Below are positions 1 through 64,000 of a stretch of DNA of 64,000 bases, one piece after another (within the stretch, counting starts at the first letter, position 1; every line of letters begins with the position of its first letter). The stretch spans positions 20,645 to 84,644 of IMG/VR virus record IMGVR_UViG_3300033144_006256; one strand, written 5' to 3'. The notes beneath the pieces were generated by a model. The model did no database searches. It saw only the letters and a list, made by a program, of their open reading frames with translations, and was not told where the DNA came from. The translations under genes were made by a program, and so were the position numbers. Source of the DNA: a virus.

Positions 1-1
1 A

Positions 2-913
2 GGCGGAAAAGAAAAAGTAGATATACAATTATTAGGGCAACAAACCCGATTATCAAAAGCAGTTTTGAAAAATAGCACACAAACAACACTTTATACAGAT
101 ACAACAGCAGGATTAACAACTGCTGCGGCTGGTTCAGTAGCGGATTTAGGACTTGTTATGAGAGCGATAATAACAAGGTGGCAAGCAGAAGAAACTAATC
201 CGATTATTACAACAACAGCAGGGCAATGTAAAGATACAAACACAACAGAAACTTATACTTTTACATCAAGAACTTATTTAGATGCAATTAATACAGTAAA
301 AGGATTATCACCATCAGCATTATGGTATTGGTATTTAGATGAAAATAATGTTTTCAATTTTAGAAGTGATGCAATTACAGAACACACCTTTTATTTTGGC
401 AAGCATCTTTCAAGTTTAAAGGTAGAAAAACGCATTGACACAATCGTTAATTTCGTGTTAATATACAATCGTGATACAGGTTCACCGATATACAGAATGT
501 ATACAGATAATAATTCAGTTAATCTATATGGGACACGAACATTAAAAATACAAAATAAAAGTATTATAAACACAGATATTGCAGATAAAATAGGAAATAG
601 AATTATAAATGAAATGAAAAATCCAGATGTTCGTGTTGAAATGGATATAATTGATAATAATGAAAGCAGTGATGGATATGATATTGAAAGTATCCGTCCA
701 GGCGATACTTTCAAATTGCGTGGCGTTAATGACGCTTTGGCAAATACAATTTACGATGATATGCAAATTACAGAAGTTCAATATAGATTAGATGGGGCAA
801 GGGTTATAGCAGAACCAGTAAAATCAGGGATTATTCAATCAATAGTGAATGTAAATACAAAACTAGATGAAATAGGGAGCGAAGGTGTAGGCACAACATA
901 CACCGCAGCGTAA
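2..913 (+). CDS. Tail/baseplate hub-like virion protein, 5' partial
   Basis: Frame is open from position 2, so the gene starts before the window. Beta-rich phage tail-like C-terminus (SVNLYG..., IRPGD..., ITEVQY); lies just upstream of the lysis genes. Confidence 0.55.
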   Translation, partial: GGKEKVDIQLLGQQTRLSKAVLKNSTQTTLYTDTTAGLTTAAAGSVADLGLVMRAIITRWQAEETNPIITTTAGQCKDTNTTETYTFTSRTYLDAINTVKGLSPSALWYWYLDENNVFNFRSDAITEHTFYFGKHLSSLKVEKRIDTIVNFVLIYNRDTGSPIYRMYTDNNSVNLYGTRTLKIQNKSIINTDIADKIGNRIINEMKNPDVRVEMDIIDNNESSDGYDIESIRPGDTFKLRGVNDALANTIYDDMQITEVQYRLDGARVIAEPVKSGIIQSIVNVNTKLDEIGSEGVGTTYTAA

Positions 914-914
914 A

Positions 915-1388
915 ATGGAAAGTGATATTATAAAAGCAATAGATAAATTAAAAGAAAGCAACGAAAAATTAATTTCAGTTGCATATAATCAAGGGTTTAA
1001 ATCATACGGAGAACATATTAAACCAGCAGAAGAAACAAAGATAGAACTTAATAAATTAAATGTAGAAGTATCAACTATGAAAGATTATATGAAAGCCATT
1101 GATAAAAAAATGGAAAACCACGATGAAGTATTAGATAAAATACATAACGAATTGAAAGATTTTATAAATAATGCTAATATAAAATTTGAACAAAAAGATT
1201 TAAACAGAAACGAACATAAAGAATTAAGGGTTAGCTTAGAAGAATATAAAGATAAAGCAGAAAGCAAGTTTGCTTCTAAAGGTATTGAAGATATGCTAAC
1301 ATCAATAAATAGGAAAGTTTGGATAACAATTATTATTTTTATATTAAGCACTTGTGCATTTGTGGCAGTAAAATTTGGGTTATTATAG
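915..1388 (+). CDS. Coiled-coil protein with C-terminal TM helix (holin-like)
   Basis: Hydrophobic C-terminus VWITIIIFILSTCAFVAVKFGLL; sits between tail gene and amidase. Confidence 0.45.
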   Translation: MESDIIKAIDKLKESNEKLISVAYNQGFKSYGEHIKPAEETKIELNKLNVEVSTMKDYMKAIDKKMENHDEVLDKIHNELKDFINNANIKFEQKDLNRNEHKELRVSLEEYKDKAESKFASKGIEDMLTSINRKVWITIIIFILSTCAFVAVKFGLL

Positions 1389-1559
1389 TTCAATTTTTTA
1401 CAACTAAACAAAAGTATATCGTTAACGGTTATCTTTATGCGTAAATGCGTATAAAAGCGTATTATTTGAAACATAAAGGTAATTATGCTATCTCAGATTA
1501 TATGTAAATTGCAATTTATATATAACTTTGCTTAGTTTTAAGTAATTAAAAAAATATTG

Positions 1560-1779
1560 TAGTTTTTAACAACTTAGCGAATGACATTCTGAAAGAAGAA
1601 TAGGGCAACCAACGCCCGAACTATTAAAACAATTCCGCATAGTTAGTTTATAGCTTTTATCAAGTATCCAAGCCATTCGTTTGGTTTGGGATTATATACT
1701 TAGATAGAACACGCAAGTGGGAAGATAATGCGAGCAACTGCTGTAAGTGTTGCATTTTTCGCTAAGTTGTTAAAAACTA
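1560..1779 (+). ncRNA. Putative structured RNA closed by a 22-bp perfect inverted repeat
   Basis: TAGTTTTTAACAACTTAGCGAA (1560-1581) pairs with TTCGCTAAGTTGTTAAAAACTA (1758-1779); several internal hairpins; no ORF. Confidence 0.55.
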
Positions 1780-1801
1780 TAACAGGTTATAAGATAAAAC
1801 A

Positions 1802-2467
1802 ATGATTACATATTTTAATTGTGCGGGACATAATAAAAAATCAGTAGGGGCGGCATATTTTAATACAACAGAAGAACGGCAAACAAGAGAAACAAGAGAT
1901 GAAGTATCAACTAACCTTTTACCATATAATATAAATGTAGTAAAAGATAATGATGATTTTTCATTAACTGATACTATTAAATGGATAAATAAAAATTGTA
2001 AATCTGGCGATATTGCGATTGAAATTCATTTTAACGCTTCTAAAAAACATAATGCAAGGGGTGTAGAAGGTTGGGTATATACTGGAAATGCTAAAATTGG
2101 TTTATTATGCCGTAATATAGTTAAAAGAATTAGCGATTATACAGGTATGAAAAATAGGGGAGTTAAATATAGTGATAAGTATGCTTTTATAAGAGATACT
2201 AAATGTGATGCTATAATTCTTGAATGTGGATTTTTAGATAGTGAATTTGATGCAAAGATAATTCTTGATCCGAATAACGATGATTTGATTTCTAAGGCGA
2301 TTTCAGATGAAATGGTATCTTATATGGGGTTATCGCTTAAAACCCCGCAGAACGCAGATTTGAGCGAACCAGAGCAACTTGATGATGAAGATTTTGAAGA
2401 ACTTGATGAAAAACTTGATGAAATTTTATATGATTTAGATGAAATTATCAAAATATTAAGCAAATAA
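1802..2467 (+). CDS. N-acetylmuramoyl-L-alanine amidase (Amidase_3), endolysin
   Basis: AGH, conserved E, IEIHFNA, GVE and ILECGFLD zinc-amidase motifs. Confidence 0.9.
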   Translation: MITYFNCAGHNKKSVGAAYFNTTEERQTRETRDEVSTNLLPYNINVVKDNDDFSLTDTIKWINKNCKSGDIAIEIHFNASKKHNARGVEGWVYTGNAKIGLLCRNIVKRISDYTGMKNRGVKYSDKYAFIRDTKCDAIILECGFLDSEFDAKIILDPNNDDLISKAISDEMVSYMGLSLKTPQNADLSEPEQLDDEDFEELDEKLDEILYDLDEIIKILSK

Positions 2468-2515
2468 CATAAAAACTTATTAGTATATTCAAAAGATATT
2501 TTCGCAAAGATATGA

Positions 2516-3133
2516 ATAAGCGTATATGTTATTAAGGGAAAATTTATTTGTAAGCGTATTTTCATACCTGCAATAATTATAGCATTCGTTATACCTCCGC
2601 TTCTATCGTATTATTTAACAAAAAATAATACCTTAAAAGAAAATAAAATACTTATAGAAGAAATTGATGAAGAAATAATCGGTGGATCTGATTATACTTT
2701 ATTTGAATATACAATACCACCTAAGTCTAAACCAAAAAAAATAACATCATCTAAAAAAAGAAATGTTATTGCTAGTGAAAGTTTGGGCTTTTTTATTTGC
2801 CCTGCTACTGGAATATCTTGGGGAAAGTATCACGGAAGAAATGCTGTTGATATAGCGAATGCTAGTGGAGGAAATATTATAGCTTCTGCTTCTGGCATCA
2901 TCACCAAAGTTGGCAAAGGCTATAATGGCGGTTTGGGCAACTATGTTATAATTGCCCACTCAGAGGGCGTAGAAACTCTGTATGCACACTTATCGGCTAT
3001 TTATATATTTGAGGGTCAAGAAATTCAACAGGGGGCAATTCTGGGGCTTATGGGGGCTACTGGACACTGTATACCCGCAGGAGCTGTTCATCTTCATTGG
3101 GAAGTTCACGGAGCTGATAATCCTTTAAACTAA
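2516..3133 (+). CDS. M23 family metallopeptidase with N-terminal TM segment
   Basis: HxxxxxD, GNYVII.H, TLYAHLS, HLHWEV. Frame is open from 2516 and includes a TM stretch (IFIPAIIIAFVIPPLLSYY); the ORF track starts at TTG 2783, so the true start is uncertain. Confidence 0.85.
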   Translation: MSVYVIKGKFICKRIFIPAIIIAFVIPPLLSYYLTKNNTLKENKILIEEIDEEIIGGSDYTLFEYTIPPKSKPKKITSSKKRNVIASESLGFFICPATGISWGKYHGRNAVDIANASGGNIIASASGIITKVGKGYNGGLGNYVIIAHSEGVETLYAHLSAIYIFEGQEIQQGAILGLMGATGHCIPAGAVHLHWEVHGADNPLN

Positions 3134-3462
3134 GATTTCAAAAAGTTCTTTTTTAAAATCATATTTTCTATAATCTATATAACCGCATTTATCACATTCA
3201 AAGTAGTGACCCCAATTGCTGTTATCTATAAGCGGATTTCTAATTGCAAAAGGGTTTTTACCAATTTCATTATTACAATGTAAGCATTTCATATTTTTTA
3301 TTTAAAATCGTTTATTATATTTTTAAAACTTTCCCAAAAAGTATGTTCGCTATAAGTATAATATCCAAAAGCCATTAAAAGGATAAAAGGTAATCCTAGT
3401 GTTATTGCAAAAATAAATATAAGTTTTCTATACAGTTTTTCCATTTTATTTTATTAAACTTA

Positions 3463-3681
3463 TTACAAATTATATTCTAATCCTGATTTATCCCATAAAC
3501 TTTTCAATTCTTTATCTTTTAATTTTGAAAATAAACATAAACTTCTAAACCCTAGTGCTTCATTTAATAAATTTTTATCCATTTCTGTTGCTGTATTATT
3601 TTTAACATTAAATAATCTAGCTGAACCATTTATATTTATTGCTTCTAATATTTTTATTCTTGTTTTACTTAATATTTTCAT
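3463..3681 (-). CDS. Hypothetical protein
   Basis: ATG ORF in the leftward operon. Confidence 0.55.
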   Translation of the reverse strand: MKILSKTRIKILEAININGSARLFNVKNNTATEMDKNLLNEALGFRSLCLFSKLKDKELKSLWDKSGLEYNL

Positions 3682-3783
3682 ATTATTTTATTATACTTAT
3701 TACACAAGCAAACCATAATCCCCATATACCAACAAAAAAATAAACTTTTAAGATAGTTAGCTTAGGATTTTTCCACTTGGATT

Positions 3784-4059
3784 TCATAAATATTCTACTA
3801 CTTTAATCCCCAGTTTTTTACAAAGTTTTTTAAAATCATTTTTCCCATTATAATATTGATAAAAGATTATTGAAACATCATCTGATTTTCCTTTATAATA
3901 TCTATCCACAAAATAAGCAAATCCGCATTCTTTTTTATCTATTAAACCGCAGATATTATCCATATCACCAATATTTTTTCCTTCATAAGGGCAGAACCTT
4001 TTTACCTTTAAAGGAATTTCTATTACAAGATTATTGTTTTTTACAGATATTTTTTCCAT
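3784..4059 (-). CDS. Hypothetical protein
   Basis: ATG ORF translationally coupled to the methyltransferase stop. Confidence 0.6.
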   Translation of the reverse strand: MEKISVKNNNLVIEIPLKVKRFCPYEGKNIGDMDNICGLIDKKECGFAYFVDRYYKGKSDDVSIIFYQYYNGKNDFKKLCKKLGIKVVEYL

Positions 4060-4724
4060 TATAATATTCTTTTATTTGCTATATTACAATAATTTTTACT
4101 TAATTCTATCCCTATAAATTTCCTATTAAATTGTTTTGCAATTTTTAATATAGTCCCACTACCACAGAAAGGATCAATTATTAAATCATTTTCTTCTGTT
4201 GTCGATAATATTATTCTTTTTGCAATTTCTTCAGGAATTGGACAGCTATGATTATTATTCTTTTTACTAACATTTTTAATTTGATTTACTTTCCACCAAT
4301 CGTAACTTCTACAAGTTTTTCCTTCTGCAATTCTTTTTTTTATTCTTTTATCATTAGGATTTTTATATTCTTGAGGTATTTTTCTAAAATCTGGTTTGCA
4401 ATTCCACCAAGTTATAATCCTATGTTGTTTTGCTGTATTGCTATTATATACCCAACTTACAGATTGTTGGCATAAACCCAAATCAAGTGTTGCTAAAATA
4501 TTTATTGTTTCTTCTGGATAATGAATTATTATTGATTTTTTATTTGAAAAAACATTATATAATAAATCCCTATATTCATCTACATCTAAATTATCAGTGT
4601 AATTATCATAATGATATTTTTGGTTATAAGGTGGATCGCTTATAAAAAATGCTTTAGATAATATTTTATTATCAATATTATCTAAAATTTCTAAACAGTC
4701 ACCTTGTATAATTTTATTTTCCAT
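4059..4724 (-). CDS. DNA methyltransferase, N6A/N4C beta class
   Basis: GDCLE, SDPPY, then DPFCGSGT...FIGIE; probable start MENKIIQGD at 4724. Confidence 0.9.
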   Translation of the reverse strand: MENKIIQGDCLEILDNIDNKILSKAFFISDPPYNQKYHYDNYTDNLDVDEYRDLLYNVFSNKKSIIIHYPEETINILATLDLGLCQQSVSWVYNSNTAKQHRIITWWNCKPDFRKIPQEYKNPNDKRIKKRIAEGKTCRSYDWWKVNQIKNVSKKNNNHSCPIPEEIAKRIILSTTEENDLIIDPFCGSGTILKIAKQFNRKFIGIELSKNYCNIANKRIL

Positions 4725-4819
4725 TTTGTTTTCACAACAAGTTATAGTTATTTTTCCAAAGAATGCCACTAGCGATTGATGAACTAATGGCATTTTCAAG
4801 AAATACAACTTATATTTTT

Positions 4820-4847
4820 ATTATAGCAGATATTTAAAAAATGTCAA
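4820..4847 (-). promoter_or_regulatory. Sigma70-type promoter, leftward
   Basis: TTGACA-N16-TATAAT with extended TGn on the minus strand. Confidence 0.8.
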
Positions 4848-4884
4848 GCGACCATATAACCATTATAACTTTAAAAACAAGGAT

Positions 4885-4913
4885 TTGACATTTTTAGTAG
4901 TATGAATTATAAT
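4885..4913 (+). promoter_or_regulatory. Consensus sigma70 promoter of non-coding element A
   Basis: TTGACA-N17-TATAAT. Confidence 0.85.
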
Positions 4914-5620
4914 ATAGTTAATGTATAGGGAAGATAGTTATAAAATTGATAACAGTTTTATAATCCGAGAAATCGGTGAAAACTTTTCTATACATTGCAT
5001 TTAACACCCGTAAGGGTGTTTTTTGCTTGTTGAATAATGCGAATTATGTTCAACAAAAATACAATTATGTTTTTTGATATAAAAAGTTTTCGCTATATCG
5101 GAGTAGGCGTACGAAACTGACGAGTGTTTAGCCAGTTAAGTTTTCTGGTGAATTAAAAAAACGATATTTCTTAATTACCTAGTGACTGGGTTAAGAAATA
5201 ATGATAAGCGATTAAAATTAAATAACAAATATTCTAATTAAAAGGATTTTATATCGCCACCAATGCTTCTGTGTGCTTGTTATGTAGCTACAGATAACCG
5301 TCACGAAAAGGGTGCTGGGGTGCGGATCCTCTAAATATCCGCCACTTCTTGAAGAATAAATTTTTAATATTCTAACGCACAAAATCTAAACATCCCTTTT
5401 TATATCAACATTCATATAAATATCCAATTTATTAATTCCATTTCAAAAGCGGGATAACTACAACAATTTTTGAAGAATAAATTATAAAGAAATAATATTA
5501 AACAAGTAAGAATAAAAAGAAATAAAAAAAAGAAAAAAACCGCTTGCGATAGCAAGCCACGAAGCGTAGCGAAGTGTGTATCGGAAATAAAAAATAAAAA
5601 ACAAAATATTAAATAATAGT
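4914..5620 (+). ncRNA. Large non-coding structured element, copy A (homolog of 28553-29205)
   Basis: No ORF; colinear motif conservation and compensatory stem changes versus copy B. Confidence 0.6.
5003..5024 (+). terminator. Intrinsic terminator/attenuator inside element A
   Basis: AACACCC-GTAA-GGGTGTT followed by a T run. Confidence 0.7.
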
Positions 5621-5649
5621 AATAATTTTAAAAAAAGATAATACAACAC

Positions 5650-5677
5650 TTGACATTTTTCCTATATCTGTTATAAT
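5650..5677 (+). promoter_or_regulatory. Sigma70-type early promoter
   Basis: TTGACA-N16-TATAAT with TGn extension. Confidence 0.8.
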
Positions 5678-5707
5678 AAAGATATAATAAATTAAAGGAA
5701 CAAAAAT

Positions 5708-6271
5708 ATGTCTAAAATAACAATATCTATAATAAAAAGTTTTATTAAAAAGAACTTTAAAAAAATATACATAAAAATAACAAGTAATTTTGATACTAAT
5801 GATGATTGCTTAATTGGGTTTAAAGATAGCGAATTTAATATTATGGCAGAAAGCATAAGATACCCTAAAAATACATTGGGGATAGAAGGTGCTTGGTTTA
5901 TAGGAAACAGCAGGGATTATTTTGAAAAATATGAAGATGATGAATTTACTGGATATACAGTTAGTAATTGTTGCGGTTCATTTATAATAGCAATTAAAAA
6001 ACCAACAGATAAAAATATATTAGATGATTATATACAATTAAAAACTAATTTTTATGGTAAAAAGTTTTCAATATACCAGTTATTCTTAAATGAATTTCGG
6101 GGGAAAGATAAAAAATTTAGTGAACTTACAGATATACCAGCAGATTTAATACCTTGCCTAGCAATATTTAATGATAATAAAATACAATTATGGTTTCATC
6201 TTAACAATGGGGCAACAGTAAAAGAATATTTAACAAATAAATTTTTAAATAAAGAATTTGGAAGGAAATAA
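5708..6271 (+). CDS. Hypothetical early protein
   Basis: First ORF after a strong promoter; AAAGGA RBS. Confidence 0.7.
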   Translation: MSKITISIIKSFIKKNFKKIYIKITSNFDTNDDCLIGFKDSEFNIMAESIRYPKNTLGIEGAWFIGNSRDYFEKYEDDEFTGYTVSNCCGSFIIAIKKPTDKNILDDYIQLKTNFYGKKFSIYQLFLNEFRGKDKKFSELTDIPADLIPCLAIFNDNKIQLWFHLNNGATVKEYLTNKFLNKEFGRK

Positions 6272-6275
6272 AAAT

Positions 6276-6626
6276 ATGAAATTTAATTTAAAAGAAGAAT
6301 ATAAGGAAGCAGATTTAACTAATATAGAAACACTTAAACAAATAGTTATAAATAAATTTAAAGAATATAAGTTGCCTTTAAACAAGATTATAAAGAAAGA
6401 TGATGGAATGTTTATTTATGGTAAATATTGCACAGAACATTGCAGAATAGTAAGAAAATTAGTTAAAGAAATATCTAATAATGAATATTTATACGAAAGA
6501 AAAAAGAAATATTATAATTGCAATTTTATTGGTACAGAAAATTTAGAAGAATTTCAAAATATACTTGAAATGATAATTAGTGAAAATTTAAGAAGAAAGG
6601 AATTTAAATTATATGAAAAAATATAA
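6276..6626 (+). CDS. Hypothetical protein
   Basis: ATG MKFNL at 6276 follows the previous stop. Confidence 0.6.
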   Translation: MKFNLKEEYKEADLTNIETLKQIVINKFKEYKLPLNKIIKKDDGMFIYGKYCTEHCRIVRKLVKEISNNEYLYERKKKYYNCNFIGTENLEEFQNILEMIISENLRRKEFKLYEKI

Positions 6627-7043
6627 AAAAACTATGAAAAAATTTGGTTTCATAATAGGTGTAAATGGTTTTCCAATTGATGTACAAGAAACTACGGAGA
6701 AAAAAGCTTTATTAAAATTTATAGATAAATATTATAAAAGGTTAGAAGATGAAAATTTTATATTTAGTTGTTTGGGGGAAATGGTTAAATAGATATAATA
6801 AATTAAGAAATTAAAAATATGATTGATACAAACATTATATTACAAAAAGAAATAAACAATGCACTTATTGAAAGTAATAAAATTACTGCTAAACTTCAAA
6901 CAAGTATATTAGAAGATATAGAAAAAATTAAAAAGCGATTAGATAAATTAGAAAAAAGGATAAAATAAAAATATGAATTATAAAGATGAATTAAAATTTC
7001 AAGAAATATTAAATAGATTATATGTTAAAGATGAAACAAAAAA

Positions 7044-7724
7044 ATGAAAAAATCTTGGAAATATTCATCACCAAATGGCAAGGAAGTTTGGAAAGAACTT
7101 GAAAAAATATCTAATGTTGGATATTCAAATTTCTTTACTGATTGGCTTGATTTAATATTAGCATCGCTTCTTTCTTTAACTGATAATTTAAAAAGGGATA
7201 ATATTAAAGAAAAACTACTTAATAATAAACTTGATGGCATATACGAAGAAAGATATTTGCAAATCGCCAATAAATATAAAAGCGAAAAAGAAATAGGAAA
7301 TCGTCCAATAGATTTTTTTGCAAATGCTTGGAACAAACTTTTTAAAGAAACATTAGAAAAACAAAAAGATATTTTAGGTGATATTTATCAGGGCAGAATA
7401 ACAATGGGAGAAGCAGGACAGTTTTTTACGCCAGAACATATCACAGAAGCGATGGCAGAAATGCAAATAACAGAAGATAATAAAAATATAATCGATCCGT
7501 GTTGCGGTAGCGGAAGATTTTTAATATCAGCTAATAAGAAGAATAAAAACTGTTATCTTAATGGTATTGATATTGATAATAGATGTGCCAAAATGTGTGC
7601 TATAAATATGTGGATATTTGATTGCAATGCAACAGTTAGACAAGGCAATCCTTTAACAAATGAATTTTACAATCAATGTGATATACGAAAAGGCTGGTTT
7701 ATTTATGAACGAATTTTAGCTTAA
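7044..7724 (+). CDS. Short N-6 DNA methylase-like protein (HsdM-like SAM-binding region)
   Basis: DILG.IY, GQFFTP, DPCCGSGRFL, GIDID; no NPPY/F catalytic motif. Confidence 0.75.
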   Translation: MKKSWKYSSPNGKEVWKELEKISNVGYSNFFTDWLDLILASLLSLTDNLKRDNIKEKLLNNKLDGIYEERYLQIANKYKSEKEIGNRPIDFFANAWNKLFKETLEKQKDILGDIYQGRITMGEAGQFFTPEHITEAMAEMQITEDNKNIIDPCCGSGRFLISANKKNKNCYLNGIDIDNRCAKMCAINMWIFDCNATVRQGNPLTNEFYNQCDIRKGWFIYERILA

Positions 7725-7742
7725 CAAAGCGGGAAGATAAAG

Positions 7743-7798
7743 TTATCCACTTTTATCCACCTTTGAACGCTTGACATTTATTCTACATCTGCTATAAT
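7743..7798 (+). promoter_or_regulatory. Two DnaA-box-like sites plus sigma70 promoter
   Basis: TTATCCACT 7743 and TTATCCACC 7753; TTGACA(7771)-N16-TATAAT(7793). Confidence 0.7.
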
Positions 7799-7923
7799 AA
7801 AAATAACAAAGAAAAGCGAACCCTATCGGGCAAGATATAATAAACACAAGTTACTAATTATATCTACAACGACGGGCTGGCAATTCTATAAATAATAATA
7901 TAATTTAGAAGGAGAACAAAAAA

Positions 7924-8142
7924 ATTAATTCAACAACAAAATATATAAAAGCAAAAATTAAAATAATAAAAAAAGATGTTGAAAATTATGATACAGAATC
8001 AGCACACGAGACAGAAGATAGTTTACGGGATGAAATATTAAAAAATATAGCTTCTGGTGAATATACAAAACAAGAATGTATAGATATGGCAAAAGAAGTA
8101 TTAAAAACTAATAAAATAAATTTTACTAGATGGTGTGCATAA
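7924..8142 (+). CDS. Small phage protein with apparent ATT start (not in ORF track)
   Basis: AGGAG RBS then ATT; 72-aa frame ...DTESAHETEDSLRDEILKNIA...FTRWCA. Confidence 0.6.
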   Translation: MNSTTKYIKAKIKIIKKDVENYDTESAHETEDSLRDEILKNIASGEYTKQECIDMAKEVLKTNKINFTRWCA

Positions 8143-8154
8143 TAAAATAAAAAT

Positions 8155-8421
8155 ATGGGAATACTAATTATAACAACAATAATAATATCACTGATAACAT
8201 TAATAGCTTGGATTGCTGATATGAATGTAAAATACATCTTAAAAGTAATTTTCTGGATAATATTAGCAATAGTATTTTTCAAGATAATATCATTAGGGAT
8301 TAAACAACACGAACAGAACGAATGTACAGCTTTACTAAAACAGAAAGAAAATATAGGCGAAATATGGTTTTCGGCAGATTGGCAAAAGAAAATGTGCTCA
8401 ACTTTCAACATAGAACTTTAA
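8155..8421 (+). CDS. Small membrane protein
   Basis: Two hydrophobic segments. Confidence 0.6.
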   Translation: MGILIITTIIISLITLIAWIADMNVKYILKVIFWIILAIVFFKIISLGIKQHEQNECTALLKQKENIGEIWFSADWQKKMCSTFNIEL

Positions 8422-8433
8422 AACATAATAAAT

Positions 8434-8547
8434 TTAGCTTGCTTGACTGCTACTCATTTACATAGGTTTTTTTAGCAAGTATTTAAGACATAGGTATTTG
8501 CAATTTTTGTTCTCCTATGTATCTGGAGTAGCAATTTAGCAAGCTAA
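8434..8547 (+). ncRNA. Long intergenic hairpin, family copy 1
   Basis: TTAGCTTGCT...AGCAAGCTAA closing stem, nested TGCTACTC/GAGTAGCA and TACATAGG/CCTATGTA. Confidence 0.55.
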
Positions 8548-8710
8548 CTAAAAGGAGGCAATGTGAAAACAAAACAAGAATATTGGTTAAATATCGCCAA
8601 CCAATTAAAAAACAGGGGCGATAACGAACAGAAAATAAAAAGAATAATTACAACTTGCAGTGATGATAAAACCGCTAATCAAGTGATAAACTATATAAGG
8701 AAATAATTTT

Positions 8711-9055
8711 ATGGATACAAAACAAGAATTCAAAAAATTTAAAAAGGAACATACATTAAAAGATATGCAGGAAGAAAAAAACCAACAAGATTATATTAAT
8801 AAAGATACTGCTGTTAATCTTGAAAAAGAAATCCTGCTAAAAGAAGAAAAAATTAGTGATATGCTATATCAAGGTGAAGCGAACATTAGGTTTTGTAATA
8901 TGCTAAGTGAAATGTTAAAAGAAGAAGAAAAAAAGATTTTCTGGTTTGCACGACCGAAATATAAAGTGATTTTAAAGATTTACAGAAAAGCGATTAAGGA
9001 TTGGAGAGAATTAAATATCAATTTAAAAATGGATATAGATAAAAAAGTAAAATAA
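8711..9055 (+). CDS. Hypothetical protein
   Basis: ATG ORF in the early operon. Confidence 0.6.
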   Translation: MDTKQEFKKFKKEHTLKDMQEEKNQQDYINKDTAVNLEKEILLKEEKISDMLYQGEANIRFCNMLSEMLKEEEKKIFWFARPKYKVILKIYRKAIKDWRELNINLKMDIDKKVK

Positions 9056-9059
9056 AAAT

Positions 9060-9644
9060 ATGAAACAAAAATTAAAATGCAAGTTTTGTAAAAAAACATT
9101 CATAGATATAATCGGACAGGATAAAAATAATGCAATTTGTGATAATTGTGTAAATGGAAATGTCAGAATAATAAAAACATCTTGGTTCAGCTTAGTAGTT
9201 TTGATACTTTTAACAGCATTATTGATAAGTTGTTTTATGCTAAAAGTTGTATTGTTTGAAAGAGAATTAAAATCTATAACGGTTATAAAGATTGAAAGGC
9301 AAGAAATAATTGAAGAACCAGAAATTTTACCAGCGATTCCGCAACCAAAAAAGATATTATCATTAAAAGCCAGCTACTATGTAAATAACTGCTGTGGTAA
9401 AGATGTTTGTATTACAGCTAATGGCGAAGTATATGACGATAGCCAGCTTACCGCAGCGTGCAATCTTGTGCCACTAGGAACGATTTTAAATGTTCAGCAT
9501 AAAGAAAAAGAAATCACAGTAAGGGTAAATGATAGAATTAGCAAGAAATATGGCAATAGCAGAATAGATTTGTCCAAAGGGGCATTTGCAAAATTAGGGA
9601 ATTTAGAAGCGGGGTTGTTAAATGTAAAAGTTTTAATAAACTAA
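9060..9644 (+). CDS. RlpA-like (DPBB) lytic transglycosylase-domain membrane protein
   Basis: ASYY, TANGE, TAA, VRVNDR, IDLS..AF; N-terminal Zn-ribbon-like Cys pairs and a TM helix. Confidence 0.85.
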   Translation: MKQKLKCKFCKKTFIDIIGQDKNNAICDNCVNGNVRIIKTSWFSLVVLILLTALLISCFMLKVVLFERELKSITVIKIERQEIIEEPEILPAIPQPKKILSLKASYYVNNCCGKDVCITANGEVYDDSQLTAACNLVPLGTILNVQHKEKEITVRVNDRISKKYGNSRIDLSKGAFAKLGNLEAGLLNVKVLIN

Positions 9645-9653
9645 ATTAAAATT

Positions 9654-10028
9654 ATGAAAGATTATAAAATTGAAACAAAACCTAGTTTTTGGGAAGTGAT
9701 ATTAAAAAGAGGTTGTTATTCTGACAAGGAAGAAAAACATTTATTTTTCAGAGCGAATGATGAGAATGAAGTTTGGAATTTTCTTTGTAGATATTTAGAA
9801 GATACTTTTGTAGATATATATAATTATGATGGTATTAGTCATATTGGTGCGATAAAAATTTACGGAGAAGATAAAAAAATTATAAAAAAGTTTGTTACAA
9901 ACAAATTAAAAAAATATTTGGTAGAAATGGAATATAGGGATGAAGATGAGATAGAATGGGATACTGATTATGGATATGCTTGGGCTTGTAAAATATTAAG
10001 ATTAAATGTAATAGAATTTAAAAAATAA
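9654..10028 (+). CDS. Hypothetical protein
   Basis: ATG ORF. Confidence 0.6.
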   Translation: MKDYKIETKPSFWEVILKRGCYSDKEEKHLFFRANDENEVWNFLCRYLEDTFVDIYNYDGISHIGAIKIYGEDKKIIKKFVTNKLKKYLVEMEYRDEDEIEWDTDYGYAWACKILRLNVIEFKK

Positions 10029-10049
10029 ATAAACTAAAAAGGAGCAATA

Positions 10050-10901
10050 ATGGATAACTTAAATATAGAAAAATTTAATCCCACTAAGGCAGAAGTAATT
10101 AAAATAACTGATAAATACAAGAATATACAGATTAAAGGGTTAGAAGATAAACAAGGGTATTTAATTGCAAAATCAGGCAAGCAAGAATTATCAGCATTAA
10201 GAACAGCTGTTAAAAGTTATGGAAAAGAACAGCGGGTAGAAGCATTAAAATATCAGAAAGCAGTTATAAAAGCAGAGAATGAACTTTTAAAAATTATAAA
10301 ACCGATTGAAGATAAAATTAAATTAAAAATAGATTTAATAGATGGTGAAAAAGAAAAAATAAGAATGCAAAAATATCTTCCAGATAGAAAAGCAAGACTA
10401 AAAGAAATTGATATTGAACTTGAAGATAGTGAATTATTAGAAATGGATAATACAGAATTTGAAAACTTTTTTAATGAAAAGAAAACTGAAATTCTTGCAG
10501 AAAAAGAAAGAAAATTACAAGAAGCAGAAGATAAACTTGTAGAAGAAAAAAAGAAAATTGAAATTGATAAAGGGATTGCAAAAGCAAAAGAAGAAGCAAG
10601 AAAAGAAGCTATGAAACAAGCAAAAATAAATATAGAAAATGCAAAAATACAAGCTGAAAAAGATAAAAAGAAAGCAGTTGAAGAAGCAAAGCAGAAAATA
10701 CTTGATGAACAACAAGAAAAAGAAAATGCAAAAATAGTAGAAGAAGAAAAGAAAAAACAAGAAGCAGAAGAATTACGAAAACAAGAAAAATATCAACTTT
10801 TTCTTGAAAGAAATGATTATAAAGATGATGGAAGTTTCAAAATAGAAACAGAAGATGGTTTAGTTGTCCTTTATAAGAAGATTGATGAAATAATAATTTA
10901 A
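10050..10901 (+). CDS. Coiled-coil protein (DUF1351-like) upstream of the recombinase
   Basis: E/K-rich coiled coil; typical position before an annealase gene. Confidence 0.5.
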   Translation: MDNLNIEKFNPTKAEVIKITDKYKNIQIKGLEDKQGYLIAKSGKQELSALRTAVKSYGKEQRVEALKYQKAVIKAENELLKIIKPIEDKIKLKIDLIDGEKEKIRMQKYLPDRKARLKEIDIELEDSELLEMDNTEFENFFNEKKTEILAEKERKLQEAEDKLVEEKKKIEIDKGIAKAKEEARKEAMKQAKINIENAKIQAEKDKKKAVEEAKQKILDEQQEKENAKIVEEEKKKQEAEELRKQEKYQLFLERNDYKDDGSFKIETEDGLVVLYKKIDEIII

Positions 10902-10918
10902 TAAAGAAAGGTAAAATT

Positions 10919-11536
10919 ATGGCAAATGAAATTAAAAAACTACAAATAACAGAAGAAATAAGAAAACAGTTAAATGCACCGCTTCCAGCAGAAGCAATAT
11001 CAAAGCATCCAACTAAAACATTTCTAAGCACAATAAAATCTATTTTTATCATAGAACGATTAAACAGTGTATTCAAATTAGGCGGGTGGCATTTATCAAC
11101 AGAAATTATTAAAGAAACACCTGATTATGTTTTGGTAAAAGGTGAATTAAAAATACACGATTATGATGTGAAGATAACACCACAATTTGGAGGGCATAAT
11201 ACAACAGGTAAAGGAACAGAAATTGCAGATGGTTATAAAAGTGCTGTTACTGATTGCCTTAGTAAATGTGCTAGTTACCTTGAAATAGGCATAGATGTTT
11301 TTAAGGGGAAATCAACACCAGCACAAAGTTATAACAGTTATAGCAAACCAGCTTATACACCAAAACTAGCACAACAACAAACAACAGAACAACAGATGAA
11401 TAATCAAGACAAAAAAGATTTAACCTGCACAGAATGTTTAGTTGAAATCTCAGTTGCTGAATATGAATTTTCTAAGAAAAAATTTGGAAAAGCACTTTGC
11501 AGAAACTGTCAAGGCATAGCAAGGGGTAATGAATAA
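10919..11536 (+). CDS. Rad52/Sak-like single-strand annealing protein
   Basis: IERLN.VF..GGW and KSAVTD.L.KCAS.L.IG.D; C-terminal CxxC...CxxC. Confidence 0.8.
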   Translation: MANEIKKLQITEEIRKQLNAPLPAEAISKHPTKTFLSTIKSIFIIERLNSVFKLGGWHLSTEIIKETPDYVLVKGELKIHDYDVKITPQFGGHNTTGKGTEIADGYKSAVTDCLSKCASYLEIGIDVFKGKSTPAQSYNSYSKPAYTPKLAQQQTTEQQMNNQDKKDLTCTECLVEISVAEYEFSKKKFGKALCRNCQGIARGNE

Positions 11537-12037
11537 TGAATATTTGGGTTACCACTGATACACATCTAAATCATACTAAATTGATTGAATATGGGCGACC
11601 AGAAAATTTTGAAGATAAGATTAAAAAAGGGTTGGTTAATAATATTAAAAAAGATGATTTGTTAATCCATTTAGGTGATGTTTGTATAGGGGATGATAAG
11701 AAAAATAATAATTGGTTTAAAAAAAAGATTGAAGTGCAAAACTATTCTTGTATTAGGAACCCACGATAATAAAACGATCAATTTTTATTTATCTAATGGC
11801 TGGGATTTTGCCTGTGAAAGATTTGATTTCAAAATGTTTGGTAAACGAATTGCCTTTACACATATGCCGATTGCTTGGGATGGATATTTTGATATAAATC
11901 TACACGGGCATTTCCATAATACAGATTATAGAAGGAACGAACCAGACTTTAATAAAGTTATAAGTGGTTATAATAAACTTATATCATTAGAATTTACTAA
12001 TTATCAACCATTAAATCTTCGTAAAATAATAAAATGA
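11536..12037 (+). pseudogene. Calcineurin-like metallophosphoesterase, frameshifted at an A8 run
   Basis: DTH and HLGD in the first frame; GTHD, THMP and HGHFH in the second; shift at A8 11719-11726. Confidence 0.75.
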
Positions 12038-12591
12038 AACCCCCAAAAAATTACATTTCGTATAGCCAGCTTTGTCTATTCTTAGAAGATAGGGAAGAAT
12101 ACTTTAACAGATATTACAGGAATATAAAGCGAGAGCCAAATGAAAAAATGCAATTTGGTAAATTAGCACATAAAGTTTTAGAAGATAGAACATTTATAGT
12201 AAGTAATTTAACTGATAAACAGAATAAAATTATTGAAAAAATAAGAACAGAAATACCAATAACTGAACAATGCGAAGTTAAAATTGAAGTTGAATATAAG
12301 CCGATAAATTTACTTGCTATTTTTGATGGGATACAAGGTGATACTATTGTTGAATATAAAACAGGGCAATTATGGAACCAGAAACGTGTAGATGAACATT
12401 TGCAATTAACATTTTATTCATTAGTTTATTGGTCAAAATATAAGAAAATGCCACGGCTAAAGTTAATATCAATTAGTTCTGCAAGCGGAGCAATCAGAAC
12501 ATTCTGGACAGCAAGAACTTATGAAGATATTAAAGATTTACAGGATAAAATAAATTACTTTTATAGTGAAATTAAAAGTTGGAAAGGGTAA
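12034..12591 (+). CDS. PD-(D/E)XK exonuclease (RecB/Cas4-like)
   Basis: SYSQL, G...H..LE, D...IVEYKTG, QL..Y. Confidence 0.85.
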   Translation: MKPPKNYISYSQLCLFLEDREEYFNRYYRNIKREPNEKMQFGKLAHKVLEDRTFIVSNLTDKQNKIIEKIRTEIPITEQCEVKIEVEYKPINLLAIFDGIQGDTIVEYKTGQLWNQKRVDEHLQLTFYSLVYWSKYKKMPRLKLISISSASGAIRTFWTARTYEDIKDLQDKINYFYSEIKSWKG

Positions 12592-12592
12592 T

Positions 12593-12808
12593 ATGAGAAT
12601 ATCAAAAAAATTAAAACTTAATTATGAACTTTGTATAAAATATCTAAAACAGGCAGATTTAGCAGATTTAGAAACTGCTTGTAGAAGTTTAAGTATGTTT
12701 GGTTATATTCTTAACTTTTATAACGATGCTAAAAGATTTTCAGAATATTGTGAAAGTATAGGTGAACACGAAATAGCTAAATATGCAGTTCGTAATTGGA
12801 ATAAATAG
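12593..12808 (+). CDS. Hypothetical protein
   Basis: ATG MRISKK directly after the previous stop. Confidence 0.55.
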   Translation: MRISKKLKLNYELCIKYLKQADLADLETACRSLSMFGYILNFYNDAKRFSEYCESIGEHEIAKYAVRNWNK

Positions 12809-12823
12809 AAAGGAAAAATAAAA

Positions 12824-13261
12824 ATGGATAAATTAATTTACGAAGAATATGACGAAAATGGTAATATAATCCCTTGTGAATATCATAATGAAATTAGAAA
12901 ATGCAAATTATGTGAAATTTTACTTTCTAAAACGAGAGAATGCCATAAATTAAGAATTAAAGGTGATAATGAAGAATGGATAACTATTAAATACGGTGAT
13001 TATTATGATGAAACTCCGAATTATTGTAAAAATTGTTATAATAAGTTTATAAAAAATAACGATATCAAGAAGAAAAAAAATAATGGTGGTTCAAAACCAA
13101 AGAAAGTTAAACAATTAACATATCAGAATGATGTTGTTAAAATATGGGATAGTATATCAGATGCAGCTGATGAGCTTAATTTTACACGGCAAGGTATATC
13201 TAACTGTATAAATGGCTATATTAAATCATATAAAAACTATAAATGGGAATTAATTAAATGA
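12824..13261 (+). CDS. NUMOD1-type DNA-binding domain protein
   Basis: KKV.Q...WDSISDAA..L...ISNCI.G..KS...YKW. Confidence 0.75.
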   Translation: MDKLIYEEYDENGNIIPCEYHNEIRKCKLCEILLSKTRECHKLRIKGDNEEWITIKYGDYYDETPNYCKNCYNKFIKNNDIKKKKNNGGSKPKKVKQLTYQNDVVKIWDSISDAADELNFTRQGISNCINGYIKSYKNYKWELIK

Positions 13262-13722
13262 ACATTAATGATAATTATTTAGAAACATTTAAAAGATTAG
13301 AAAAAGATATTATTAAATGGGACGATCTTGAACATCAAGAAGAAGCAACAGAAACAGTATTTAGTATTTCAAGACAATTATTTATGATAGCAAAAGGAAC
13401 TATTGATAAAGATAGATTAAAAAAGATGATGGCGGAACTTTCAGCAATGCTTATTTATCTGAAAACAAAAAAAGTAGTATATAAAAATACTATGGAAAAG
13501 CAAGAAAAATCACTAAAATATGTTTATGCTACAAAAATGAAAGATGAAAAAATAAGCAAAGAAAGAACTATAACAATGATAAAAAATGAAATTGAAAGTG
13601 AAACGATAGAAATTGAAAATGAAATATTGAAAAGTAGGCAATTATTTGAATTTTATTCTGGTTGTTGTGATGTTTCGGAAACACTAATAACTGTAATACA
13701 AAGTATTTGTAAAACCGCATAA
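13258..13722 (+). CDS. Hypothetical helical protein
   Basis: ATGA overlap with the upstream gene; coiled-coil character. Confidence 0.6.
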   Translation: MNINDNYLETFKRLEKDIIKWDDLEHQEEATETVFSISRQLFMIAKGTIDKDRLKKMMAELSAMLIYLKTKKVVYKNTMEKQEKSLKYVYATKMKDEKISKERTITMIKNEIESETIEIENEILKSRQLFEFYSGCCDVSETLITVIQSICKTA

Positions 13723-13797
13723 TTCGCCAAAAATTGCCACGTGTTGCGTTTTTAGAAGCGAATTGGTATATATATCCATCTTTGAAAATTAAATCAC

Positions 13798-13890
13798 TTA
13801 GCTTGCTGTAGTGTTCCGTTCGGTGCGATCATCGTTTAACCCTCCTTTTTCGGTGTTTTTATATCCGAACGGAATATTTTAGCAAGCTAA
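13798..13890 (+). ncRNA. Long intergenic hairpin, family copy 2
   Basis: Same TTAGCTTGCT/AGCAAGCTAA closing stem as 8434-8547; TTCCGTTCGG/CCGAACGGAA inner stem; CCCTCCTT in the loop. Confidence 0.55.
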
Positions 13891-13910
13891 CAACTAGAAA
13901 GGTAAAAATT

Positions 13911-14633
13911 ATGGAAAACATAATTAAACAAGGTAAACTAGAAAATAATATTTACTATTTACCAGAGATACAACTAGATAGAAAAGAATATTTAGAAGTT
14001 GCAAAACACTTAAAATTCTTAGGTGGAAAATGGAAAGGCGGTAAAATAGGCGGGTTTATTTTTGATAGAAATATAAACAGTATTGATGAACTTTTAGGCA
14101 ATAATACAAAAAAGAAAAAAGAATTACAGTTTTTTGAAACACCTGAAAAATTAGCGAAAGAACTTGTAGAATTAGCAGAGATAAATAATTATGTAGATAT
14201 TTTAGAACCTTCTGCTGGCAGAGGAGCGATTATTAAAGAAATAAAAAAAGTATGCGACAGGCAAATACAATTTTGTGAAATTGATAAAACAAATTTAAAA
14301 TATCTTGATAAAATTGATAATTTAGAGAATGTATCAGATAATGGCGATTTTTTGGAATTTAACCATATGACATTTGATAGAATAATTGCTAATCCCCCAT
14401 TTTTTAAAAATCAAGATATTAAACACATATTGCATATGTATGATTTATTAAGGAATAAAGGCATATTAGTTTCTATCGCTTCTAAACATTGGGAAAATTC
14501 TAAAAATAAGAAAGAAACAGAATTTAGAAAGTTTTTAGAATATACAAAAGCTGAAATTATAGATATAAAAGAAGGAGAATTTAAAGAAAGCGGGACAACT
14601 ATTGGAGGGGTAATAATTAAAATTAAAAACTAG
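13911..14633 (+). CDS. DNA adenine methyltransferase (gamma-like)
   Basis: QFFETP, LEPSAGRG, IANPPF. Confidence 0.85.
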   Translation: MENIIKQGKLENNIYYLPEIQLDRKEYLEVAKHLKFLGGKWKGGKIGGFIFDRNINSIDELLGNNTKKKKELQFFETPEKLAKELVELAEINNYVDILEPSAGRGAIIKEIKKVCDRQIQFCEIDKTNLKYLDKIDNLENVSDNGDFLEFNHMTFDRIIANPPFFKNQDIKHILHMYDLLRNKGILVSIASKHWENSKNKKETEFRKFLEYTKAEIIDIKEGEFKESGTTIGGVIIKIKN

Positions 14634-14646
14634 AAAGGAAAAAATT

Positions 14647-14844
14647 ATGCGTAATAAAATTGTAGCAGGATTATTAGCTTTATTACTTGGCTGGACAGGG
14701 TGTCACAAATTTTATTTGGGTAAAGCATCAGGTATATTTTATATCTTATTCTGCTGGACATTTATTCCAACAATTATCGCTTTTTTTGAAGGAATATCAT
14801 ATCTTTTGATGTCCGATGAAGAATTTGATAAGAAGTATAATTAA
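14647..14844 (+). CDS. TM2/NINE domain small membrane protein
   Basis: LALLLG..G.HKFYLG...GI.Y.LF.WT.IP. Confidence 0.85.
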   Translation: MRNKIVAGLLALLLGWTGCHKFYLGKASGIFYILFCWTFIPTIIAFFEGISYLLMSDEEFDKKYN

Positions 14845-14848
14845 CCCC

Positions 14849-14986
14849 TTGATATTTTTCAGAAATACGGTATAATAATAGTAAGCTTTGCGACATATTA
14901 AAACTATAATAGGTTATAAAAAAAATACCAAATATATATATTTTACAAGAAGCCACTTAGTTGCAAAGCTTAATAGGTGGTTTTTT
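14849..14986 (+). promoter_or_regulatory. Promoter plus attenuator/pseudoknot leader
   Basis: TTGATA-N16-TATAAT; 14882-14894 is complementary to the loop (14960-14972) of terminator 14950-14986. Confidence 0.65.
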
Positions 14987-15037
14987 GTTTAAGCTACAAG
15001 ATAAAATCTTGATTAAAAATAGAAAAGTAAAAAAACA

Positions 15038-15370
15038 ATGAATAAAATAAAACTTGATAAAAAAGAAAAGGCATTTAAAAAAAGATTATGTAAAATATCT
15101 GGCATTTTTAGCGATGAATATTCAATTTTTACAGAATTTAATACATTAAAAAATATTTCTTCTAATGATATAATGCATTTGTCATCTGCTGGATTTTTTT
15201 GCTTAGCTGGCGAAGATATGATTAGTCCTTTTAACAATATAGTAGAGGATAATGTTGAAAATTTATTTATAAAATGGATTTTTAGTGGTGATTTAGTAGC
15301 AAGAGATAAAATAGTTGAAATTATAAATAATACAATAATAGAAAAAAAAGGAAAATCATATTTTGCCTAA
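15038..15370 (+). CDS. Hypothetical protein
   Basis: ATG ORF after the leader. Confidence 0.55.
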   Translation: MNKIKLDKKEKAFKKRLCKISGIFSDEYSIFTEFNTLKNISSNDIMHLSSAGFFCLAGEDMISPFNNIVEDNVENLFIKWIFSGDLVARDKIVEIINNTIIEKKGKSYFA

Positions 15371-15659
15371 AATTAAAAAAACTATTTTAAAAGAAAGTGG
15401 CTATATCTATATTTTAAAAAACAAAGAATTTTATAAAATTGGTAGATCTAAAAATCCTAAGAATAGAATAAAAAGCTATGTCACAGAAAATCCTGATGAA
15501 ATTGAAATAATATTATGTGAATATGTTGATGATTATAAAAAGGCAGAGGAAGAATTGCATATATTATTTAAAGATAAAAAACATAGGGGAGAATGGTTTA
15601 AACTTAATAATGAAGATATAGAACTTATAAAAAATTATATAAATAAAGAAAGGATATAA
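15363..15659 (+). CDS. T5orf172/MUG113 (GIY-YIG-like) domain protein
   Basis: GYIY, YKIGRS, R, E..LH..F, GEWF.L. Confidence 0.85.
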   Translation: MPKIKKTILKESGYIYILKNKEFYKIGRSKNPKNRIKSYVTENPDEIEIILCEYVDDYKKAEEELHILFKDKKHRGEWFKLNNEDIELIKNYINKERI

Positions 15660-15661
15660 TT

Positions 15662-16417
15662 ATGCGAAGCACAAGAAAACAGCCATTTTGTTGGCAAGAG
15701 AAAAAAATAACACGGCTTATAAGAGAACAATATAAAAAATCAATGAGGTCTAAAATGTTGTTACTATATGTTACTATAACTGAGATAGATAGTGATTTTA
15801 ATGGTAAAGATATAAAATACTACACAAAAACAATATCTACATATAGCGGGCTAAGTAAAGATTTCATACCAACAGGATTAAAATATTTAGAAAAGTTAGG
15901 GATAATAATATTAGAAGAAGATAGGGAAAATGGGAAGTTTAAAGGTAAAAGGATAAATTTTACACCTGAGAATGTTGAAGAAATGCCCCGAAAAACCATT
16001 GCCGTAAAACCCACTAACGGTAAACCCCTTAATGAAAAAAACGAACCATCAGAAGATAGTATTATTATAGAAGATAGTAAAGATAAAGAAGATAATATTA
16101 TACAAGCAGAGCTTGTGGATGATAAAAATTCTTCTTCTAAAGAACCAAACCAAATAAATACACTAATAGATAAATTTAAACCGATAAACCCTTCTTGTTA
16201 TAAGTTATTCCCTAATAAAGGTCAGCGTAATGCTTTAGACAGGATGATTAAAAAACACGGCTTTGAAGAACTAAGCAAATTATTAGATGCTTTACCAGAT
16301 ATACTAAGTAAAAAGTATTCCCCAAATATAACAACCCCAGTAGCATTAGAAAATAAATTAGGCGATTTGATGATGTTTATTAAGAAAAATAATAAGAAAG
16401 GATATATAGAAGTATGA
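15662..16417 (+). CDS. Putative replication initiator (winged HTH)
   Basis: HTH-like TISTYSGLS...GLKYLEKLGII; linker; C-terminal P.ITTP..LE.K. Confidence 0.55.
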   Translation: MRSTRKQPFCWQEKKITRLIREQYKKSMRSKMLLLYVTITEIDSDFNGKDIKYYTKTISTYSGLSKDFIPTGLKYLEKLGIIILEEDRENGKFKGKRINFTPENVEEMPRKTIAVKPTNGKPLNEKNEPSEDSIIIEDSKDKEDNIIQAELVDDKNSSSKEPNQINTLIDKFKPINPSCYKLFPNKGQRNALDRMIKKHGFEELSKLLDALPDILSKKYSPNITTPVALENKLGDLMMFIKKNNKKGYIEV

Positions 16418-16749
16418 AAATTTTAAAAATGATGTCTGGAATTGAATTTTTATTAGAAGATGTTGAAGCAGAAAATATAGCAAGAATATTTGGTCAACAA
16501 AAATTAGTTAAACTTAGAAGCGGTGAATATGTTAATACTGCCAGTATAGAAGTTATTAAAGATATAGATACTGTCCCATATTGGGACGGGTATATGCTTG
16601 AACCAGACGGAAGAAGTTTTATTAGAGATGGCGTAAAAGTAAAAATGGAAACTGATACCTTCTCAGAAATTGAATATAAGCCACATCCAAAATATCTTGC
16701 TATGAAAAAACAATTAGATAAAAAACTATCAATGCCTAAAGCTAGGTAA
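16414..16749 (+). CDS. Hypothetical protein (replication region)
   Basis: ATGA overlap. Confidence 0.6.
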   Translation: MKILKMMSGIEFLLEDVEAENIARIFGQQKLVKLRSGEYVNTASIEVIKDIDTVPYWDGYMLEPDGRSFIRDGVKVKMETDTFSEIEYKPHPKYLAMKKQLDKKLSMPKAR

Positions 16750-16765
16750 CTAGAAAGCGGTAGAT

Positions 16766-17125
16766 ATGGAAGTTAAAAATTTTTGGGAATATACAGATGA
16801 TGAATTAAGGAAATTATGGGTTGAAAAAAATATTTGGGAATTTGAAAAAAAATATAAAGAACTTTGCAATGGTGATAGAATAATGAACCAAGTTTTAGGA
16901 AGCACATTTAAACCATTAGTAGATTATTGTTTAAAAGAAAAAATAATATCAAAAACAATACAAAATGGAAAAAATTATTATGCTATATATTTGCCAAAAT
17001 TCTTATGGTGGAAAGAAAAATATAATATTATGGCTGAATGCCAAAAAAGAAAAGAAGATAAAAGAAAATATGCAGAAAAACTTGAAAAAGAAAAAAATAA
17101 ACAACTAAATGAAAATAATGTTTGA
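16766..17125 (+). CDS. Hypothetical protein
   Basis: ATG ORF. Confidence 0.6.
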   Translation: MEVKNFWEYTDDELRKLWVEKNIWEFEKKYKELCNGDRIMNQVLGSTFKPLVDYCLKEKIISKTIQNGKNYYAIYLPKFLWWKEKYNIMAECQKRKEDKRKYAEKLEKEKNKQLNENNV

Positions 17126-17606
17126 ACCTAAAATTGAATATTTTGAAAAATTAAATGAAATTAAAAAAAGATACAAAGAATTATGGAAACCAAAAATTGC
17201 CCCGTATAAAATTTATTATTGGTTAAATATTTTTACTCCGATAGAAGAAAATATTTGGAGTGATATAAGATATTTAGGATTGACATTTTATCCACAATAT
17301 CCAGTTGATAAATATTTTATAGATTTTGCCGACCCGATTAAAAAAATAGGCATAGAAGCAGATGGTAAAATACATTTTAATCAATTAGAAAAAGATGAAT
17401 TGCGTGATAAAAAATTAGCTAAATTAGGTTGGGATATTATTAGAATACAAGGTCGCCAAACATATAAAACAATTAAAGATTATTTTCCAGAAGAATATAA
17501 TAAAGAAGATTATGATGAAAAAATAATGGAAGAATATGAAAATGATTGTTCAGAGGGAATACTTAGAAAATTACTAAGAAACTATTATTCTGATAGTAGG
17601 ATATAG
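17109..17606 (+). CDS. DUF559/Vsr-like endonuclease
   Basis: QYPV..YFIDFA, IEADG..H, D..RD..L...GW.IIR. Confidence 0.8.
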   Translation: MKIMFEPKIEYFEKLNEIKKRYKELWKPKIAPYKIYYWLNIFTPIEENIWSDIRYLGLTFYPQYPVDKYFIDFADPIKKIGIEADGKIHFNQLEKDELRDKKLAKLGWDIIRIQGRQTYKTIKDYFPEEYNKEDYDEKIMEEYENDCSEGILRKLLRNYYSDSRI

Positions 17607-17626
17607 AAATATGCTTTTTAGATAAC

Positions 17627-17654
17627 TTGACATTTTCAGCAGTTGTAGTATAAT
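17627..17654 (+). promoter_or_regulatory. Sigma70-type promoter
   Basis: TTGACA-N16-TATAAT. Confidence 0.75.
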
Positions 17655-17809
17655 AAGAATATGGATAAAAAAGAAAAATTAAAAAAAATTTGGAAAAGTA
17701 TCGCAAGAAATTATAAGTATAAACAATGAAAAAAATAATATAGAAAACAGATTAAAAATACTAAGAAAAAGATTAAAAGAATTAGGAAAAGAAATAGAAA
17801 GGTAAAATT

Positions 17810-18364
17810 ATGAAACTACAAAAATTTCTTAAAAAAGATATACAAGAAGCATTTAACCTTAACCAAGAACTTAAAAAATATGTAGAAGGAACAACACTTT
17901 TCTATCTGCAAACAGGAAGAATATCAAAAATAATTCGCGATAATAAATATTATCTTGCCTTAGATGAAGAATGTAAAACATTTAATCAATACATCGCTAC
18001 ATTAGGAATATCACAAGGGCATATTTATAACTCTATAAGAATTTATGAAAAATGGGTATTAGAATATGGATATAATGTAGACGATTTAGCAGAAGTCCCA
18101 TATTCTAAACTGTTAATGATAAGCCCGATTACAACAGCAGAAAATAAAGATGAAATGCTGGCACAAGCAAAAGTATTATCCAGATCTGATTTAAAACATA
18201 ATATAAGTGGAGAACAAGGGAAAACAGAAGATTGCTATCTTGCTAAAATAAATTTTGAAATAGTATGTGATAAATATCAGAATGGAAATTGCACACTTAG
18301 AAATGAACCTTGTAAACAAGAACAGAAGATTTTAAATATTGTTAATAATAAAGAAATAAAATGA
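17810..18364 (+). CDS. Hypothetical, likely DNA-binding protein
   Basis: AGAAAGG RBS; helical, HTH-like TF.QY...LGISQ segment. Confidence 0.6.
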   Translation: MKLQKFLKKDIQEAFNLNQELKKYVEGTTLFYLQTGRISKIIRDNKYYLALDEECKTFNQYIATLGISQGHIYNSIRIYEKWVLEYGYNVDDLAEVPYSKLLMISPITTAENKDEMLAQAKVLSRSDLKHNISGEQGKTEDCYLAKINFEIVCDKYQNGNCTLRNEPCKQEQKILNIVNNKEIK

Positions 18365-18747
18365 AGAAAAAATTAACAACACAGCAAAAAATAAGAAAGC
18401 TACAAAAAAAGGCAGATAGTTTATATCATCAAATAATTTGTAAAAGATTTCCAAAATGTTTAGTATGCGAAGTTAATGATAGCCAATGTGCTCACCACTT
18501 TGTCAGGAAAAGCCAGTCAGCAGAATTACGCTATAATTTTTCTAATGGGATAAATATCTGTGCAAAATGCCATACACTACATCATAGAACAGGCGATCCT
18601 AGAATACACGATACAATTATAAGAAAAAAAGGCACAAAATGGGCAGATGAACTTTATAAGATTAAAAATAAAGTTAATAAACAATACAAAGGTATTGAAT
18701 ATTACGAAAATATAATTAGTAATTTTGAAAGAATATTAAATGAATAA
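18361..18747 (+). CDS. NinG/Rap-like HNH nuclease
   Basis: CxxC, AHH, RY...NG...CxxCH. Confidence 0.75.
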   Translation: MKKKLTTQQKIRKLQKKADSLYHQIICKRFPKCLVCEVNDSQCAHHFVRKSQSAELRYNFSNGINICAKCHTLHHRTGDPRIHDTIIRKKGTKWADELYKIKNKVNKQYKGIEYYENIISNFERILNE

Positions 18748-19054
18748 AGAAAAAGAATTTTTAACTAAAAGAATGATAGGCGAAAAAATAAGCCCTGTTT
18801 TAGAAGAAATAGAAGATGCACTTTGGGGTTTTGAATATAACAAAGCAGGTGAAAAACCAAAATTCACAGAAGCAGGATTTAGAGCAAGTATAAAAATTTT
18901 TATGGCAAACCTTTTAGAAAGAATGTATAATAAACAAGAAAAAGAAAATATGCCACAAAAAGAACGTCAAAAACAAGCAGAATATTTTGGTAAAGAAATA
19001 AGGGAATTAGTTATACTTGCAACTGGCATAGATACGCATAAATTATATAAATAG
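18740..19054 (+). CDS. Hypothetical protein
   Basis: Overlapping ATG ORF. Confidence 0.6.
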   Translation: MNKEKEFLTKRMIGEKISPVLEEIEDALWGFEYNKAGEKPKFTEAGFRASIKIFMANLLERMYNKQEKENMPQKERQKQAEYFGKEIRELVILATGIDTHKLYK

Positions 19055-19067
19055 AAAGGTAAAAATT

Positions 19068-19409
19068 ATGGTTCATACAGAAGAAAAATGTAGATATTGT
19101 AAATATTTCCATAACCCAGATGGAAAAGTAAAAATACTATATCACGATAATATTTGTTGTGTTGTAGAAGATAAATTTAGAAAGCGATTATTAGTAGTAT
19201 ATAAAAACCATTTCTTAGCTCCACCAATTCAAAAAGATGATATACATATGGTTTTAATCGCAAGAAAATTCGGTGATATAGATCCGAAAAAAGGTAAAAC
19301 AATAAAAGGACACTATATAATTCAAGTAATCCCTGAAAAAGGGAGCGAAGCGGAGGGCAATCTGAAAGGAAAAAAACGTGAAACCAAGAAAATTCAAAAA
19401 GATATGTAA
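19068..19409 (+). CDS. Hypothetical protein (possible HIT-like fold)
   Basis: CxxC N-terminus, LVVYKNH; the HIT triad is degenerate. Confidence 0.4.
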   Translation: MVHTEEKCRYCKYFHNPDGKVKILYHDNICCVVEDKFRKRLLVVYKNHFLAPPIQKDDIHMVLIARKFGDIDPKKGKTIKGHYIIQVIPEKGSEAEGNLKGKKRETKKIQKDM

Positions 19410-19641
19410 AGTTTGTAAAAAAATATTTTTAGGAAATTCACCAACAGCTAAATATTGTCAAGAATGCAAATTAACAGCGGTAGAAAATATAAGGCATAAA
19501 CAAAATTTAACTTATTGGGAAGAAAAAGGAAAAATAAGGAATAAGATAGGCAGAAATATGGTTAGAATACTTAGAAATAAAGGGTATGAACACGAACAGA
19601 TGTTGGAATATTGTGAACAAGCAAAAGTTATCAACAGTTGA
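19378..19641 (+). CDS. Zn-finger hypothetical protein
   Basis: CKVC...YCQEC. Confidence 0.55.
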   Translation: MKPRKFKKICKVCKKIFLGNSPTAKYCQECKLTAVENIRHKQNLTYWEEKGKIRNKIGRNMVRILRNKGYEHEQMLEYCEQAKVINS

Positions 19642-19673
19642 ACGCTTGACATTTATCCTATATATGCTATAAT
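19628..19673 (+). promoter_or_regulatory. DnaA-box-like site plus sigma70 promoter
   Basis: TTATCAACA; 19-nt identity to the 7763-7781 promoter; TTGACA-N16-TATAAT. Confidence 0.75.
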
Positions 19674-19707
19674 ATAATTATATTATAGAAATATTGAAAA
19701 CCAACCA

Positions 19708-19928
19708 TCCCCCTAACTCTCTACACAACCCCGAGTTTCTACCCTCCTTGAAACTGTGGTAGGTTGTGTGGGGTATTAGGGGGGAGGAATAAAGCAATGT
19801 GCCTTAAAATAAACTTAATAATTTTATTAAATAACTAAGGATGAACTTTAAATAATTAACTACATCATTTGCATTCTTAGTTGAGGGTGGAACTCTTTTG
19901 CTCATTCTCAACTAAGATTTCAAGTGAT
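19708..19928 (+). ncRNA. Two long hairpins in an untranslated leader
   Basis: 19708-19785 (CCCCCTAA/TTAGGGGG, CACAACC/GGTTGTG, loop with CCCTCCTT) and 19864-19928 (TCTTAGTTGAG/CTCAACTAAGA). Confidence 0.5.
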
Positions 19929-19949
19929 TTAATAAATTAAGTAAAAAAT

Positions 19950-20138
19950 ATGGAGAAAAAAGAATTATTAGAAATGAAATTACACGAAGAATGTGTCGTT
20001 AATAAATATTATTCGGTATTAAGAGTTTTTGGAGGATGGATTTATAATCAAATGTTGGAAAATCAAGATGGAATTTGGACTTCCACGTCAACATTTGTCC
20101 CTGAAGTATTAGATTGTGAAGTAATAATGAAAAGTTAA
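19950..20138 (+). CDS. Hypothetical protein
   Basis: RVFGGWIY motif seen in small phage proteins. Confidence 0.6.
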   Translation: MEKKELLEMKLHEECVVNKYYSVLRVFGGWIYNQMLENQDGIWTSTSTFVPEVLDCEVIMKS

Positions 20139-20245
20139 AAAACCGCCTAAGTTCTTTACAATTAAGGAGGATAAGATGAAAACTTATATTGCTACACTGT
20201 GCTTTATAACTCTTTTAAACTTTTTTATATCAAGGGGGTGTAATA

Positions 20246-20506
20246 ATGAATATAAAAGAAGTTCCGAAAGAAAAAGCAATAAAAAGGTATGAGGGTTTTA
20301 TCAGGTTTGTTTTACGAAAACCAAGTAGATATACTAAAGCTAATTTAGCCAGAGCAGACTTATTACGAAGGAATATTTGCAAGAACGGTGGGACTATCAT
20401 AGATGCAGAGAAAGCATATAGAAGAGCAATAGTAAGGATAGATGAAGAAAGGAAACTAAGGGAACAAAGGGTAGCCATAAAACAACAGCAATTAAGAGGG
20501 TGGTAA
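20246..20506 (+). CDS. Hypothetical basic protein
   Basis: AGGGGG RBS and ATG. Confidence 0.55.
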   Translation: MNIKEVPKEKAIKRYEGFIRFVLRKPSRYTKANLARADLLRRNICKNGGTIIDAEKAYRRAIVRIDEERKLREQRVAIKQQQLRGW

Positions 20507-20507
20507 T

Positions 20508-20801
20508 ATGGCAGGCACGCCGAACCAAATTAACGAAAAGCTAAGTAAGCAGATAGAGGAACAGTTTGATACATTTGTTGATAAAGCCACAAAGTTAGGA
20601 ATGATAAGCAAGGTGGTAAATATCCGCAATAAGAAACCGATTGATAAATATACTTATCTAACAGAGCTTTTATTCAGAAATCCAGTATTCATTGATAAAG
20701 ATATGCTCATCTTGATGACCTTAGTAGAACGGCAATGTATCAACTACGGATATGATAGCAAAACACTATCAGAAGCAACGGTAAAGGCAATGAAAATATA
20801 G
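20508..20801 (+). CDS. Hypothetical protein
   Basis: ATG ORF coupled to the previous gene. Confidence 0.55.
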   Translation: MAGTPNQINEKLSKQIEEQFDTFVDKATKLGMISKVVNIRNKKPIDKYTYLTELLFRNPVFIDKDMLILMTLVERQCINYGYDSKTLSEATVKAMKI

Positions 20802-20897
20802 TTGGCAGGTTTCCTCCTCCTTAACCGCCAACCTCAAAAGAGCAGACACCTTAGGCAAGTGTCTGCTCCCACCTTAAATAAATAATAAATAGGAAGT

Positions 20898-21389
20898 ATG
20901 AAGAAATATTTTAAACATTTTTGGACAATCGCAAAACACAAATATTATGTTGGGATAGAATGTTTTAAGGTTGGGCTATATTGGCAAGGGATAATACACG
21001 ATTTTTCAAAGTATAGTTTAACTGAATTTTTTATCTCCGCTAAATATTTTCAAGGAAAAAGTAGTCCGATAGATGCAGAAAGAATTAAAAATGGATATTC
21101 TGTCGCGTGGCTTAACCATAAAGCTAAAAATAAACATCATTTTGTTTATTGGGTTGATTTAGACAGGGGAAAAGCAATCCCTTGTGATATGCCAGATAAG
21201 TATATTTTAGAAATGGCTTGTGATTTTATAGGTGCTGGGAAAGCGTATAACAATGTTTCAAGCGATACAAGCGAACCACTAAAATATTATAACGAAAAAA
21301 TAGACAAGCAATTTATGACCAAAAATACACAAGATAAATTTGAGAAGCTATTACAGAAATATTCTGATACAGGGAGATTAACACCTTAG
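20898..21389 (+). CDS. DUF5662-like HD-type protein
   Basis: H...I.KHK..V, HDFSK, WL.H...NKHH, EM.CD..GA. Confidence 0.75.
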   Translation: MKKYFKHFWTIAKHKYYVGIECFKVGLYWQGIIHDFSKYSLTEFFISAKYFQGKSSPIDAERIKNGYSVAWLNHKAKNKHHFVYWVDLDRGKAIPCDMPDKYILEMACDFIGAGKAYNNVSSDTSEPLKYYNEKIDKQFMTKNTQDKFEKLLQKYSDTGRLTP

Positions 21390-21428
21390 GCAAGCACTCT
21401 CTCCCAATAATAAATTAAATTAAATAAT

Positions 21429-21677
21429 ATGAAGACAATAGCGATTGATGAAGAGGCAATAAAAGGGCTTATAACCAAAAAAGATATAATCGGCGACCTT
21501 TATGCAATTTTACTAATGGTTAGTGGTATGGAGAAAAATCAATTTGTTGGAGGGGGTAGGCTAGAAGAATTAAAAAGTGTAGCTCCTTATCAAATAGCAA
21601 AAAAAATAATGCAATTACAAACTGAGATAGAAACAAAGGTTTTATTAGGTGATACTGAAATAAAAGCGAATAAGTAG
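21429..21677 (+). CDS. Hypothetical protein
   Basis: ATG ORF whose leader is duplicated at 21800. Confidence 0.55.
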   Translation: MKTIAIDEEAIKGLITKKDIIGDLYAILLMVSGMEKNQFVGGGRLEELKSVAPYQIAKKIMQLQTEIETKVLLGDTEIKANK

Positions 21678-21718
21678 TTTCATACGACGGTATGTCTGGT
21701 GCAAACCCAGAGTTCGCT
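21665..21718 (+). ncRNA. Minimal tRNA-like element (acceptor stem plus T arm)
   Basis: AGCGAAT/GTTCGCT stem; CATAC-GACG-GTATG hairpin; TCTGG-TGCAAAC-CCAGA T-arm. Confidence 0.4.
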
Positions 21719-22191
21719 GTCAAGAAACACCTCCACTTTTCCGCTTAAAATACCGGGAAATTAGAGAAAATATTTTGTTGTAAAGTGGACTTTACAAGGA
21801 ATAAATTAAATTAAAAAATATGAAGACAATAGATATTCCCCACAAAGAAATATGTAGAATGTGGGAAGAAAAATGCAAAGAATTTTCAGATTTGCAGTTA
21901 AAAAATATTGGTTTAAATAAAGAAATTAAAAATCTTAACAGTATAATTCTAAAAATTAGAGGTTTAATAAATTAAGGATAAAAAATATGGAATTATTTGC
22001 ATATATTTTAATAGGAATTGGGATTAGTGTGATATTATATTCTATCAGAATTATAACCAAAAAATGAATGAAGATTTAACAAATTAAGATAAAAAATATG
22101 AATATAGAAAAAAAATAAAGAGAATATAAAGTTAAATGATATTTCTAGTAGCAAAGTATTTAAAAATTACCTTAGTGAAATAATAAAAATT

Positions 22192-23022
22192 ATGAAAAAT
22201 AAAATTATACAAGGTGAAGCATTAGAAGAATTAAAAAAACTTCCAGATGAAAGTGTCAATATGTGTATTACGAGTCCACCTTATTGGACTTTAAGAGATT
22301 ACGGAGTTGAAAGGCAACTAGGGTTAGAGCCAAATTTTAATATTTATATTACTAATCTCTGTAATATTTTTGATGAGGTTAAAAGAGTATTAAAAAAAGA
22401 AGGAACTTGTTGGGTTATTTTAGGAGATACATATATGACACAAAAAAGAAAATTGCCTGATAAATGCCTCTGTCAAATTCCATCCCGCTTTGCAATAGAA
22501 ATGACAAATAGAGGTTGGATATTAAGAAATGAATTGATATGGCACAAATCAAACTGTATGTCCTCATCAGTAAAAGATAGATTTACAGTAGATTTTGAAA
22601 AGATATTTTTCTTTGTTAAGGGTAAAAAATATTATTTTGAAACGCAATATGAACCGATGAATGATAAAAGTAAAGAAAGATATAAATATAACTTTACTGG
22701 GAATAAAAATAATGATGGTAAACTTACATTGCAAGAACCAAAGGGGAAATCAATACAATCAAATAAAGGTAGAAATAAACGCTGTGTTTGGAAAATTACA
22801 ACTAAATCATATAAAGAAGCACACTTTGCAACATACCCAGAAAAACTTATAGAGACACCTATATTAGTTGGTTGTCCAGAAAATGGGATAATTCTTGACC
22901 CATTTTTCGGTGCAGGAACAACAGGAGTAGCTTGTAAAAACCTTAATCGTAGATTTATAGGTATAGAAAAAGATAAAGAATATTTTAAAATAGCAGAAGC
23001 GAGAATAAAATCAACACCATAA
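22192..23022 (+). CDS. DNA methyltransferase, N4C/N6A beta class
   Basis: [27 protein letters not shown]. Confidence 0.9.
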
Positions 23023-23075
23023 CCGCTGTTTTAAAAGAGTTTAACCTTAAATAAATAACAAGAAAGGATAAAAAT

Positions 23076-23546
23076 ATGAATATGGATAAAAAAGAAATTC
23101 AAAAAAGAGTTTTACAAAATGGGGAACCATTAGACTTAGATAAATTTACTTGGGATAAAGATACTAAAACATTTTCAAGTTTAGAAGATAATTTAGTACT
23201 TGATTTTAATGGTATAGATTACTGTGTTTTTTCTGCTGGCTCTGACTGTGTTTTCAAAACTGGCTCTGGTTGTATCTTCAAAACTGGCTCTAACTGTGTT
23301 TTTGATACTGGCTCTGGCTGTGTTTTTTCTACTAGCTCTTACTGTATTTTTTCTACTGGTTTTAACTGTGCAGTAGTTAGAAGAGATGTTTATGGAGTTA
23401 TAGAATTAAAAGAAAATCAGAAAATTAAATTAAATGGATGGAATATTAAAGGTTATAAAATCCTAGATGAGGAAGAAAAATCTCTATCTGGCAAAAAAGT
23501 AAAAGTAGAACTAGACGGTAAAAGTTATACAGCTACTATCGATTAA
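23076..23546 (+). CDS. Octapeptide-repeat protein
   Basis: About six C(V/I)FxTGSx repeats. Confidence 0.7.
   Translation: MNMDKKEIQKRVLQNGEPLDLDKFTWDKDTKTFSSLEDNLVLDFNGIDYCVFSAGSDCVFKTGSGCIFKTGSNCVFDTGSGCVFSTSSYCIFSTGFNCAVVRRDVYGVIELKENQKIKLNGWNIKGYKILDEEEKSLSGKKVKVELDGKSYTATID
23220..23370 (+). repeat. 24-nt coding tandem repeat
   Basis: Units such as TCTGACTGTGTTTTCAAAACTGGC and TCTAACTGTGTTTTTGATACTGGC. Confidence 0.8.
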
Positions 23547-23809
23547 TAAATTAAATAAATATGGATAAGAAATTAATATACAATTATAAAGAATTATACG
23601 ACCCATTAGATGATATTACTTTTAGTTCAGAACTGCTAATCAGAAAATTAAATAAAAGAGAATACCTCAATAATGATGAAAGAGAATTATTGATAGAAGC
23701 AATTGAAGTGTGCGTTAATCTTTTAAAATGTTAGATTATATTATTGCAATTGGGTTATTAACTTTATTTTTTGGAAGTATTTTAGCTGTAATTTTAGGGG
23801 GGGGGTAAA

Positions 23810-23995
23810 ATGGATAAGCAAGAAATGAATATAAAAATAATGACAGATTATCGCTTAGCATTAGAAGAAATATTTAGAAATGTTAGAAATTTAGACGAAG
23901 ATAGATTAGTAGAATTAGATATTAATAGTGCCTTTTTAAAAGAAGAAGAAATACAATTAGTTTGGAAAAGTATTTTCAAAAAAAGAAGAAGATAA
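23810..23995 (+). CDS. Hypothetical protein
   Basis: ATG ORF after a G-rich RBS. Confidence 0.5.
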   Translation: MDKQEMNIKIMTDYRLALEEIFRNVRNLDEDRLVELDINSAFLKEEEIQLVWKSIFKKRRR

Positions 23996-23997
23996 TA

Positions 23998-24073
23998 AAA
24001 GGAGGCATAAGTTGCCTCCTTGACTTTTTCATAAAAAAAGCGTATAATTACAACATAAACTATAACGGTTATA
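23998..24073 (+). promoter_or_regulatory. Hairpin overlapping a promoter, followed by a palindromic operator-like site
   Basis: AAGGAGGCA/TGCCTCCTT hairpin; TTGACT(24020)-N17-TATAAT(24043); TATAACGGTTATA 24061-24073. Confidence 0.65.
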
Positions 24074-24076
24074 ACT

Positions 24077-24943
24077 ATGAAAATCAATCAAATAAAAGTT
24101 TGTAAAAGGTTTAGAAAAGATCTTGGTGACTTAGAAGAATTAAAAAAATCAATTAAAGAAATAGGGCTTTTACAACCAATAGTTGTTGATGAAAATAATA
24201 ATTTAATAGCTGGACAAAGAAGATTACAAGCATTTAAAGAATTAAGTATCACTGATATAGATGTGAATATAATAAAAATAGATAGTAGTTTAAAAGGTGA
24301 ATATGATGAAAATGTTATAAGGAAACAATTTACACCGACAGAGGGGGTTAAAATATGGGAAGCAATGAAAAGTTATCAGGGGAAAAATCAATATACACAA
24401 GAGGATGTGTCCAATTTGGACACAAGCAAAAAAAGAGATAGGGCAGCTAAAGCAACAAAGATAGGAAGAACAAATCTTTCAAAGGCAAAACAAGTTATAG
24501 AATATGGGGATAAGGATATAATAAAAGAAATGGATAAAACCGAGAATATTAGTGGAGCATACAGTAAAATTAAAACAGCAAAAACACTAGCAGATATTGA
24601 ACAACAAAAAAAAGATATAGCAAGTGGCAAAATAAAACTTCCAGAAGGTGTATTTGAAAATATAGTTGTAGATCCGCCTTGGGATTACAAATCAGAATAT
24701 AATGCAGAAACACGAAGATCAGCTAATAAATATCCACCAATGACGTTAGAAGAAATAGAAAATATTAAATTACCATTAGCGGATGATTGTATATTATGGT
24801 TTTGGACAACACAAGCATTTATCTTTGAAGCTAAAAGAATACTTGATAATTGGGGTTTTGATTATAAAGGAATGTTAATTTGGGATAAAGGGCAAATGGG
24901 TCAAGGTTATTGGCTAAGAATGCAATGTGAGTTCTGTGATTAG
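24077..24943 (+). CDS. ParB/Srx N-domain fused to an MT-A70 methyltransferase, C-terminally truncated
   Basis: GLLQPIVV...LIAGQRRL; DPPW, WTT, WGF.Y, G.GYWLR.Q.EFC, then an abrupt stop. Confidence 0.8.
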   Translation: MKINQIKVCKRFRKDLGDLEELKKSIKEIGLLQPIVVDENNNLIAGQRRLQAFKELSITDIDVNIIKIDSSLKGEYDENVIRKQFTPTEGVKIWEAMKSYQGKNQYTQEDVSNLDTSKKRDRAAKATKIGRTNLSKAKQVIEYGDKDIIKEMDKTENISGAYSKIKTAKTLADIEQQKKDIASGKIKLPEGVFENIVVDPPWDYKSEYNAETRRSANKYPPMTLEEIENIKLPLADDCILWFWTTQAFIFEAKRILDNWGFDYKGMLIWDKGQMGQGYWLRMQCEFCD

Positions 24944-25253
24944 ATTTTTTAAACAAGGGGTAAATGCATCTGATTTATTTAATGGTAATTATTTTAATAC
25001 AAGAAGATTAGCTTTAAATAAACCAGCACCAACAATTACAAAAACTAAAGCATTATTACATCCGACAGAAGACAGATGGCTTACAATAGAAGAATGTAAA
25101 GCTATATCAACTTTCCCAAAAGATTTCAAATTTATTGGCTCATATAATAACCAATGGGCAAGAATAAGGAATGCTGTTATGCCAAAATTTATGGAAGCGA
25201 TTGCGTTACATATTAAAAAAGAAATATTAGAAAAATACTATGAAAACAATTAA
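24927..25253 (+). pseudogene. C-terminal fragment of a C5-cytosine DNA methyltransferase
   Basis: P.PTIT, HP.E.R.LT.EEC..I..FP..F.F.G, NAV.P (motifs IX-X only). Confidence 0.75.
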
Positions 25254-25422
25254 CCTTATATGCCAACAATGTGGCACAAAACTATTAAAACAACCACAGA
25301 ACATAAATAAGAGGCAACAACCTTTTTCTACTTGGTATAATGGCTTTTGTGATGTATGTGGTAAAGAAAAAACAGTGACTGAAAACCGTGATTTTGGCTA
25401 TTTAAAAGAAAAAAATGATTAA
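25240..25422 (+). CDS. Small Zn-ribbon protein
   Basis: CQQC...CDVCG...TE.RDFG. Confidence 0.6.
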   Translation: MKTINLICQQCGTKLLKQPQNINKRQQPFSTWYNGFCDVCGKEKTVTENRDFGYLKEKND

Positions 25423-25570
25423 CTATAAAAACAAATATCCATTATCTACCCTTAATACTTAATAAAATAACAGATATAGAAATAATGGGTAATAATCATT
25501 CAACAGAGCAAGGAATACAATATAAGCATATTAGAAACGCAATTAATAATATAATAGAAAGTTAAAAAAT

Positions 25571-25675
25571 ATGAAAACTAAAAAACCTTGTCCAAGTTCA
25601 AAAATCCGTTCTAAAGGTAAAGGACGTGGGTTAGGTATAGGAAAAGGTAAGGGACCGATAGGAAGAAGAAAATAA
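25571..25675 (+). CDS. 34-aa Gly/Lys/Arg-rich basic peptide (not in ORF track)
   Basis: MKTKKPCPSSKIRSKGKGRGLGIGKGKGPIGRRK. Confidence 0.55.
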   Translation: MKTKKPCPSSKIRSKGKGRGLGIGKGKGPIGRRK

Positions 25676-25730
25676 CTTATAACCTGTTATAACTTTAATA
25701 AATTAAAAAAAACATATAGTAAAGGATAAA

Positions 25731-25886
25731 ATGCCTACTGTATCAGAAGAAAAGAAAAAAGAATATTTAGCACTTATAAGAAGATTATTAGTTATGAATC
25801 CAAATATAACTGTTTTAGGTATTCAATCAGCATTAGAAAATAGTAAAAATAGTTTTAATCGATTTTTTTATAAAAATATGTTATAA
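25731..25886 (+). pseudogene. Orphaned 5' stub of the putative small terminase gene
   Basis: MPTVSEEKKKEYLALIRRLLVMNPNITVLGIQSALENSK matches the N-terminus of 26657-27148. Confidence 0.8.
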
Positions 25887-25951
25887 TATATTTATAGGGA
25901 CGAGAAATATTTTTTATGCCTGCCAATGGCTCGTCCCTGAGGTAGGCTTTT
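25879..25951 (+). promoter_or_regulatory. Extended -10 promoter plus attenuator/pseudoknot leader
   Basis: TGtTATAAT; AGGGACGAG (25896) pairs with CTCGTCCCT in the loop of GCCTGCC/GGTAGGC-TTTT. Confidence 0.65.
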
Positions 25952-25963
25952 AAGTATATTATT

Positions 25964-26652
25964 ATGCCATCAGGAGTTTATAAAAGAAGTGAATTAGAAA
26001 AAAATAGATTATATAATAATCTAAAATATAGTATTAGGGTTGGTATGACTGGCAAAAAGCATTCAGAGCATTCAAAAAAGAAGATGAGTAATTCTAAATT
26101 AGGTAAGCATTATTCGACAAGGACTGAGTTTAAAAAAGGTAACCCACCGTGGAATAAAGGCAAAAAATTATCAGATGAATATAGAAAAAAATTAAGTGAA
26201 TCACATAAGGGGTTGCAATCTTATTGGAAAGGCAGAAAAAGAGGAGCGATGTCAGATGAATGGAAAAGAAAAATATCAGAAGCTAATAGGGGGGGGCTAA
26301 AGGGAACGCTTGGAAAGGTGGTATAACAAAAAAACATTTTGCAGAAAGAAATAATGTTGAAATTAAAATTTGGAAGGCTAATATTTTTAAAAAATATAAT
26401 TGGTCTTGTAGAAAATGTGGTAAAATAGGTGGTAGGTTGCAAGCCCACCATATATATAATTTTTCTAGTCACATTAATTTTAGATCTAAGATTGATAATG
26501 GTATATTACTATGCAACGAATGCCATAAAGAATTTCATAAAATATATAAAAGGGTAAATAATAATATAGAGCAAATAGATATTTTTATAAATGGTTATAA
26601 TACTATAAAACAGTTTTTAAGGGATAATTATAAAGAAATATTTTGTGATTAA
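25964..26652 (+). pseudogene. NUMOD3-repeat HNH homing endonuclease, frameshifted at a G8 run
   Basis: KHSE..K.KMS and PWNKGK repeats; the second frame continues WKGGIT...CRKCG...AHH...NG.LLC.ECH..FH; G8 at 26289-26296. Confidence 0.8.
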
Positions 26653-26656
26653 AAAT

Positions 26657-27148
26657 ATGCCAGCATATAGTGAAGAGAAAAAAAATCAATTTATGGAGTA
26701 TATTAGAAGGCTATTAGTTATGAGTCCTAATATTTCTATTTTATCAATACAAGAATCTCTTGAAAAAAGTAAAGGGATAAGGCTAGATAAAGATTATATA
26801 CATAAACTAAGAAACAAAATATTTGCAGAAAGAGCGAATAGGTATAATTATTATACTATAAAAAAATTGTTGCCAGAATATAGTGACGAAATAGAAATAA
26901 TTAAAAGTAGATTGTGGAGCATATTAAATAACAAAGATGCTGAAGATAGAGATAAAATTAGGGCTCTAAGTGAAATAAGAAATTCAAGTAAAGATTTACT
27001 AAACGCTATGGCTGATGCTGGCGTATTTACAAGGGAGATAGGAAAACTTGATACTGGTATGGCTGAAATAGTAAAGATGATTAAAGAATACTACCCTAAA
27101 AAAGAAATAAAGCCAGAAGATGTGCCAGGTGAAGCACCGCAGGAATAG
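26657..27148 (+). CDS. Putative terminase small subunit
   Basis: Helical, with HTH-like N-terminus; lies in the region upstream of terL. The call is positional. Confidence 0.5.
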   Translation: MPAYSEEKKNQFMEYIRRLLVMSPNISILSIQESLEKSKGIRLDKDYIHKLRNKIFAERANRYNYYTIKKLLPEYSDEIEIIKSRLWSILNNKDAEDRDKIRALSEIRNSSKDLLNAMADAGVFTREIGKLDTGMAEIVKMIKEYYPKKEIKPEDVPGEAPQE

Positions 27149-27504
27149 TGTTAGAAGCCCCAAAATTGCGTTCTAAGGGGTTTTAAAGTAAAAAGTAATT
27201 ATAATATACATTATGGAAAAAGAAACATTTGATGCAATAAGAATAATAATATCTTGTTTTGGCTTATCTGTCGCAATAATAGGATTTTTTTATGGAAGTA
27301 ATCACAGGATATACAGGGTTTATGGTTTTTAATGCTTTGGCTATATTCGCTTGGAGTATTTATTTAAGAAAAATTTATATTGAAAATAAGTAGCTTATCT
27401 AAGCCAAAAGTGCTAATTCTATGGGGGGTTCATTTTACATAATAGTTAAAATATGAAACAAGAAGATTGGCAAAAAATATAAGGTTTATTAGAAAGGCAA
27501 AAAA

Positions 27505-27741
27505 ATGAAAAAACATAATCCATATAAACTAACTATAGAAAAAATAGAAAACGGCTTTTTGCTAACCCATAATGAACAACTTGACGATGATTGGGTAAAA
27601 GAACGCAAGGAAGCAATCATAGAAGATGATGATGAAGAAAAAGAAATAGTAGCAGTGCTTCAACAAGTAGCTGAATATTTTGGTATTTATAATAGCAAAC
27701 ATAAAGAAAGAAATTTAGAGATAGGATTTAAAAAAAATTGA
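27505..27741 (+). CDS. Hypothetical protein
   Basis: AGAAAGG RBS; IEKIENGF motif. Confidence 0.6.
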   Translation: MKKHNPYKLTIEKIENGFLLTHNEQLDDDWVKERKEAIIEDDDEEKEIVAVLQQVAEYFGIYNSKHKERNLEIGFKKN

Positions 27742-27818
27742 TAAAGTATTTGATATAGTATATTGTTTTAGAATGATTAAAATTATTTGGTGAATATTGG
27801 GATAGTATGTGGTATTAA

Positions 27819-27891
27819 GCAGATGTAGTTTAACTGTTAAAACTATCATTCCAACAAAATGATTTTAGCGGTACAACTCCGTTCATCTGCA
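27819..27891 (+). tRNA. Degenerate tRNA-like RNA (Gly-like body, atypical loops)
   Basis: GCAGATG/CATCTGC acceptor, GTTT/AAAC D stem, ATCATT/AATGAT anticodon stem, AGCGG/CCGTT T stem with TACAACT loop. Confidence 0.55.
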
Positions 27892-27924
27892 CAGGTTTTT
27901 TAACATTAAATAAAGGAGGGAATA

Positions 27925-28419
27925 ATGACAATAATACCAGTAGTAATTATTGTATTAAAGAAATGTAACCATTTTGTATTAGTAGTTAATTCAACTAAAC
28001 TCAATGGAAAAGCATTCCCAGGTGGTAAAATTAAATTTGGTGAAACAATAAGAGAAGCAACAATGCGTGAAGCGAAAGAAGAATTAGGTATTGATGTTAA
28101 GGTTGAAAGAATAATCGGGTATGGTGAAATGATAACAGCTGGATATGCAGGTGATAGAAAATATTTATCATATGCAGAACTAAACGCACTGCCAGAAACA
28201 CAGAAAAGAAATTTTATTAATCCGTGTAGTAAAAAACATTATTTATTCTATACAGTCCTTTGTTCAAAGAAATTTAAGAATAGCAGAGTAGTATTGAATG
28301 AAGAAGCCACAGAATGTTTTTGGGTCACAATTAATGAGTTAGAAGAATGTGGGTTAAATGGAATTTGGGAACAGCCGATAGGACACATTAAACAATCAAT
28401 GTTTAAAAATCCATATTAG
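27925..28419 (+). CDS. NUDIX hydrolase
   Basis: PGG...GET..EA.MRE.KEELG Nudix box. Confidence 0.9.
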   Translation: MTIIPVVIIVLKKCNHFVLVVNSTKLNGKAFPGGKIKFGETIREATMREAKEELGIDVKVERIIGYGEMITAGYAGDRKYLSYAELNALPETQKRNFINPCSKKHYLFYTVLCSKKFKNSRVVLNEEATECFWVTINELEECGLNGIWEQPIGHIKQSMFKNPY

Positions 28420-28496
28420 TTCTTTATCAAATAAGAAATATGGTATAACTGTTAAAAGAATACAAAGATTTTGTTTATAATACTTCCAATATTCTT

Positions 28497-28538
28497 AAAA
28501 GGGGGCGGAATGCTAATGATGCAATATCCGCCCCAAAA
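28497..28538. terminator. Terminator-like GC hairpin where NUDIX and element B transcription converge
   Basis: GGGGCGGA/TCCGCCCC flanked by A runs. Confidence 0.55.
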
Positions 28539-28552
28539 TACTAATATTTCCA

Positions 28553-29205
28553 AGTATTATTTAAGGTTTTGTTATTAGTTTTATACTTCCGATACAAACT
28601 TCGCTACGCTCGTTGCTTTTGTATAAAACACCCTTCGCTACGCTACGGGGTTTTCTATCAAAAGCGGTTTTCTTTTTTCTATAATCTTTTCTAAACTTTT
28701 TCTTTATTGTTTATATTTATCTGCTTAGTGTTGGCATAGTTATCCCATAGCGATATTTAAAAAAATATAACCTTATAATGCCTTCTGTGGAGTTTTTCTA
28801 AAGACTAAGTTACTATCCTTAAACAAATGTTACAAAAAAAATGTAAATTTGGCGGCCTCTTTTCCTATATTACCATTGGATAGCATCCCATTTCGGAAAG
28901 GTCGTGCTTTTGCACACATAGAGTATTGATTTTGCTGATGCAACTATCACGCTTTAGAATTAAGGAGGAGTGGTTACCTTCAAGTATGCTCTCCCCACAG
29001 GATTAACAAACTATATCATATGTAGTAGGGTGATTAGATAAAAGCACATAAGCACACTTACTTTATCTTATTCGTTCCCTACATTTTACAAGCAAAAAAC
29101 ACCCAATAAAGGGTGTCTGATGCAATGAGATATAATATTTTACCAATTTCTTGGCATACAAATTTGTCGATAAAATTGTAATTTATATTATATTCCATTA
29201 ACCAT
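28553..29205 (-). ncRNA. Large non-coding structured element, copy B (homolog of 4914-5620)
   Basis: Same ordered motifs as copy A, on the minus strand. Confidence 0.6.
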
Positions 29206-29234
29206 ATTATAATTTACTTTTAAAAAATTGTCAA
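29206..29234 (-). promoter_or_regulatory. Consensus sigma70 promoter of element B, abutting the terL ATG
   Basis: TTGACA-N17-TATAAT on the minus strand. Confidence 0.85.
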
Positions 29235-30704
29235 ATGGATAAACAAGAATTAGAAAATATAGCAGAGTCACAATTAAATTTTAGTGAATTTATTAAAAGA
29301 ATATTCTCTAAAAGTTTTGATAAATTTATCGGTGGGCAATACCCAACAGATGTTGCTAATTTTATGCAATATTATCACGATAAAGGGAAAAATACGATTA
29401 GAATATCAGCAAGGTTGCACGGAAAATCAACTTTTATTTATGCATATATAATGTGGCTAATATTCAGAATGGATAAAGATTTATCCATTATTTATTTTTC
29501 ATATAGCGGGAAAATGTCCGCATACCATATAACTAAGATAAAAAAACTAATACAGAACAATCCATACTTTAATGAACTTATTGATTTAAAACCAACAGCA
29601 GAAACACTAATGGCATATAGGTGGAAGAACAGCAAACACGAAGTAACAGTTAACCCACAAGGGCTATTAGGGTTTAAGCGAGGTTTACACAGCTCAGTAG
29701 TTATTATAGATGACCCATATTCTATTGACAAAGAAATTGTAAATGAAGTAGTAAACTTTTCAAATGTTGCCAAAATAAATAATATTATTAAAGCACAGGT
29801 GTTAGATATACCATATGTTGATGGCGGTGAAATACATATAGTTGGCACGCCATTTTCAAATGATGATGTGTTTTTTGATAAAGAATTAAGAAAGATGTTT
29901 GCATTCTGGCAAGCCCCAGCGATTAAAGATGAAAAGAATAAAATAGCATTATGGCCTGAATATATGGATTGGGATGAATTAATGAAAAGGAAAGTAACCA
30001 GAAGTAATTTTTTTGCCCGTGAATATCTTTGCCAGCCGATAATTGCAAGCGAAGGGTATCTTACAAAAGAACAAGTATTAAGTGTAGTTGACGATAGCTT
30101 AACAAATAACGATATTTATGATATAATGACAACGCCTGCAAATACAATAGCAGGATTTGATATAGGAAAGAAGCTACACCCATCAGCAATAACTGTCCTT
30201 AGATGGGATGGGACAGCTTATAAAGAGATATACAATAGATTTTTAGATAATTGGGATTATACAAATGGCGGAGAATTTGACCCTGATAATCCAACACAAT
30301 TAGAATTATTAAAACTTGTAGTAAAGAATTTAAAAGTTGATATTTTATACTTTGATAATACTCGTGGGGAATTTGAAGCGTTTATAGAAACACAGAGCTT
30401 GCCACAACAGGCAATCCCAGTAGTATTTTCTTTAAAAGAAAAAACAGCTATGGCAATGCATCTTAGCAATGCCATAACTGAAAAACTAATTTTAATACAA
30501 AACAAACAGAGATCTATCAACAGTTTATTATCTGTTATGAAAGATTTACAATCAATAGAAACACCAGAAGGTCACGGGGATATGTTTTGGGCAATGGCAT
30601 TGGCTGCAAAAGCCCTTTATGAAATACACCCAAGAGAAGGTGGGGCAAAAGTATCCACAGGTTCACCATCAATAGTAGATGGCGAAATACCGAAAGGATA
30701 CTAA
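29235..30704 (+). CDS. terL: Terminase large subunit
   Basis: Walker A variant ARLHGKST, Walker B VIIDD, VGTP, nuclease motifs GFDIG and HGDMFWAMALA. Confidence 0.9.
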   Translation: MDKQELENIAESQLNFSEFIKRIFSKSFDKFIGGQYPTDVANFMQYYHDKGKNTIRISARLHGKSTFIYAYIMWLIFRMDKDLSIIYFSYSGKMSAYHITKIKKLIQNNPYFNELIDLKPTAETLMAYRWKNSKHEVTVNPQGLLGFKRGLHSSVVIIDDPYSIDKEIVNEVVNFSNVAKINNIIKAQVLDIPYVDGGEIHIVGTPFSNDDVFFDKELRKMFAFWQAPAIKDEKNKIALWPEYMDWDELMKRKVTRSNFFAREYLCQPIIASEGYLTKEQVLSVVDDSLTNNDIYDIMTTPANTIAGFDIGKKLHPSAITVLRWDGTAYKEIYNRFLDNWDYTNGGEFDPDNPTQLELLKLVVKNLKVDILYFDNTRGEFEAFIETQSLPQQAIPVVFSLKEKTAMAMHLSNAITEKLILIQNKQRSINSLLSVMKDLQSIETPEGHGDMFWAMALAAKALYEIHPREGGAKVSTGSPSIVDGEIPKGY

Positions 30705-30719
30705 TATTAAGAATATACA

Positions 30720-32561
30720 ATGAAAATTTTTGGCTTTGAAATAAATAGAAAAGAAAAAAAAGAAGATGCTAATTATAATATAGCAAGAATAATGCGTGAA
30801 ATTGGCGTACCTCGTGATGCTGTTATTGGTGAATATAAAACAGAAGAAAACCCTGATGAATTGAATATTGATACATATATAAGAATGCAACAAAACGATG
30901 GCACAGTTCAAGCTATTATAAGAATGTTGTCTCTGCCTATACAATCCGCAGAACCTTTTATCATAGGTGCAGAAAATGATAATGGGGAGGCGGATTTTAT
31001 TCGTACTGTTTTATTTGGCTCAGAATTTGAAGGTGGGATGTCAACACCAATGGCATTAGTTATATCAGATATGACAAGAGCAATAGCAGAAGGGTTTAGA
31101 GCATATAATAAAGTCCCGCAAGTTATAACACAAGGGGATTATAAAGGGAAAATAGGTTGGCGTAAAATAGCCCCACGAGATGCACAAACGATTAAGATAA
31201 AGGTAGATAAACACGGAGGATTTGATGGGTTACACCAAATAGCAACATTAGGTGATCAAACAATAGATAAAAATATTCCAAAAGATTATGCTTTACTATA
31301 TACATTTCAAAAAGAAAAACACGGGTTGTATGGTGAATCAATATTAAAATCCGCTTTTTACCATTATGATAAAAAGCATAAACTTTACTACATAGCTTGT
31401 AAAAAGGCAGAAGTAGAAACGATGGGGATACGAACAGTTGAACTCCCACAAGCACCAAATCCATCAGATAGAACTGCGATAGAAAAAGCAGTTGATAATA
31501 TAGGGATTAATACAAGAATATCTGTCCCACATAATTATAAATTTGATGTTAAATTTCCTTCTAATGGTGGTTCAGATTTTATAATGAAGAATATAGAACA
31601 CCACGATTTAGAAATGGCAAAATCTGCTTTATGCGGTATGCTTGAACTAAATTCGGGAGGTAGTTATGCACTATCAAAAGATAAAAGTAATTGGTTAGTA
31701 TTAGCAATAAATGGGATTATGAAGGGAATGGAAGCAACAATAAATTCTTATGTAATAGCTCCATTGATAAATTATAACTATGGGACATATAATTATCCTA
31801 AATTTAAATTCCCTGCGATAACAACAGAAGCGGAAGATTTACTTACAGAAGTTTCTAAAAGTATATTTAGTAAAGCTGAAATGTTGCCAACAGAAGTATT
31901 TAATGATGTTGTTAATAGAGCAGTAGAAAAAATGGGGATTAAAAAAGAACCACAAGATGCTACAAAAGAATTAAAGAAAATAGAAAAAGAAAGTGATGAA
32001 AAAGAAAAAATAGATAACCTTGTCGAAAAGGCGAAGACAGAAGTTAAATTAGAAGAACCAGAGTGTCCATTCTGGCGTGAAAAAAACAAATATGAACAAT
32101 CAGTATCATTTGAAGATATAGAAGAAAGAATGGATTTACAGAGTGTTGATTTAGAAGAAAAACTATTGCCTATATTTAAAAAGCAAAGAGCTCAGTTAAA
32201 AGTAGCAATTAAAAAAGCAATTAGAAATAATGATATTAAAAGTATCAAGAAATTAAAATTAATTAAACAAGATAAAATGCAAGAAATACTTTTAGAAGAA
32301 ATGAATGATACATTTGAGTTTTCTAAAAGGAAAGCAGCAGATGATGATAAGAACCAATCGCCAAAAACATCTAAAGCGACAGAAAAAATACTAAAAGCTA
32401 AAGCTAAAGAATATGCTGATATGCACGAAGATAGTGTAAAGGAAAGTACCATTAAATATCTTGAAGAAGCATTAAAAGATAAAAATCTTAAACTTGAAGA
32501 ACAAAAGGAAGAAGATTGGAATGATACATTAGAAGAAATAATAGAGAAAGTAAATGGATAA
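30720..32561 (+). CDS. Portal protein (DUF935/Mu gp29-like) with long C-terminal extension
   Basis: Follows terL; YGESIL..A, GSYALS, ..PLI.YN; about 180 extra helical residues. Confidence 0.85.
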   Translation: MKIFGFEINRKEKKEDANYNIARIMREIGVPRDAVIGEYKTEENPDELNIDTYIRMQQNDGTVQAIIRMLSLPIQSAEPFIIGAENDNGEADFIRTVLFGSEFEGGMSTPMALVISDMTRAIAEGFRAYNKVPQVITQGDYKGKIGWRKIAPRDAQTIKIKVDKHGGFDGLHQIATLGDQTIDKNIPKDYALLYTFQKEKHGLYGESILKSAFYHYDKKHKLYYIACKKAEVETMGIRTVELPQAPNPSDRTAIEKAVDNIGINTRISVPHNYKFDVKFPSNGGSDFIMKNIEHHDLEMAKSALCGMLELNSGGSYALSKDKSNWLVLAINGIMKGMEATINSYVIAPLINYNYGTYNYPKFKFPAITTEAEDLLTEVSKSIFSKAEMLPTEVFNDVVNRAVEKMGIKKEPQDATKELKKIEKESDEKEKIDNLVEKAKTEVKLEEPECPFWREKNKYEQSVSFEDIEERMDLQSVDLEEKLLPIFKKQRAQLKVAIKKAIRNNDIKSIKKLKLIKQDKMQEILLEEMNDTFEFSKRKAADDDKNQSPKTSKATEKILKAKAKEYADMHEDSVKESTIKYLEEALKDKNLKLEEQKEEDWNDTLEEIIEKVNG

Positions 32562-33726
32562 TGGAAAGTTTATTAAAAAAATATCTTTAATATGTGAGAA
32601 AGAAGGAATATATAACTCCGAACTTATACAATTAAAAAAAGAAAATTTAACAAAAGATGAATTTATATCAGGCATAACAAATCTTATAGAAGAAAAAAGA
32701 AAACAACGGATAATAGAACTCAAAGAAGCAAAAAAAAATGAAACACAGGAAAATATAATATCTATAACAGGTTATATAAAAAATATAAATGAAAAGTTAT
32801 TTAAAAAATTTATAAATGAAAAACCAAACTGGTATAAAGAACCAGTAGCAAAAGTAGAAGTGACTAATCTCAATACACCAAGAGAAGAAATAAAGGTTTC
32901 TAACTTCCCTAAGCAGATAGAATTTCCAGAAGAAATAAAAGTCTCTAACTTTCCAGAACAACAAAAGCCATTAAAGAAAATTGAAATAACTAATTTCCCA
33001 GATTACCCAGAGCCATTAAAAGAAATAGAAGTAAAGAATTTTCCAAAACAGATTGATATTAAAAAACCAGATTGGTATAAAGAACCGAAAGATAAAGTAG
33101 AAATAACTAATTTCCCAGAACAGAAAGAATTTCCAAAAGAAATAAAAGTTACAAATCCTCAAGAAAATGTTATAATAAAGAATGATATAACAGTTAAAGA
33201 GCCAAACTGGATAGCAAAATTACTTCCAGATAATAATATTGTTAAAAAGATATCAGATAGTGTAAGTAAGATATTAGATAAAGTTACAAGCACATCAGTT
33301 GGCAGAATAATTAAAAATAAGTTTATAGTTAAAACAGAAAAAGAAAATCCTTTAAATGTTGTGCTAGTAGATCCAGTTACTAAACAACCAACAGAATTAA
33401 ATGTTAGGGTAGCAGGAGGCGGTGGAGGTTATCAAGATACGATAGGGATAAAAAATGCTAGTGAAGAAACTATTAACCCAGCGACAGAAGAAAAGCAAGA
33501 TAATACTATAACTGCGATAGAAGATGTAGAAACATCTGCTGACGAAACTACAACGGCAGTAAGCTCATTAGAAACAGCATTAACAGAAGGTGATGGACTT
33601 AGAAGAAATATAGAACAAGGGGAAACATTAGAACTTATATTAATAGAACTTAAAAAAATAAATAAACATTTTGAAACTATCACTGATGAAGAAATAAACA
33701 GTGATGATATAAACCTAGAAAGTTAA
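32554..33726 (+). CDS. Repeat-containing putative virion protein
   Basis: About six (E/K)I(K/E)(V/I)xNFP repeats and KPxWYKEP repeats; GGGGG linker. Confidence 0.6.
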   Translation: MDNGKFIKKISLICEKEGIYNSELIQLKKENLTKDEFISGITNLIEEKRKQRIIELKEAKKNETQENIISITGYIKNINEKLFKKFINEKPNWYKEPVAKVEVTNLNTPREEIKVSNFPKQIEFPEEIKVSNFPEQQKPLKKIEITNFPDYPEPLKEIEVKNFPKQIDIKKPDWYKEPKDKVEITNFPEQKEFPKEIKVTNPQENVIIKNDITVKEPNWIAKLLPDNNIVKKISDSVSKILDKVTSTSVGRIIKNKFIVKTEKENPLNVVLVDPVTKQPTELNVRVAGGGGGYQDTIGIKNASEETINPATEEKQDNTITAIEDVETSADETTTAVSSLETALTEGDGLRRNIEQGETLELILIELKKINKHFETITDEEINSDDINLES

Positions 33727-33731
33727 AAATT

Positions 33732-34280
33732 ATGAAAATACAAGATGGCACAGGTAGTGGTAATATGCAGAAAATTAATAATGAAAACCAAGCACATACA
33801 TTATCAATAAGTATGCCTGTACAGCACCACGTAAATCACGATCACAAAAAAGTATATTCTGTATTAATAAATAAAACACCAACTGCTGCAGGAGATTGTT
33901 TTTGTTATATTAAAAATACAGATGATGATGATTTGATAATTACAGATACGAAATTTTTTGCTGCGACAGATGAAATTATACAAATTAAACTGTCTGATAT
34001 AGGGACGCCTATAGGCGGAACAGATGTAACCCCAGTTAATAAAAACGCAGGCAGTGGAGAAGAAGCATCTGGGATATTCCAAACAGGCGTTGATATAACA
34101 GGGTTATCTGGTGGAGCAACAGTAGATGAATTCCAAGTTGATGGTGGAACAGGTACAAACTATAATAGATGGTTATCTGGGCTTATTATACCTAAGAATA
34201 AAATAGCCACATTTTATGTAGTAACAGGAGGAATAGCAATAAGGGGTTCTATCACGTTTTATATCCACGAATCATTATAA
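33732..34280 (+). CDS. Beta-rich putative virion protein
   Basis: Gly/Thr-rich, inside the head module. Confidence 0.5.
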   Translation: MKIQDGTGSGNMQKINNENQAHTLSISMPVQHHVNHDHKKVYSVLINKTPTAAGDCFCYIKNTDDDDLIITDTKFFAATDEIIQIKLSDIGTPIGGTDVTPVNKNAGSGEEASGIFQTGVDITGLSGGATVDEFQVDGGTGTNYNRWLSGLIIPKNKIATFYVVTGGIAIRGSITFYIHESL

Positions 34281-34283
34281 AAT

Positions 34284-35393
34284 ATGGCTATAAGGAACAC
34301 TATAATTGATCCTGAAACTGGACGTGAAGCATCAGTAGTTGATGGGGCAGAAGTAAATGCTCTAGCTGTAGCAACACGTCCGCTTAAAACTTTTGAAAAT
34401 AAAGATATATATTTTCAAAATGAAACATACGGTGCAGAAATGAACCAAAATGTAGCGACTGGCGGTACTCCTATACATATACACGATGGTACGGATAATA
34501 TATATTGGACAGCATCAGCAATATCTGGGAATTGGGTATTTGATAGTACAGATCAGAATCATACTCCTGCTGGTTCAAAAAGTATTGATGCAACAGGGAC
34601 AACAAATAATAGCATAGCACAAATAGCAAAAGGTAGCTCACAAGATTTAACTGGATATGTTTCAATAACTGGTTGGATATATATCTCTAGTTGGTCGGCA
34701 GCTGGCACGAAACACATTGAATTATATGGGTGGGACACTGGGACAGGACTAATTGTAGGTAATTCTGTTAATATAGATGATTATATAAATACAGGGCAAA
34801 TAGGAAGCTGGCAGAAATTTACAATTAATCTTAAAGATTTTGGGATAAAAAATAAAACTATAGATTCTATAAGAATACAAACTACAACAACTGCGGTAGC
34901 ACCTAATTATTATTTAGATGATATACAGATAGAAGAAACAGGAGCCCCATTAGAATATAATATACAGCCAGAAACAGATACTTGGTTACATATACACGAA
35001 ATAAGTATGGTATTAGCAGATGCTTATACAGGGACGATAACAGGGCTTGATGATGGGACAGAAAATACAACAATGCAAGCATTATCATATAACAAGATAT
35101 TGGGCGTTAGCGAATTAGATAGCGGGATTATTTATAAACATACTGCTAATGGTAATACAAAGTTTTCTTATAATATGAAGAGTCTAGCAGATATACTTGA
35201 TAACACTTGTTCAAGGATAATAACGTCTGGGTCTGATAGAATAAATACTTTTATAAAAATATGTTTTGTATATACTGAACCAATAATTCTTAAATGGGAA
35301 GAAATGGATAAATTATCATTTACTATTTCAGATGATTTAAGTGGGTTATTAAGGTTTAGAATTAAAGCAGGGTGTAAAGAGGAAAAAAGATGA
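34284..35393 (+). CDS. Putative virion protein with carbohydrate-binding-like jelly roll
   Basis: G.KSI, ITGWIY, WQKFTI.L..F, YYLDDIQI patterns resemble CBM-like folds. Confidence 0.45.
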   Translation: MAIRNTIIDPETGREASVVDGAEVNALAVATRPLKTFENKDIYFQNETYGAEMNQNVATGGTPIHIHDGTDNIYWTASAISGNWVFDSTDQNHTPAGSKSIDATGTTNNSIAQIAKGSSQDLTGYVSITGWIYISSWSAAGTKHIELYGWDTGTGLIVGNSVNIDDYINTGQIGSWQKFTINLKDFGIKNKTIDSIRIQTTTTAVAPNYYLDDIQIEETGAPLEYNIQPETDTWLHIHEISMVLADAYTGTITGLDDGTENTTMQALSYNKILGVSELDSGIIYKHTANGNTKFSYNMKSLADILDNTCSRIITSGSDRINTFIKICFVYTEPIILKWEEMDKLSFTISDDLSGLLRFRIKAGCKEEKR

Positions 35394-35977
35394 ATTTAGA
35401 AGAAAAAAAGAAAAAAGAAGAAGAAATAATTGAAGAAGAATTTGATTTAGACGAATTTACAGAAGAAGTTGTTAAAAAGAATAAACCATTGTCAGATGGT
35501 GTATTAGCTGGATTAGCGGCAACAACTATTACATATGCAGTCAATACTGGACGGAATGAATATTTTGAAAGTGTTAAAAAAGATACTTATGCTTATGAAT
35601 TTTCGGCGTTATTAGATAGCAAAACTTGTAATCGTTGTTTATCACTGGACGGCAGGGTAATAGAAGCTAATGATTCTGCATATCAAGAACAAATGCCTAG
35701 TTTGCATATTTTCTGCCGCTGCCTATGGATAAGAATAGATAAAAGCGAAGATGATTTACCAAAGATAACAGGTATCCCAGAAAACATACCAACTGAATTT
35801 AATGAAATACCAAAATACCCGACACTTAGGAAGGATCAGAAAGAAGCAAGGATTGAAGTAGAAAAAAGAATTAAACGATTAGAAAAAAAAGTTAAAAAAT
35901 ATGAAACATCAGAAACATATCCGAACAGGGTTAAGAGTTTAAGCAAAACTATAAGCGGATTAAAGAGGGCATTATAA
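35390..35977 (+). CDS. MuF/SPP1 gp7-like minor head protein domain
   Basis: A.LD..TC..C..LDG and P.LH..CRC. Confidence 0.85.
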   Translation: MNLEEKKKKEEEIIEEEFDLDEFTEEVVKKNKPLSDGVLAGLAATTITYAVNTGRNEYFESVKKDTYAYEFSALLDSKTCNRCLSLDGRVIEANDSAYQEQMPSLHIFCRCLWIRIDKSEDDLPKITGIPENIPTEFNEIPKYPTLRKDQKEARIEVEKRIKRLEKKVKKYETSETYPNRVKSLSKTISGLKRAL

Positions 35978-36125
35978 TGGGAACTAAAATATACAAAGGG
36001 GAAACAATTAGTTGTCTGTATTGCGGAGAAAAGAATATAAAAGGAAGAGATTACTGTTGGAAGTGCTTCAAACCACTTCGTCCGATTAACAAACCAATAA
36101 CATAATATACAAAAATTGTTATATG

Positions 36126-36134
36126 TGGTATAAT
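36126..36134 (+). promoter_or_regulatory. Extended -10 promoter for the head genes
   Basis: TGgTATAAT just upstream of 36145. Confidence 0.5.
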
Positions 36135-36144
36135 ACAAATAAAT

Positions 36145-36618
36145 ATGGAAAAAATACAATTATTATTAAATATAAAAAAAGATATTCAGCTTGAAGAAGC
36201 TGAAAAAGGTGATTGGATAGTTGAAGGATATGCAACTACACTTGGAAGAAATTCACATAGAATGCGAATGACAGAAGAAGCATTAAGACAAGTAGCTGAA
36301 AACTTTAAAACATATACAACTGTTTTATTTAATCACGATAGCAATGCATTAATTGGAAAAATACTTGATGCAACAGCAGACGGGGATGGTGTTTGGGTAA
36401 AAGTAAGAATATCAAAAAGCGAACCTGATTATTGGGCAAAAATTCAAGATGGAACATTAAACAAATTTTCTATACAATATGAAGCTAAAACAAGGAGAAT
36501 ATTTGTAGATGGTGAATTTATAGATGAAATAATAGAAGCATTTGCTGTTGAAGCAAGTTTGGTATCAATCCCAGCACAAAATAAGGCAGAGGCAATATTA
36601 AGCTATGTAGTAACATAG
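36145..36618 (+). CDS. HK97-family prohead protease
   Basis: VEGYA, VLFNHD...IGK, KFSI, EASLVSIPA. Confidence 0.85.
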   Translation: MEKIQLLLNIKKDIQLEEAEKGDWIVEGYATTLGRNSHRMRMTEEALRQVAENFKTYTTVLFNHDSNALIGKILDATADGDGVWVKVRISKSEPDYWAKIQDGTLNKFSIQYEAKTRRIFVDGEFIDEIIEAFAVEASLVSIPAQNKAEAILSYVVT

Positions 36619-36798
36619 AATTTAAAGAATAAAATTATGGACGAAATAGTTTCAAAAACCAAGAAATTATTTCTTCGTGATAATAGTATAAAGAGCAGCG
36701 GTACTGCTCTACGTGGAGAGACAATAAGACCATTTATGGGTAACTGTAATAAGGCAATCTCAGTGAAGCGTTGATATCTTATTAGAAAGGATAATACC

Positions 36799-38589
36799 GT
36801 GGACGAAATAAAAGCGTTAATAACAATATTAGAAAGTGCATTAAAAAGTGAAAACAAAGAAGCGATAAAAGAAAGTATTGATAAAGTTATTGCTAAACTT
36901 AAAGGAACAACTGATAAAACAAAAGAAAATGGGTTAAAAGATAGTGTAATCCCATATAAACAAACTCCCTTAGCAGAAGAAAAAGAAAAATGGGATGCTG
37001 GTGCAGAAGTTAAAAAGGCAACAGGCGATGCAGAAAAACTTTATACAATGCACGCTTATGTTGATAGAAGCGATGATAATTTTGATGATACAGAAAGTAA
37101 ATGGTATAAATTGCCGCATCACAAAGGCGATGGCGACCAGCAGTTAGTTTGGAAAGGATTATCAGCAGCAGTAGCGGCAATGCGTGGTGCTCGTGGTGGC
37201 GTTGATGTCCCAAAAGAAGAACGAACAGGTATAATGGCACATTTAAGAAAACACTATGCAGAATTTGATAAACCATTCCCAGAAGAAGATAGTGACATTC
37301 CTATTTTGGGGTTATCTGAAGATAAAAAAACTATTTATAGGATCGATACAGATAGTAAATCAACTGTTGACGGGAATCTTGTAAGGGCTCAAGTATTAAA
37401 AATTAAAAAGTTAATACATAGGGATGCAAAAGGCGGAGTATTAAATGTTACTAAAGAAAGCATTAAAAAAATAATCAAGAATTTTAAAGATGGCATTATA
37501 GATAATGTTTATGTCCCGCTTGGGCATACAAATGATGTTAAAAAAAATACTGGGAAAGTTGTTGATTTAATACCAACAGAAGATGGGATGGATGCAATTA
37601 TAGATGTGCGTGATAAAGGAATAATAAAAAAGTTGAAAGATAAATTGATTGAAAAAGTTTCTGCTTCAATAGATGAAAATTATCTTAATAAAGAAACAGG
37701 CAAATTTGTTGGTCCCGTATTAAGGCATATAGCATTAGTATCAGAACCGTATATAAAAGGGATGAATAAAGATGGTCTTGTTTTTTTAGAAGAAGATGAA
37801 GAAAAAAATGTTGTAGTATTAGTAGAAGAAACAACAATAGAAGAAGATTTAACAACAATTAAAGATACAATTAACTTTGCGATTGAAAGGATTGCGAAGA
37901 AACTAGTAAAGGATAAAAAAATGTATACAAATGAAACTAAAAATACATCTGATGAGGTTAAGAAAGAAGATGAAGTTATAGAAGAAAAATCAGATGAAAT
38001 TAAAGATGAAAAAACTACAGAGGATGAAAAATCTGATGAAACTCCCAAGGAAAAAACTAAGGAAGATGAAAAATCTGATAAAAAATCAGATGAAAAATCT
38101 ACCGAAGATGAAACTAAGGAAGAAAAATCAGAGGATACTTCAACGGATAGCGAATCGAAAGATGAAACTACTGAAGAAGAATCAGAGTCTGTAGACAACA
38201 GCGAGAAAGATGAAGAAATCAACCTCGCAGAAGCTGAAAAAGAATATAATGAATTCTTAATAGCTGGTAAAGTACTGCCAGTTCAAAAAGATGCCGTTAT
38301 AGCATTGTTAGCTTCTAAAGGAACGATTAACTTATCAGAAAGTGAAAAATCAGTTTCTGAACTAGTTAGAAGTTTACTAGAAAAGCAAAAATCTTTGGAT
38401 TTTGAAGAAAAAGGTGCTGAAAATACTGATAAAGTAGAAACGAAGAGTGAAGATGCAGAAGCGATAAAAGATGAAAAAATCGGTTTTTTAAAGCAAAAAA
38501 TGGGTTATTCAGAGGAAGAAGCCCAAGTTGCCTTTGAAGAATATTCAAAGATAAATGAGGCAAAAGGCGGGATGGAAACAACAGGATAA
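36799..38589 (+). CDS. Mu I-like protease/scaffold protein
   Basis: N-domain YKLPHH; PLGH, VSASI, GPVLRHIALVSEPYIKGM; acidic linker; scaffold C-terminus. Confidence 0.75.
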   Translation: MDEIKALITILESALKSENKEAIKESIDKVIAKLKGTTDKTKENGLKDSVIPYKQTPLAEEKEKWDAGAEVKKATGDAEKLYTMHAYVDRSDDNFDDTESKWYKLPHHKGDGDQQLVWKGLSAAVAAMRGARGGVDVPKEERTGIMAHLRKHYAEFDKPFPEEDSDIPILGLSEDKKTIYRIDTDSKSTVDGNLVRAQVLKIKKLIHRDAKGGVLNVTKESIKKIIKNFKDGIIDNVYVPLGHTNDVKKNTGKVVDLIPTEDGMDAIIDVRDKGIIKKLKDKLIEKVSASIDENYLNKETGKFVGPVLRHIALVSEPYIKGMNKDGLVFLEEDEEKNVVVLVEETTIEEDLTTIKDTINFAIERIAKKLVKDKKMYTNETKNTSDEVKKEDEVIEEKSDEIKDEKTTEDEKSDETPKEKTKEDEKSDKKSDEKSTEDETKEEKSEDTSTDSESKDETTEEESESVDNSEKDEEINLAEAEKEYNEFLIAGKVLPVQKDAVIALLASKGTINLSESEKSVSELVRSLLEKQKSLDFEEKGAENTDKVETKSEDAEAIKDEKIGFLKQKMGYSEEEAQVAFEEYSKINEAKGGMETTG

Positions 38590-38662
38590 AGCGAATTTAG
38601 TTCGTTCCAATTACTATACTGTTTGGTCGGCAGAATAGATTTAACAATACGAGACAAAAACT

Positions 38663-39073
38663 ATGACTGTATTAAGTGCTGATAATAACGCAAAAAGAAA
38701 AGATGGACAGTTCATTGAACATAAATTAGTAGCTTCTGATATTGTATATAAAGATTCGTTAGTATGTAATAATACAAGCGGGTATTTACTTCCAGGCAGT
38801 GATACTGCGGATTTGCGATTTGCAGGTGTTGCATTAGAGCAAGCTGATAACAGTTCAGGTTCTGCTGGTGCTAAATCAGTAAGAGTACAAAAAACAGGTT
38901 CATTTGTATTTGCAAAAGCTACTGCCGTTCAAGGTGATATTGGAGCTGCTGCATATATTCTTGATGATCAAACTGTTGGAACTACTTCTACTAATGGAAT
39001 TCAATGTGGTTATATTTCCGAACTTATAAGTTCTTCAAAAGTACGTGTTCGTATTGATGTTTCAGTGAGGTAA
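38663..39073 (+). CDS. Head decoration/cement protein
   Basis: FAGVA...DN..G, Y..DDQTV; immediately before the capsid gene. Confidence 0.7.
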   Translation: MTVLSADNNAKRKDGQFIEHKLVASDIVYKDSLVCNNTSGYLLPGSDTADLRFAGVALEQADNSSGSAGAKSVRVQKTGSFVFAKATAVQGDIGAAAYILDDQTVGTTSTNGIQCGYISELISSSKVRVRIDVSVR

Positions 39074-39077
39074 TCAA

Positions 39078-40019
39078 ATGATTGTTTCAAGTGATTTAAT
39101 GAAACTTCTTTTAGCTGGGATGAAAACCACTTTTATGAAGAGGTTAAAAGAAACTCCAGTTATACACCCTGCAATTACTACTATAACTAACTCAACTAAA
39201 GATAAAGAAACTTATCCTTGGTTAGGGGAAGACCCAGCAGTAACAGAGTGGTTAGATGAACGACAAGAGCAAGCAATAGCAGAACATAATTTTGAAATAA
39301 CTAATAGAAGTTGGTCAAATATGATTTCTGTTGATAGAGATACGATAGAGGACGACGCTTATTCTCAGATTAAGCTACGAGCATCTGGACTAGGCAAATC
39401 TTTTGCTCAGTTCTATGATGAATCTGTATTTACTCTATTAGCTCAAGGCAATTTAACAACTGGGACATCTGGCGAATTCAAGGGGAAAAATATTACTTGT
39501 TGGGATGGCGGAGCATTTTTTGCTTCAACTCATACAATCCAACATACTGGTGTAGATCAATCTAATGTTGGTTCAACTGCATTATCTTATGCTTCTTTAG
39601 CAGCTGCACGAGTATCTATGATGAAGATTAAGAATGATCACGGTAAGCCAATAACAGTAATGCCTAATTTATTGGTAGTCCCACCAGATCTTTATGACAC
39701 AGCTCTAAAGATAACAGGCTCTGCAATAGATCCTTCAGAAGGAACAACTACATCTTTCACAGCGAAGAATACTCTAAGTGGTATAAAAGTAATACAATCT
39801 CCATATCTAACTGATGCTAATAACTGGTTCTTGTTTGACACAGTTAACTCTATAACAAACCCAATTATAATTCAGATTAGACGAAAAGTTCAATTCAATT
39901 CATTAACAGATGGAACAGAATCAGCTTTCTTACGAAAGAAATTGTATTTTGGTTCAGATGCGAGAATTGGATTCGGATTTGCAGATTGGCGATATGCTTA
40001 CGGAGCATTTGTGACCTAA
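39078..40019 (+). CDS. Major capsid protein (Mu gpT-like)
   Basis: ETY.WLG..P...EW, ISVDRD.IEDD, FF...H, LVVPP.L, WFL.D. Confidence 0.9.
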   Translation: MIVSSDLMKLLLAGMKTTFMKRLKETPVIHPAITTITNSTKDKETYPWLGEDPAVTEWLDERQEQAIAEHNFEITNRSWSNMISVDRDTIEDDAYSQIKLRASGLGKSFAQFYDESVFTLLAQGNLTTGTSGEFKGKNITCWDGGAFFASTHTIQHTGVDQSNVGSTALSYASLAAARVSMMKIKNDHGKPITVMPNLLVVPPDLYDTALKITGSAIDPSEGTTTSFTAKNTLSGIKVIQSPYLTDANNWFLFDTVNSITNPIIIQIRRKVQFNSLTDGTESAFLRKKLYFGSDARIGFGFADWRYAYGAFVT

Positions 40020-40059
40020 ACTATAAATTAGTTTATTAACTTAGCTCTTTCGTGCTTTT

Positions 40060-40175
40060 CGCTCCCAATTTTGTTGCGTGCGATAATTATATGATTATTG
40101 TTGACTGCGATTATAGTTATTCTTAATAGTTTAACTTTTGAGCGGTGTCGCTTTGAAATAAACAAATTGGGAGCG
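40060..40175 (+). ncRNA. Long hairpin downstream of the capsid gene
   Basis: CGCTCCCAATTT / AAATTGGGAGCG closing stem with inner hairpins. Confidence 0.45.
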
Positions 40176-40186
40176 GAGGTACTAGA

Positions 40187-40258
40187 AGCAGGGTAGAATA
40201 GCGGTAGCTCATTGGGCTTATATCCAAAAGGTCGTCGGTTCGAACCAGACCCCCGCCA
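40187..40258 (+). tRNA. Initiator-tRNA-derived, degenerate tRNA with TAT anticodon
   Basis: Canonical arm lengths, GGTTCGAAC T loop, AGGTC variable loop, unpaired 1:72; mismatches in every stem. Confidence 0.6.
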
Positions 40259-40318
40259 CAATTATAATATGATAGAATCATAGAAACACGTTATAGGCGT
40301 GAAATTAAGGAAAAATAA

Positions 40319-40624
40319 ATGTCAGATTATAAACCATCAATAGCACAACTTTTAAATGATATGTTTGTGCTTGATTATAGCAATATTTCAGCAAGTACAG
40401 TGGTAAAATCAGCAACAGGAACATTTGCAGGTATTTTTGTATCTGCTGCTTCTGCAACACCAACAATAACAGTTTATGATAATACTGCTGGTTCAGGGAC
40501 AAAAATATTAGATACATTTACACCTGTTGCAGGGACATTTTATGATATACCTCCTTGTATTTTTGGAACAGGATTGTATATAACAATTAGTGGGACAGTG
40601 TCTTGCACAGTGTTCTATAAATAA
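40319..40624 (+). CDS. Small Ser/Thr-rich virion protein
   Basis: TITVYDNT...G...F.TGLY.TI.GT pattern. Confidence 0.6.
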   Translation: MSDYKPSIAQLLNDMFVLDYSNISASTVVKSATGTFAGIFVSAASATPTITVYDNTAGSGTKILDTFTPVAGTFYDIPPCIFGTGLYITISGTVSCTVFYK

Positions 40625-40638
40625 AGAAAGGTAAATTT

Positions 40639-40863
40639 ATGAGTAAGAGATTAAGTTTAGATAAAAAAGAATGTTCTAAAATATTAAAAGTTGCAGTTTA
40701 TTCAGGAATATCTGCTCTTTTAGCTGTTTTAATAACATACTTTAAGAGCATTGACATCTCATCACAGATGGCGTATTATTTAGTTATCGGAATACCAGTC
40801 GTTAATACAGCACTTGTAGCATTGAAACAATTTATAGATGAGAATATAACAAAAAAAAAGTAA
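40639..40863 (+). CDS. Small two-TM holin-like protein
   Basis: Two hydrophobic helices and a basic C-terminus. Confidence 0.5.
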   Translation: MSKRLSLDKKECSKILKVAVYSGISALLAVLITYFKSIDISSQMAYYLVIGIPVVNTALVALKQFIDENITKKK

Positions 40864-40892
40864 CAAGTTAATAAACTTGAATATAAAAATAA

Positions 40893-41573
40893 ATGAATGA
40901 GCAGATCACAATTTTATTTACTACATTTAACAGGTTAGAATATACAAAACAAAGTTTGCCTGTTTTAGTAAAAAATACAGAATACGAAAATATACGGCTC
41001 ATTATTATTGATAACAATTCAACAGATGGAACTCAAGAATGGCTAGAAAAAAACAAGCCAGATAATTCTTGGGTTTTTTATAATAAAAAAAATAATGGCG
41101 TTATAGGTGCTATGAACCAATGTTTGCCCCTGTGTGGCGGGCTAATGGCAAAAGTGGATAATGATACACTTGTCCCTAAAAAATGGCTTACAACGCTATA
41201 TACAAAGTTGCAAGAGCATTCATTGTTCGCTATCGGAGCGAAGCATAAGATAATGAATTCTAATTATAAAACTTGGGATGATTGGATGGAAAATTTGAAA
41301 AAATTAGATAATGATTTATATTTAACAAATTATGTTGGCGGTTCAGGTGTATTATTCAGAACAGAAGGGATAAAAAATATACCAGCTCGTGGAAGATTTT
41401 TTGGCTGGGGTGATATTCAAGAACAAATGGTTAGAAGCGATAAAAAAATAGCTTTTCATAATGGGGTGTATGTTGATTTATTAGATATGGATGCAGACAA
41501 CAAGTATAATACCGATTTCATTGATTATCGTTTAGAAGTAGGAAGGGTTAAAAATGTTAAACAATTGTTATAG
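40893..41573 (+). CDS. Glycosyltransferase family 2
   Basis: TFNR, IIDNNSTDGT, N.G, KVDND. Confidence 0.9.
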   Translation: MNEQITILFTTFNRLEYTKQSLPVLVKNTEYENIRLIIIDNNSTDGTQEWLEKNKPDNSWVFYNKKNNGVIGAMNQCLPLCGGLMAKVDNDTLVPKKWLTTLYTKLQEHSLFAIGAKHKIMNSNYKTWDDWMENLKKLDNDLYLTNYVGGSGVLFRTEGIKNIPARGRFFGWGDIQEQMVRSDKKIAFHNGVYVDLLDMDADNKYNTDFIDYRLEVGRVKNVKQLL

Positions 41574-42543
41574 GATACTTTATTGTGGTGTGTTTAATCC
41601 GAAACTTATTTATCAAGCATCCCCGATTTCTAATGATGATGTTATAGCCCGTGGATTAGAAAAAAATAATTGCAGGGTAGTTAAATTTGATTTTAGGCAA
41701 GAAACAAAAGAATTTGGTGTTGAAAATATGCGACAGGCATTATATGAAAGAGCAATTAGTTATCAACCAGATATTATATGGTTCGCTAAAACAGATGAAA
41801 TCGGTATTGAAACTTTACTTAATATTAAAAGTGCTTTGCCTAATACTAAGATTGTTAATTGGGCAGATGATATTCGTCCAGAGCCAGTAAAAGAACTTAT
41901 AGAGTTTAATAAACATACAGATTTACTTTTAGCTGATTTTGGCGGTGAATGGTTGAAAAAACATAAAGAACTTGGTGTGAATAGAATAGCAAATTTTTTT
42001 ACATTAGTTGATACTGAAAATTATGTGCATATTGATATACCAGAAACAGAATGGCAAGAAGATATTATATTTACAGGTAAAGACGCTCCATTTTCAGAAG
42101 ATATAAGAAAGGTAGTAAAAAGTTCATTAGAAGATTATGGGGCTAAGATATATGATGAAAATAATTGGATTGGTTATCCAGAATATAAACAAGCTATAAA
42201 TGGTGCTTATATAGGTATAGGTTGCAATTCGCTTAATCACGCAGAACTTTACACATCAGATCGTCTTGCTCATTTTATGGGATGCGGAACATTTTATATG
42301 ACATATAAAATTAAAGGATTAGAAAAGATTTTTAATAGCAATGAAATAATACAATTTGATAGTATAAAAGATATGTATGAAAAAATAGAATACTATTTAA
42401 TAAATGATAAAGAGCGGAAAGAAATAGCTTATAACGGTTATAAGAAGATAAGAAAATTACTTGATTACCGCAGAGTAGTAAATGATTGGTTAAATATATT
42501 ATTTAATAATAAAAGTGAATATGATTGGGTAACAATATTATGA
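41554..42543 (+). CDS. GT-B glycosyltransferase (CgeB-like)
   Basis: PDII, DIIFTG, SDRL...MGCG.F, YYL....ER..IA.NG. Confidence 0.85.
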   Translation: MLNNCYRILYCGVFNPKLIYQASPISNDDVIARGLEKNNCRVVKFDFRQETKEFGVENMRQALYERAISYQPDIIWFAKTDEIGIETLLNIKSALPNTKIVNWADDIRPEPVKELIEFNKHTDLLLADFGGEWLKKHKELGVNRIANFFTLVDTENYVHIDIPETEWQEDIIFTGKDAPFSEDIRKVVKSSLEDYGAKIYDENNWIGYPEYKQAINGAYIGIGCNSLNHAELYTSDRLAHFMGCGTFYMTYKIKGLEKIFNSNEIIQFDSIKDMYEKIEYYLINDKERKEIAYNGYKKIRKLLDYRRVVNDWLNILFNNKSEYDWVTIL

Positions 42544-42682
42544 AATTCAAAAACCATAAAGATAAATTAAAACTTGCCAGAAAAATGATAACAAGAAACG
42601 AAATTAAAAATCACACGCCATTATTCCAAAGTAAAGCGTGGAAATTAAAAAAAATATCAATAAATAATCGTATTAAAAAGAA

Positions 42683-43240
42683 ATGTTTGGAAAAGTAATG
42701 GAAGAAATTAAAAAAGATATTCATAACCAGCCAGATAGTGAATGGCATACAAAAGGGATAAAAGAAAGTTGCGAACATTTATTATTTGTAAGTAAAATAT
42801 TCCCATTTAAAAGTGTGTTAGATTTAGGATGTGGGAGTGGCATTGCTTGCAAGATATTAAAAGAAGCAGGGAAACAATGTATAGGGATTAGTCTATCAGA
42901 TGAAGAAGCACACAAAGGGGTAGAGATATTAAAGCAAGATATACACAATTTAGATATACCAGATAATAGTTATGATTTAATTTTTGCAAGGCATATTTTA
43001 GAACACAGCCCTATCCCATTACATATACTTTTTGAATGTAAAAGAATAGCAAAATTAAGTTATATAGTTATACCAGATTGTAATTGGATGAGCTTATCAC
43101 ACACTAACCATTATTCTGTTTTAACACCTGAAATGTGGGAAAAACTTTTTGAAAGGGTTGGATTAAAAATAATTGAAAAGATGCTTGGAAAATGGCACGC
43201 ACACCCAAAAGGTGTAGAATATAGGTATTTATTAAAATGA
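42683..43240 (+). CDS. Class I SAM-dependent methyltransferase
   Basis: VLDLGCGSG, D.H, RHILEHSP.P. Confidence 0.9.
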   Translation: MFGKVMEEIKKDIHNQPDSEWHTKGIKESCEHLLFVSKIFPFKSVLDLGCGSGIACKILKEAGKQCIGISLSDEEAHKGVEILKQDIHNLDIPDNSYDLIFARHILEHSPIPLHILFECKRIAKLSYIVIPDCNWMSLSHTNHYSVLTPEMWEKLFERVGLKIIEKMLGKWHAHPKGVEYRYLLK

Positions 43241-44313
43241 AAATAGGTTTTATCACAATTTGGGCTCATCGCGGGCAAGCGTATGTTACAAAAGCAATCA
43301 AAGAAGCGTTAGATAAAGAACACGAAACATTTATATTCGCAAGAAGAGGATTTGTTAAAAAAAACGATAAAGAATTATATCCAATACAAGAAATAGCAGG
43401 CGAATGGGAAGCAAAAAACATATACCTTTATCCAGATTATAAAATACATCCGCTACACTTAGCAGATTGGATTATTGATAATAAAATAGAATGTATTGTT
43501 TTTAATGAAGAATATCAATGGGAATTAGTAGAAATGGCTAATTCGCTTAACTGCAAAACTGTTACTTATGTTGATTGGTTCAGTGACCAAACGATAGAAA
43601 AACATAAGATGTATGATTTAAATATAATTTGTGTAGAACATACAGCAGAAGCATTTAAAGAAAATAATATACCATATGAATATATTAATTGGGGTGTTGA
43701 TACAAAGAAATTCAAACCGCAAGAGGATAAAGATAAATGCACATTTTTTCATTCATCAGGCTGGGGCGGAGTAAATTTAAGGAAATGCACATTAGAAGTT
43801 TTTAGAGCGTTTGCGAAATTATCAGATAAATACAAAGATATATCTTTATTCTGGCATTCGCAATCAGATTTGAATAGATACCCAGAAGAAGTTGCTGATA
43901 TACTTAGAAAATATAATATAAAAACATATTTTGGAAGCGTTGATCACCCTTGCTTATATCATAAAGGAGAATTTCATATAGCAGTTAGTAAATTAGAAGG
44001 ATTAGGACTGTATATACCAGAAGGACTTGCTTGTGGATTACCAACAATAACAACAGATAAACCACCGATGAACCAGTTTGTAAATGAAAATAATGGTTAT
44101 TTAGTGGGAACGGTTAAAGAAGAAAAAAGAAAAGATGGTTATTATTTTCCAGAATATACAATAGATGAGCAAGATTTATATAATCAAATGGAACAGGCAA
44201 TAAATGATAAAGATTATGAAGCTAAAAGCAGAAATGCGATTGAAACAATAAAAAGTGATTATAGCATAAAAGAATTTAATAATAATATAAATAGATTATT
44301 TTCAAAATTATGA
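43237..44313 (+). CDS. Glycosyltransferase family 4 (GT-B)
   Basis: GVDT..F.P, RK, EGLGL...EGLACGLP.ITTD..PM. Confidence 0.9.
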   Translation: MKIGFITIWAHRGQAYVTKAIKEALDKEHETFIFARRGFVKKNDKELYPIQEIAGEWEAKNIYLYPDYKIHPLHLADWIIDNKIECIVFNEEYQWELVEMANSLNCKTVTYVDWFSDQTIEKHKMYDLNIICVEHTAEAFKENNIPYEYINWGVDTKKFKPQEDKDKCTFFHSSGWGGVNLRKCTLEVFRAFAKLSDKYKDISLFWHSQSDLNRYPEEVADILRKYNIKTYFGSVDHPCLYHKGEFHIAVSKLEGLGLYIPEGLACGLPTITTDKPPMNQFVNENNGYLVGTVKEEKRKDGYYFPEYTIDEQDLYNQMEQAINDKDYEAKSRNAIETIKSDYSIKEFNNNINRLFSKL

Positions 44314-44924
44314 GTAAGCCAACAAAAAGAGAAATATACAAAAGATTTTGTTATAAAGATAAAATATTAGACCTCATAATAGAATGTCACAAATACGATA
44401 TGTTAAAATCAGATTTCCTATATCCAAAACAAAAAAGAATAGATTTGATAATAGATGTATTAAAAGAGATTAAAAATGGTGGCAATGGGTTTAAGAATTT
44501 AATCAAAAATGAATATTATCCAGAGGGAGATTATAAAACAGTGTGTTCATTTTGTAAGAAAGAAATAGCCGAAGAAGATTTTGATATAGCATTTGGTTAT
44601 TGGAGACCATTCTGGCGTTCAGTTCATAAAAATTGCAAACAAGAGCAAGAAAATAATGAACAATACGAATGCCAAAAAATAGATGCTAATTGTAATGATT
44701 GTAAATATTTTAAAAGAGATATACCATCAGAAAAAGTAGATATACCAAAAGGGAATGAATGCAGAAGTGTATTACCTCCACTTAAAGGATATAAAGGATT
44801 TTGTGGAAAAAATAAAGGTATTGTATATGCATCTCCAAAAATAGCAACAAGCAATAATTGCTTTGTTCATAGAAAAGAAGAAAAATATAAAGATAAATAT
44901 CCACATTGGTTTAAAAAATTATGA
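44310..44924 (+). CDS. Cys-rich hypothetical protein
   Basis: CxxC, DANCNDC..F.R, CF.HR. Confidence 0.6.
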   Translation: MSKPTKREIYKRFCYKDKILDLIIECHKYDMLKSDFLYPKQKRIDLIIDVLKEIKNGGNGFKNLIKNEYYPEGDYKTVCSFCKKEIAEEDFDIAFGYWRPFWRSVHKNCKQEQENNEQYECQKIDANCNDCKYFKRDIPSEKVDIPKGNECRSVLPPLKGYKGFCGKNKGIVYASPKIATSNNCFVHRKEEKYKDKYPHWFKKL

Positions 44925-45508
44925 AGCGATTGTTACAAGAAAATCCGAATAGTGCGAAATACTGGAATAAAGTTTTTGATAGTGAAATAAAAAATAATAT
45001 AAACAGATTTTGTATTGCAAGATTAAATATGGTTGATGCCCATATAAAGGATGGGACTTCAATACTTGATATAGGATGTGGCAAAGGTGAATTTCTTTTA
45101 GAAATGGCAAAAAGAAAACTTAATTTATTATTACACGGATGTGATATTTCAGAAGTTGCGATTAAAAATTGTAAAAATAAAATGCTAAATGGGAAATTTA
45201 TAACTTGTGATATTAAAGATTTAAAAAAACACTACAAAGAAAATTATTTTAATTATATTATTTGCGAAGAAGTTATTGAACATATAGATAATCCAGAAAA
45301 ACTTATAAAAGATGTCTATAGTATGTTAAAACAAGGTGGAAAATTTATCTTATCAACCCCATATAAGAATAAGATTGGTGGAGAACATATTTGGAGTTTC
45401 AATATAAAAGATTTTGTATATATATTTGAAAATAATAAATGGGAAATTGAACAGATAATAAGATATTATGATTTAAGAAATTTATTCATAAGCGTCATAA
45501 AAAAATGA
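44921..45508 (+). CDS. Class I SAM-dependent methyltransferase
   Basis: ILDIGCGKG, EVIEHI, LK.GG...LSTP. Confidence 0.9.
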   Translation: MKRLLQENPNSAKYWNKVFDSEIKNNINRFCIARLNMVDAHIKDGTSILDIGCGKGEFLLEMAKRKLNLLLHGCDISEVAIKNCKNKMLNGKFITCDIKDLKKHYKENYFNYIICEEVIEHIDNPEKLIKDVYSMLKQGGKFILSTPYKNKIGGEHIWSFNIKDFVYIFENNKWEIEQIIRYYDLRNLFISVIKK

Positions 45509-45548
45509 AAAATATAAAATAATAATTTAATATAAGGATAATAAAAAT

Positions 45549-46367
45549 ATGAAAAATATACTAATAACACACACAGATTTAGATGGAGCAGGTTGTGCAA
45601 TTATATTTAAACAAAAGTTCCCAGATATTAAAATACAATATCATAATTATGATACAGTAGATACAATCTCAGAAAAACTTTTAAACGAAAAAGATAAGTA
45701 TGATAAAATATTTTTTGCTGATATAACACCAATGGAAGAAATTGGTAAAAAAATGTTAGAAGATGATAAATTTATTTTAATTGATCACCATAAAACAAGA
45801 TTATATTTAGACGGGACAAAAGGTTTTGATACAAATATTTGCGGTGCTTTTATATCTATGAATTACTTAAACCAAATTGATATTAACGAAGATTGTAATA
45901 ATGATTTTATATTATCTGTTGATGCTTGGGACAGTTGGAAATTAGATAGCCAATATAGAAAAAATGGGGAAGGATTAAATTTACTATTCGGATATTATGG
46001 TATGGATAAGTTTGTAGAAGAGTTTAAAGATATGAGAGATATAACAACAGAAGAAAAAACTATTATTTGTGTATTAAGAAAAATAAAAGAAGATTATTTA
46101 AACCATAAAATAGAACAATGTAAAACTAAATTAGACGAAAATGGGAATAAATATTGGGAATTTTATATTGGAGAGCCACAATCAGGGTTAGGCAATTTAC
46201 TTGAAATGGCAGGAGATAAAGCTAAAGATATTAAGTATATAAAATCAATAAATATGAATGATAATGTTGTAAGTTTATATTCTCTTGATATTGATGTTTC
46301 AGAAATAGCAAAAGAGAAAGGTGGAGGCGGACATAAAAAAGCAAGTGGGTATAGCATAGTATTATGA
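45549..46367 (+). CDS. DHH/DHHA1 phosphoesterase (NrnA/NrnB-like)
   Basis: H.DLDG, D, IDHH, GGGGH..ASG. Confidence 0.9.
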   Translation: MKNILITHTDLDGAGCAIIFKQKFPDIKIQYHNYDTVDTISEKLLNEKDKYDKIFFADITPMEEIGKKMLEDDKFILIDHHKTRLYLDGTKGFDTNICGAFISMNYLNQIDINEDCNNDFILSVDAWDSWKLDSQYRKNGEGLNLLFGYYGMDKFVEEFKDMRDITTEEKTIICVLRKIKEDYLNHKIEQCKTKLDENGNKYWEFYIGEPQSGLGNLLEMAGDKAKDIKYIKSINMNDNVVSLYSLDIDVSEIAKEKGGGGHKKASGYSIVL

Positions 46368-47380
46368 AAAATATAAGTGAAATTAAAATTGGCATTTGCA
46401 TTCCAACAATCAGAGAAGATTGCCTCGTTAAGTTTTTAAAAGAATGGCAACCACAGTTTGATTTAGAAAATATAAATTTCTATATAACAGAAGATAACGA
46501 AACATTAAAGATAGATTATATAAAAGCATTTAAAGAATACAAGAATAAAAATGTTAAGATATACAGCCACAAAGAAATTAAAGAAGATTTAAAAAACAAT
46601 AGCTGGATAATATGCAAAAAAAATTCATCACATAGAAGCTATGGATATTTACAAGCATATAAAGATAATTGCGATATGATAGTTACACTTGATGACGATT
46701 GTTATCCGTTAGAAGATGTAAGATATTTAGAAGCACATTGGAATAAATTAAATGCACAAGTTGATATGTGGGGATCGTCAGCATTTGATAAAAACAGTGA
46801 TAGAATACCAGTAAGAGGAATACCATATAAAAATAGAACAGTTAAAGATAAAGTTATTATCAATCACGGCTTATGGAAAAACAATCTTGATTTAGATGCA
46901 GTCCATCAATTATTAGGGGATTTGAATAATAAAGAAATAGATATTTTTAGAACGCCAACAGTATTTAGCAAATACAGAAGTTTATGTGGAATGTCGCTTG
47001 CCTTTAAGAAAGAAGCAACACCTTTAATGTATTTTGGATTGCAAGGTGAAGATTGGATGTTTGATAGATTTGATGATATTTGGTGCGGGATAATAGCACA
47101 AAAAATAGTATCACATTTAGGAAAGTATATTACTAATGGAACACCGATGATATGGCACGATAGAGCAAGCGATCCATTTAAAAATCTTATAAAAGAAGCA
47201 CAAGGGGTTCAGATAAACGAAACATTTTGGCAGTTTATAGAAGAAATACAATTAGTAGGTAAAACATACAGGGAGTGTTTTAGGCAGATAGCAAAAGAAT
47301 TAAAAAAATTCCCAGAAGAAAAAAAGTATTTCAATAAACTTTCAGAAGCTATGATTATTTGGTTATCGCTGTTTAAATAG
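46364..47380 (+). CDS. RGP/GT75 family protein (UDP-arabinopyranose mutase-like)
   Basis: IPTIR, R.YGY, DDDC, VRG.PY, HGLW, CGM.LAF, RFDDIW.G, H.RAS.PF.NL.KE. Confidence 0.85.
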   Translation: MKNISEIKIGICIPTIREDCLVKFLKEWQPQFDLENINFYITEDNETLKIDYIKAFKEYKNKNVKIYSHKEIKEDLKNNSWIICKKNSSHRSYGYLQAYKDNCDMIVTLDDDCYPLEDVRYLEAHWNKLNAQVDMWGSSAFDKNSDRIPVRGIPYKNRTVKDKVIINHGLWKNNLDLDAVHQLLGDLNNKEIDIFRTPTVFSKYRSLCGMSLAFKKEATPLMYFGLQGEDWMFDRFDDIWCGIIAQKIVSHLGKYITNGTPMIWHDRASDPFKNLIKEAQGVQINETFWQFIEEIQLVGKTYRECFRQIAKELKKFPEEKKYFNKLSEAMIIWLSLFK

Positions 47381-47406
47381 AAAATAAACTATAACAGGTT
47401 ATAACT

Positions 47407-48144
47407 ATGAAAATATCAATTATAATACTACAATATAATATCAATAAAGAACTTGTAGAAATAACAAAAGATTGTATCACAAGTTTTAGATTAGCATTAC
47501 AAAATCACGACCACGAAATAATAATTGTTGATAATAATTCCCCTATAAAAGATAAAGAAATAATAAAATCTGCAGATATTTATTTACAAAGAAAAGAAAA
47601 TAATAGTGTTGCACAAGCATTTAATGAAGGAGTAGCAAAATCAACAGGTGATATTATATGCCATAGTGATAATGATGTTTTAGTTGCTCCCGACTGGGCA
47701 TTAAAACTTAAAGAAACTTTTAGAAAAGATAAAGATTGTTCAGTAGTAGGATTTATGCTTGCGAAAGATAAAGAAGATTTGTTTTTCTCTACTGAAGAAA
47801 AAGATAGAATAAATGGTATGCCAGCAGGTTGTTTATTTGCAATGAAAAGAAAAGTTTTTGAAGCATTAAATGGTTTTGATGAAAATTTTAAGGTTTGTTA
47901 TTACGATGATGGCGATTTTCTTTTAAGGGTGTTAAAAACAGGGTTTAAAATAAGAATGTGCTATAATAATAAAGTTTATCATTATTTATCAAGGACAACA
48001 AAAGATAAAGAATATAGAGCAGGGTTGCATACAGCACGAACATTTAATCAAGGTTATTTTAAAGGAAAACACGGAGGTATATGTAAGGATTTATGGAAAT
48101 ATTATATGGATAATTTTTCCCTATACAAGGAGAAAATTAAATGA
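47407..48144 (+). CDS. Glycosyltransferase family 2
   Basis: IIVDN.S, N.G, DND, GFDE.F, DD.DF..R. Confidence 0.9.
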   Translation: MKISIIILQYNINKELVEITKDCITSFRLALQNHDHEIIIVDNNSPIKDKEIIKSADIYLQRKENNSVAQAFNEGVAKSTGDIICHSDNDVLVAPDWALKLKETFRKDKDCSVVGFMLAKDKEDLFFSTEEKDRINGMPAGCLFAMKRKVFEALNGFDENFKVCYYDDGDFLLRVLKTGFKIRMCYNNKVYHYLSRTTKDKEYRAGLHTARTFNQGYFKGKHGGICKDLWKYYMDNFSLYKEKIK

Positions 48145-48767
48145 AAAGCGTTATAGTCTATGGGCAGCGAAGATCGGGTACGTCGCTATTTGCGGGGGTA
48201 TTATATTATTTAGGTATTCCTATGGGTAAAGAAGCATTGCCAACGCAAGTATCTGATAGAAACCCAAAAGGATTTTTTGAAGATAGAAGCATTATAAAAA
48301 TATCAGAAGTAATGATACAGTATATAATGCGATATGAAAGCATAGATGCAAGTATAGAAAAGTTAAAACAGTTATTCGGTGTTCAAATTGAAAAAGCTAT
48401 CAATAAAAGAAAAAGCAATTGTAATGGTATTTGGGGGGTAAAAGATGTTAATATGATTGATTTATTAGATGTATATCGCAGTTATTTAACACAGGCACAT
48501 TTTATAGTAGTCCATAGAAACCCATTAGATGTAGCAAAATCTTATTCTGATTGGCACAAAACAGAAGTAGAAAATTCTTTAGCTATGGTGATGAAAAATT
48601 ACGAAAAAATAAACGAAAGTATGGCGTTTGAAAATAATAAACTGCTTGTATCTTACGATGAAGCAATACAAAGTCCAGAAAAAGTTGTTAATGAAATAAT
48701 AGAATTTTTGCGAATACAAGTTACACAAGAGCAATTAAATAATGCTATTAAACATATAGGAAAATAG
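48141..48767 (+). CDS. Sulfotransferase family protein
   Basis: 5'PSB G..RSGTS, NPKGFFED, WG.KD, 3'PB RNP.DV..S. Confidence 0.85.
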   Translation: MKSVIVYGQRRSGTSLFAGVLYYLGIPMGKEALPTQVSDRNPKGFFEDRSIIKISEVMIQYIMRYESIDASIEKLKQLFGVQIEKAINKRKSNCNGIWGVKDVNMIDLLDVYRSYLTQAHFIVVHRNPLDVAKSYSDWHKTEVENSLAMVMKNYEKINESMAFENNKLLVSYDEAIQSPEKVVNEIIEFLRIQVTQEQLNNAIKHIGK

Positions 48768-48794
48768 CCAATTAATCCGTAATATGGTAAAATA

Positions 48795-49856
48795 ATGAAG
48801 AAAGATAAAAATATTGTAGCAATATTTGGGACACGACCAGAAGTAATAAAGCTTTCCCCATTATTAAAAGCTGATAAAACTATCAAAACTATTTTTACAG
48901 GGCAACATACTGATTTAACAAAAAATATCTGTGATGAATTAAAAATAAGAATAGATAATGAATGTTGCATAAAAGAACCATATACATTAACAAGTTTAAT
49001 AGCTGATTTAGCCCCGCAATTAGAATGGCATTTTAATAAAATACTCCCAGATATAGTTATTGTTCAAGGTGATACGATATCTGCATATATAGGGGCATTA
49101 GTAGCTTGGATGAAAGGAATTGATGTAGCACACATAGAAGCAGGGTTAAGGACAGATACGCTTTACAGCCCATACCCAGAAGAATTTTTTAGGCGTTCAA
49201 TAGATACAATGGCGAAATATCAATTTGCCCCAACTAAAAGAGCATATAGAACTTTACAAAAAGAAAACGAACAGTTAAAAGATAAAAAGATTTTAATAAA
49301 TACAGGGAATACAATAGTTGATACAGTTAATATAGTAAAAAAACAAATATCAGATAGGAATAAAAAACAAGTTAAAGATATAAAATGTGAATATAAAAAT
49401 TTTGTTTTGACGACATTGCATAGAAAAGAAAATATACAAAATGGGATGAGTGATATTTTTGAAGCATTGAAAGAAATATCTAAAACAAAAAGAATAGTTA
49501 TGATAGAACACCCAACCCCTATTTTAAAAGAAATTACGAAAACATTAAAAGATTATATAACATTGATACCCCCAGTTGGTTATAGAAAAATGATAAAACT
49601 TATAGCACATTGTGATTGTATAATATCAGATAGCGGGGGATTATCAGAAGAAGCAGTTTGTTTAAAAAAACCAATACTGATTACAAGGACAGAAACAGAA
49701 AGAAAAGAAGTGATAAGATGTGGCATAGGATATTTAACAGGGACTAAAAAAGAAGATATAGTAAAAGCATTTAATAATATAAAAAAAATAACAAAGTTAA
49801 ATAATCCTTTTGGAGATGGGCAAGCATCACAAAAAATAATCAATAAGTTAAAATAA
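48795..49856 (+). CDS. wecB: UDP-N-acetylglucosamine 2-epimerase
   Basis: GTRPE.IK, TGQH, QGDT, HIEAGLR, PYPEE, GNT..D, HR.EN, DSGG..EEA, PFGDG. Confidence 0.95.
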   Translation: MKKDKNIVAIFGTRPEVIKLSPLLKADKTIKTIFTGQHTDLTKNICDELKIRIDNECCIKEPYTLTSLIADLAPQLEWHFNKILPDIVIVQGDTISAYIGALVAWMKGIDVAHIEAGLRTDTLYSPYPEEFFRRSIDTMAKYQFAPTKRAYRTLQKENEQLKDKKILINTGNTIVDTVNIVKKQISDRNKKQVKDIKCEYKNFVLTTLHRKENIQNGMSDIFEALKEISKTKRIVMIEHPTPILKEITKTLKDYITLIPPVGYRKMIKLIAHCDCIISDSGGLSEEAVCLKKPILITRTETERKEVIRCGIGYLTGTKKEDIVKAFNNIKKITKLNNPFGDGQASQKIINKLK

Positions 49857-50010
49857 TGAATATCCAAATATCAAAAAATATAGCAAAAAAAATATTAAAA
49901 ATATTAGAAATTGAAATACAATATAATGAAAACATATCAGATAAACAAGGACACCCATACACTAAAGAACTTAGAAAAATTTACAAAAATTTAAGCAGTA
50001 AATTAAAATA

Positions 50011-51090
50011 ATGGTAGATATAATTATTCCAGCATTAAACCAAATAGAATATACAAAGAAGTGTTTAATTTATTTAAAAACGAATACACATATTCCTTTT
50101 AGAATTATTTTTATAGATAATGCGTCAACTGATGGAACCTCTGAATTTGTTGAAAATTTTTGTAAAATGAATAATATTGGATTAAGATTGATTAAGAACA
50201 AGAAAAATGCAGGTGTCGCAAAATCTTGGAACCAAGGACTAAAAGTTTCTGATAGCAAATATATTGCAATAATAAATAATGATATTTTACCTTCCCCAAA
50301 CTGGTTAAAAAATATTATAAATGCAATGGAAAAAGATGAAAATATTTGGTGCGGTTGCCCAGTATTTACAGCAGGTGAAATGCCTGATAATTTTCCTGAT
50401 AATATACCATTGCCAAATAAGATAACAAAAGCGAATAAACTTACTGGCTTTTGTTTTGTTATAAGCAGAAAAGCGATAGAAAGTGTTGGAATGTTTGATG
50501 AACAGTTTAAAATAGGTTGGTATGAAGATAGTTGCCTATGGGCAAGGATAGTTATAGCAGGGCATCCACCGATGACGATACATAATAGTTATATACATCA
50601 TTTTGAAAGTATTACCATAAAAGCGTTTAAAGGGTTTAGCGAATATGCCAAAGAAAATGCAATTAAATTTAAAAGAAAATATGGCGGAGACAAAGAACAA
50701 ATATTATCAAAATTTAACAATGATATGATTATTATTAAAAATGGAAAAATTAAAGTTAAACCAGAGCAAATAGTTGAATTAAAAGAAGCATTTAAAATTT
50801 CAGTCCCGAATAATTTTACGCCAGAAATTAATACAAAAATTCCAGTAGGGGGATATAAATATTTTGATATTATACCAGATTGGGCGAGAAATAATATTCA
50901 TTATCTTGTAGAAAGAGTTAAAATAGAAAAAGAACCAAAGGAAGAAAAAAAAATTAAAAAACCCAAAAAAATAATCAGTAAAAAGCTAAAAACAAATGCA
51001 AGAAAAACTGTTCGTAGCAATACCATCAAAAAGCGATATGGTAGATCTAAAATTCGCAATAAGTCTAAAAGAACTTCAACTGCCAGATAA
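50011..51090 (+). CDS. Glycosyltransferase family 2 with basic C-terminal tail
   Basis: IDNASTDGT, WNQG, NND, GFCF, FDE.F, ED. Confidence 0.9.
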   Translation: MVDIIIPALNQIEYTKKCLIYLKTNTHIPFRIIFIDNASTDGTSEFVENFCKMNNIGLRLIKNKKNAGVAKSWNQGLKVSDSKYIAIINNDILPSPNWLKNIINAMEKDENIWCGCPVFTAGEMPDNFPDNIPLPNKITKANKLTGFCFVISRKAIESVGMFDEQFKIGWYEDSCLWARIVIAGHPPMTIHNSYIHHFESITIKAFKGFSEYAKENAIKFKRKYGGDKEQILSKFNNDMIIIKNGKIKVKPEQIVELKEAFKISVPNNFTPEINTKIPVGGYKYFDIIPDWARNNIHYLVERVKIEKEPKEEKKIKKPKKIISKKLKTNARKTVRSNTIKKRYGRSKIRNKSKRTSTAR

Positions 51091-51673
51091 TTCTATCATA
51101 TCAACAATACCAAGCGTTATGGTTCATACTTCAAGAAATATGCTTGTAAAAAGATTTTTAGAAAGCAATTGCGATAAACTATTGTTTTTAGATGTTGATG
51201 AAGTGTTTGAAAATGATTTAGCATTAAGATTATATGCAGATGATAAAGATATTGTAGGGGCGATGATATGTTCCAGAGTGCCAGAATATAAGCCTTGTAT
51301 AACAAAAAAAGTTGGTAATAAATTAACTTCTGTGTTCCCATATGAAAGAAAAATATTTGAAGTAGATACAATAGGGATGGGGGCAACTATGATTAAGCGT
51401 AAAGTATTTGAAAAAATGAAACCGCCATATTTCTATTTTAGCAATATGCGAGAGGGGATTGATACACCAGAAAATAATGTAGGGGAAGATATAAATTTCT
51501 GTTTAGATGCTGGGAAAGCTGGATTTAAAATATACTGTGATGCTTCATTAAACCCTTTACATATAGGGAATAAAGAAGAAACAGATTATCGCAGAGCAGT
51601 TATGTATAATTTAAGTGTTTTAGGTGAAAAAGGAGTTAATAAAATAATAGAAGGGTATTACAATGGAAAATAA
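50996..51673 (+). CDS. GT-A fold glycosyltransferase-like protein
   Basis: RN.LV, LFLDVD, G.G..MIKR.VF, GED..FC. Confidence 0.8.
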   Translation: MQEKLFVAIPSKSDMVDLKFAISLKELQLPDNSIISTIPSVMVHTSRNMLVKRFLESNCDKLLFLDVDEVFENDLALRLYADDKDIVGAMICSRVPEYKPCITKKVGNKLTSVFPYERKIFEVDTIGMGATMIKRKVFEKMKPPYFYFSNMREGIDTPENNVGEDINFCLDAGKAGFKIYCDASLNPLHIGNKEETDYRRAVMYNLSVLGEKGVNKIIEGYYNGK

Positions 51674-52301
51674 TGGCAATTTTAAAGAACTAATAGCAGT
51701 AGTTAAATTTAAAGATTATTTCAAAGAAGCATCCGATTTTCTTAAAGATGATAAAGTATTAAGCGATAAAGGATTTTCTGTTTCAGTCATAAATGAAAAT
51801 GCAAATCACGGGGTAGCTATGATCCATAAAAAACAAACATCAGGGTTGATGGTTAATGGTGTATTGGCACAATATGATGCAAAAGATATACCAGTAAAAG
51901 TTGCAATAGATAATATTCTAAAAACACTTGAAAAGTTGCAAGAAGCAAGGTGGCGTTTTGCTAGAACTGATGATATTGAATATATAAACATAGGAGTAAA
52001 AATTGAATACGAAATAAATGAAAATGAAAAAAAATTATTAAGATTGCCAAATAATATTGATGTTTGGATGTCGAAAATTGAATTTAAAGATAAATTTAAC
52101 CATACGATAGAATATAATTTACAAAAAAACAAATTATCAATATCAATGGATATAAACAGTAAAAATATTAAAGAAGCAACAATAAAAGATATTCTTCAAA
52201 AAGTTAATTCTTATGTATATAATCCAACTGATTTTTTGAAATGTTTAGGTGCTTCTATCTCTAATGATATACCAAGAGATTTGAGCTATATTATTAGCTA
52301 G
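51663..52301 (+). CDS. Hypothetical protein
   Basis: Overlapping ATG ORF within the island. Confidence 0.55.
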   Translation: MENNGNFKELIAVVKFKDYFKEASDFLKDDKVLSDKGFSVSVINENANHGVAMIHKKQTSGLMVNGVLAQYDAKDIPVKVAIDNILKTLEKLQEARWRFARTDDIEYINIGVKIEYEINENEKKLLRLPNNIDVWMSKIEFKDKFNHTIEYNLQKNKLSISMDINSKNIKEATIKDILQKVNSYVYNPTDFLKCLGASISNDIPRDLSYIIS

Positions 52302-52312
52302 AGAGGATAACT

Positions 52313-52474
52313 ATGGAAACTTTTACAGGAAAATTATTTATTATATTAAGTTCACTTGTAGCAGGTATTGCTGTTGCAACTTTATTCCCATCTTTAGTAG
52401 ATACTAATTGTTGGTGGTATGTAGGAACAGCTGCAGTGTTGGTCGCTGTTTCTTATGTAGTAGAAGCAAAATAA
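52313..52474 (+). CDS. 53-aa two-TM membrane peptide (not in ORF track)
   Basis: GAGAGGA RBS; METFTGKLFIILSSLVAGIAVATLF...VLVAVSYVVEAK. Confidence 0.55.
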   Translation: METFTGKLFIILSSLVAGIAVATLFPSLVDTNCWWYVGTAAVLVAVSYVVEAK

Positions 52475-52538
52475 ATTTCATATAGCTGGTTTAAATTTAT
52501 TTTAAGCCAGTCAATAAGCAATTTATAAAAGAAATAAA

Positions 52539-53234
52539 ATGCAAGATTTAGTTAGTATAATAATCCCGTCAAAATACAGGATAGATATTCTTAAGGAAAC
52601 ATTACAGCTAATAGAAGAAAACACCGCATACCCATATTACGAAATTATAACTGTTATAGATTATGATGATTATGAAACATACAAAATAGCAAGTGGTGGG
52701 ACAACAGTCAAAATAAACTATGGCAAATCCAAATATGTTGGCTGCATTAACAGTGGAGCAATATCTGCAAAAGGTAAATATGTAGTATTCTTAGCAGATG
52801 ATGTATTTGTAAAAACAGGATGGCTCTCAGAAGCGATGTATACGATGAACCATTTATTAAAAGGGGTTGGATTAGTCAAATTTTATGATATAGATAAAGA
52901 AAAACATTCTTCTTATGGGTTAGCTGAAAAAGAATTTGCTTATAAATTAAATAATAATAATTTGCTCCCTGACGATTACTATCAATACAATGCTGATGTT
53001 GCATTCCAAATAAAAGCAAGAAAAGCGAAAAAGTATATAGTATGCAAAAGGGCTAGAATAAGGCATTTACATAGTTATATGAAAAATGAAGATAAAACAA
53101 ACCAAAACGCTAAAAGATTATTCCCAAGAGACACAAGGAAACTAAAACAGTTCATAAACGCAACTTGCAAAACATACAATGGAAAAGAAAAGTATGATAT
53201 AGATAAAAGCAATGTATATGGGTATGGTAGATAA
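52539..53234 (+). CDS. Glycosyltransferase family 2
   Basis: VSIIIP, N.G, FLADD, GWL. Confidence 0.8.
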   Translation: MQDLVSIIIPSKYRIDILKETLQLIEENTAYPYYEIITVIDYDDYETYKIASGGTTVKINYGKSKYVGCINSGAISAKGKYVVFLADDVFVKTGWLSEAMYTMNHLLKGVGLVKFYDIDKEKHSSYGLAEKEFAYKLNNNNLLPDDYYQYNADVAFQIKARKAKKYIVCKRARIRHLHSYMKNEDKTNQNAKRLFPRDTRKLKQFINATCKTYNGKEKYDIDKSNVYGYGR

Positions 53235-53946
53235 ACGATTAGTATTTACTATAACATCAGGACGGTCTGGGACAATGTTGCTTTCAAAATTGCTTAATAT
53301 ATGCCCAAATGTTAATGCGAAACACGAACCAGAACCAACTTTTTCAGACGCTTATTACTATAAACGTGATTTTAAAGAATTTCTACTAGAAGAAAAATTG
53401 CCAAAAATGTTAAAAAGCGAAGAAAAAATTTATATAGAAACATCGCATATATTTTGCAAATGGTTTTTAAAGCCAGCAGTTAAATTAAAAATACCATTTG
53501 ATTTAATATATCTTAAAAGGGATGACAGAAAAACAGCATTATCGTTTTATCAATTAAACGATATACCAGATAGAACAGAAACAGGCAAAAATTGGCTTTT
53601 AAAATCAAAAGATACGCCGAAAGAATGGAGCGATTATCAAATGTGCTATTGGTATGTATTAGAAATGAAAAAAATAGCTAATAATATACTTAAAAAATAT
53701 GGCAGTAAAAAGAAAATAATAACAATATCATTAAAGCAACTGCTTGTTTGGAATAGCTTTAAAAATTTTCTTAATCAATTAAATGTAGAAATTCCAAATA
53801 AAAAAGAATACGAAAAAATTATCAAAAAAAAGTGGAATATTAAAGAAAAAAGAAAAGAAGAAAAACAGCCCTGTGATATAAACAAAGAAGAATATGGGGT
53901 AAATATATGGTTTAATAATAAAAACGCCTTAGAATATAATAAGTAA
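53212..53946 (+). CDS. Sulfotransferase-like P-loop protein
   Basis: GRSGT..L..LL, HEP.P, L.R....ALS. Confidence 0.75.
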   Translation: MYMGMVDKRLVFTITSGRSGTMLLSKLLNICPNVNAKHEPEPTFSDAYYYKRDFKEFLLEEKLPKMLKSEEKIYIETSHIFCKWFLKPAVKLKIPFDLIYLKRDDRKTALSFYQLNDIPDRTETGKNWLLKSKDTPKEWSDYQMCYWYVLEMKKIANNILKKYGSKKKIITISLKQLLVWNSFKNFLNQLNVEIPNKKEYEKIIKKKWNIKEKRKEEKQPCDINKEEYGVNIWFNNKNALEYNK

Positions 53947-53955
53947 GATAAAATT

Positions 53956-55227
53956 ATGAAAAAAGTAGCAATATTAACAACTTTCCTTGAATACGATGCA
54001 GCATATTCGTTAATCAATGTTGTGTCAGACCAAGTCAAAATGTTGTTGATGCACAATTATAGCCCAACAGTTATAGTTTGTGAATCATTCAACCCTGAAA
54101 ATGCAGGAGTATTTTCAGATGAAAGAGTAACGATTAAAAAGATACCAAACTTTCCATTAGATAATTCTGGGAATTTTGATAATTTTGATGAAATAGTAAA
54201 TGGGATAAAAACTCCTTTGTTTGAAATATTGAAGGATACAGATGTTTGTATAACACACGATATAGTATATCAATGGGCTCATCTACCGCATAATCAAGCA
54301 TCAAGATTAGTAGCAAAGGAACTGCCAAATATAAAATGGTTACATTGGATACATTCTTGCCCAGATGAACCACAGAAATTTGATAATTATAAAGCACTTA
54401 GATACCAAAGATTCCCAAATAGTTTTTATGTTTACCCAAATTCATTAGATACTCCAAGAGTTATGAAAATGTTTGATTTAGAAGAAACTGATGTAAAAGA
54501 AGTTAATCATCCAATAGACGTATGTGAATATTTAGGGTTTCAAGAAATAACAAAAAAATTAGTGGCAGATAAAAATATGCTTGAAGCTGATGTTATCGGG
54601 ATATATCCGCTAAGAATGGATAGAGGGAAGCAACCAGAAAAAGTGATAAAAACATTTGGGGCATTAAAAAAAATAGGGTTATCTGTAAGATTAGTTATTT
54701 GTAATTTTCACGGAACAGGTGAACCATTTGTTAGTTTTAAGAATGAATGTAAACAGATAGGGGTTGATTGGGGATTGAATGATAATGATTTAACATTTAC
54801 ATCCGAATTTGATGATTCAACACACGTCCGATGTCCGCGTGAAATGGTAAGGGATTTATTACTTCTTTCAAATGTGTTTATACAATCATCAACGTCTGAA
54901 ACATATTCATTAGTAGTGCAAGAAGCAGCGTTATGTGGCAATATATTAGTATTGAACCAAGATTTTCCTCCTATGCGACAGATTTATGGTGATAAACCGA
55001 TTTATAAGCCATTTAGTTCTAATATAAATGCTTTGACACACGGATTTGGGACAACTACAACTGATGTAGGGAATGAAAAAGAATTTTATGAAGGAATAGC
55101 AAAACATATAAGATATTATTTAAGTTATGATAAAGCGATTGCAATGAAAACTAAAATAAGAAAAGAAAGAAACTTAAAAACTGTTTTTAGAAAACAGCTA
55201 GAACCATTATTATATGCTAACAGCTAA
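53956..55227 (+). CDS. GT-B glycosyltransferase (family 4-like)
   Basis: R...K, ETYSL..QEA, LN.DFP.M. Confidence 0.8.
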   Translation: MKKVAILTTFLEYDAAYSLINVVSDQVKMLLMHNYSPTVIVCESFNPENAGVFSDERVTIKKIPNFPLDNSGNFDNFDEIVNGIKTPLFEILKDTDVCITHDIVYQWAHLPHNQASRLVAKELPNIKWLHWIHSCPDEPQKFDNYKALRYQRFPNSFYVYPNSLDTPRVMKMFDLEETDVKEVNHPIDVCEYLGFQEITKKLVADKNMLEADVIGIYPLRMDRGKQPEKVIKTFGALKKIGLSVRLVICNFHGTGEPFVSFKNECKQIGVDWGLNDNDLTFTSEFDDSTHVRCPREMVRDLLLLSNVFIQSSTSETYSLVVQEAALCGNILVLNQDFPPMRQIYGDKPIYKPFSSNINALTHGFGTTTTDVGNEKEFYEGIAKHIRYYLSYDKAIAMKTKIRKERNLKTVFRKQLEPLLYANS

Positions 55228-55921
55228 ATTTACAGTAATAATTCCAACATTAAATAGATCTGAATATTTTTTGCCACGAGCAATAAATAGCGTGTTAGCA
55301 CAAACATTCCAAGATTTTGAGATTCTTGTTGTGGATGATGGTGGGAAAGATAAGTGTGAAGAAGTATGTAAAAGTTTTAATGATGATAGGATTAAGTATA
55401 TAAAGAAAGCTGGGTTTAATAGATGCGGAGCAAGAAACGAAGGGTTAAGAAATGCGACTGGCGAATGGATATGTACACTTGACGATGATGATTGTTACTC
55501 CCCTGTTTTTCTTGAAGCATTTAATAAAGCAATAATCAAATATCCAGATTATAAAGTATTTAATAGCGGTTTTATACAGGTGCATAGAAATTACGGAGTT
55601 ACTGTTAAACCAGCAAAAGAATTCAAGCCACAAGAAGTTTTTCCATCTGGGACGATAACAAGTGGAGCATTTATTTTTAAAAGGGAAATTCTTGAAGATG
55701 TAGGGTATATGCCAGAAGATTTAAACCTTTGGAAATTGGCTGCGTGGGCAAAAGAAAAATACCCAGAGATAGCACCTTTATTTCCGAATGGTAAAGAATT
55801 AGGGAACCCTTGGGGGGATGATTATTTAGAATTTTATATGATAACTAGAAAGTATAATTCCAAGTGTTTAAACACAGCCCTTTATATATATTGTGGGAAA
55901 CACGGGAATGATTGGAGCTAA
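55214..55921 (+). CDS. Glycosyltransferase family 2
   Basis: VIIPT.NR, SVLAQT..DFE..VVDDG, ARN.G, LDDDD. Confidence 0.92.
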   Translation: MLTAKFTVIIPTLNRSEYFLPRAINSVLAQTFQDFEILVVDDGGKDKCEEVCKSFNDDRIKYIKKAGFNRCGARNEGLRNATGEWICTLDDDDCYSPVFLEAFNKAIIKYPDYKVFNSGFIQVHRNYGVTVKPAKEFKPQEVFPSGTITSGAFIFKREILEDVGYMPEDLNLWKLAAWAKEKYPEIAPLFPNGKELGNPWGDDYLEFYMITRKYNSKCLNTALYIYCGKHGNDWS

Positions 55922-56681
55922 TATGGATATTGCAATAACAACATTCCAGAGAAAATTTTTTACTAAATTTACCATTGATGGAATAGTAGAAAGAACTAAA
56001 ACGCCTTATAGGATACTTGTTTTTGATAATGGTTCAACTGACGGCACAGTAGAAATGCTAAAAGAATATAAAGAAAAAGGGATAATTAGCGAATTGATAT
56101 TATCAGAAAAAAATATAGGGTTAGAACCAGCAAAAAATAAATTATTAGAACTTGTCAAAAGTGAATATTTTGTTAGCACAGATAACGATATTATCCCACA
56201 AAATTCAAATCCAGATTGGCTACAACAATTGTTAACACTTATAAAAGAAAACCCAGAATATGCGGCGATAGCTTGCAGAATGCAGATAATGGTAGGGACA
56301 GGTAATATCTTTGATGAAAAAACTCCTATAAAAGAATTTCCACATCCAGGCGGTTCATTTAGAATAATGAAAACTGATTTGGTAAGAAAAGTTGGCGGAT
56401 GGCGTAATGAATTTTTAAATGGGCGTGGTTCAGAAGAAAGATGTATTTGTGGCAAGTTAAAAAAAGAAGGGTATAAAACAGGGTATGCACAATTTATACG
56501 ATGTTATCATCTTTTTGCTATTAATTGGGGATATGGAGATATGAAACCAGAAGAACACGGGCATAACCCTATATGGCCGCCTTCAGAAAGATATGATAGG
56601 CGTGTAGATTTTAACACGCTTATTCCAAAAGATAATGGTGATTTTGATTGGAAAAGCATATTAAATGAAAATAATAAATAA
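55893..56681 (+). CDS. Glycosyltransferase family 2
   Basis: DNGSTDGT, N.G, TDND; the true start is probably slightly downstream. Confidence 0.9.
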   Translation: MGNTGMIGANMDIAITTFQRKFFTKFTIDGIVERTKTPYRILVFDNGSTDGTVEMLKEYKEKGIISELILSEKNIGLEPAKNKLLELVKSEYFVSTDNDIIPQNSNPDWLQQLLTLIKENPEYAAIACRMQIMVGTGNIFDEKTPIKEFPHPGGSFRIMKTDLVRKVGGWRNEFLNGRGSEERCICGKLKKEGYKTGYAQFIRCYHLFAINWGYGDMKPEEHGHNPIWPPSERYDRRVDFNTLIPKDNGDFDWKSILNENNK

Positions 56682-57249
56682 TATTAAGGATAATAAAATG
56701 CACATAACACGAGAAGTTTTATATGATAAAATAAAAGAATTCTTTAAAACCCCGCGTTCGGGGAAAGTTCTTGCAATCAGCGGGGCGGGGGCTATATGGG
56801 ATATGTTTGATAAAGCTAATTCAGAACTTGTTGAAGTAAAATTCCCAGATACAGATATTCAAAATTTACCATATTCTGATAATGAATTTGATTATATTAT
56901 ATCAGACCAAGTGTTAGAACATATAGAAAATCCTTTTAAGGCAATAGATGAATGTTACAGAGTGCTAAAACCTGGTGGTTGGGTAATACATACTACTTGT
57001 TTTATGAATGAAGAACATTGTAAGAGTTGGGGGGTTAAAGATTATGGGGATTATTGGAGATTTACCCCTGCTTGCTTAAGAATGTTACATAAAAATTATA
57101 GTAATATTTGGACTTGTGATGGATGGGGCAATCGTGAAGCATTAAAACTTATTTTCGCAGGAAAACGATGGGAAGTTGCACCAAGAGAAGTGATAAAAAT
57201 AAACGAAAGGCAATATGCAATAACAACTTGGATTGTTGCACAAAAGTAA
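56665..57249 (+). CDS. SAM-dependent methyltransferase (type 11-like)
   Basis: LPY.D..FD, QVLEH, RVLKPGG, DYWRFT. Confidence 0.85.
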   Translation: MKIINNIKDNKMHITREVLYDKIKEFFKTPRSGKVLAISGAGAIWDMFDKANSELVEVKFPDTDIQNLPYSDNEFDYIISDQVLEHIENPFKAIDECYRVLKPGGWVIHTTCFMNEEHCKSWGVKDYGDYWRFTPACLRMLHKNYSNIWTCDGWGNREALKLIFAGKRWEVAPREVIKINERQYAITTWIVAQK

Positions 57250-57251
57250 TT

Positions 57252-57752
57252 ATGGAAAGTAAAATACCATTTAATTTTAAAAAAAGAGAAGATATACCAC
57301 TTAGTTTAGCATTGGGGTGCGGAAAATCTTATTGGGAAAATCATATCAATATTGATATAAGGGATTTACCAAATGTTGACTTAGTGTGTGATGTAAGAGA
57401 TTTGCCATATGATGATAACTATGTAGATAATATCACTGCGTTAGATGTAGTAGAACATTTAGGAACACACGAATGGCGTGGGGTATTAAAACATTGGGTA
57501 GATAAATTAAAAAAAGGAGGACGTTTACATTTCCGTGTCCCAGATATAAGGAACGCAGTAGAAATACACAAAGATAATGATGATTATTTAATTAGATTAT
57601 TATTTGGGGCTCAAGATTATCCAGAGAATTTACATAAAACAGGTTTTACAAAAAAAATATTAGAAAAAGAATTACCTTTAATGGGATTAAAAATAAATAA
57701 ATTAGCATATAGTGGTGGTGGGAATTTAACAGCAGATTGTATAAAATTATGA
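57252..57752 (+). CDS. SAM-dependent methyltransferase (type 11-like)
   Basis: LGCG, NID, D..EH, LK.GG....VPD. Confidence 0.85.
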   Translation: MESKIPFNFKKREDIPLSLALGCGKSYWENHINIDIRDLPNVDLVCDVRDLPYDDNYVDNITALDVVEHLGTHEWRGVLKHWVDKLKKGGRLHFRVPDIRNAVEIHKDNDDYLIRLLFGAQDYPENLHKTGFTKKILEKELPLMGLKINKLAYSGGGNLTADCIKL

Positions 57753-58366
57753 ACGATCCAATATTAGTATTAGGAGCGGGGAGGAGCGGGACAAGTGCAG
57801 TAGCAGGGATACTTCATAATGCAGGTGTATTTATGGGGGAAACATTTATTATACAAAACAGAAATAATCCAAAAGGTTATTTTGAAGATAGGGAATTCTT
57901 AGATTTCCATACTGGGCGGAATAAACTAAAACAATATTCTAAGGAATGGGTAGATGCATTGGAAACCCTTATAAAAAAACGGCAAGCATTAGGTAAAAAA
58001 TGGGGGTTTAAAGACCCACGCACATTATATTTTTTAGAATTTTATTTTAAACAATTCAAAAATCCAAAAATAATAAGATGTATGCGACCGCTTCGTGACA
58101 TTTATATTAGTATGTTAAAAACACGAGGAAATAAAATTGAAGATATAACAGAAGAAATGATAAACAATATGAACCATAATCTATTTATAGGAAGAAATAA
58201 TTTACTAGATGAAATACCAAAAAATAGGAAAGTATTAGATGTATGGTTTGATGATTTAATAAAAAATGATACAAGCAATCAAATAGATAGAATACTTGAA
58301 TATTGCGATATACAAGTAGATAGTAAAACAAAAGATAAATTAAATAATTTTATAAATTATGAGTGA
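57749..58366 (+). CDS. Sulfotransferase family protein
   Basis: G.GRSGTS, NPKGYFED, WGFKDPR, RP......S. Confidence 0.85.
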   Translation: MNDPILVLGAGRSGTSAVAGILHNAGVFMGETFIIQNRNNPKGYFEDREFLDFHTGRNKLKQYSKEWVDALETLIKKRQALGKKWGFKDPRTLYFLEFYFKQFKNPKIIRCMRPLRDIYISMLKTRGNKIEDITEEMINNMNHNLFIGRNNLLDEIPKNRKVLDVWFDDLIKNDTSNQIDRILEYCDIQVDSKTKDKLNNFINYE

Positions 58367-58916
58367 GCGGTATCCAATAAAAAAAGTTAATTTAGAAGAT
58401 GGTGCTAGCAGTGCTCATTTATGGCGTTATTTTAATGCAAGTGGGTTTGTATTTAATGATGATATTGTATTAGATTTGGGATGTGGCAATGGGTATGGTT
58501 CAAAAATACTTTCTAAAAATGCAAAACAAGTTATAGGATATGATTATTGCCAAGATATAATAAATTCTGCAAAAAATACTTTTAGAAAAGATAATATAGA
58601 ATTTATATGTAACAATTTAGATGAAATAGAATTGCCTGAATGTGATTTGACTGTTTGCCTTGAATGCTTAGAACACGTCAGTAATCCAAACACATTAGCA
58701 GAAAAAATAAAAAAAGCTACTAAAAGAACAATTATTATATCAGTTCCAGTCATACCAACTGTTGGTATAAATCCTTTCCACAAAACTGATTTTAACGAAA
58801 AAACTTTGACGGGATTATTCAACGATGATAATTGGAAGTTTCGTTTCAAATATCCACAAGGGGTAAATTCAACATTTGTTTTTTGGAATAATAAACTAGA
58901 AAAATTTGAATTATGA
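58359..58916 (+). CDS. Class I SAM-dependent methyltransferase
   Basis: H..RY, VLDLGCG.GYG, E.LEH, NPFH. Confidence 0.9.
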   Translation: MSERYPIKKVNLEDGASSAHLWRYFNASGFVFNDDIVLDLGCGNGYGSKILSKNAKQVIGYDYCQDIINSAKNTFRKDNIEFICNNLDEIELPECDLTVCLECLEHVSNPNTLAEKIKKATKRTIIISVPVIPTVGINPFHKTDFNEKTLTGLFNDDNWKFRFKYPQGVNSTFVFWNNKLEKFEL

Positions 58917-59896
58917 AAATAGTTTGCTTTGATAATGTAAATGGTAAAACAACAAGAGAAATATGGGAACATTGGGATTCACAAGGTCACGAAGTAAAGC
59001 ACTCAATGGGATATAATGATAAATGGTGTGAATGGGCTGATATAGCTTGGTTTGAATGGCTTGATAGCAATATACAGATAGCCACACAAGGCCGCCCAGA
59101 CCCTGACAATAAAGGAGAATGGAAATTAAAACCGCTTAGCTTAATGGGACATAAGCCAAAAGTTATTGTTCGTGCTGTTGATATTGAAATATGGGTAGGA
59201 CGGCACAAGCAAGTAATATGGGATGATATAAATGCTTTTACCTATTTATCACCTGTTATAAGGGATTTGGTTTTAACAGAATGTCCAGTTTTAAAAGAAA
59301 AAATTGATAAAGGGGAAATTATAATGGAACAAATGCAATTAGGAATAGATTTAGATAAATGGAAATTCAAAGAAAGAAATGGCAGTAATAAAAAAATGGC
59401 TTTCATATCACATAGATGGAGTGCAAAAGGTTTAGGGTTATTCGCTCAGATTGCTAAAAAATTAATTGATATTGATAATAACTGGACATTCCATATAGTG
59501 GGGACAAGAAGCAATGAAAGATGGTTACACGCATATTTTGAACATATACTAAAAGAAATGGGAATATTTAAACACTTTGAAATTATAGAAAACAAAATCC
59601 CAAGTATCCAAGAATTTTTAGAAGATAAAGATTATATGGTTACTACACATTTTAAAGATGCTTTTTCATTAGTAGTTGGCGAAGCAATGGCAAGCGGTAT
59701 AAAAACTTATGCCCATAATTTTCCAGGTGCGAAAGATATTTGGGGAAAATATGTTTGGACAACGATTGATGAAGTTGTTGATAGGGTTATAAACGAACCA
59801 TATAATTCAAAAGAATATAGGCAATATGTAGCTGATAATCACGATATAAAATTTGCAAAACAAAGGTGGGATAATTTAATAAGTAAGTTGAAATAA
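58913..59896 (+). CDS. GT-B glycosyltransferase (family 4-like)
   Basis: GIDL..W, KG, F.....EAMASGIK...HNF.GA. Confidence 0.85.
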   Translation: MKIVCFDNVNGKTTREIWEHWDSQGHEVKHSMGYNDKWCEWADIAWFEWLDSNIQIATQGRPDPDNKGEWKLKPLSLMGHKPKVIVRAVDIEIWVGRHKQVIWDDINAFTYLSPVIRDLVLTECPVLKEKIDKGEIIMEQMQLGIDLDKWKFKERNGSNKKMAFISHRWSAKGLGLFAQIAKKLIDIDNNWTFHIVGTRSNERWLHAYFEHILKEMGIFKHFEIIENKIPSIQEFLEDKDYMVTTHFKDAFSLVVGEAMASGIKTYAHNFPGAKDIWGKYVWTTIDEVVDRVINEPYNSKEYRQYVADNHDIKFAKQRWDNLISKLK

Positions 59897-60909
59897 TGGA
59901 AAAATTTACACAGCCACATAGTGGCAAAGAAAAAGTATTGATAACAGGGGTAAACGGTTTTATAGGTTCTGCGTTAGGCGTTGAACTTTCTAAAAAATAT
60001 AATGTAGCTGGGATAGTAAGGCAAAGTTCAAGGCGTGGAGATGCTATTGAAAGGCTTAAAAAATCTAATGTTGTGCTTTACGAGGGAGATTTAAGAGATT
60101 ATTGCGGTATAGAATGGATAGTAAAAGATTTTCGTCCTGATTATGTATTACATTTAGGGGCAATAACGCCAGTTTCTTATTCGTTCCAAAAGCCACAAGA
60201 AGTAGGGGAAGTTAATTACATAGGTTCAATCAATCTCCTAGAAGCTATTAAAAGAAATATACCAAGTATTAAAAAAATAATAGTATCTTCCACAATGGAA
60301 GTATATGGATTACAGAAACAAAAACCTTTTACGGAAGATTTAACCCCTCATCCACGAGCTCCATATGCAGTCGCAAAATTAGGAATGGAAAAGTTTATAG
60401 AATACCTTGTTGATTGCTATAAAATGCCGATTATAACATTAAGGCAAACAAACTGTATAGGACGATTAGATAATGATTATTTTGTAGCCGAAACTATTAT
60501 CACACAAATGTTAAAAAATAAAGATAAAATAGAATTAGGCGATCCGCGTCCAACAAGAAACTTCATACATATAGAAGATTTGAAACGATTATATGAAGTA
60601 TTACTTTCCTATAAGAAGAATGATTTATTTGGTGAAATATTAAATACAGGACCTGCTAACGGATTAACAATTAAAAAACTTGCAGAAAAAATTGCTAAAA
60701 AACTTAAATGGGATGGTAAAATAAATTGGTATGCAAGGGAACTCCGTCCAGGCGAAATATTTTATCTTAATTCAACTAATAAAAAGGTTACATCTAAAAC
60801 AGGATGGAAGCCAGAGATAACATTAGACAAAGCATTAGATAAATGTATAGAATTTTGGGAAAGAAAAATTTCTAATAATCCTTATAATGAAAAATTGATT
60901 AAAAGCTAA
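59896..60909 (+). CDS. NAD-dependent NDP-sugar epimerase/dehydratase (GDP-mannose 4,6-dehydratase-like SDR)
   Basis: ITG..GFIG, HL.A, ST.EVYG, PY..AK, R.F....D. Confidence 0.9.
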   Translation: MEKFTQPHSGKEKVLITGVNGFIGSALGVELSKKYNVAGIVRQSSRRGDAIERLKKSNVVLYEGDLRDYCGIEWIVKDFRPDYVLHLGAITPVSYSFQKPQEVGEVNYIGSINLLEAIKRNIPSIKKIIVSSTMEVYGLQKQKPFTEDLTPHPRAPYAVAKLGMEKFIEYLVDCYKMPIITLRQTNCIGRLDNDYFVAETIITQMLKNKDKIELGDPRPTRNFIHIEDLKRLYEVLLSYKKNDLFGEILNTGPANGLTIKKLAEKIAKKLKWDGKINWYARELRPGEIFYLNSTNKKVTSKTGWKPEITLDKALDKCIEFWERKISNNPYNEKLIKS

Positions 60910-60959
60910 AAAAATGCTATAATATAATTAGTAAAATAGAAAGTTATAACAGGTTATAA

Positions 60960-61802
60960 ATGGAAATTATTAATACATTCGTTATCCCATATTTAAATAA
61001 TAAAGATGGTATAAAACGATGTTTAGAAACATTATATAAATATACTCCGCATAATTTTAGGGTAATACTTGTTGACCAAAGTGAAGAAGGATTGCCACAA
61101 GAGATTATAGATAAAACACATCTTTATATAAGGTCATATAGAAAGTTAGGGTTTGCAAAAGCTACTAATACAGGTATTAGATTAGCAGATACAAAATATG
61201 TTACTGCCTTAAATGATGATGTAGAATTTATAAACATTAAATGGTGGGACGGCATAGAAAAAACATTTGCTAAATATGATAAGGCATTGGGGGTTAATCC
61301 AACATCGCCAAGAAACTTAGATGCAGGTGGAACACCAGTAAGCGAATGGGAATACAAAAAAGAATATACAGATGAAGAATATAATCAACTTATTGAAAGA
61401 TTTGGGAAAATACAGCGGGACGGAAAAGCACTTGACCAATATTGTTTTATCGATGGGATTTGTACTTGGTGCACAGTCTACAGAAAAGATTTATTAGATA
61501 AGGTTGGATTATACGACGAAACATTCCCAGCTGGTGGCGGTGAAGATTACGATTTAGATAGGGTTGCCTATTTAAGCGGTTATAGAATGATAGGGACTGG
61601 TATGAGCATTGTATGGCATTGGTGGTGTACAACTAAAAATAAAGTTGGAGCATATAACTTAGTTACAGAAGGGTACAACAAATTTAAAAGTAAATGGGGT
61701 AGTTTAAAAGATGTTGATGAAAAAGGCAAAATGTTGCAACCAGATATTTATGGGAAAATAGGCAAAACAGAAATACCAAAGACAGGAAAAACCCCTTTAT
61801 AA
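60960..61802 (+). CDS. Glycosyltransferase family 2
   Basis: VD.S, GFA...N.G, LNDD, G..DE.F..GG.ED.D. Confidence 0.9.
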   Translation: MEIINTFVIPYLNNKDGIKRCLETLYKYTPHNFRVILVDQSEEGLPQEIIDKTHLYIRSYRKLGFAKATNTGIRLADTKYVTALNDDVEFINIKWWDGIEKTFAKYDKALGVNPTSPRNLDAGGTPVSEWEYKKEYTDEEYNQLIERFGKIQRDGKALDQYCFIDGICTWCTVYRKDLLDKVGLYDETFPAGGGEDYDLDRVAYLSGYRMIGTGMSIVWHWWCTTKNKVGAYNLVTEGYNKFKSKWGSLKDVDEKGKMLQPDIYGKIGKTEIPKTGKTPL

Positions 61803-61849
61803 ACTATGAATAGTCGTGATATAGATTTAAAAGATTTTAAGTATAAAAG

Positions 61850-62266
61850 ATGAGCAAAATAGTTAAAGTAAAAATTAAGATGGAAGATTTAGCTGGCGGT
61901 GGAACGCATAATGTTTATCCAAAAGGTTATAATGCTTCTAAAATAAGCGTTCTTGCTTATGGTGGTTCAGAAGAAACTATCGGGAGATTTGGATATTGTA
62001 TTGGTATAGTAAAAGATGAAGATTTAACTAGTTTTTTACAAACAGATGATATTGTAGAAATATTAGAAGAAGAAGCTAATGAATTCGGGAGGAAATATCG
62101 TCCACAAAGGGTTACAATATCAGATCAGAATAAAGTAATAGAAATATTAGCAAAATCAGCATTAGACAATAAACTAAGCGATGAAGATAAAAAAGCGATA
62201 AACCCAGAAGATGAAACATTAGGCATTAACAAAACTAAACTTTTTGATGTTAAAAACCACATCTAA
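61850..62266 (+). CDS. Hypothetical protein
   Basis: ATG ORF. Confidence 0.6.
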   Translation: MSKIVKVKIKMEDLAGGGTHNVYPKGYNASKISVLAYGGSEETIGRFGYCIGIVKDEDLTSFLQTDDIVEILEEEANEFGRKYRPQRVTISDQNKVIEILAKSALDNKLSDEDKKAINPEDETLGINKTKLFDVKNHI

Positions 62267-62897
62267 AATCCAAATATCAGTTCTTAATCAAGGAAGCATA
62301 CGCCCAGAATTGGCTAATTATTTGATGCAACTGCTAACTGATAATAGGTATCAATTAACAATAACTTACCCATTCTATAAGCCGATACAACATAGCAGGA
62401 ACTTAATTGTTCGTGAATTTTTAAAAACAGATAGAGAATGGCTTATAATGATAGATGATGATATTGTCCCTCATAGAAATATTCTTAGTTTAATAGGATA
62501 TGATAAAGATATAATTGGCTTGCCAGTCCCTATATGGAAAAGCGAGATAGTAGGAGATAAAAGAAAAACAGAAATAGGGTATATGATACTTGATTGGGTG
62601 GAAAATGAAAGTGGATATAGGCAAAGAAAAGTAGAAGGGAACGAAGGTATGATTGAAGTTGATGCAGTTGGTACAGGTTGTATTATAATAAATAGGAGGG
62701 TTTTAGAAAAATTAGATTTTCCTTTTAAAAGAACTTGGAACGAAGATGGCACACAAAATATTGGTTTAGATTTAATGTTTTGTAAAATGGCAAAAGAAAT
62801 TGGCTTTAAAGTTTTTACACATCTTGATTATGTTTGTTCACAATATGAAAATATAGATATACTTGAAATCAGCAAATTGCTGGGTAGTCGTGACTAA
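62244..62897 (+). CDS. GT-A fold glycosyltransferase-like protein
   Basis: RN.IV..FL, MIDDD, VDAVGTGC..I.R.V, D..FC; paralog of 50996-51673. Confidence 0.8.
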   Translation: MMLKTTSKIQISVLNQGSIRPELANYLMQLLTDNRYQLTITYPFYKPIQHSRNLIVREFLKTDREWLIMIDDDIVPHRNILSLIGYDKDIIGLPVPIWKSEIVGDKRKTEIGYMILDWVENESGYRQRKVEGNEGMIEVDAVGTGCIIINRRVLEKLDFPFKRTWNEDGTQNIGLDLMFCKMAKEIGFKVFTHLDYVCSQYENIDILEISKLLGSRD

Positions 62898-62916
62898 AAA
62901 AGCAATTTACAAGAAT

Positions 62917-62965
62917 ACACACTTAAAACTTAGGTTACACTCCTAAATAGTTTTAGGTGTTTTTT
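62917..62965 (+). terminator. Intrinsic terminator closing the glycan island
   Basis: ACACTTAAAACTA / TAGTTTTAGGTGT followed by a T run. Confidence 0.65.
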
Positions 62966-62982
62966 AATTTTAGAGAGGAAAT

Positions 62983-63255
62983 ATGACAACACAACTAGGA
63001 GACATTACAATCACAAAACAAAACAACGATGTCATTGCTTCAATAGAAGTAAGTATTATAGATGGTGAAACAACTATTGATACAAAAACAATATCAGCGA
63101 GAATGCACAAAGATAATAAAGATATTAAAGATAATCTAATGCAGATATTAAAAGCAAAAATATTAAAAGAAAAAACAGAAGTTGAAAATACAAAAACTAT
63201 TGAAACTTCATTGGTCGATTTAAAAACTAATTTAGAAACGGAGCTAAGTAAATAA
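62983..63255 (+). CDS. Hypothetical protein
   Basis: GAGAGG RBS. Confidence 0.6.
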   Translation: MTTQLGDITITKQNNDVIASIEVSIIDGETTIDTKTISARMHKDNKDIKDNLMQILKAKILKEKTEVENTKTIETSLVDLKTNLETELSK

Positions 63256-63256
63256 T

Positions 63257-63649
63257 ATGGCTACAATAAAAAGAGCTTTTGCCGCCCTTGCTCAAATTAT
63301 AGGGTCAGGCGATGGATATGTGACATTAAGCGGAACTACTGAAAGTTTCTCTTCTGATGTTGATTTGGAGACTAATGGATATGATGGCTCGCACGTGATA
63401 GTTGAGGTTAATTTTGATTCAACTCCAACTGATGATGTAGAAGTTGCAATTTATGGTTCATTAGACGGTTCTAACTATGACGACACTCCTATTTTCTCGC
63501 AACAAATTGATAAAGACACAGATCCAAACCAAATATCTTTAGTTATAAAAGATTTACTTCATTTCAGAATTGGAGTAAAGCAAACAGGGTCAACAGACAG
63601 CCACGATGTAAGAGCTTATGTCCAGTCTTGGAATTATTCATCTGTTTAA
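63257..63649 (+). CDS. Small beta-sandwich putative virion protein
   Basis: GSLDG.N.D motif; Ser/Thr/Asp-rich. Confidence 0.55.
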   Translation: MATIKRAFAALAQIIGSGDGYVTLSGTTESFSSDVDLETNGYDGSHVIVEVNFDSTPTDDVEVAIYGSLDGSNYDDTPIFSQQIDKDTDPNQISLVIKDLLHFRIGVKQTGSTDSHDVRAYVQSWNYSSV

Positions 63650-63657
63650 TTTGAAAT

Positions 63658-64000
63658 ATGTTAAAATCCCAAAAACCATTTAGAGGACTTTTACCAAACC
63701 CAGCACACCCTCATAGAAAAGGGCTTGTTGGTCAATGGATAATGAACGAGCAGTCTGGCTTGTATCTAAATGATATGAGCGGGAATGGGAATGCTGGGAC
63801 TATTGTTGGTGCGAGTTGGGGGATTGGTGGAGTAGATTGTACTGGAGGGGGAATTGATTATAGTGCTTTACCTACTGCTTTATCACCCCCGTATTCATTG
63901 GTTTTTACTTTTAAAGCACCAGGTACTGCATCTGGGCAATACATTTTTGATTGTGATAATGGACCTTTATTTATATACCCAGAAAGTAGCCTAATATATA
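63658..64000 (+). CDS. LamG/concanavalin A-like virion protein, 3' partial
   Basis: HP..KGLVG.W.MNE.SG....D.SGNGN.GT..GA.W. Confidence 0.7.
   Translation, partial: MLKSQKPFRGLLPNPAHPHRKGLVGQWIMNEQSGLYLNDMSGNGNAGTIVGASWGIGGVDCTGGGIDYSALPTALSPPYSLVFTFKAPGTASGQYIFDCDNGPLFIYPESSLIY

Follow-up and report, generated by a model that had tools for sequence, protein, structure and literature searches.

What fills the two largest intergenic gaps in the uncultured phage genome IMGVR_UViG_3300033144_006256 (84.6 kb), and whether their contents are two copies of one element, is the question raised by this locus. The gaps (899 and 815 nt) hold two intervals, A and B, in opposite orientations, described in the initial annotation as diverged, non-coding ~700-nt elements; both lie in the 64,000-nt stretch of the record analyzed here (the window), and feature coordinates are given in Table 1. 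Nearly all genes of the phage are on the plus strand. Gap A is a hub of divergent early promoters, in which the promoter of small RNA A stands back to back with the leftward promoter at 4847–4820, and inverted repeat I1 joins the rightward early operon's promoter to the region of the 4847 promoter, at 87% complementarity. The rightward early operon occupies the plus strand for ~23 kb (5708–28419). Gap B is the early/late border, where the terminase gene, divergent from small RNA B, is the first gene of the virion module, with a Mu-like portal gene next. Of the nine perfect consensus promoters, none lies outside the early region, the tnpB cassettes, and A and B.

Alignment of A with the reverse complement of B (blastn and MAFFT) gave significant similarity in two blocks only. 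The 5' block (4883–5035 vs 29236–29083) is 72% alike over 158 nt (E = 9e-20). The 3' block (5484–5618 vs 28720–28555, blastn E = 1e-13 to 1e-14) is about 80–85% alike in its core and was stretched by MAFFT to 5451 vs 28746 (5451–5618 vs 28746–28555). The order and orientation of the blocks are identical in both copies, with 340–420 nt between them. The middles (5036–5483 vs 29082–28721) gave alignment z-scores against dinucleotide shuffles of only 1.5 (global) and 0.8 (local), and on either strand they folded no better than shuffles. Motifs previously listed as shared by the middles, including TGTGTGC and CCGCCA, are within chance, as the colinear chain of exact words containing them had a z of about 0 and a wrong-orientation control scored equally high. 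The A middle contains a 21-nt inverted repeat (5066–5086/5396–5416, I2) flanking 309 nt. A and B each consist of two shared modules with unrelated sequence between them and are not one ~700-nt element; the earlier description held for the ends but not for the middle.

The first module begins in each copy with a perfect TTGACA-N17-TATAAT promoter, found where it had been reported, and folding confirmed the multi-stem RNA that had been proposed to follow it. RNA A has a 14-bp closing stem (P1), a 12-bp hairpin (P2), a third hairpin (P3, CCGA-GAAA-TCGG) and a terminator (AACACCC-GUAA-GGGUGUU, then a U-run), with a minimum free energy of –41.3 kcal/mol (z = –7.47; 0/200 shuffles folded as well). 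RNA B has the same architecture, with P3 as CCAA-GAAA-TTGG and ACACCC-UUUAUU-GGGUGU followed by a U-run as terminator (–31.8 kcal/mol, z = –5.77; 0/200 shuffles). The common fold is a three-way junction plus terminator, with the GAAA loop kept on P3. The terminator motif ACACCC..GGGTGTTTTTTGCTTGT is present in both copies as claimed; these +105 terminators are among the strongest of the genome and, read in reverse, are not terminators. In at least 7 base pairs both partners differ between A and B while pairing is kept, 3 of them in P2/P3 (RNAalifold) and 4 to 7 of 14 in P1 depending on the placement of a one-base offset (helix lists), in a sample of two paralogues from one genome whose AT-rich sequence makes A-U/U-A swaps easy. 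Since no homologue of the small RNAs was found in any collection searched, the covariation rests on this single pair; the stems differ in sequence yet remain paired, which argues that the RNA fold is under selection. Covariance model R1 had exactly two matches in the window, copies A and B, and no Rfam family matched. By sequence and predicted fold, RNAs A and B are paralogues that form a new orphan small-RNA family. The undescribed large ncRNA of the initial annotation thus survives as a structured RNA with compensatory changes and no Rfam match, but one of ~105 nt with a strong terminator, not ~700 nt. Module 1 is a self-contained small-RNA gene with a host-type (sigma-70) promoter, of the type that drives the early genes of this phage. 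No trans target of the RNA stood out in the phage genome.

The second module, the 3' block, contains in A, in order, GGGATAACTA, a decayed promoter look-alike (5457–5487, matching the promoters of RNAs A and B at 80–88%), then an A-rich tract and a hairpin, followed by the box AGCGTAGCGAAGTGTGTATCGGAA and by TTAAATAATA. The 3'-block landmarks reported earlier for both copies were recovered: GGGATAACTA at 5451 and 28746–28737, the A-rich tract ending in AAAACCGCTT, the box AGCGTAGCGAAGT.TGTATCGGAA, and ACAAAA..TTAAATAATA. The block has no sense-strand terminator; on its opposite strand, a hairpin followed by a T-run has the form of an intrinsic terminator. The genome has few canonical terminators, and they concentrate in A and B: the A minus-strand terminator (5557–5542 plus T7) is one of only two sites genome-wide that passed a strict filter, and the B plus-strand hairpin is one of four plus-strand terminator-like sites under a relaxed filter. 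The genome scan found no plus-strand intrinsic terminator inside the early operon, and the B hairpin and T-run, placed exactly at the end of that operon and shortly ahead of the terminase gene, are likely its terminator. No minus-strand promoter or gene was seen upstream of the A terminator, which is conserved as well as that of B despite the absence of evident upstream transcription. On the opposite strand the hairpin and T-run are preceded by a 23-nt box (TTCCGATACA.ACTTCGCTACGCT) that is absent from the rest of the genome; the window has only three occurrences of CTTCGCTACGC, one in A and two in B, vs 0.09 expected. In B the box is in a 34-nt tandem duplication (28594–28627 and 28628–28661). 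The core of the block is conserved and richer in GC, with CGWAG words recurring in it, and its flanks have 7–12% GC. Conservation is higher in the box than in the hairpin, a pattern not required of a plain terminator. Beyond the B block, the GC-rich hairpin at 28500–28540 may serve as a back-stop, terminating minus-strand transcripts that leave B.

Table 1. Features of intervals A and B and their surroundings (window coordinates).
Feature	Position	Strand	Basis or remark
Promoter, leftward 3-gene operon (DNA methylase first)	4820–4847	–	consensus
Promoter of small RNA A, TTGACA-N17-TATAAT	4885–4913	+	12/12 consensus positions
Small RNA A, ~105 nt	4920–5026	+	predicted from fold, terminator scan, covariance model R1 (130 bits)
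Middle of A	5031–5450		not homologous to B middle; fold z –1.5, –0.8 (two strands)
3' block of A	5451–5618		MAFFT alignment; blastn
Intrinsic terminator in A 3' block	5525–5557	–	GCTTGC-TATC-GCAAGC, GG, T7-C-T8; terminator scan
Promoter, rightward early operon	5650–5677	+	consensus; 32 nt past A 3' block
GC-rich hairpin GGGGCGGA..TCCGCCCC, then CTTTT	28500–28540	–	inverted repeat I2; sequence read
3' block of B	28555–28746		MAFFT alignment, direct repeat D1, motif count
Hairpin + T-run (GG-TTTT-C-TTTTTT) in B 3' block	28613–28680	+	fold, scan matches, sequence read
Middle of B	28747–29087		not homologous to A middle; fold z –0.3, –1.5 (two strands)
Small RNA B, ~105 nt	29095–29200	–	predicted from fold, terminator scan, covariance model R1 (108.7 bits)
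Promoter of small RNA B, TTGACA-N17-TATAAT	29206–29234	–	perfect consensus
Large terminase gene	29235–30704	+	PHROG terminase large subunit, E = 1.6e-24

We favor, with confidence a little above even, the reading that A and B are small-RNA genes combined with opposite-strand terminator modules, the RNA acting by its fold and with a local effect at B. That A and B are instead twin replication origins, as the initial annotation had suggested, we consider unlikely. The 3' block would then be the origin, R-loop primed (in the style of ColE1 or T4 ori(uvsY)) or initiator-bound (in the style of SPP1 oriL/oriR); primers would be read-through or local transcripts, and how much transcription reaches the block would depend on the small RNA and its terminator. 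The conserved core between very AT-rich tracts in both copies would suit an origin, as would a box unique to A and B and duplicated in B, strong host-type promoters directed toward the block, and facing terminators shielding both zones from outside transcription. The replication genes said to be bracketed were not recognized: the A–B interval contains recombination, DNA-methylation and homing-endonuclease genes, and no replication initiator, polymerase, primase or helicase was recognized among ~35 early ORFs scanned. An origin using host factors only would fit this; however, the record is ~80% complete, so replication genes may sit in the missing part. ColE1 RNA II has no terminator between promoter and origin, and RNA I is antisense to it. 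A and B resemble ColE1 in that a host-type promoter precedes an A-rich tract and hairpin by several hundred nt, and in the ~105-nt multi-stem 5' RNA. Unlike in ColE1, the small RNA has the sense orientation, an antisense promoter was not seen, and a strong terminator ~450 nt ahead of the 3' block interrupts the transcript, contrary to the uninterrupted preprimer of an RNA II-like origin. The A-rich tract and hairpin read more simply as a textbook other-strand terminator than as a priming site, and in B they lie at the expected operon-terminator site. Neither A nor B has a DnaA-box cluster, and GC skew is dictated by the coding strand, without a turn at either, and weighs neither for nor against an origin.

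A single ~700-nt ncRNA per copy, starting at the promoter, passing a leaky or regulated +105 terminator and covering the whole 3' block, appears quite improbable. The B product would end at the 28540–28500 hairpin, and this hairpin with its short T-run would have no use unless minus-strand transcripts reached it; the constant order and orientation of the two blocks and the purine-rich sense strand of A and B, like the genome's coding strands, also point this way. A single 700-nt ncRNA is nevertheless not supported, because the +105 terminator is strong and the middle, unrelated between copies, gives no fold signal; the 3' block, moreover, would leave it without a sense-strand terminator.

Equally hard to sustain is a module on the opposite strand resembling lambda PR'-tR', with the 3' block as promoter-proximal box plus terminator, which a phage antiterminator or modified polymerase would read through to switch on the operon beyond, crossing the small-RNA gene antisense. 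The strand would be plus for the terminase and minus for the leftward methylase operon. Both 3' blocks do lie upstream of an operon start in the same relative orientation, the 23-nt box directly precedes the hairpin and T-run on that strand, and the small-RNA terminators would not stop polymerase in the reverse direction. B has a 10/12 promoter-like site (28452–28481, plus strand) ~130 nt before the hairpin, but matches at this stringency are as common in shuffled sequence. A has no matching minus-strand promoter, no Q-like or N-like protein was identified, and the leftward operon already has its own consensus promoter.

Conserved ends around an unrelated interior are the usual look of a mobile element, and invading elements abound in this genome (tnpB cassettes, HNH and NUMOD endonucleases); relatives of the terminase at 60% identity also carry different upstream DNA. 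We see little prospect, however, that the blocks mark the two ends of a cassette, mobile or duplicated, whose cargo varies, and are kept for mobility with the RNA fold incidental. Neither interval resembles the tnpB cassettes or their RNA regions, terminal inverted repeats and an internal transposase or endonuclease are absent, and the terminase start is not duplicated at B; the compensatory stem changes argue for selection on the RNA itself.

The claim that neither copy codes for protein was borne out, with no sense ORF of at least 60 aa in A or B. Leaderless micro-protein genes are very improbable: aligned ATGs 7 nt past each –10 box, positioned as a leaderless mRNA start would be, open ORFs of 27 aa (A) and 39 aa (B) inside the RNAs, but these are not conserved at the protein level: their differences by codon position number 11/9/12, with 18 non-synonymous vs 2 synonymous codon differences, their stops and lengths differ, and the invariant CATTGCAT is in different reading frames.

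Lambda OOP, P22 Sar and P1/P7 C4 are phage small RNAs, each made from a promoter of its own and ended by an intrinsic terminator. RNAs A and B are likewise predicted to be short terminated transcripts from host-type promoters in regulatory intergenic regions, and the RNA B gene is antisense to the leader of the neighboring operon; those RNAs are single-copy, with simpler hairpins and a defined antisense target, unlike the two diverged three-way-junction copies without Rfam similarity found here. The phi29 pRNA is a three-way-junction RNA driven by an early promoter, with loops that pair between molecules. A and B share the junction and the early-type promoter, and B adjoins terminase and portal genes, but complementarity is lacking between their loops (GAUA-type and GAAA), this phage is of an unrelated type, and Rfam gave no match. 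HK022 putL and putR are two copies of a structured antiterminator RNA (~70 nt, two stem-loops), each just past a strong early promoter, within early mRNAs and directed into the genes served (PMC9378689). A and B are similarly two diverged, structured copies in opposite orientations just downstream of strong early promoters; unlike put, each folds as a three-way junction of 105 nt and ends in a terminator of its own, B is not directed into any genes, and the early operon lacks the plus-strand intrinsic terminators that an antiterminator would have to overcome. The Tn916 insulator is described as a convergent, insulating intrinsic terminator at a module border (PMC11658703). The A and B terminators are comparably placed to keep one module's transcription out of the next, and differ from that insulator by the extra conserved 23-nt box, the two inverted copies, and the lack of evident upstream transcription at one of them.

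Under the favored reading of a small-RNA gene with an opposite-strand terminator, units A and B would derive from a compact cassette, an RNA gene with a facing terminator, that was duplicated in inverted orientation, the inter-module space having since been filled or replaced independently. Our best guess is that the small RNA would be abundant, produced by host RNA polymerase directly after infection, and it may act through its fold, binding protein or nucleic acid via the conserved P3 hairpin and flanking single strands. The B unit may have a second, local effect on the terminase leader. A cis-antisense effect would concern B only; at A, the leftward operon's own promoter lies beyond the RNA gene. 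The terminase start, conserved in relatives, abuts with its start codon (29235) the –35 box of the RNA B promoter. The B middle is the only space for a plus-strand promoter of the terminase operon, and no promoter matching at least 10/12 positions was found on that strand from the B terminator up to the terminase gene. A terminase mRNA starting more than ~35 nt upstream of the ATG would necessarily be antisense to small RNA B. Through this overlap, and because the RNA B promoter covers the terminase start, early firing would restrain premature late-gene expression, and the facing terminator of B would keep early transcripts out of the late operon.

Local alignment of the two copies, A (4885-5620, plus strand) and B (29234-28553, minus strand), yielded only two significant blocks. 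The first, the 5' module, consists of the promoter, an RNA of ~105 nt and its terminator (72% over 158 nt, E 9e-20). The second (5484-5618 in A, 28720-28555 in B; E 1e-13 to 1e-14) was lengthened by MAFFT to 5451 and 28746, so that the block starts at the shared GGGATAACTA, and is referred to as the 3' module; in B it holds a 34-nt tandem duplication. The interiors between the modules are unrelated, with alignment z-scores of 1.5 (global) and 0.8 (local) against dinucleotide shuffles. The initial annotation had described two ~700-nt elements sharing an ordered series of motifs. The promoters, the multi-stem RNA, the terminator and the 3' motifs were all present at the positions it assigned to them, so that two shared modules stand, but homology along the full 700 nt does not: the best colinear exact-word chain, including the middle motifs TGTGTGC and CCGCCA, had a z-score of ~0, and a wrong-orientation control scored equally high. 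Similarly, a long structured RNA of 700 nt, as had been proposed, is unlikely, as neither strand of the interiors folds better than its shuffles (z -0.3 to -1.5). Descent of the interiors from decayed coding sequence was rejected; tblastx against the genome detected nothing outside the A and B blocks. A 21-nt inverted repeat (5066-5086/5396-5416, 86% complementary) flanks 309 nt of the A interior, and is possibly an insertion in A that could account for the difference between the interiors. The start of the A 3' module contains a decayed look-alike of the small-RNA promoter (5457-5487, ACAACA..TATAAA, 80-88% over 25 nt), which hints at an older tandem duplication.

Both 5' modules carry a perfect (12/12) TTGACA-N17-TATAAT promoter and, ~105 nt past the likely start, a U-run preceded by a hairpin of 7 bp in A and of 8 bp in B. 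The fold common to both RNAs comprises a 14-bp closing stem (P1), two hairpins (P2 and P3, the latter with a GAAA cap) and the terminator. Minimum free energies were -41.3 (A) and -31.8 kcal/mol (B), with z-scores of -7.47 and -5.77, and 0/200 shuffles folded as well. RNAalifold identified three P2/P3 pairs kept despite changes on both sides, including CCGA/TCGG in A versus CCAA/TTGG in B. The outer four pairs of the closing stem are the same in both copies, and 4 to 7 of the remaining pairs are changed on both sides and still paired, the count varying with the placing of the single A-C mismatch of B. The covariation sought by the initial annotation thus amounts to at least seven pairs changed on both sides, counted from two sequences. 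Conservation within the RNA falls on the GAAA-capped P3 hairpin and the A-rich flank 3' of it, on the base of P1 and on the GCAU linker.

An ATG 7 nt past each -10 box starts an ORF of 27 or 39 amino acids. These ORFs show no protein conservation: differences are distributed 11/9/12 by codon position, differing codons are non-synonymous in 18 cases versus synonymous in 2, and the invariant CATTGCAT is read in a different frame in each copy's ORF. The earlier statement that neither copy codes for protein therefore holds. Each 5' module has its own promoter, a predicted non-coding transcript of <300 nt and an intrinsic terminator, as a stand-alone small-RNA gene should, and its structure is kept through compensatory change, as seen in two sequences. 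At the sequence level, these results demonstrate two paralogous promoter-to-terminator small-RNA genes with a predicted fold conserved via compensation. Trans-targets in the phage genome were sought by short-word blastn, which returned borderline matches only (best, 21 nt at 90%, E 0.1, 47838-47858), and trivial pairing of the U-run with the A-tract dominated the duplex energies calculated for the small RNA with the 3' block.

A covariance model built from the A/B pair (R1) recovered these two copies in the window and no others. Rfam 15 gave only tRNA over the whole window at the gathering threshold, and only tRNA plus a 20-bit chance match to IS009 at the A and B loci at E<=1. The proposed undescribed large ncRNA family is thus supported as undescribed, having a compensated fold and no Rfam 15 match, but at ~105 nt it is not large. 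Searches for homologues of the two blocks were uniformly negative: A and B had no blastn match in 50,697 phage records; exact-motif scans of IMG/VR gave none, or chance matches that failed the profile or covariance model check; JGI metagenomes gave no homologue of either block; 16 matches in GTDB genomes were chance matches (0/16 confirmed by covariance model); and none was found either by nhmmer with the two blocks, run on 83 loci surrounding distant relatives of the terminase, or by R1, run on the complete records of the five best relatives in IMG/VR. Terminase relatives reach at most 42% identity in IMG/VR; among isolates, the best match is to Bacteroides phages (28%), and one terminase-relative protein (P0002) is 87% identical. 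Two metagenome loci with 60% identical terminases (L084 and L085) have different DNA upstream, with no small-RNA promoter. Upstream of the L084 terminase lies a ~290-nt non-coding stretch (L084:20-345) that is G+C-richer and bears no relation to A or B. An inverted repeat, perfect over 21 nt (GTATGCACTTTGATAGAGAGA and its complement), marks its two ends; the stretch may represent a MITE-like insertion, or the repeat a long closing stem. Elsewhere in the window, a separate promoter-leader-terminator unit (14849-14992) precedes a gene at 15038, and a 13-nt stem in it (TAAGCTTTGCGAC/GTTGCAAAGCTTA) competes with the terminator hairpin, giving it an attenuator-like look; R1 matched this unit weakly (11.5 bits, E 3.1).

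On the strand opposite to the RNA gene, both 3' modules place a G+C-containing hairpin directly before a T-run. In A, the plus strand has an A-rich tract ending AAAACCGCTT followed by GCTTGC-GATA-GCAAGC; read on the minus strand, the same site is GCTTGC-TATC-GCAAGC-GG-TTTTTTT-C-TTTTTTTT, a 6-bp stem (4 GC) followed by GG and T7. In B, the plus strand forms a 55-nt hairpin, a consequence of the tandem duplication, followed by GG-TTTT-C-TTTTTT. The 3' module thus reads as a predicted intrinsic terminator for transcription opposing the RNA gene. Canonical intrinsic terminators are very rare genome-wide (window -20644 to 64000). A whole-genome scan with a strict filter (stem >=6, >=4 GC pairs, >=6 T in 8) returned two sites in 84.6 kb, both in A (the small-RNA terminator and the minus-strand one of the 3' module), and a relaxed filter returned four sites on the plus, gene-bearing strand, two of them being the RNA A terminator and the B block. 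The B block lies at the exact point where the long plus-strand early operon must end, ahead of the late genes. At A, no minus-strand promoter or gene was found upstream of the minus-strand terminator. A conserved 23-nt box, TTCCGATACA.ACTTCGCTACGCT, precedes the hairpin on the terminator's strand; its core is present once in A and twice in B, a total of three occurrences in the window versus 0.09 expected. Because the box is more conserved than the hairpin stem, selection at the 3' block may cover more than termination. On the plus strand of B (28452-28494), a 10/12 promoter-like site (TTAAAA-N18-TATAAT) is followed directly by ACTTCCAATA, a partial copy of the conserved box ACTTCCGATA that lies 103 nt further (28579-28599).

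The record, of which the window covers bases 20645-84644, is linear, 84.6 kb long, ~80% complete and 30% G+C. Almost all of its genes are on the plus strand; one operon of three genes is on the minus strand. A and B fill the two largest intergenic gaps of the genome and occupy its two regulatory hubs.

Positions of the paired modules and of the genes that border them (window coordinates)
Feature	Position	Strand	Remarks
Minus-strand operon	3463-4808	-	three genes; the first encodes an N6/N4 DNA methylase
A gap			899 nt, between the minus-strand operon and the first rightward gene at 5708
5' module of A	4883-5035	+	
3' module of A	5451-5618	+	
NUDIX gene	27925-28419		left border of the B gap
B gap			815 nt, between the NUDIX gene and the large terminase gene
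3' module of B	28746-28555	-	
5' module of B	29236-29083	-	
Large terminase gene	29235-30704		right border of the B gap; a Mu-like portal gene is next

Nine perfect (12/12) consensus promoters were found genome-wide: those of the two small RNAs, five of early genes and two of tnpB. The 23 kb between the copies encodes a Rad52-like annealing protein, a PD-(D/E)XK nuclease, at least five DNA methyltransferases, HNH and NUMOD endonucleases, a DPBB protein and numerous unknown ORFs; none of its products was recognised as a polymerase, primase, helicase or initiator. Of the earlier label "early/replication region", "early" is fair, but "replication" lacks a recognised replication gene in the 23 kb. 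The palindrome TATAAC-N1-2-GTTATA occurs at 10 sites (window 1778-60958, all scored on the plus strand) versus 0.05 expected, with 0/10 in A or B.

The reading of A and B as a pair of replication origins using host factors only is disfavoured, and we consider it very improbable. Transcription by the host RNA polymerase would begin at the consensus promoters, with read-through metered by the 105-nt RNA and its terminator, an R-loop would prime DNA synthesis at the box with its flanking AT-rich and polypurine tracts, and the facing terminators would keep other transcription out of the zone. No replication initiator or polymerase was recognised in the sequenced part of this phage (record ~80% complete). 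ColE1-type RNA-primed origins depend on a ~500-nt preprimer transcript that runs without interruption from the promoter to the origin, a persistent RNA-DNA hybrid, RNase H cleavage and autonomous replication, and an antisense RNA I gene overlaps the preprimer 5' end. Here strong intrinsic terminators at ~+105 interrupt any such preprimer in both copies, and neither small-RNA gene has a promoter of >=10/12 directed into it from the opposite strand. GC skew everywhere tracks the coding strand and is uninformative about origins, and DnaA-box-like words form no cluster in A or B. In the window, 39 such words were observed versus 23 expected, and two tandem near-perfect ones (TTATCCACT, TTATCCACC; 7743-7761) lie 10 nt upstream of a consensus promoter at 7771. 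An iteron origin at 23221-23370 was rejected, as the repeat is protein-coding: within an ORF (23076-23546), a 24-nt unit present ~6 times encodes 8-residue repeats C-V/I-F-x-T-G-S-x and is not obviously iterons.

Among known systems, the nearest case of two diverged copies after two early promoters is put of phage HK022, two-stem RNAs of ~70 nt within early mRNA that are directed into genes whose terminators they suppress (PMC9378689). In contrast to these mRNA parts, the RNAs described here form a three-way junction with their own terminator, B points at no genes on the minus strand, and in the early operon there are no plus-strand intrinsic terminators to overcome; a put-type antiterminator was rejected on these grounds. 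A phi29-type pRNA, which forms rings through two mutually complementary loops, does not fit either, since the P2 loop (GAUA in A, larger in B) is not complementary to the GAAA loop of P3. A riboswitch or attenuator was rejected because the junction lacks conservation, nothing pairs in competition with the terminator, and there is no conserved gene downstream. Derivation from the tnpB (IS200-IS605) cassette of the same genome was dismissed, with similarity to tnpB or omega-RNA regions at the promoter level only and no copy of the terminase start (a duplicated target-gene start) near B or at its far end. An invertible segment was also dismissed, the repeats being too diverged.

We judge the structural description, paralogous small-RNA genes each with a conserved opposite-strand terminator block at two regulatory hubs, to be somewhat better than an even prospect; considerably less confidence attaches to a timing role of RNA B on the terminase. 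At B, the -35 box of the RNA abuts the terminase ATG, the terminase gene has no Shine-Dalgarno sequence (window 29201-29240), and a perfect plus-strand TATAAT (29208-29213) overlaps the RNA B -10 box on the other strand. This arrangement suggests that polymerase binding at 29201-29240 would be mutually exclusive between the strands. A late promoter upstream of 29200 would force a cis-antisense overlap of RNA B with the terminase leader. A late-promoter motif search among intergenic regions returned only Shine-Dalgarno-like common words and located no late promoter. Since the stretch from the B terminator to the terminase gene contains no promoter of >=10/12 on the plus strand, the late transcript probably starts upstream and runs antisense across the RNA B gene, or competes with the RNA B promoter. 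Under the proposed mechanism, host polymerase would make the small RNA early and abundantly, the RNA would act via its fold, and at B antisense crossing or promoter competition would postpone expression of the terminase for as long as the early promoter is active.

Taken from sequence, the orphan small-RNA family, with its two copies and companion terminator block, appears real. It is of a kind already known, that of phage small RNAs and module-border terminators; the family itself is new, having no Rfam match and no homologue found. As it comprises two copies in one genome, its roles are candidate roles. The layout is a compact example of a phage walling off its two main regulatory regions, with an inward-firing RNA gene, a terminator facing that gene, and a terminase start beneath the RNA's promoter. 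If expressed, this would be a new structured phage RNA family transcribed from two very strong early promoters. The small RNA would then rank with the earliest and most plentiful products that the phage makes in the cell, and would be a candidate tool of host takeover or of the timing of the switch from early to late expression.

Follow-up and report, generated by a model that had tools for sequence, protein, structure and literature searches.

We analyzed a 64,000-nucleotide window of viral DNA (positions 20,645 to 84,644 of IMG/VR record IMGVR_UViG_3300033144_006256), in which a short open reading frame (ORF), an HNH endonuclease gene and a putative small terminase gene (terS-like gene) follow one another upstream of the large terminase gene (Table 1). 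The small terminase assignment is putative, being made solely from gene position and protein architecture. In the window, the terS-like gene and the large terminase gene are 2.1 kb apart; in the related contigs L001, L010, L011 and L031, the terS-like gene lies directly upstream of the large terminase gene or overlaps it. The structure model of the terS-like protein combines an N-terminal helix-turn-helix with a long helical hairpin. The protein, whose family comprises 436 clusters, had no Pfam, PHROG or PDB sequence match, and its fold matches to the TerS proteins of G20c and P74-26 were weak (Foldseek E, 0.3-0.6; VIA Z, 7.1, with an rmsd of 8.9 over 109 residues).

Table 1. Features around the terS-like gene, in window coordinates
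Feature	Position	Strand	Basis or remark
ParB_N + MT-A70 methylase gene	24077-24943	+	Pfam; truncated past profile position 78/172
C5 cytosine methylase C-terminal fragment	24927-25253	+	Profile positions 234-324 of 324; left end of putative 921-bp patch
60-aa zinc-ribbon-like ORF	25240-25422	+	ORF list; weak zinc-finger matches
34-aa basic ORF	25571-25675	+	ORF list; inside putative patch
Ribosome-binding motif TAAAGGATAAA	25720-25730	+	Abuts stub ATG; family-typical
Stub	25731-25847	+	Codons 1-39 of diverged terS-like allele; ends at end of predicted helix 2 (structure model)
Stub ORF tail	25848-25886	+	12 unrelated codons, then stop
Extended -10-like motif TGTTATAAT	25879-25887	+	Ahead of HNH gene; read from sequence
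9-bp G+C-rich hairpin	25896-25904 with 25930-25938	+	Ahead of HNH gene
HNH gene, N-terminal frame	25964-26326	+	Three NUMOD3 DNA-binding motifs; Pfam NUMOD3, E = 1.8e-13
G8 homopolymer	26289-26296	+	Frame shifts by -1; G9 would yield a single ORF of about 229 aa
HNH gene, C-terminal frame	26296-26652	+	Pfam HNH_2 and HNH; PHROG HNH; CxxC...HH...N...CxxCH nuclease motif
TAAGGGATAA	26618-26627	+	Inside HNH tail, 29 nt before ATG of intact copy; sole exact copy in window
Intact terS-like gene (putative small terminase), 163 aa	26657-27148	+	Position and architecture
Large terminase gene	29235-30704	+	PHROG 38, E = 1.6e-24; 41% identity to large terminase of L001 and L031

The first 39 codons of the short ORF, referred to here as the stub, share homology with the 5' end of the intact terS-like gene (26657 to 26773), as a preliminary description of this DNA had proposed. 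The two align with 24 of 40 identical amino acids (60%; E = 1e-15), and 78 of 117 nucleotides (66.7%) are identical. A repeat search returned the pair as a 102-nt direct repeat with 71% identity and a spacing of 926. It was the only pair of a stub and a full gene matching over at least 30 aa in the entire 84.6-kb record. The homology starts at the ATG and ends sharply past codon 39, at a breakpoint that coincides with the least conserved loop of the terS-like gene, 10 nt 5' of its most conserved DNA stretch. The left junction (25837 to 25853) carries a AAAATAGT/AAAAATAGT microrepeat, judged by eye from the sequence to be microhomology. These data support the view that the stub is a true remnant of the 5' end of the terS-like gene, derived from a diverged allele.

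The preliminary description regarded the intact 5' end as a recoded replacement. Of 39 residues, 16 differ between the two copies, and dN is 0.30, dS about 2 and dN/dS about 0.15, values that speak for old alleles rather than for recoding. The stub, the intact copy and the terS-like gene of the closest relative, L006, are mutually equidistant. Since synonymous sites are saturated, the protein is conserved and both copies are equally distant from L006, the stub and the intact copy are old orthologous alleles of different lineages that evolved separately. In situ tandem duplication followed by decay was rejected on the same grounds: dS is saturated, dN/dS is about 0.15, and the distance between the copies equals the distance to L006.

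The 51-aa product of the stub ORF might itself be functional: it comprises helices 1 and 2 of the terminase DNA-binding domain and could have been selected as a regulator or decoy. The ORF is intact and has a strong ribosome-binding site typical of the family, and the stub ORFs found in two relatives, L011 and L019, are intact as well, with a stop that overlaps the next start. Such a protein would, however, be without the third helix of the predicted helix-turn-helix and would end in 12 unrelated codons, and a family of comparably short proteins did not turn up. L011 and L019 differ by recombination and not by evolution in place and thus carry no sign of selection. We therefore regard a functional stub as very improbable.

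Between the stop codon of the stub ORF and the ATG of the intact gene lies an endonuclease gene with its own start and stop. Along with the NUMOD3 match, the gene matched PF13391 (23.7 bits; cutoff, 21), and a six-frame search detected PF01844 (25.4 bits), so that the NUMOD3-HNH gene described earlier at this place is borne out. The metal-finger residues CxxC, HH, N and CxxCH are readable in the translation of 26332 to 26652, and the gene matches PHROG 314 and 655, both "homing endonuclease." A PDB sequence search with the HNH part returned McrA only, at chance level. The reading frame is not intact: within the G8 run it shifts by -1. When read through with an X at the frameshift, the protein aligns across the break to the 213-aa HNH protein of L020 (E = 5e-25); in an alignment to the L020, L004 and L005 proteins, the C-terminal frame has a 19-aa tail past the end of its homologs. 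With G8 instead of G9, the gene is now either inactivated or mis-assembled.

In about 18 related contigs, the terS-like gene had no HNH gene beside it, and homologous HNH genes occupy unrelated sites in other phages. The domains and this distribution support the identification of the intervening gene as a sporadically distributed HNH/NUMOD3 homing-type endonuclease. HNH proteins of the HK97 gp74 type are associated with packaging and adjoin terminase genes. The GVE2-like HrdP of Skunavirus is likewise a packaging-associated HNH protein encoded beside terminase genes (PMC12724721). Packaging HNH genes resemble the gene in the window in their location but are conserved in all family members and are without NUMOD3. 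A packaging-type HNH (HK97 gp74 or GVE2) was rejected here because the gene is missing at this position from all related contigs and NUMOD3 is present.

The preliminary description also placed a new promoter and a structured leader ahead of the HNH gene. The former amounts to the extended -10-like TGTTATAAT, which a sigma-70 scan did not flag. The latter holds for the hairpin, whose 9-bp G+C-rich stem belongs to a class with three distinct members in 64 kb versus 0.27 expected, but not for the 128-nt leader as a whole, which folded no better than shuffled sequences (z = -0.94). An upstream comparison found a AAGGGATAA-type motif 0 to 3 nt 5' of the ATG in nearly all of about 20 relatives. Inside the HNH tail, the region of TAAGGGATAA matches at 15 of 16 nt the sequence before the ATG of L006. 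This motif is probably a displaced vestige of the ribosome-binding motif of the intact copy itself, which has no well-placed ribosome-binding site now. An 11-nt exact repeat flanking the HNH unit (25903 to 25913 and 26634 to 26644) is, by our own estimate, at chance level in this A+T-rich DNA.

An Rfam search of 25000 to 29300 at E values of up to 1 returned a tRNA and two chance-level matches, and no intron. A group I intron was excluded, since no Rfam ribozyme was found and the flanks of the HNH gene are homologous to each other rather than complementary. The ORF layout excludes an intein: the HNH gene is a separate ORF outside the host frame. Thus, the proposal of an arrangement free of introns, inteins and splicing agrees with both the Rfam search and the ORF layout.

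The structure is known from a single metagenome-derived assembly, and the contig might in principle fuse two co-occurring strains, with the stub and the intact gene never present on one molecule. The ends of the record share a 295-nt repeat (92% identical), suggestive of a strain mixture or an imperfect end repeat. Nevertheless, with only 67% identity between the stub and the intact copy, and no repeat elsewhere of any sequence near the junction, an assembler would have had no shared sequence at which to cross over. Moreover, the analogous junction of L011 is the same in two independent samples. An assembly artefact is accordingly a highly unlikely source of the structure.

A second junction of broken genes lies 0.8 kb upstream of the stub, where the truncated MT-A70 methylase gene meets the C5 methylase tail. 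The search of the genome with the MT-A70 profile recovered positions 1 to 78 only, and the gene encodes 288 aa versus 374 aa for its full-length relative in L032. An intact C5 methylase gene is found immediately 5' of the terS-like gene in L001, L020 and L025, and a small CxxC ORF precedes the stub in L011 as it does here. The stub may thus mark the right-hand edge of a foreign patch of 921 bp (24927 to 25847), and the second illegitimate junction allows for an origin of this patch that does not involve the nuclease. The HNH gene would then be a bystander. The backbone phage would already have carried the ParB-MT-A70 methylase, HNH and terS-like genes in that order, and a 921-bp piece of a related phage, comprising the C5 methylase tail, two small ORFs and the first 39 terS codons, would have taken the place of the 3' half of the methylase gene through an illegitimate recombination or template-switching event between aligned genomes, leaving the stub as its right end. 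Both junctions would follow from one event, the patch is flanked on either side by gene fragments, and the order of C5 methylase and terS within it is native in L001, L020 and L025. L011 and L019 further prove that no adjoining endonuclease is needed for terS 5' stubs to arise or persist. Counting against this explanation, the gene next to the stub encodes an endonuclease of a kind that is known to set off such repair, and the layout mirrors proven endonuclease-borne replacements of gene ends. We consider a patch with a bystander HNH gene a possible but tentative explanation of the locus.

In L011 and L019, the stub directly precedes the full gene and the HNH gene is missing between them. The breakpoint differs from that in the window, which marks the L011/L019 stub as an independent event. 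The preliminary description had named relatives with both N-terminal copies and no HNH gene as evidence against its model, and relatives of this kind thus exist in a related lineage, with another breakpoint. No close relative with a cassette-free allele was found in the searched collections: the phage GenBank collection contained no match, a search of IMG/VR with the protein returned a 50% relative only, and a search of 5.8 billion proteins returned a single 55% relative. The stub had no match among longer proteins, and the large terminase query had none in IMG/VR. A locus search from a 12-sequence alignment added no further stub cases. Within the terS family, proteins with two matched stretches or with N-terminal extensions were insertions or over-long gene calls, and no fused duplicates were found.

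In its strict form, the preliminary model posits a mobile unit, composed of a promoter, the HNH gene and exactly 39 replacement codons, that inserted in frame at codon 39. The intact gene would then be a chimera of foreign codons 1 to 39 and resident codons 40 to 163, and the unit would go on homing into naive alleles with the stub and the gene body as homology arms. The homology of both copies does begin at the ATG, the stub junction is only 116 nt from the HNH start, and the architecture mirrors that of Allomyces atp6 and of Glomus atp6, atp9, cox2 and nad3. On the other hand, the dN to L006 was 0.30 for codons 1 to 39 and 0.28 for codons 40 to 134, which, at the low power of this comparison, gives no signal of chimerism at codon 39/40. 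The intact copy seemingly retains its own upstream ribosome-binding vestige, no second occurrence of the stub-HNH-terS unit was found in any searched collection, and the HNH gene is frameshifted. The strict model is therefore unlikely. The mechanism first proposed is partly supported, by the 5' remnant of a diverged allele, the homing-type HNH gene, the absence of splicing and the mirrored fungal layout.

The fungal examples belong to the mitochondrial mobile endonuclease ORFs (mORFs), experimentally studied elements in which an endonuclease ORF brings a foreign gene end and the native end is left next to it as an unexpressed remnant, the two copies being 64 to 81% identical in nucleotide sequence (PMC3630166). 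Gene hybrids of this kind include atp6 of Allomyces macrogynus (Paquin et al. 1994, as cited in PMC3630166), and further cases are atp6, atp9, cox2 and nad3 of Glomus, atp9 of Rhizopus and cox2 of Mortierella (PMC3630166). There as here, an endonuclease ORF lies between two diverged versions of the same gene end, of which one is in frame and the other a remnant, with neither an intron nor an intein; in mORFs the foreign end replaces the native one in frame, as it would have done here. The DNA identity in the window (67%) falls within the fungal range. Since mORFs mirror the arrangement at 3' ends, the homing strategy that had been put forward is not new in principle (PMC3630166). The locus differs from mORFs in that the 5' rather than the 3' end would be replaced, with the remnant and the nuclease gene upstream; that it resides in a phage and not an organelle; that the nuclease is of the NUMOD3-HNH and not the LAGLIDADG or GIY-YIG type; and that the nuclease is a separate ORF, never in phase with the host gene. 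In addition, either a gene end alone or a whole gene could have been imported here.

With a probability of roughly 45%, we favor the explanation that two diverged versions of the terS-like gene were swapped here and that the region preserves the scar, the swap most likely having begun with an HNH-made break, as one-sided homing. The odds that the HNH enzyme supplied the break are about even. We infer its role as break-maker, the direction of the transfer and the rightward extent of the imported tract. The donor lineage would have carried a free-standing NUMOD3-HNH gene just 5' of its own complete terS gene, ending over the terS ribosome-binding region. In a mixed infection, a break near codon 39 of the terS gene of the other lineage would have been repaired with this donor as template. 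The break was most likely the work of the HNH enzyme, next to whose gene lies an allele of different sequence. On the right side, repair would have proceeded through terS homology. On the left side, where there is no homology upstream of the HNH gene, the end would have been joined illegitimately. The first 39 codons of the displaced allele and its ribosome-binding site would persist as a dead stub. Function would have been kept with no need for splicing because the whole gene, or at least a whole in-frame 5' end, arrived together with the nuclease gene. Given that the low-power comparison shows no sign of chimerism and that a probable ribosome-binding vestige is present, the import of a whole donor gene with its upstream HNH gene is at least as likely as that of a 39-codon cassette. 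Counted against a swap driven by the HNH enzyme were the same layout with no endonuclease in L011 and L019, the endonuclease-independent patchwork at the upstream junction, the frameshift in the HNH gene, the failure of the searches to find a close relative free of the cassette, and the derivation of the structure from one metagenome assembly.

Several phage systems offer precedents. Free-standing homing endonucleases of the T4 type, such as SegF, SegG and MobE, perform intronless homing (PMC2988022, PMC2790892). The window would share with them an intergenic endonuclease gene beside the gene that it presumably cuts in rival genomes, protection of the donor allele through sequence differences, and co-conversion of flanking donor sequence. 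Classical intronless homing, by contrast, depends on homology at either flank, and nothing of the displaced allele is left behind, whereas a stub remains here. One-sided homing with illegitimate, microhomology-mediated joints was described in T4 (Parker, Belisle and Belfort 1999, as reviewed in PMC2988022). Its homology on a single side, with the other joint formed at microhomology after resection, matches the origin proposed for the 25847/25848 junction, although the T4 events come from engineered T4/plasmid crosses and ours would be read from a natural fossil. Duplications driven by SegB provide another precedent (PMC13096335). Endonuclease insertion has also yielded genes in pieces, as in Aeh1 nrdA/mobE and T4 gene 60/mobA (PMC2988022). 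In these cases, as here, an essential phage gene has an HNH-type gene inside its span, with no intron or intein. However, the pieces in Aeh1 and T4 are complementary halves that are both needed, whereas the window has a complete downstream gene and a redundant upstream piece.

The HNH gene and the replacement 5' end could even constitute a self-contained homing element that invades the essential terS genes of rivals with neither an intron nor an intein, the stub being its left homology arm. We think this improbable; if true, the element would be a phage-borne, 5'-end mirror of the fungal mORFs and a weapon that overwrites the packaging-specificity gene of a competitor during co-infection. If the HNH enzyme drove the swap we favor, the locus would preserve one-sided homing in a phage as a natural fossil. 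Endonuclease genes would then enter essential phage genes by way of a replacement gene end, a route so far documented mainly in fungal mitochondria, and homing endonucleases would exchange alleles of the packaging-recognition subunit between phages, with consequences for packaging specificity and the reshuffling of module boundaries. If the HNH gene was a bystander, the locus would be an ordinary mosaic junction and a caution for gene callers, the 51-aa "gene" being a dead gene start.

The short open frame upstream of the putative small terminase (terS-like) gene is homologous to the start of that gene, as the preliminary description had held, with 24 of 40 residues identical between the stub and the first 40 residues of the full-length product (E = 1e-15). 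The corresponding DNA agrees at 78 of 117 positions, and a repeat search reported the two as a direct repeat of 102 nt with 71% identity. The homology stops sharply past codon 39, after which the stub continues for 12 unrelated codons to a stop. When all open frames of at least 30 aa were compared with one another, no other such pair turned up in the genome. Identities at codon positions 1, 2, and 3 were 26/39, 31/39, and 21/39, respectively, with the differences concentrated at third positions; dN was 0.30 and dS about 2, with synonymous sites near saturation. Moreover, dN is 0.30 in each of the three pairings among the stub, the intact copy, and L006/P0002, the nearest outside relative, so the three are mutually equidistant. 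These values rule out a local duplication; the two copies are alleles that diverged in separate lineages, each under purifying selection, and came to lie side by side only later. The replacement N-terminus had been called recoded; the copies have indeed diverged, but not merely by synonymous recoding. A test of little power found no signal of chimerism at codon 39/40 of the intact gene.

Coordinates of the features discussed (window positions unless a related contig is named)
Feature	Position	Detail
Truncated ParB_N/MT-A70 methylase gene abutting C5 cytosine methylase tail	24077-25253	Second illegitimate recombination joint
Stub ORF	25731-25886	51 aa
NUMOD3 frame of HNH gene	25964-26326	Three NUMOD3 motifs, E = 1.8e-13
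Frame joint of HNH gene	26289-26296	-1 shift within run of eight G
HNH frame of HNH gene	open to 26652	HNH nuclease motif
Intact terS-like ORF	26657-27148	163 aa
Stub and full gene, no nuclease between	L011:2416-3128; L019:1281-1530	Stub 67-68 aa

The terS-like protein had no sequence matches in Pfam, PHROG, or PDB and belongs to a sizeable uncharacterized family (436 clusters at 50% identity). In relatives, its gene directly precedes the large terminase gene, usually overlapping it, and follows ParB-like and methylase genes. A confident AlphaFold model (pLDDT 89.9) has two short helices at residues 6-22 and 28-39, followed by a long hairpin of helices (45-91 and 97-120) and, at the C-terminus, a further helix. 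Fold searches gave weak matches only, with the small terminases of phages G20c and P74-26 recurring among them. By position and architecture, a small terminase is the best provisional assignment. In the window, the terS-like and large terminase genes are 2.1 kb apart rather than overlapping. The intervening stretch (27149-29234) holds small ORFs, a tRNA-Val(AAC) at 27819-27892, a NUDIX gene at 27925-28419, and a noncoding stretch with reversed GC skew, in which a perfect TTGACA-17-TATAAT promoter (29234-29206) and a terminator-like hairpin (29118-29097) lie on the minus strand.

The stub ends exactly where helix 2 of the model ends and therefore stops short of the third helix in the putative DNA-binding domain; it retains the ribosome-binding motif found in nearly all relatives, a AAGGGATAA-type sequence 0 to 3 nt before the ATG. 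That the stub is itself functional is very improbable. At the ATG of the intact copy, the family-typical motif is absent. Instead, the window's sole exact TAAGGGATAA is found 29 nt before this ATG, inside the 19-residue extension of the HNH ORF past the end of its homologues. This placement suggests that the intact allele brought its own upstream region along and that a complete gene lay downstream of the HNH gene. In seven related contigs (L011, L012, L015, L018, L019, L020, and L025), the ATG of the terS-like gene is directly preceded by a conserved ~20-nt element, AACCGT-A/T-A-A/T-ATAAGGGATAA; its length exceeds what ribosome binding would require, and it may be a regulatory or packaging-related site.

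The gene between the two copies carries NUMOD3 and HNH motifs, as first described. Its 229-aa read-through product, with an X at the break, aligned continuously with a 213-aa HNH protein of related contig L020 (E = 5e-25); it also aligned with the C-terminal portions of two larger HNH proteins encoded in unrelated phage contexts. The absence of an intron and an intein also stood: Rfam searches found no intron-like RNA, and an intein is incompatible with the ORF layout. The proposed new promoter before the gene amounted to an extended -10-like TGTTATAAT, without a call in the promoter scan; the structured leader contains a real 9-bp G+C-rich stem, rare in the genome, but as a whole folds no better than shuffled sequences. 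None of about 18 distinct related contigs (38 to 57% protein identity) has an HNH gene adjoining the terS-like gene, which fits a sporadic, mobile endonuclease. In two of them, HNH genes lie 2 to 3 kb upstream (L020:418-1059 and L011:2-238); HNH genes frequent this early/late boundary region without adjoining terS. Beside a second HNH-motif frame of the genome (18460-18588; PF01844, E = 4.7e-5; open frame of 131 aa), no duplicated gene end was detected at the protein level.

We consider an allele-replacement scar the best reading (probability about 0.45): the HNH gene and the intact allele would have entered together by break repair, with one joint illegitimate. The preliminary interpretation, an element inserted at about codon 39, is partly supported; its strict form, a self-contained cassette of the HNH gene and exactly 39 codons, we regard as improbable. 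Among 18 family members, conservation in the 5' region is lowest at codons 38-40, in the loop that follows helix 2, and the window's breakpoint falls there. The best conserved DNA stretch of the gene (codons 43-49, LDKDYI) begins 10 nt farther on. Such a position is compatible with a nuclease that recognizes a conserved site and also with chance.

A second disruption lies 0.8 kb upstream of the stub. There, the ParB-MT-A70 methylase gene ends after profile position 78 of 172 (288 aa versus 374 aa in a full-length relative) and adjoins the last ~90 profile positions of a C5 cytosine methylase; the missing parts of both were found nowhere in the genome. In relatives, an intact C5 methylase gene directly precedes terS. 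Given this order and the broken methylases, positions 24927-25847 (921 bp) look like one piece from a related phage, comprising a methylase tail, two small ORFs, and a terS start, bounded by two illegitimate joints. Such a patch could have entered a backbone already holding HNH-terS, independently of the nuclease, an origin we hold possible, if less probable than the allele-replacement scar. An assembly chimera seems highly unlikely.

The collections searched contained no close relative of this phage, and no longer proteins with a stub-like start were found. One related lineage does combine both N-terminal copies with no endonuclease gene between them, the pattern that the preliminary description had set against its own account. 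In L011, a 67-aa ORF corresponding to the first ~51 codons of the gene is followed directly by a full-length copy, whose start overlaps the stub stop (ATGA); the large terminase gene comes next. The junction recurs in L019, which derives from a different sample. From about stub codon 40 onward, across the final 127 nt available (L011 2536-2662), the contigs do not differ; to the left, they diverge by about 20% and their upstream genes are unrelated. The stub of this lineage has therefore persisted and has been the site of a crossover, around codons 37-40. Because its breakpoint differs from that in the window, the L011 event is an independent one. It demonstrates that 5' stubs of terS do arise with no nuclease gene next to them, but not that the window's stub arose in this way.

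Free-standing T4-type phage endonucleases spread by intronless homing with coconversion of flanks, and one-sided homology leads to illegitimate repair at microhomologies (PMC2988022); breaks made by SegB yield duplications (PMC13096335). The closest match to the cassette idea comes from fungal mitochondria, where mobile endonuclease ORFs bear a foreign 3' end of atp6, atp9, cox2, or nad3 that substitutes for the native end in frame, leaving the latter as a downstream remnant; the copies are 64 to 81% identical (PMC3630166). An Allomyces case is credited there to Paquin et al. 1994 (cited in PMC3630166). The window shows the mirror image of this layout, at a 5' end. In principle, then, the proposed homing strategy without intron or intein is already known, and a phage case at a 5' end would be a variant of it.

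The window spans positions 20645-84644 of an IMG/VR virus record (84.6 kb; estimated 80% complete), has a G+C content of about 28%, and shows no break in its compositional profile across the region of interest. The record also encodes two paralogous ORFs of ~380 to 390 aa, 42% identical, that lie ahead of the window (-6562 to -5387 and -2747 to -1605 in window coordinates). A second tRNA gene, called tRNA-Ile with anticodon TAT by ARAGORN, lies at 40187-40259. The final 295 nt of the record (window 63706-64000) match genome positions 107-401 with 92% identity; either an imperfect end repeat or a mixture of strains at the closing point of a circular or permuted assembly could account for this match.
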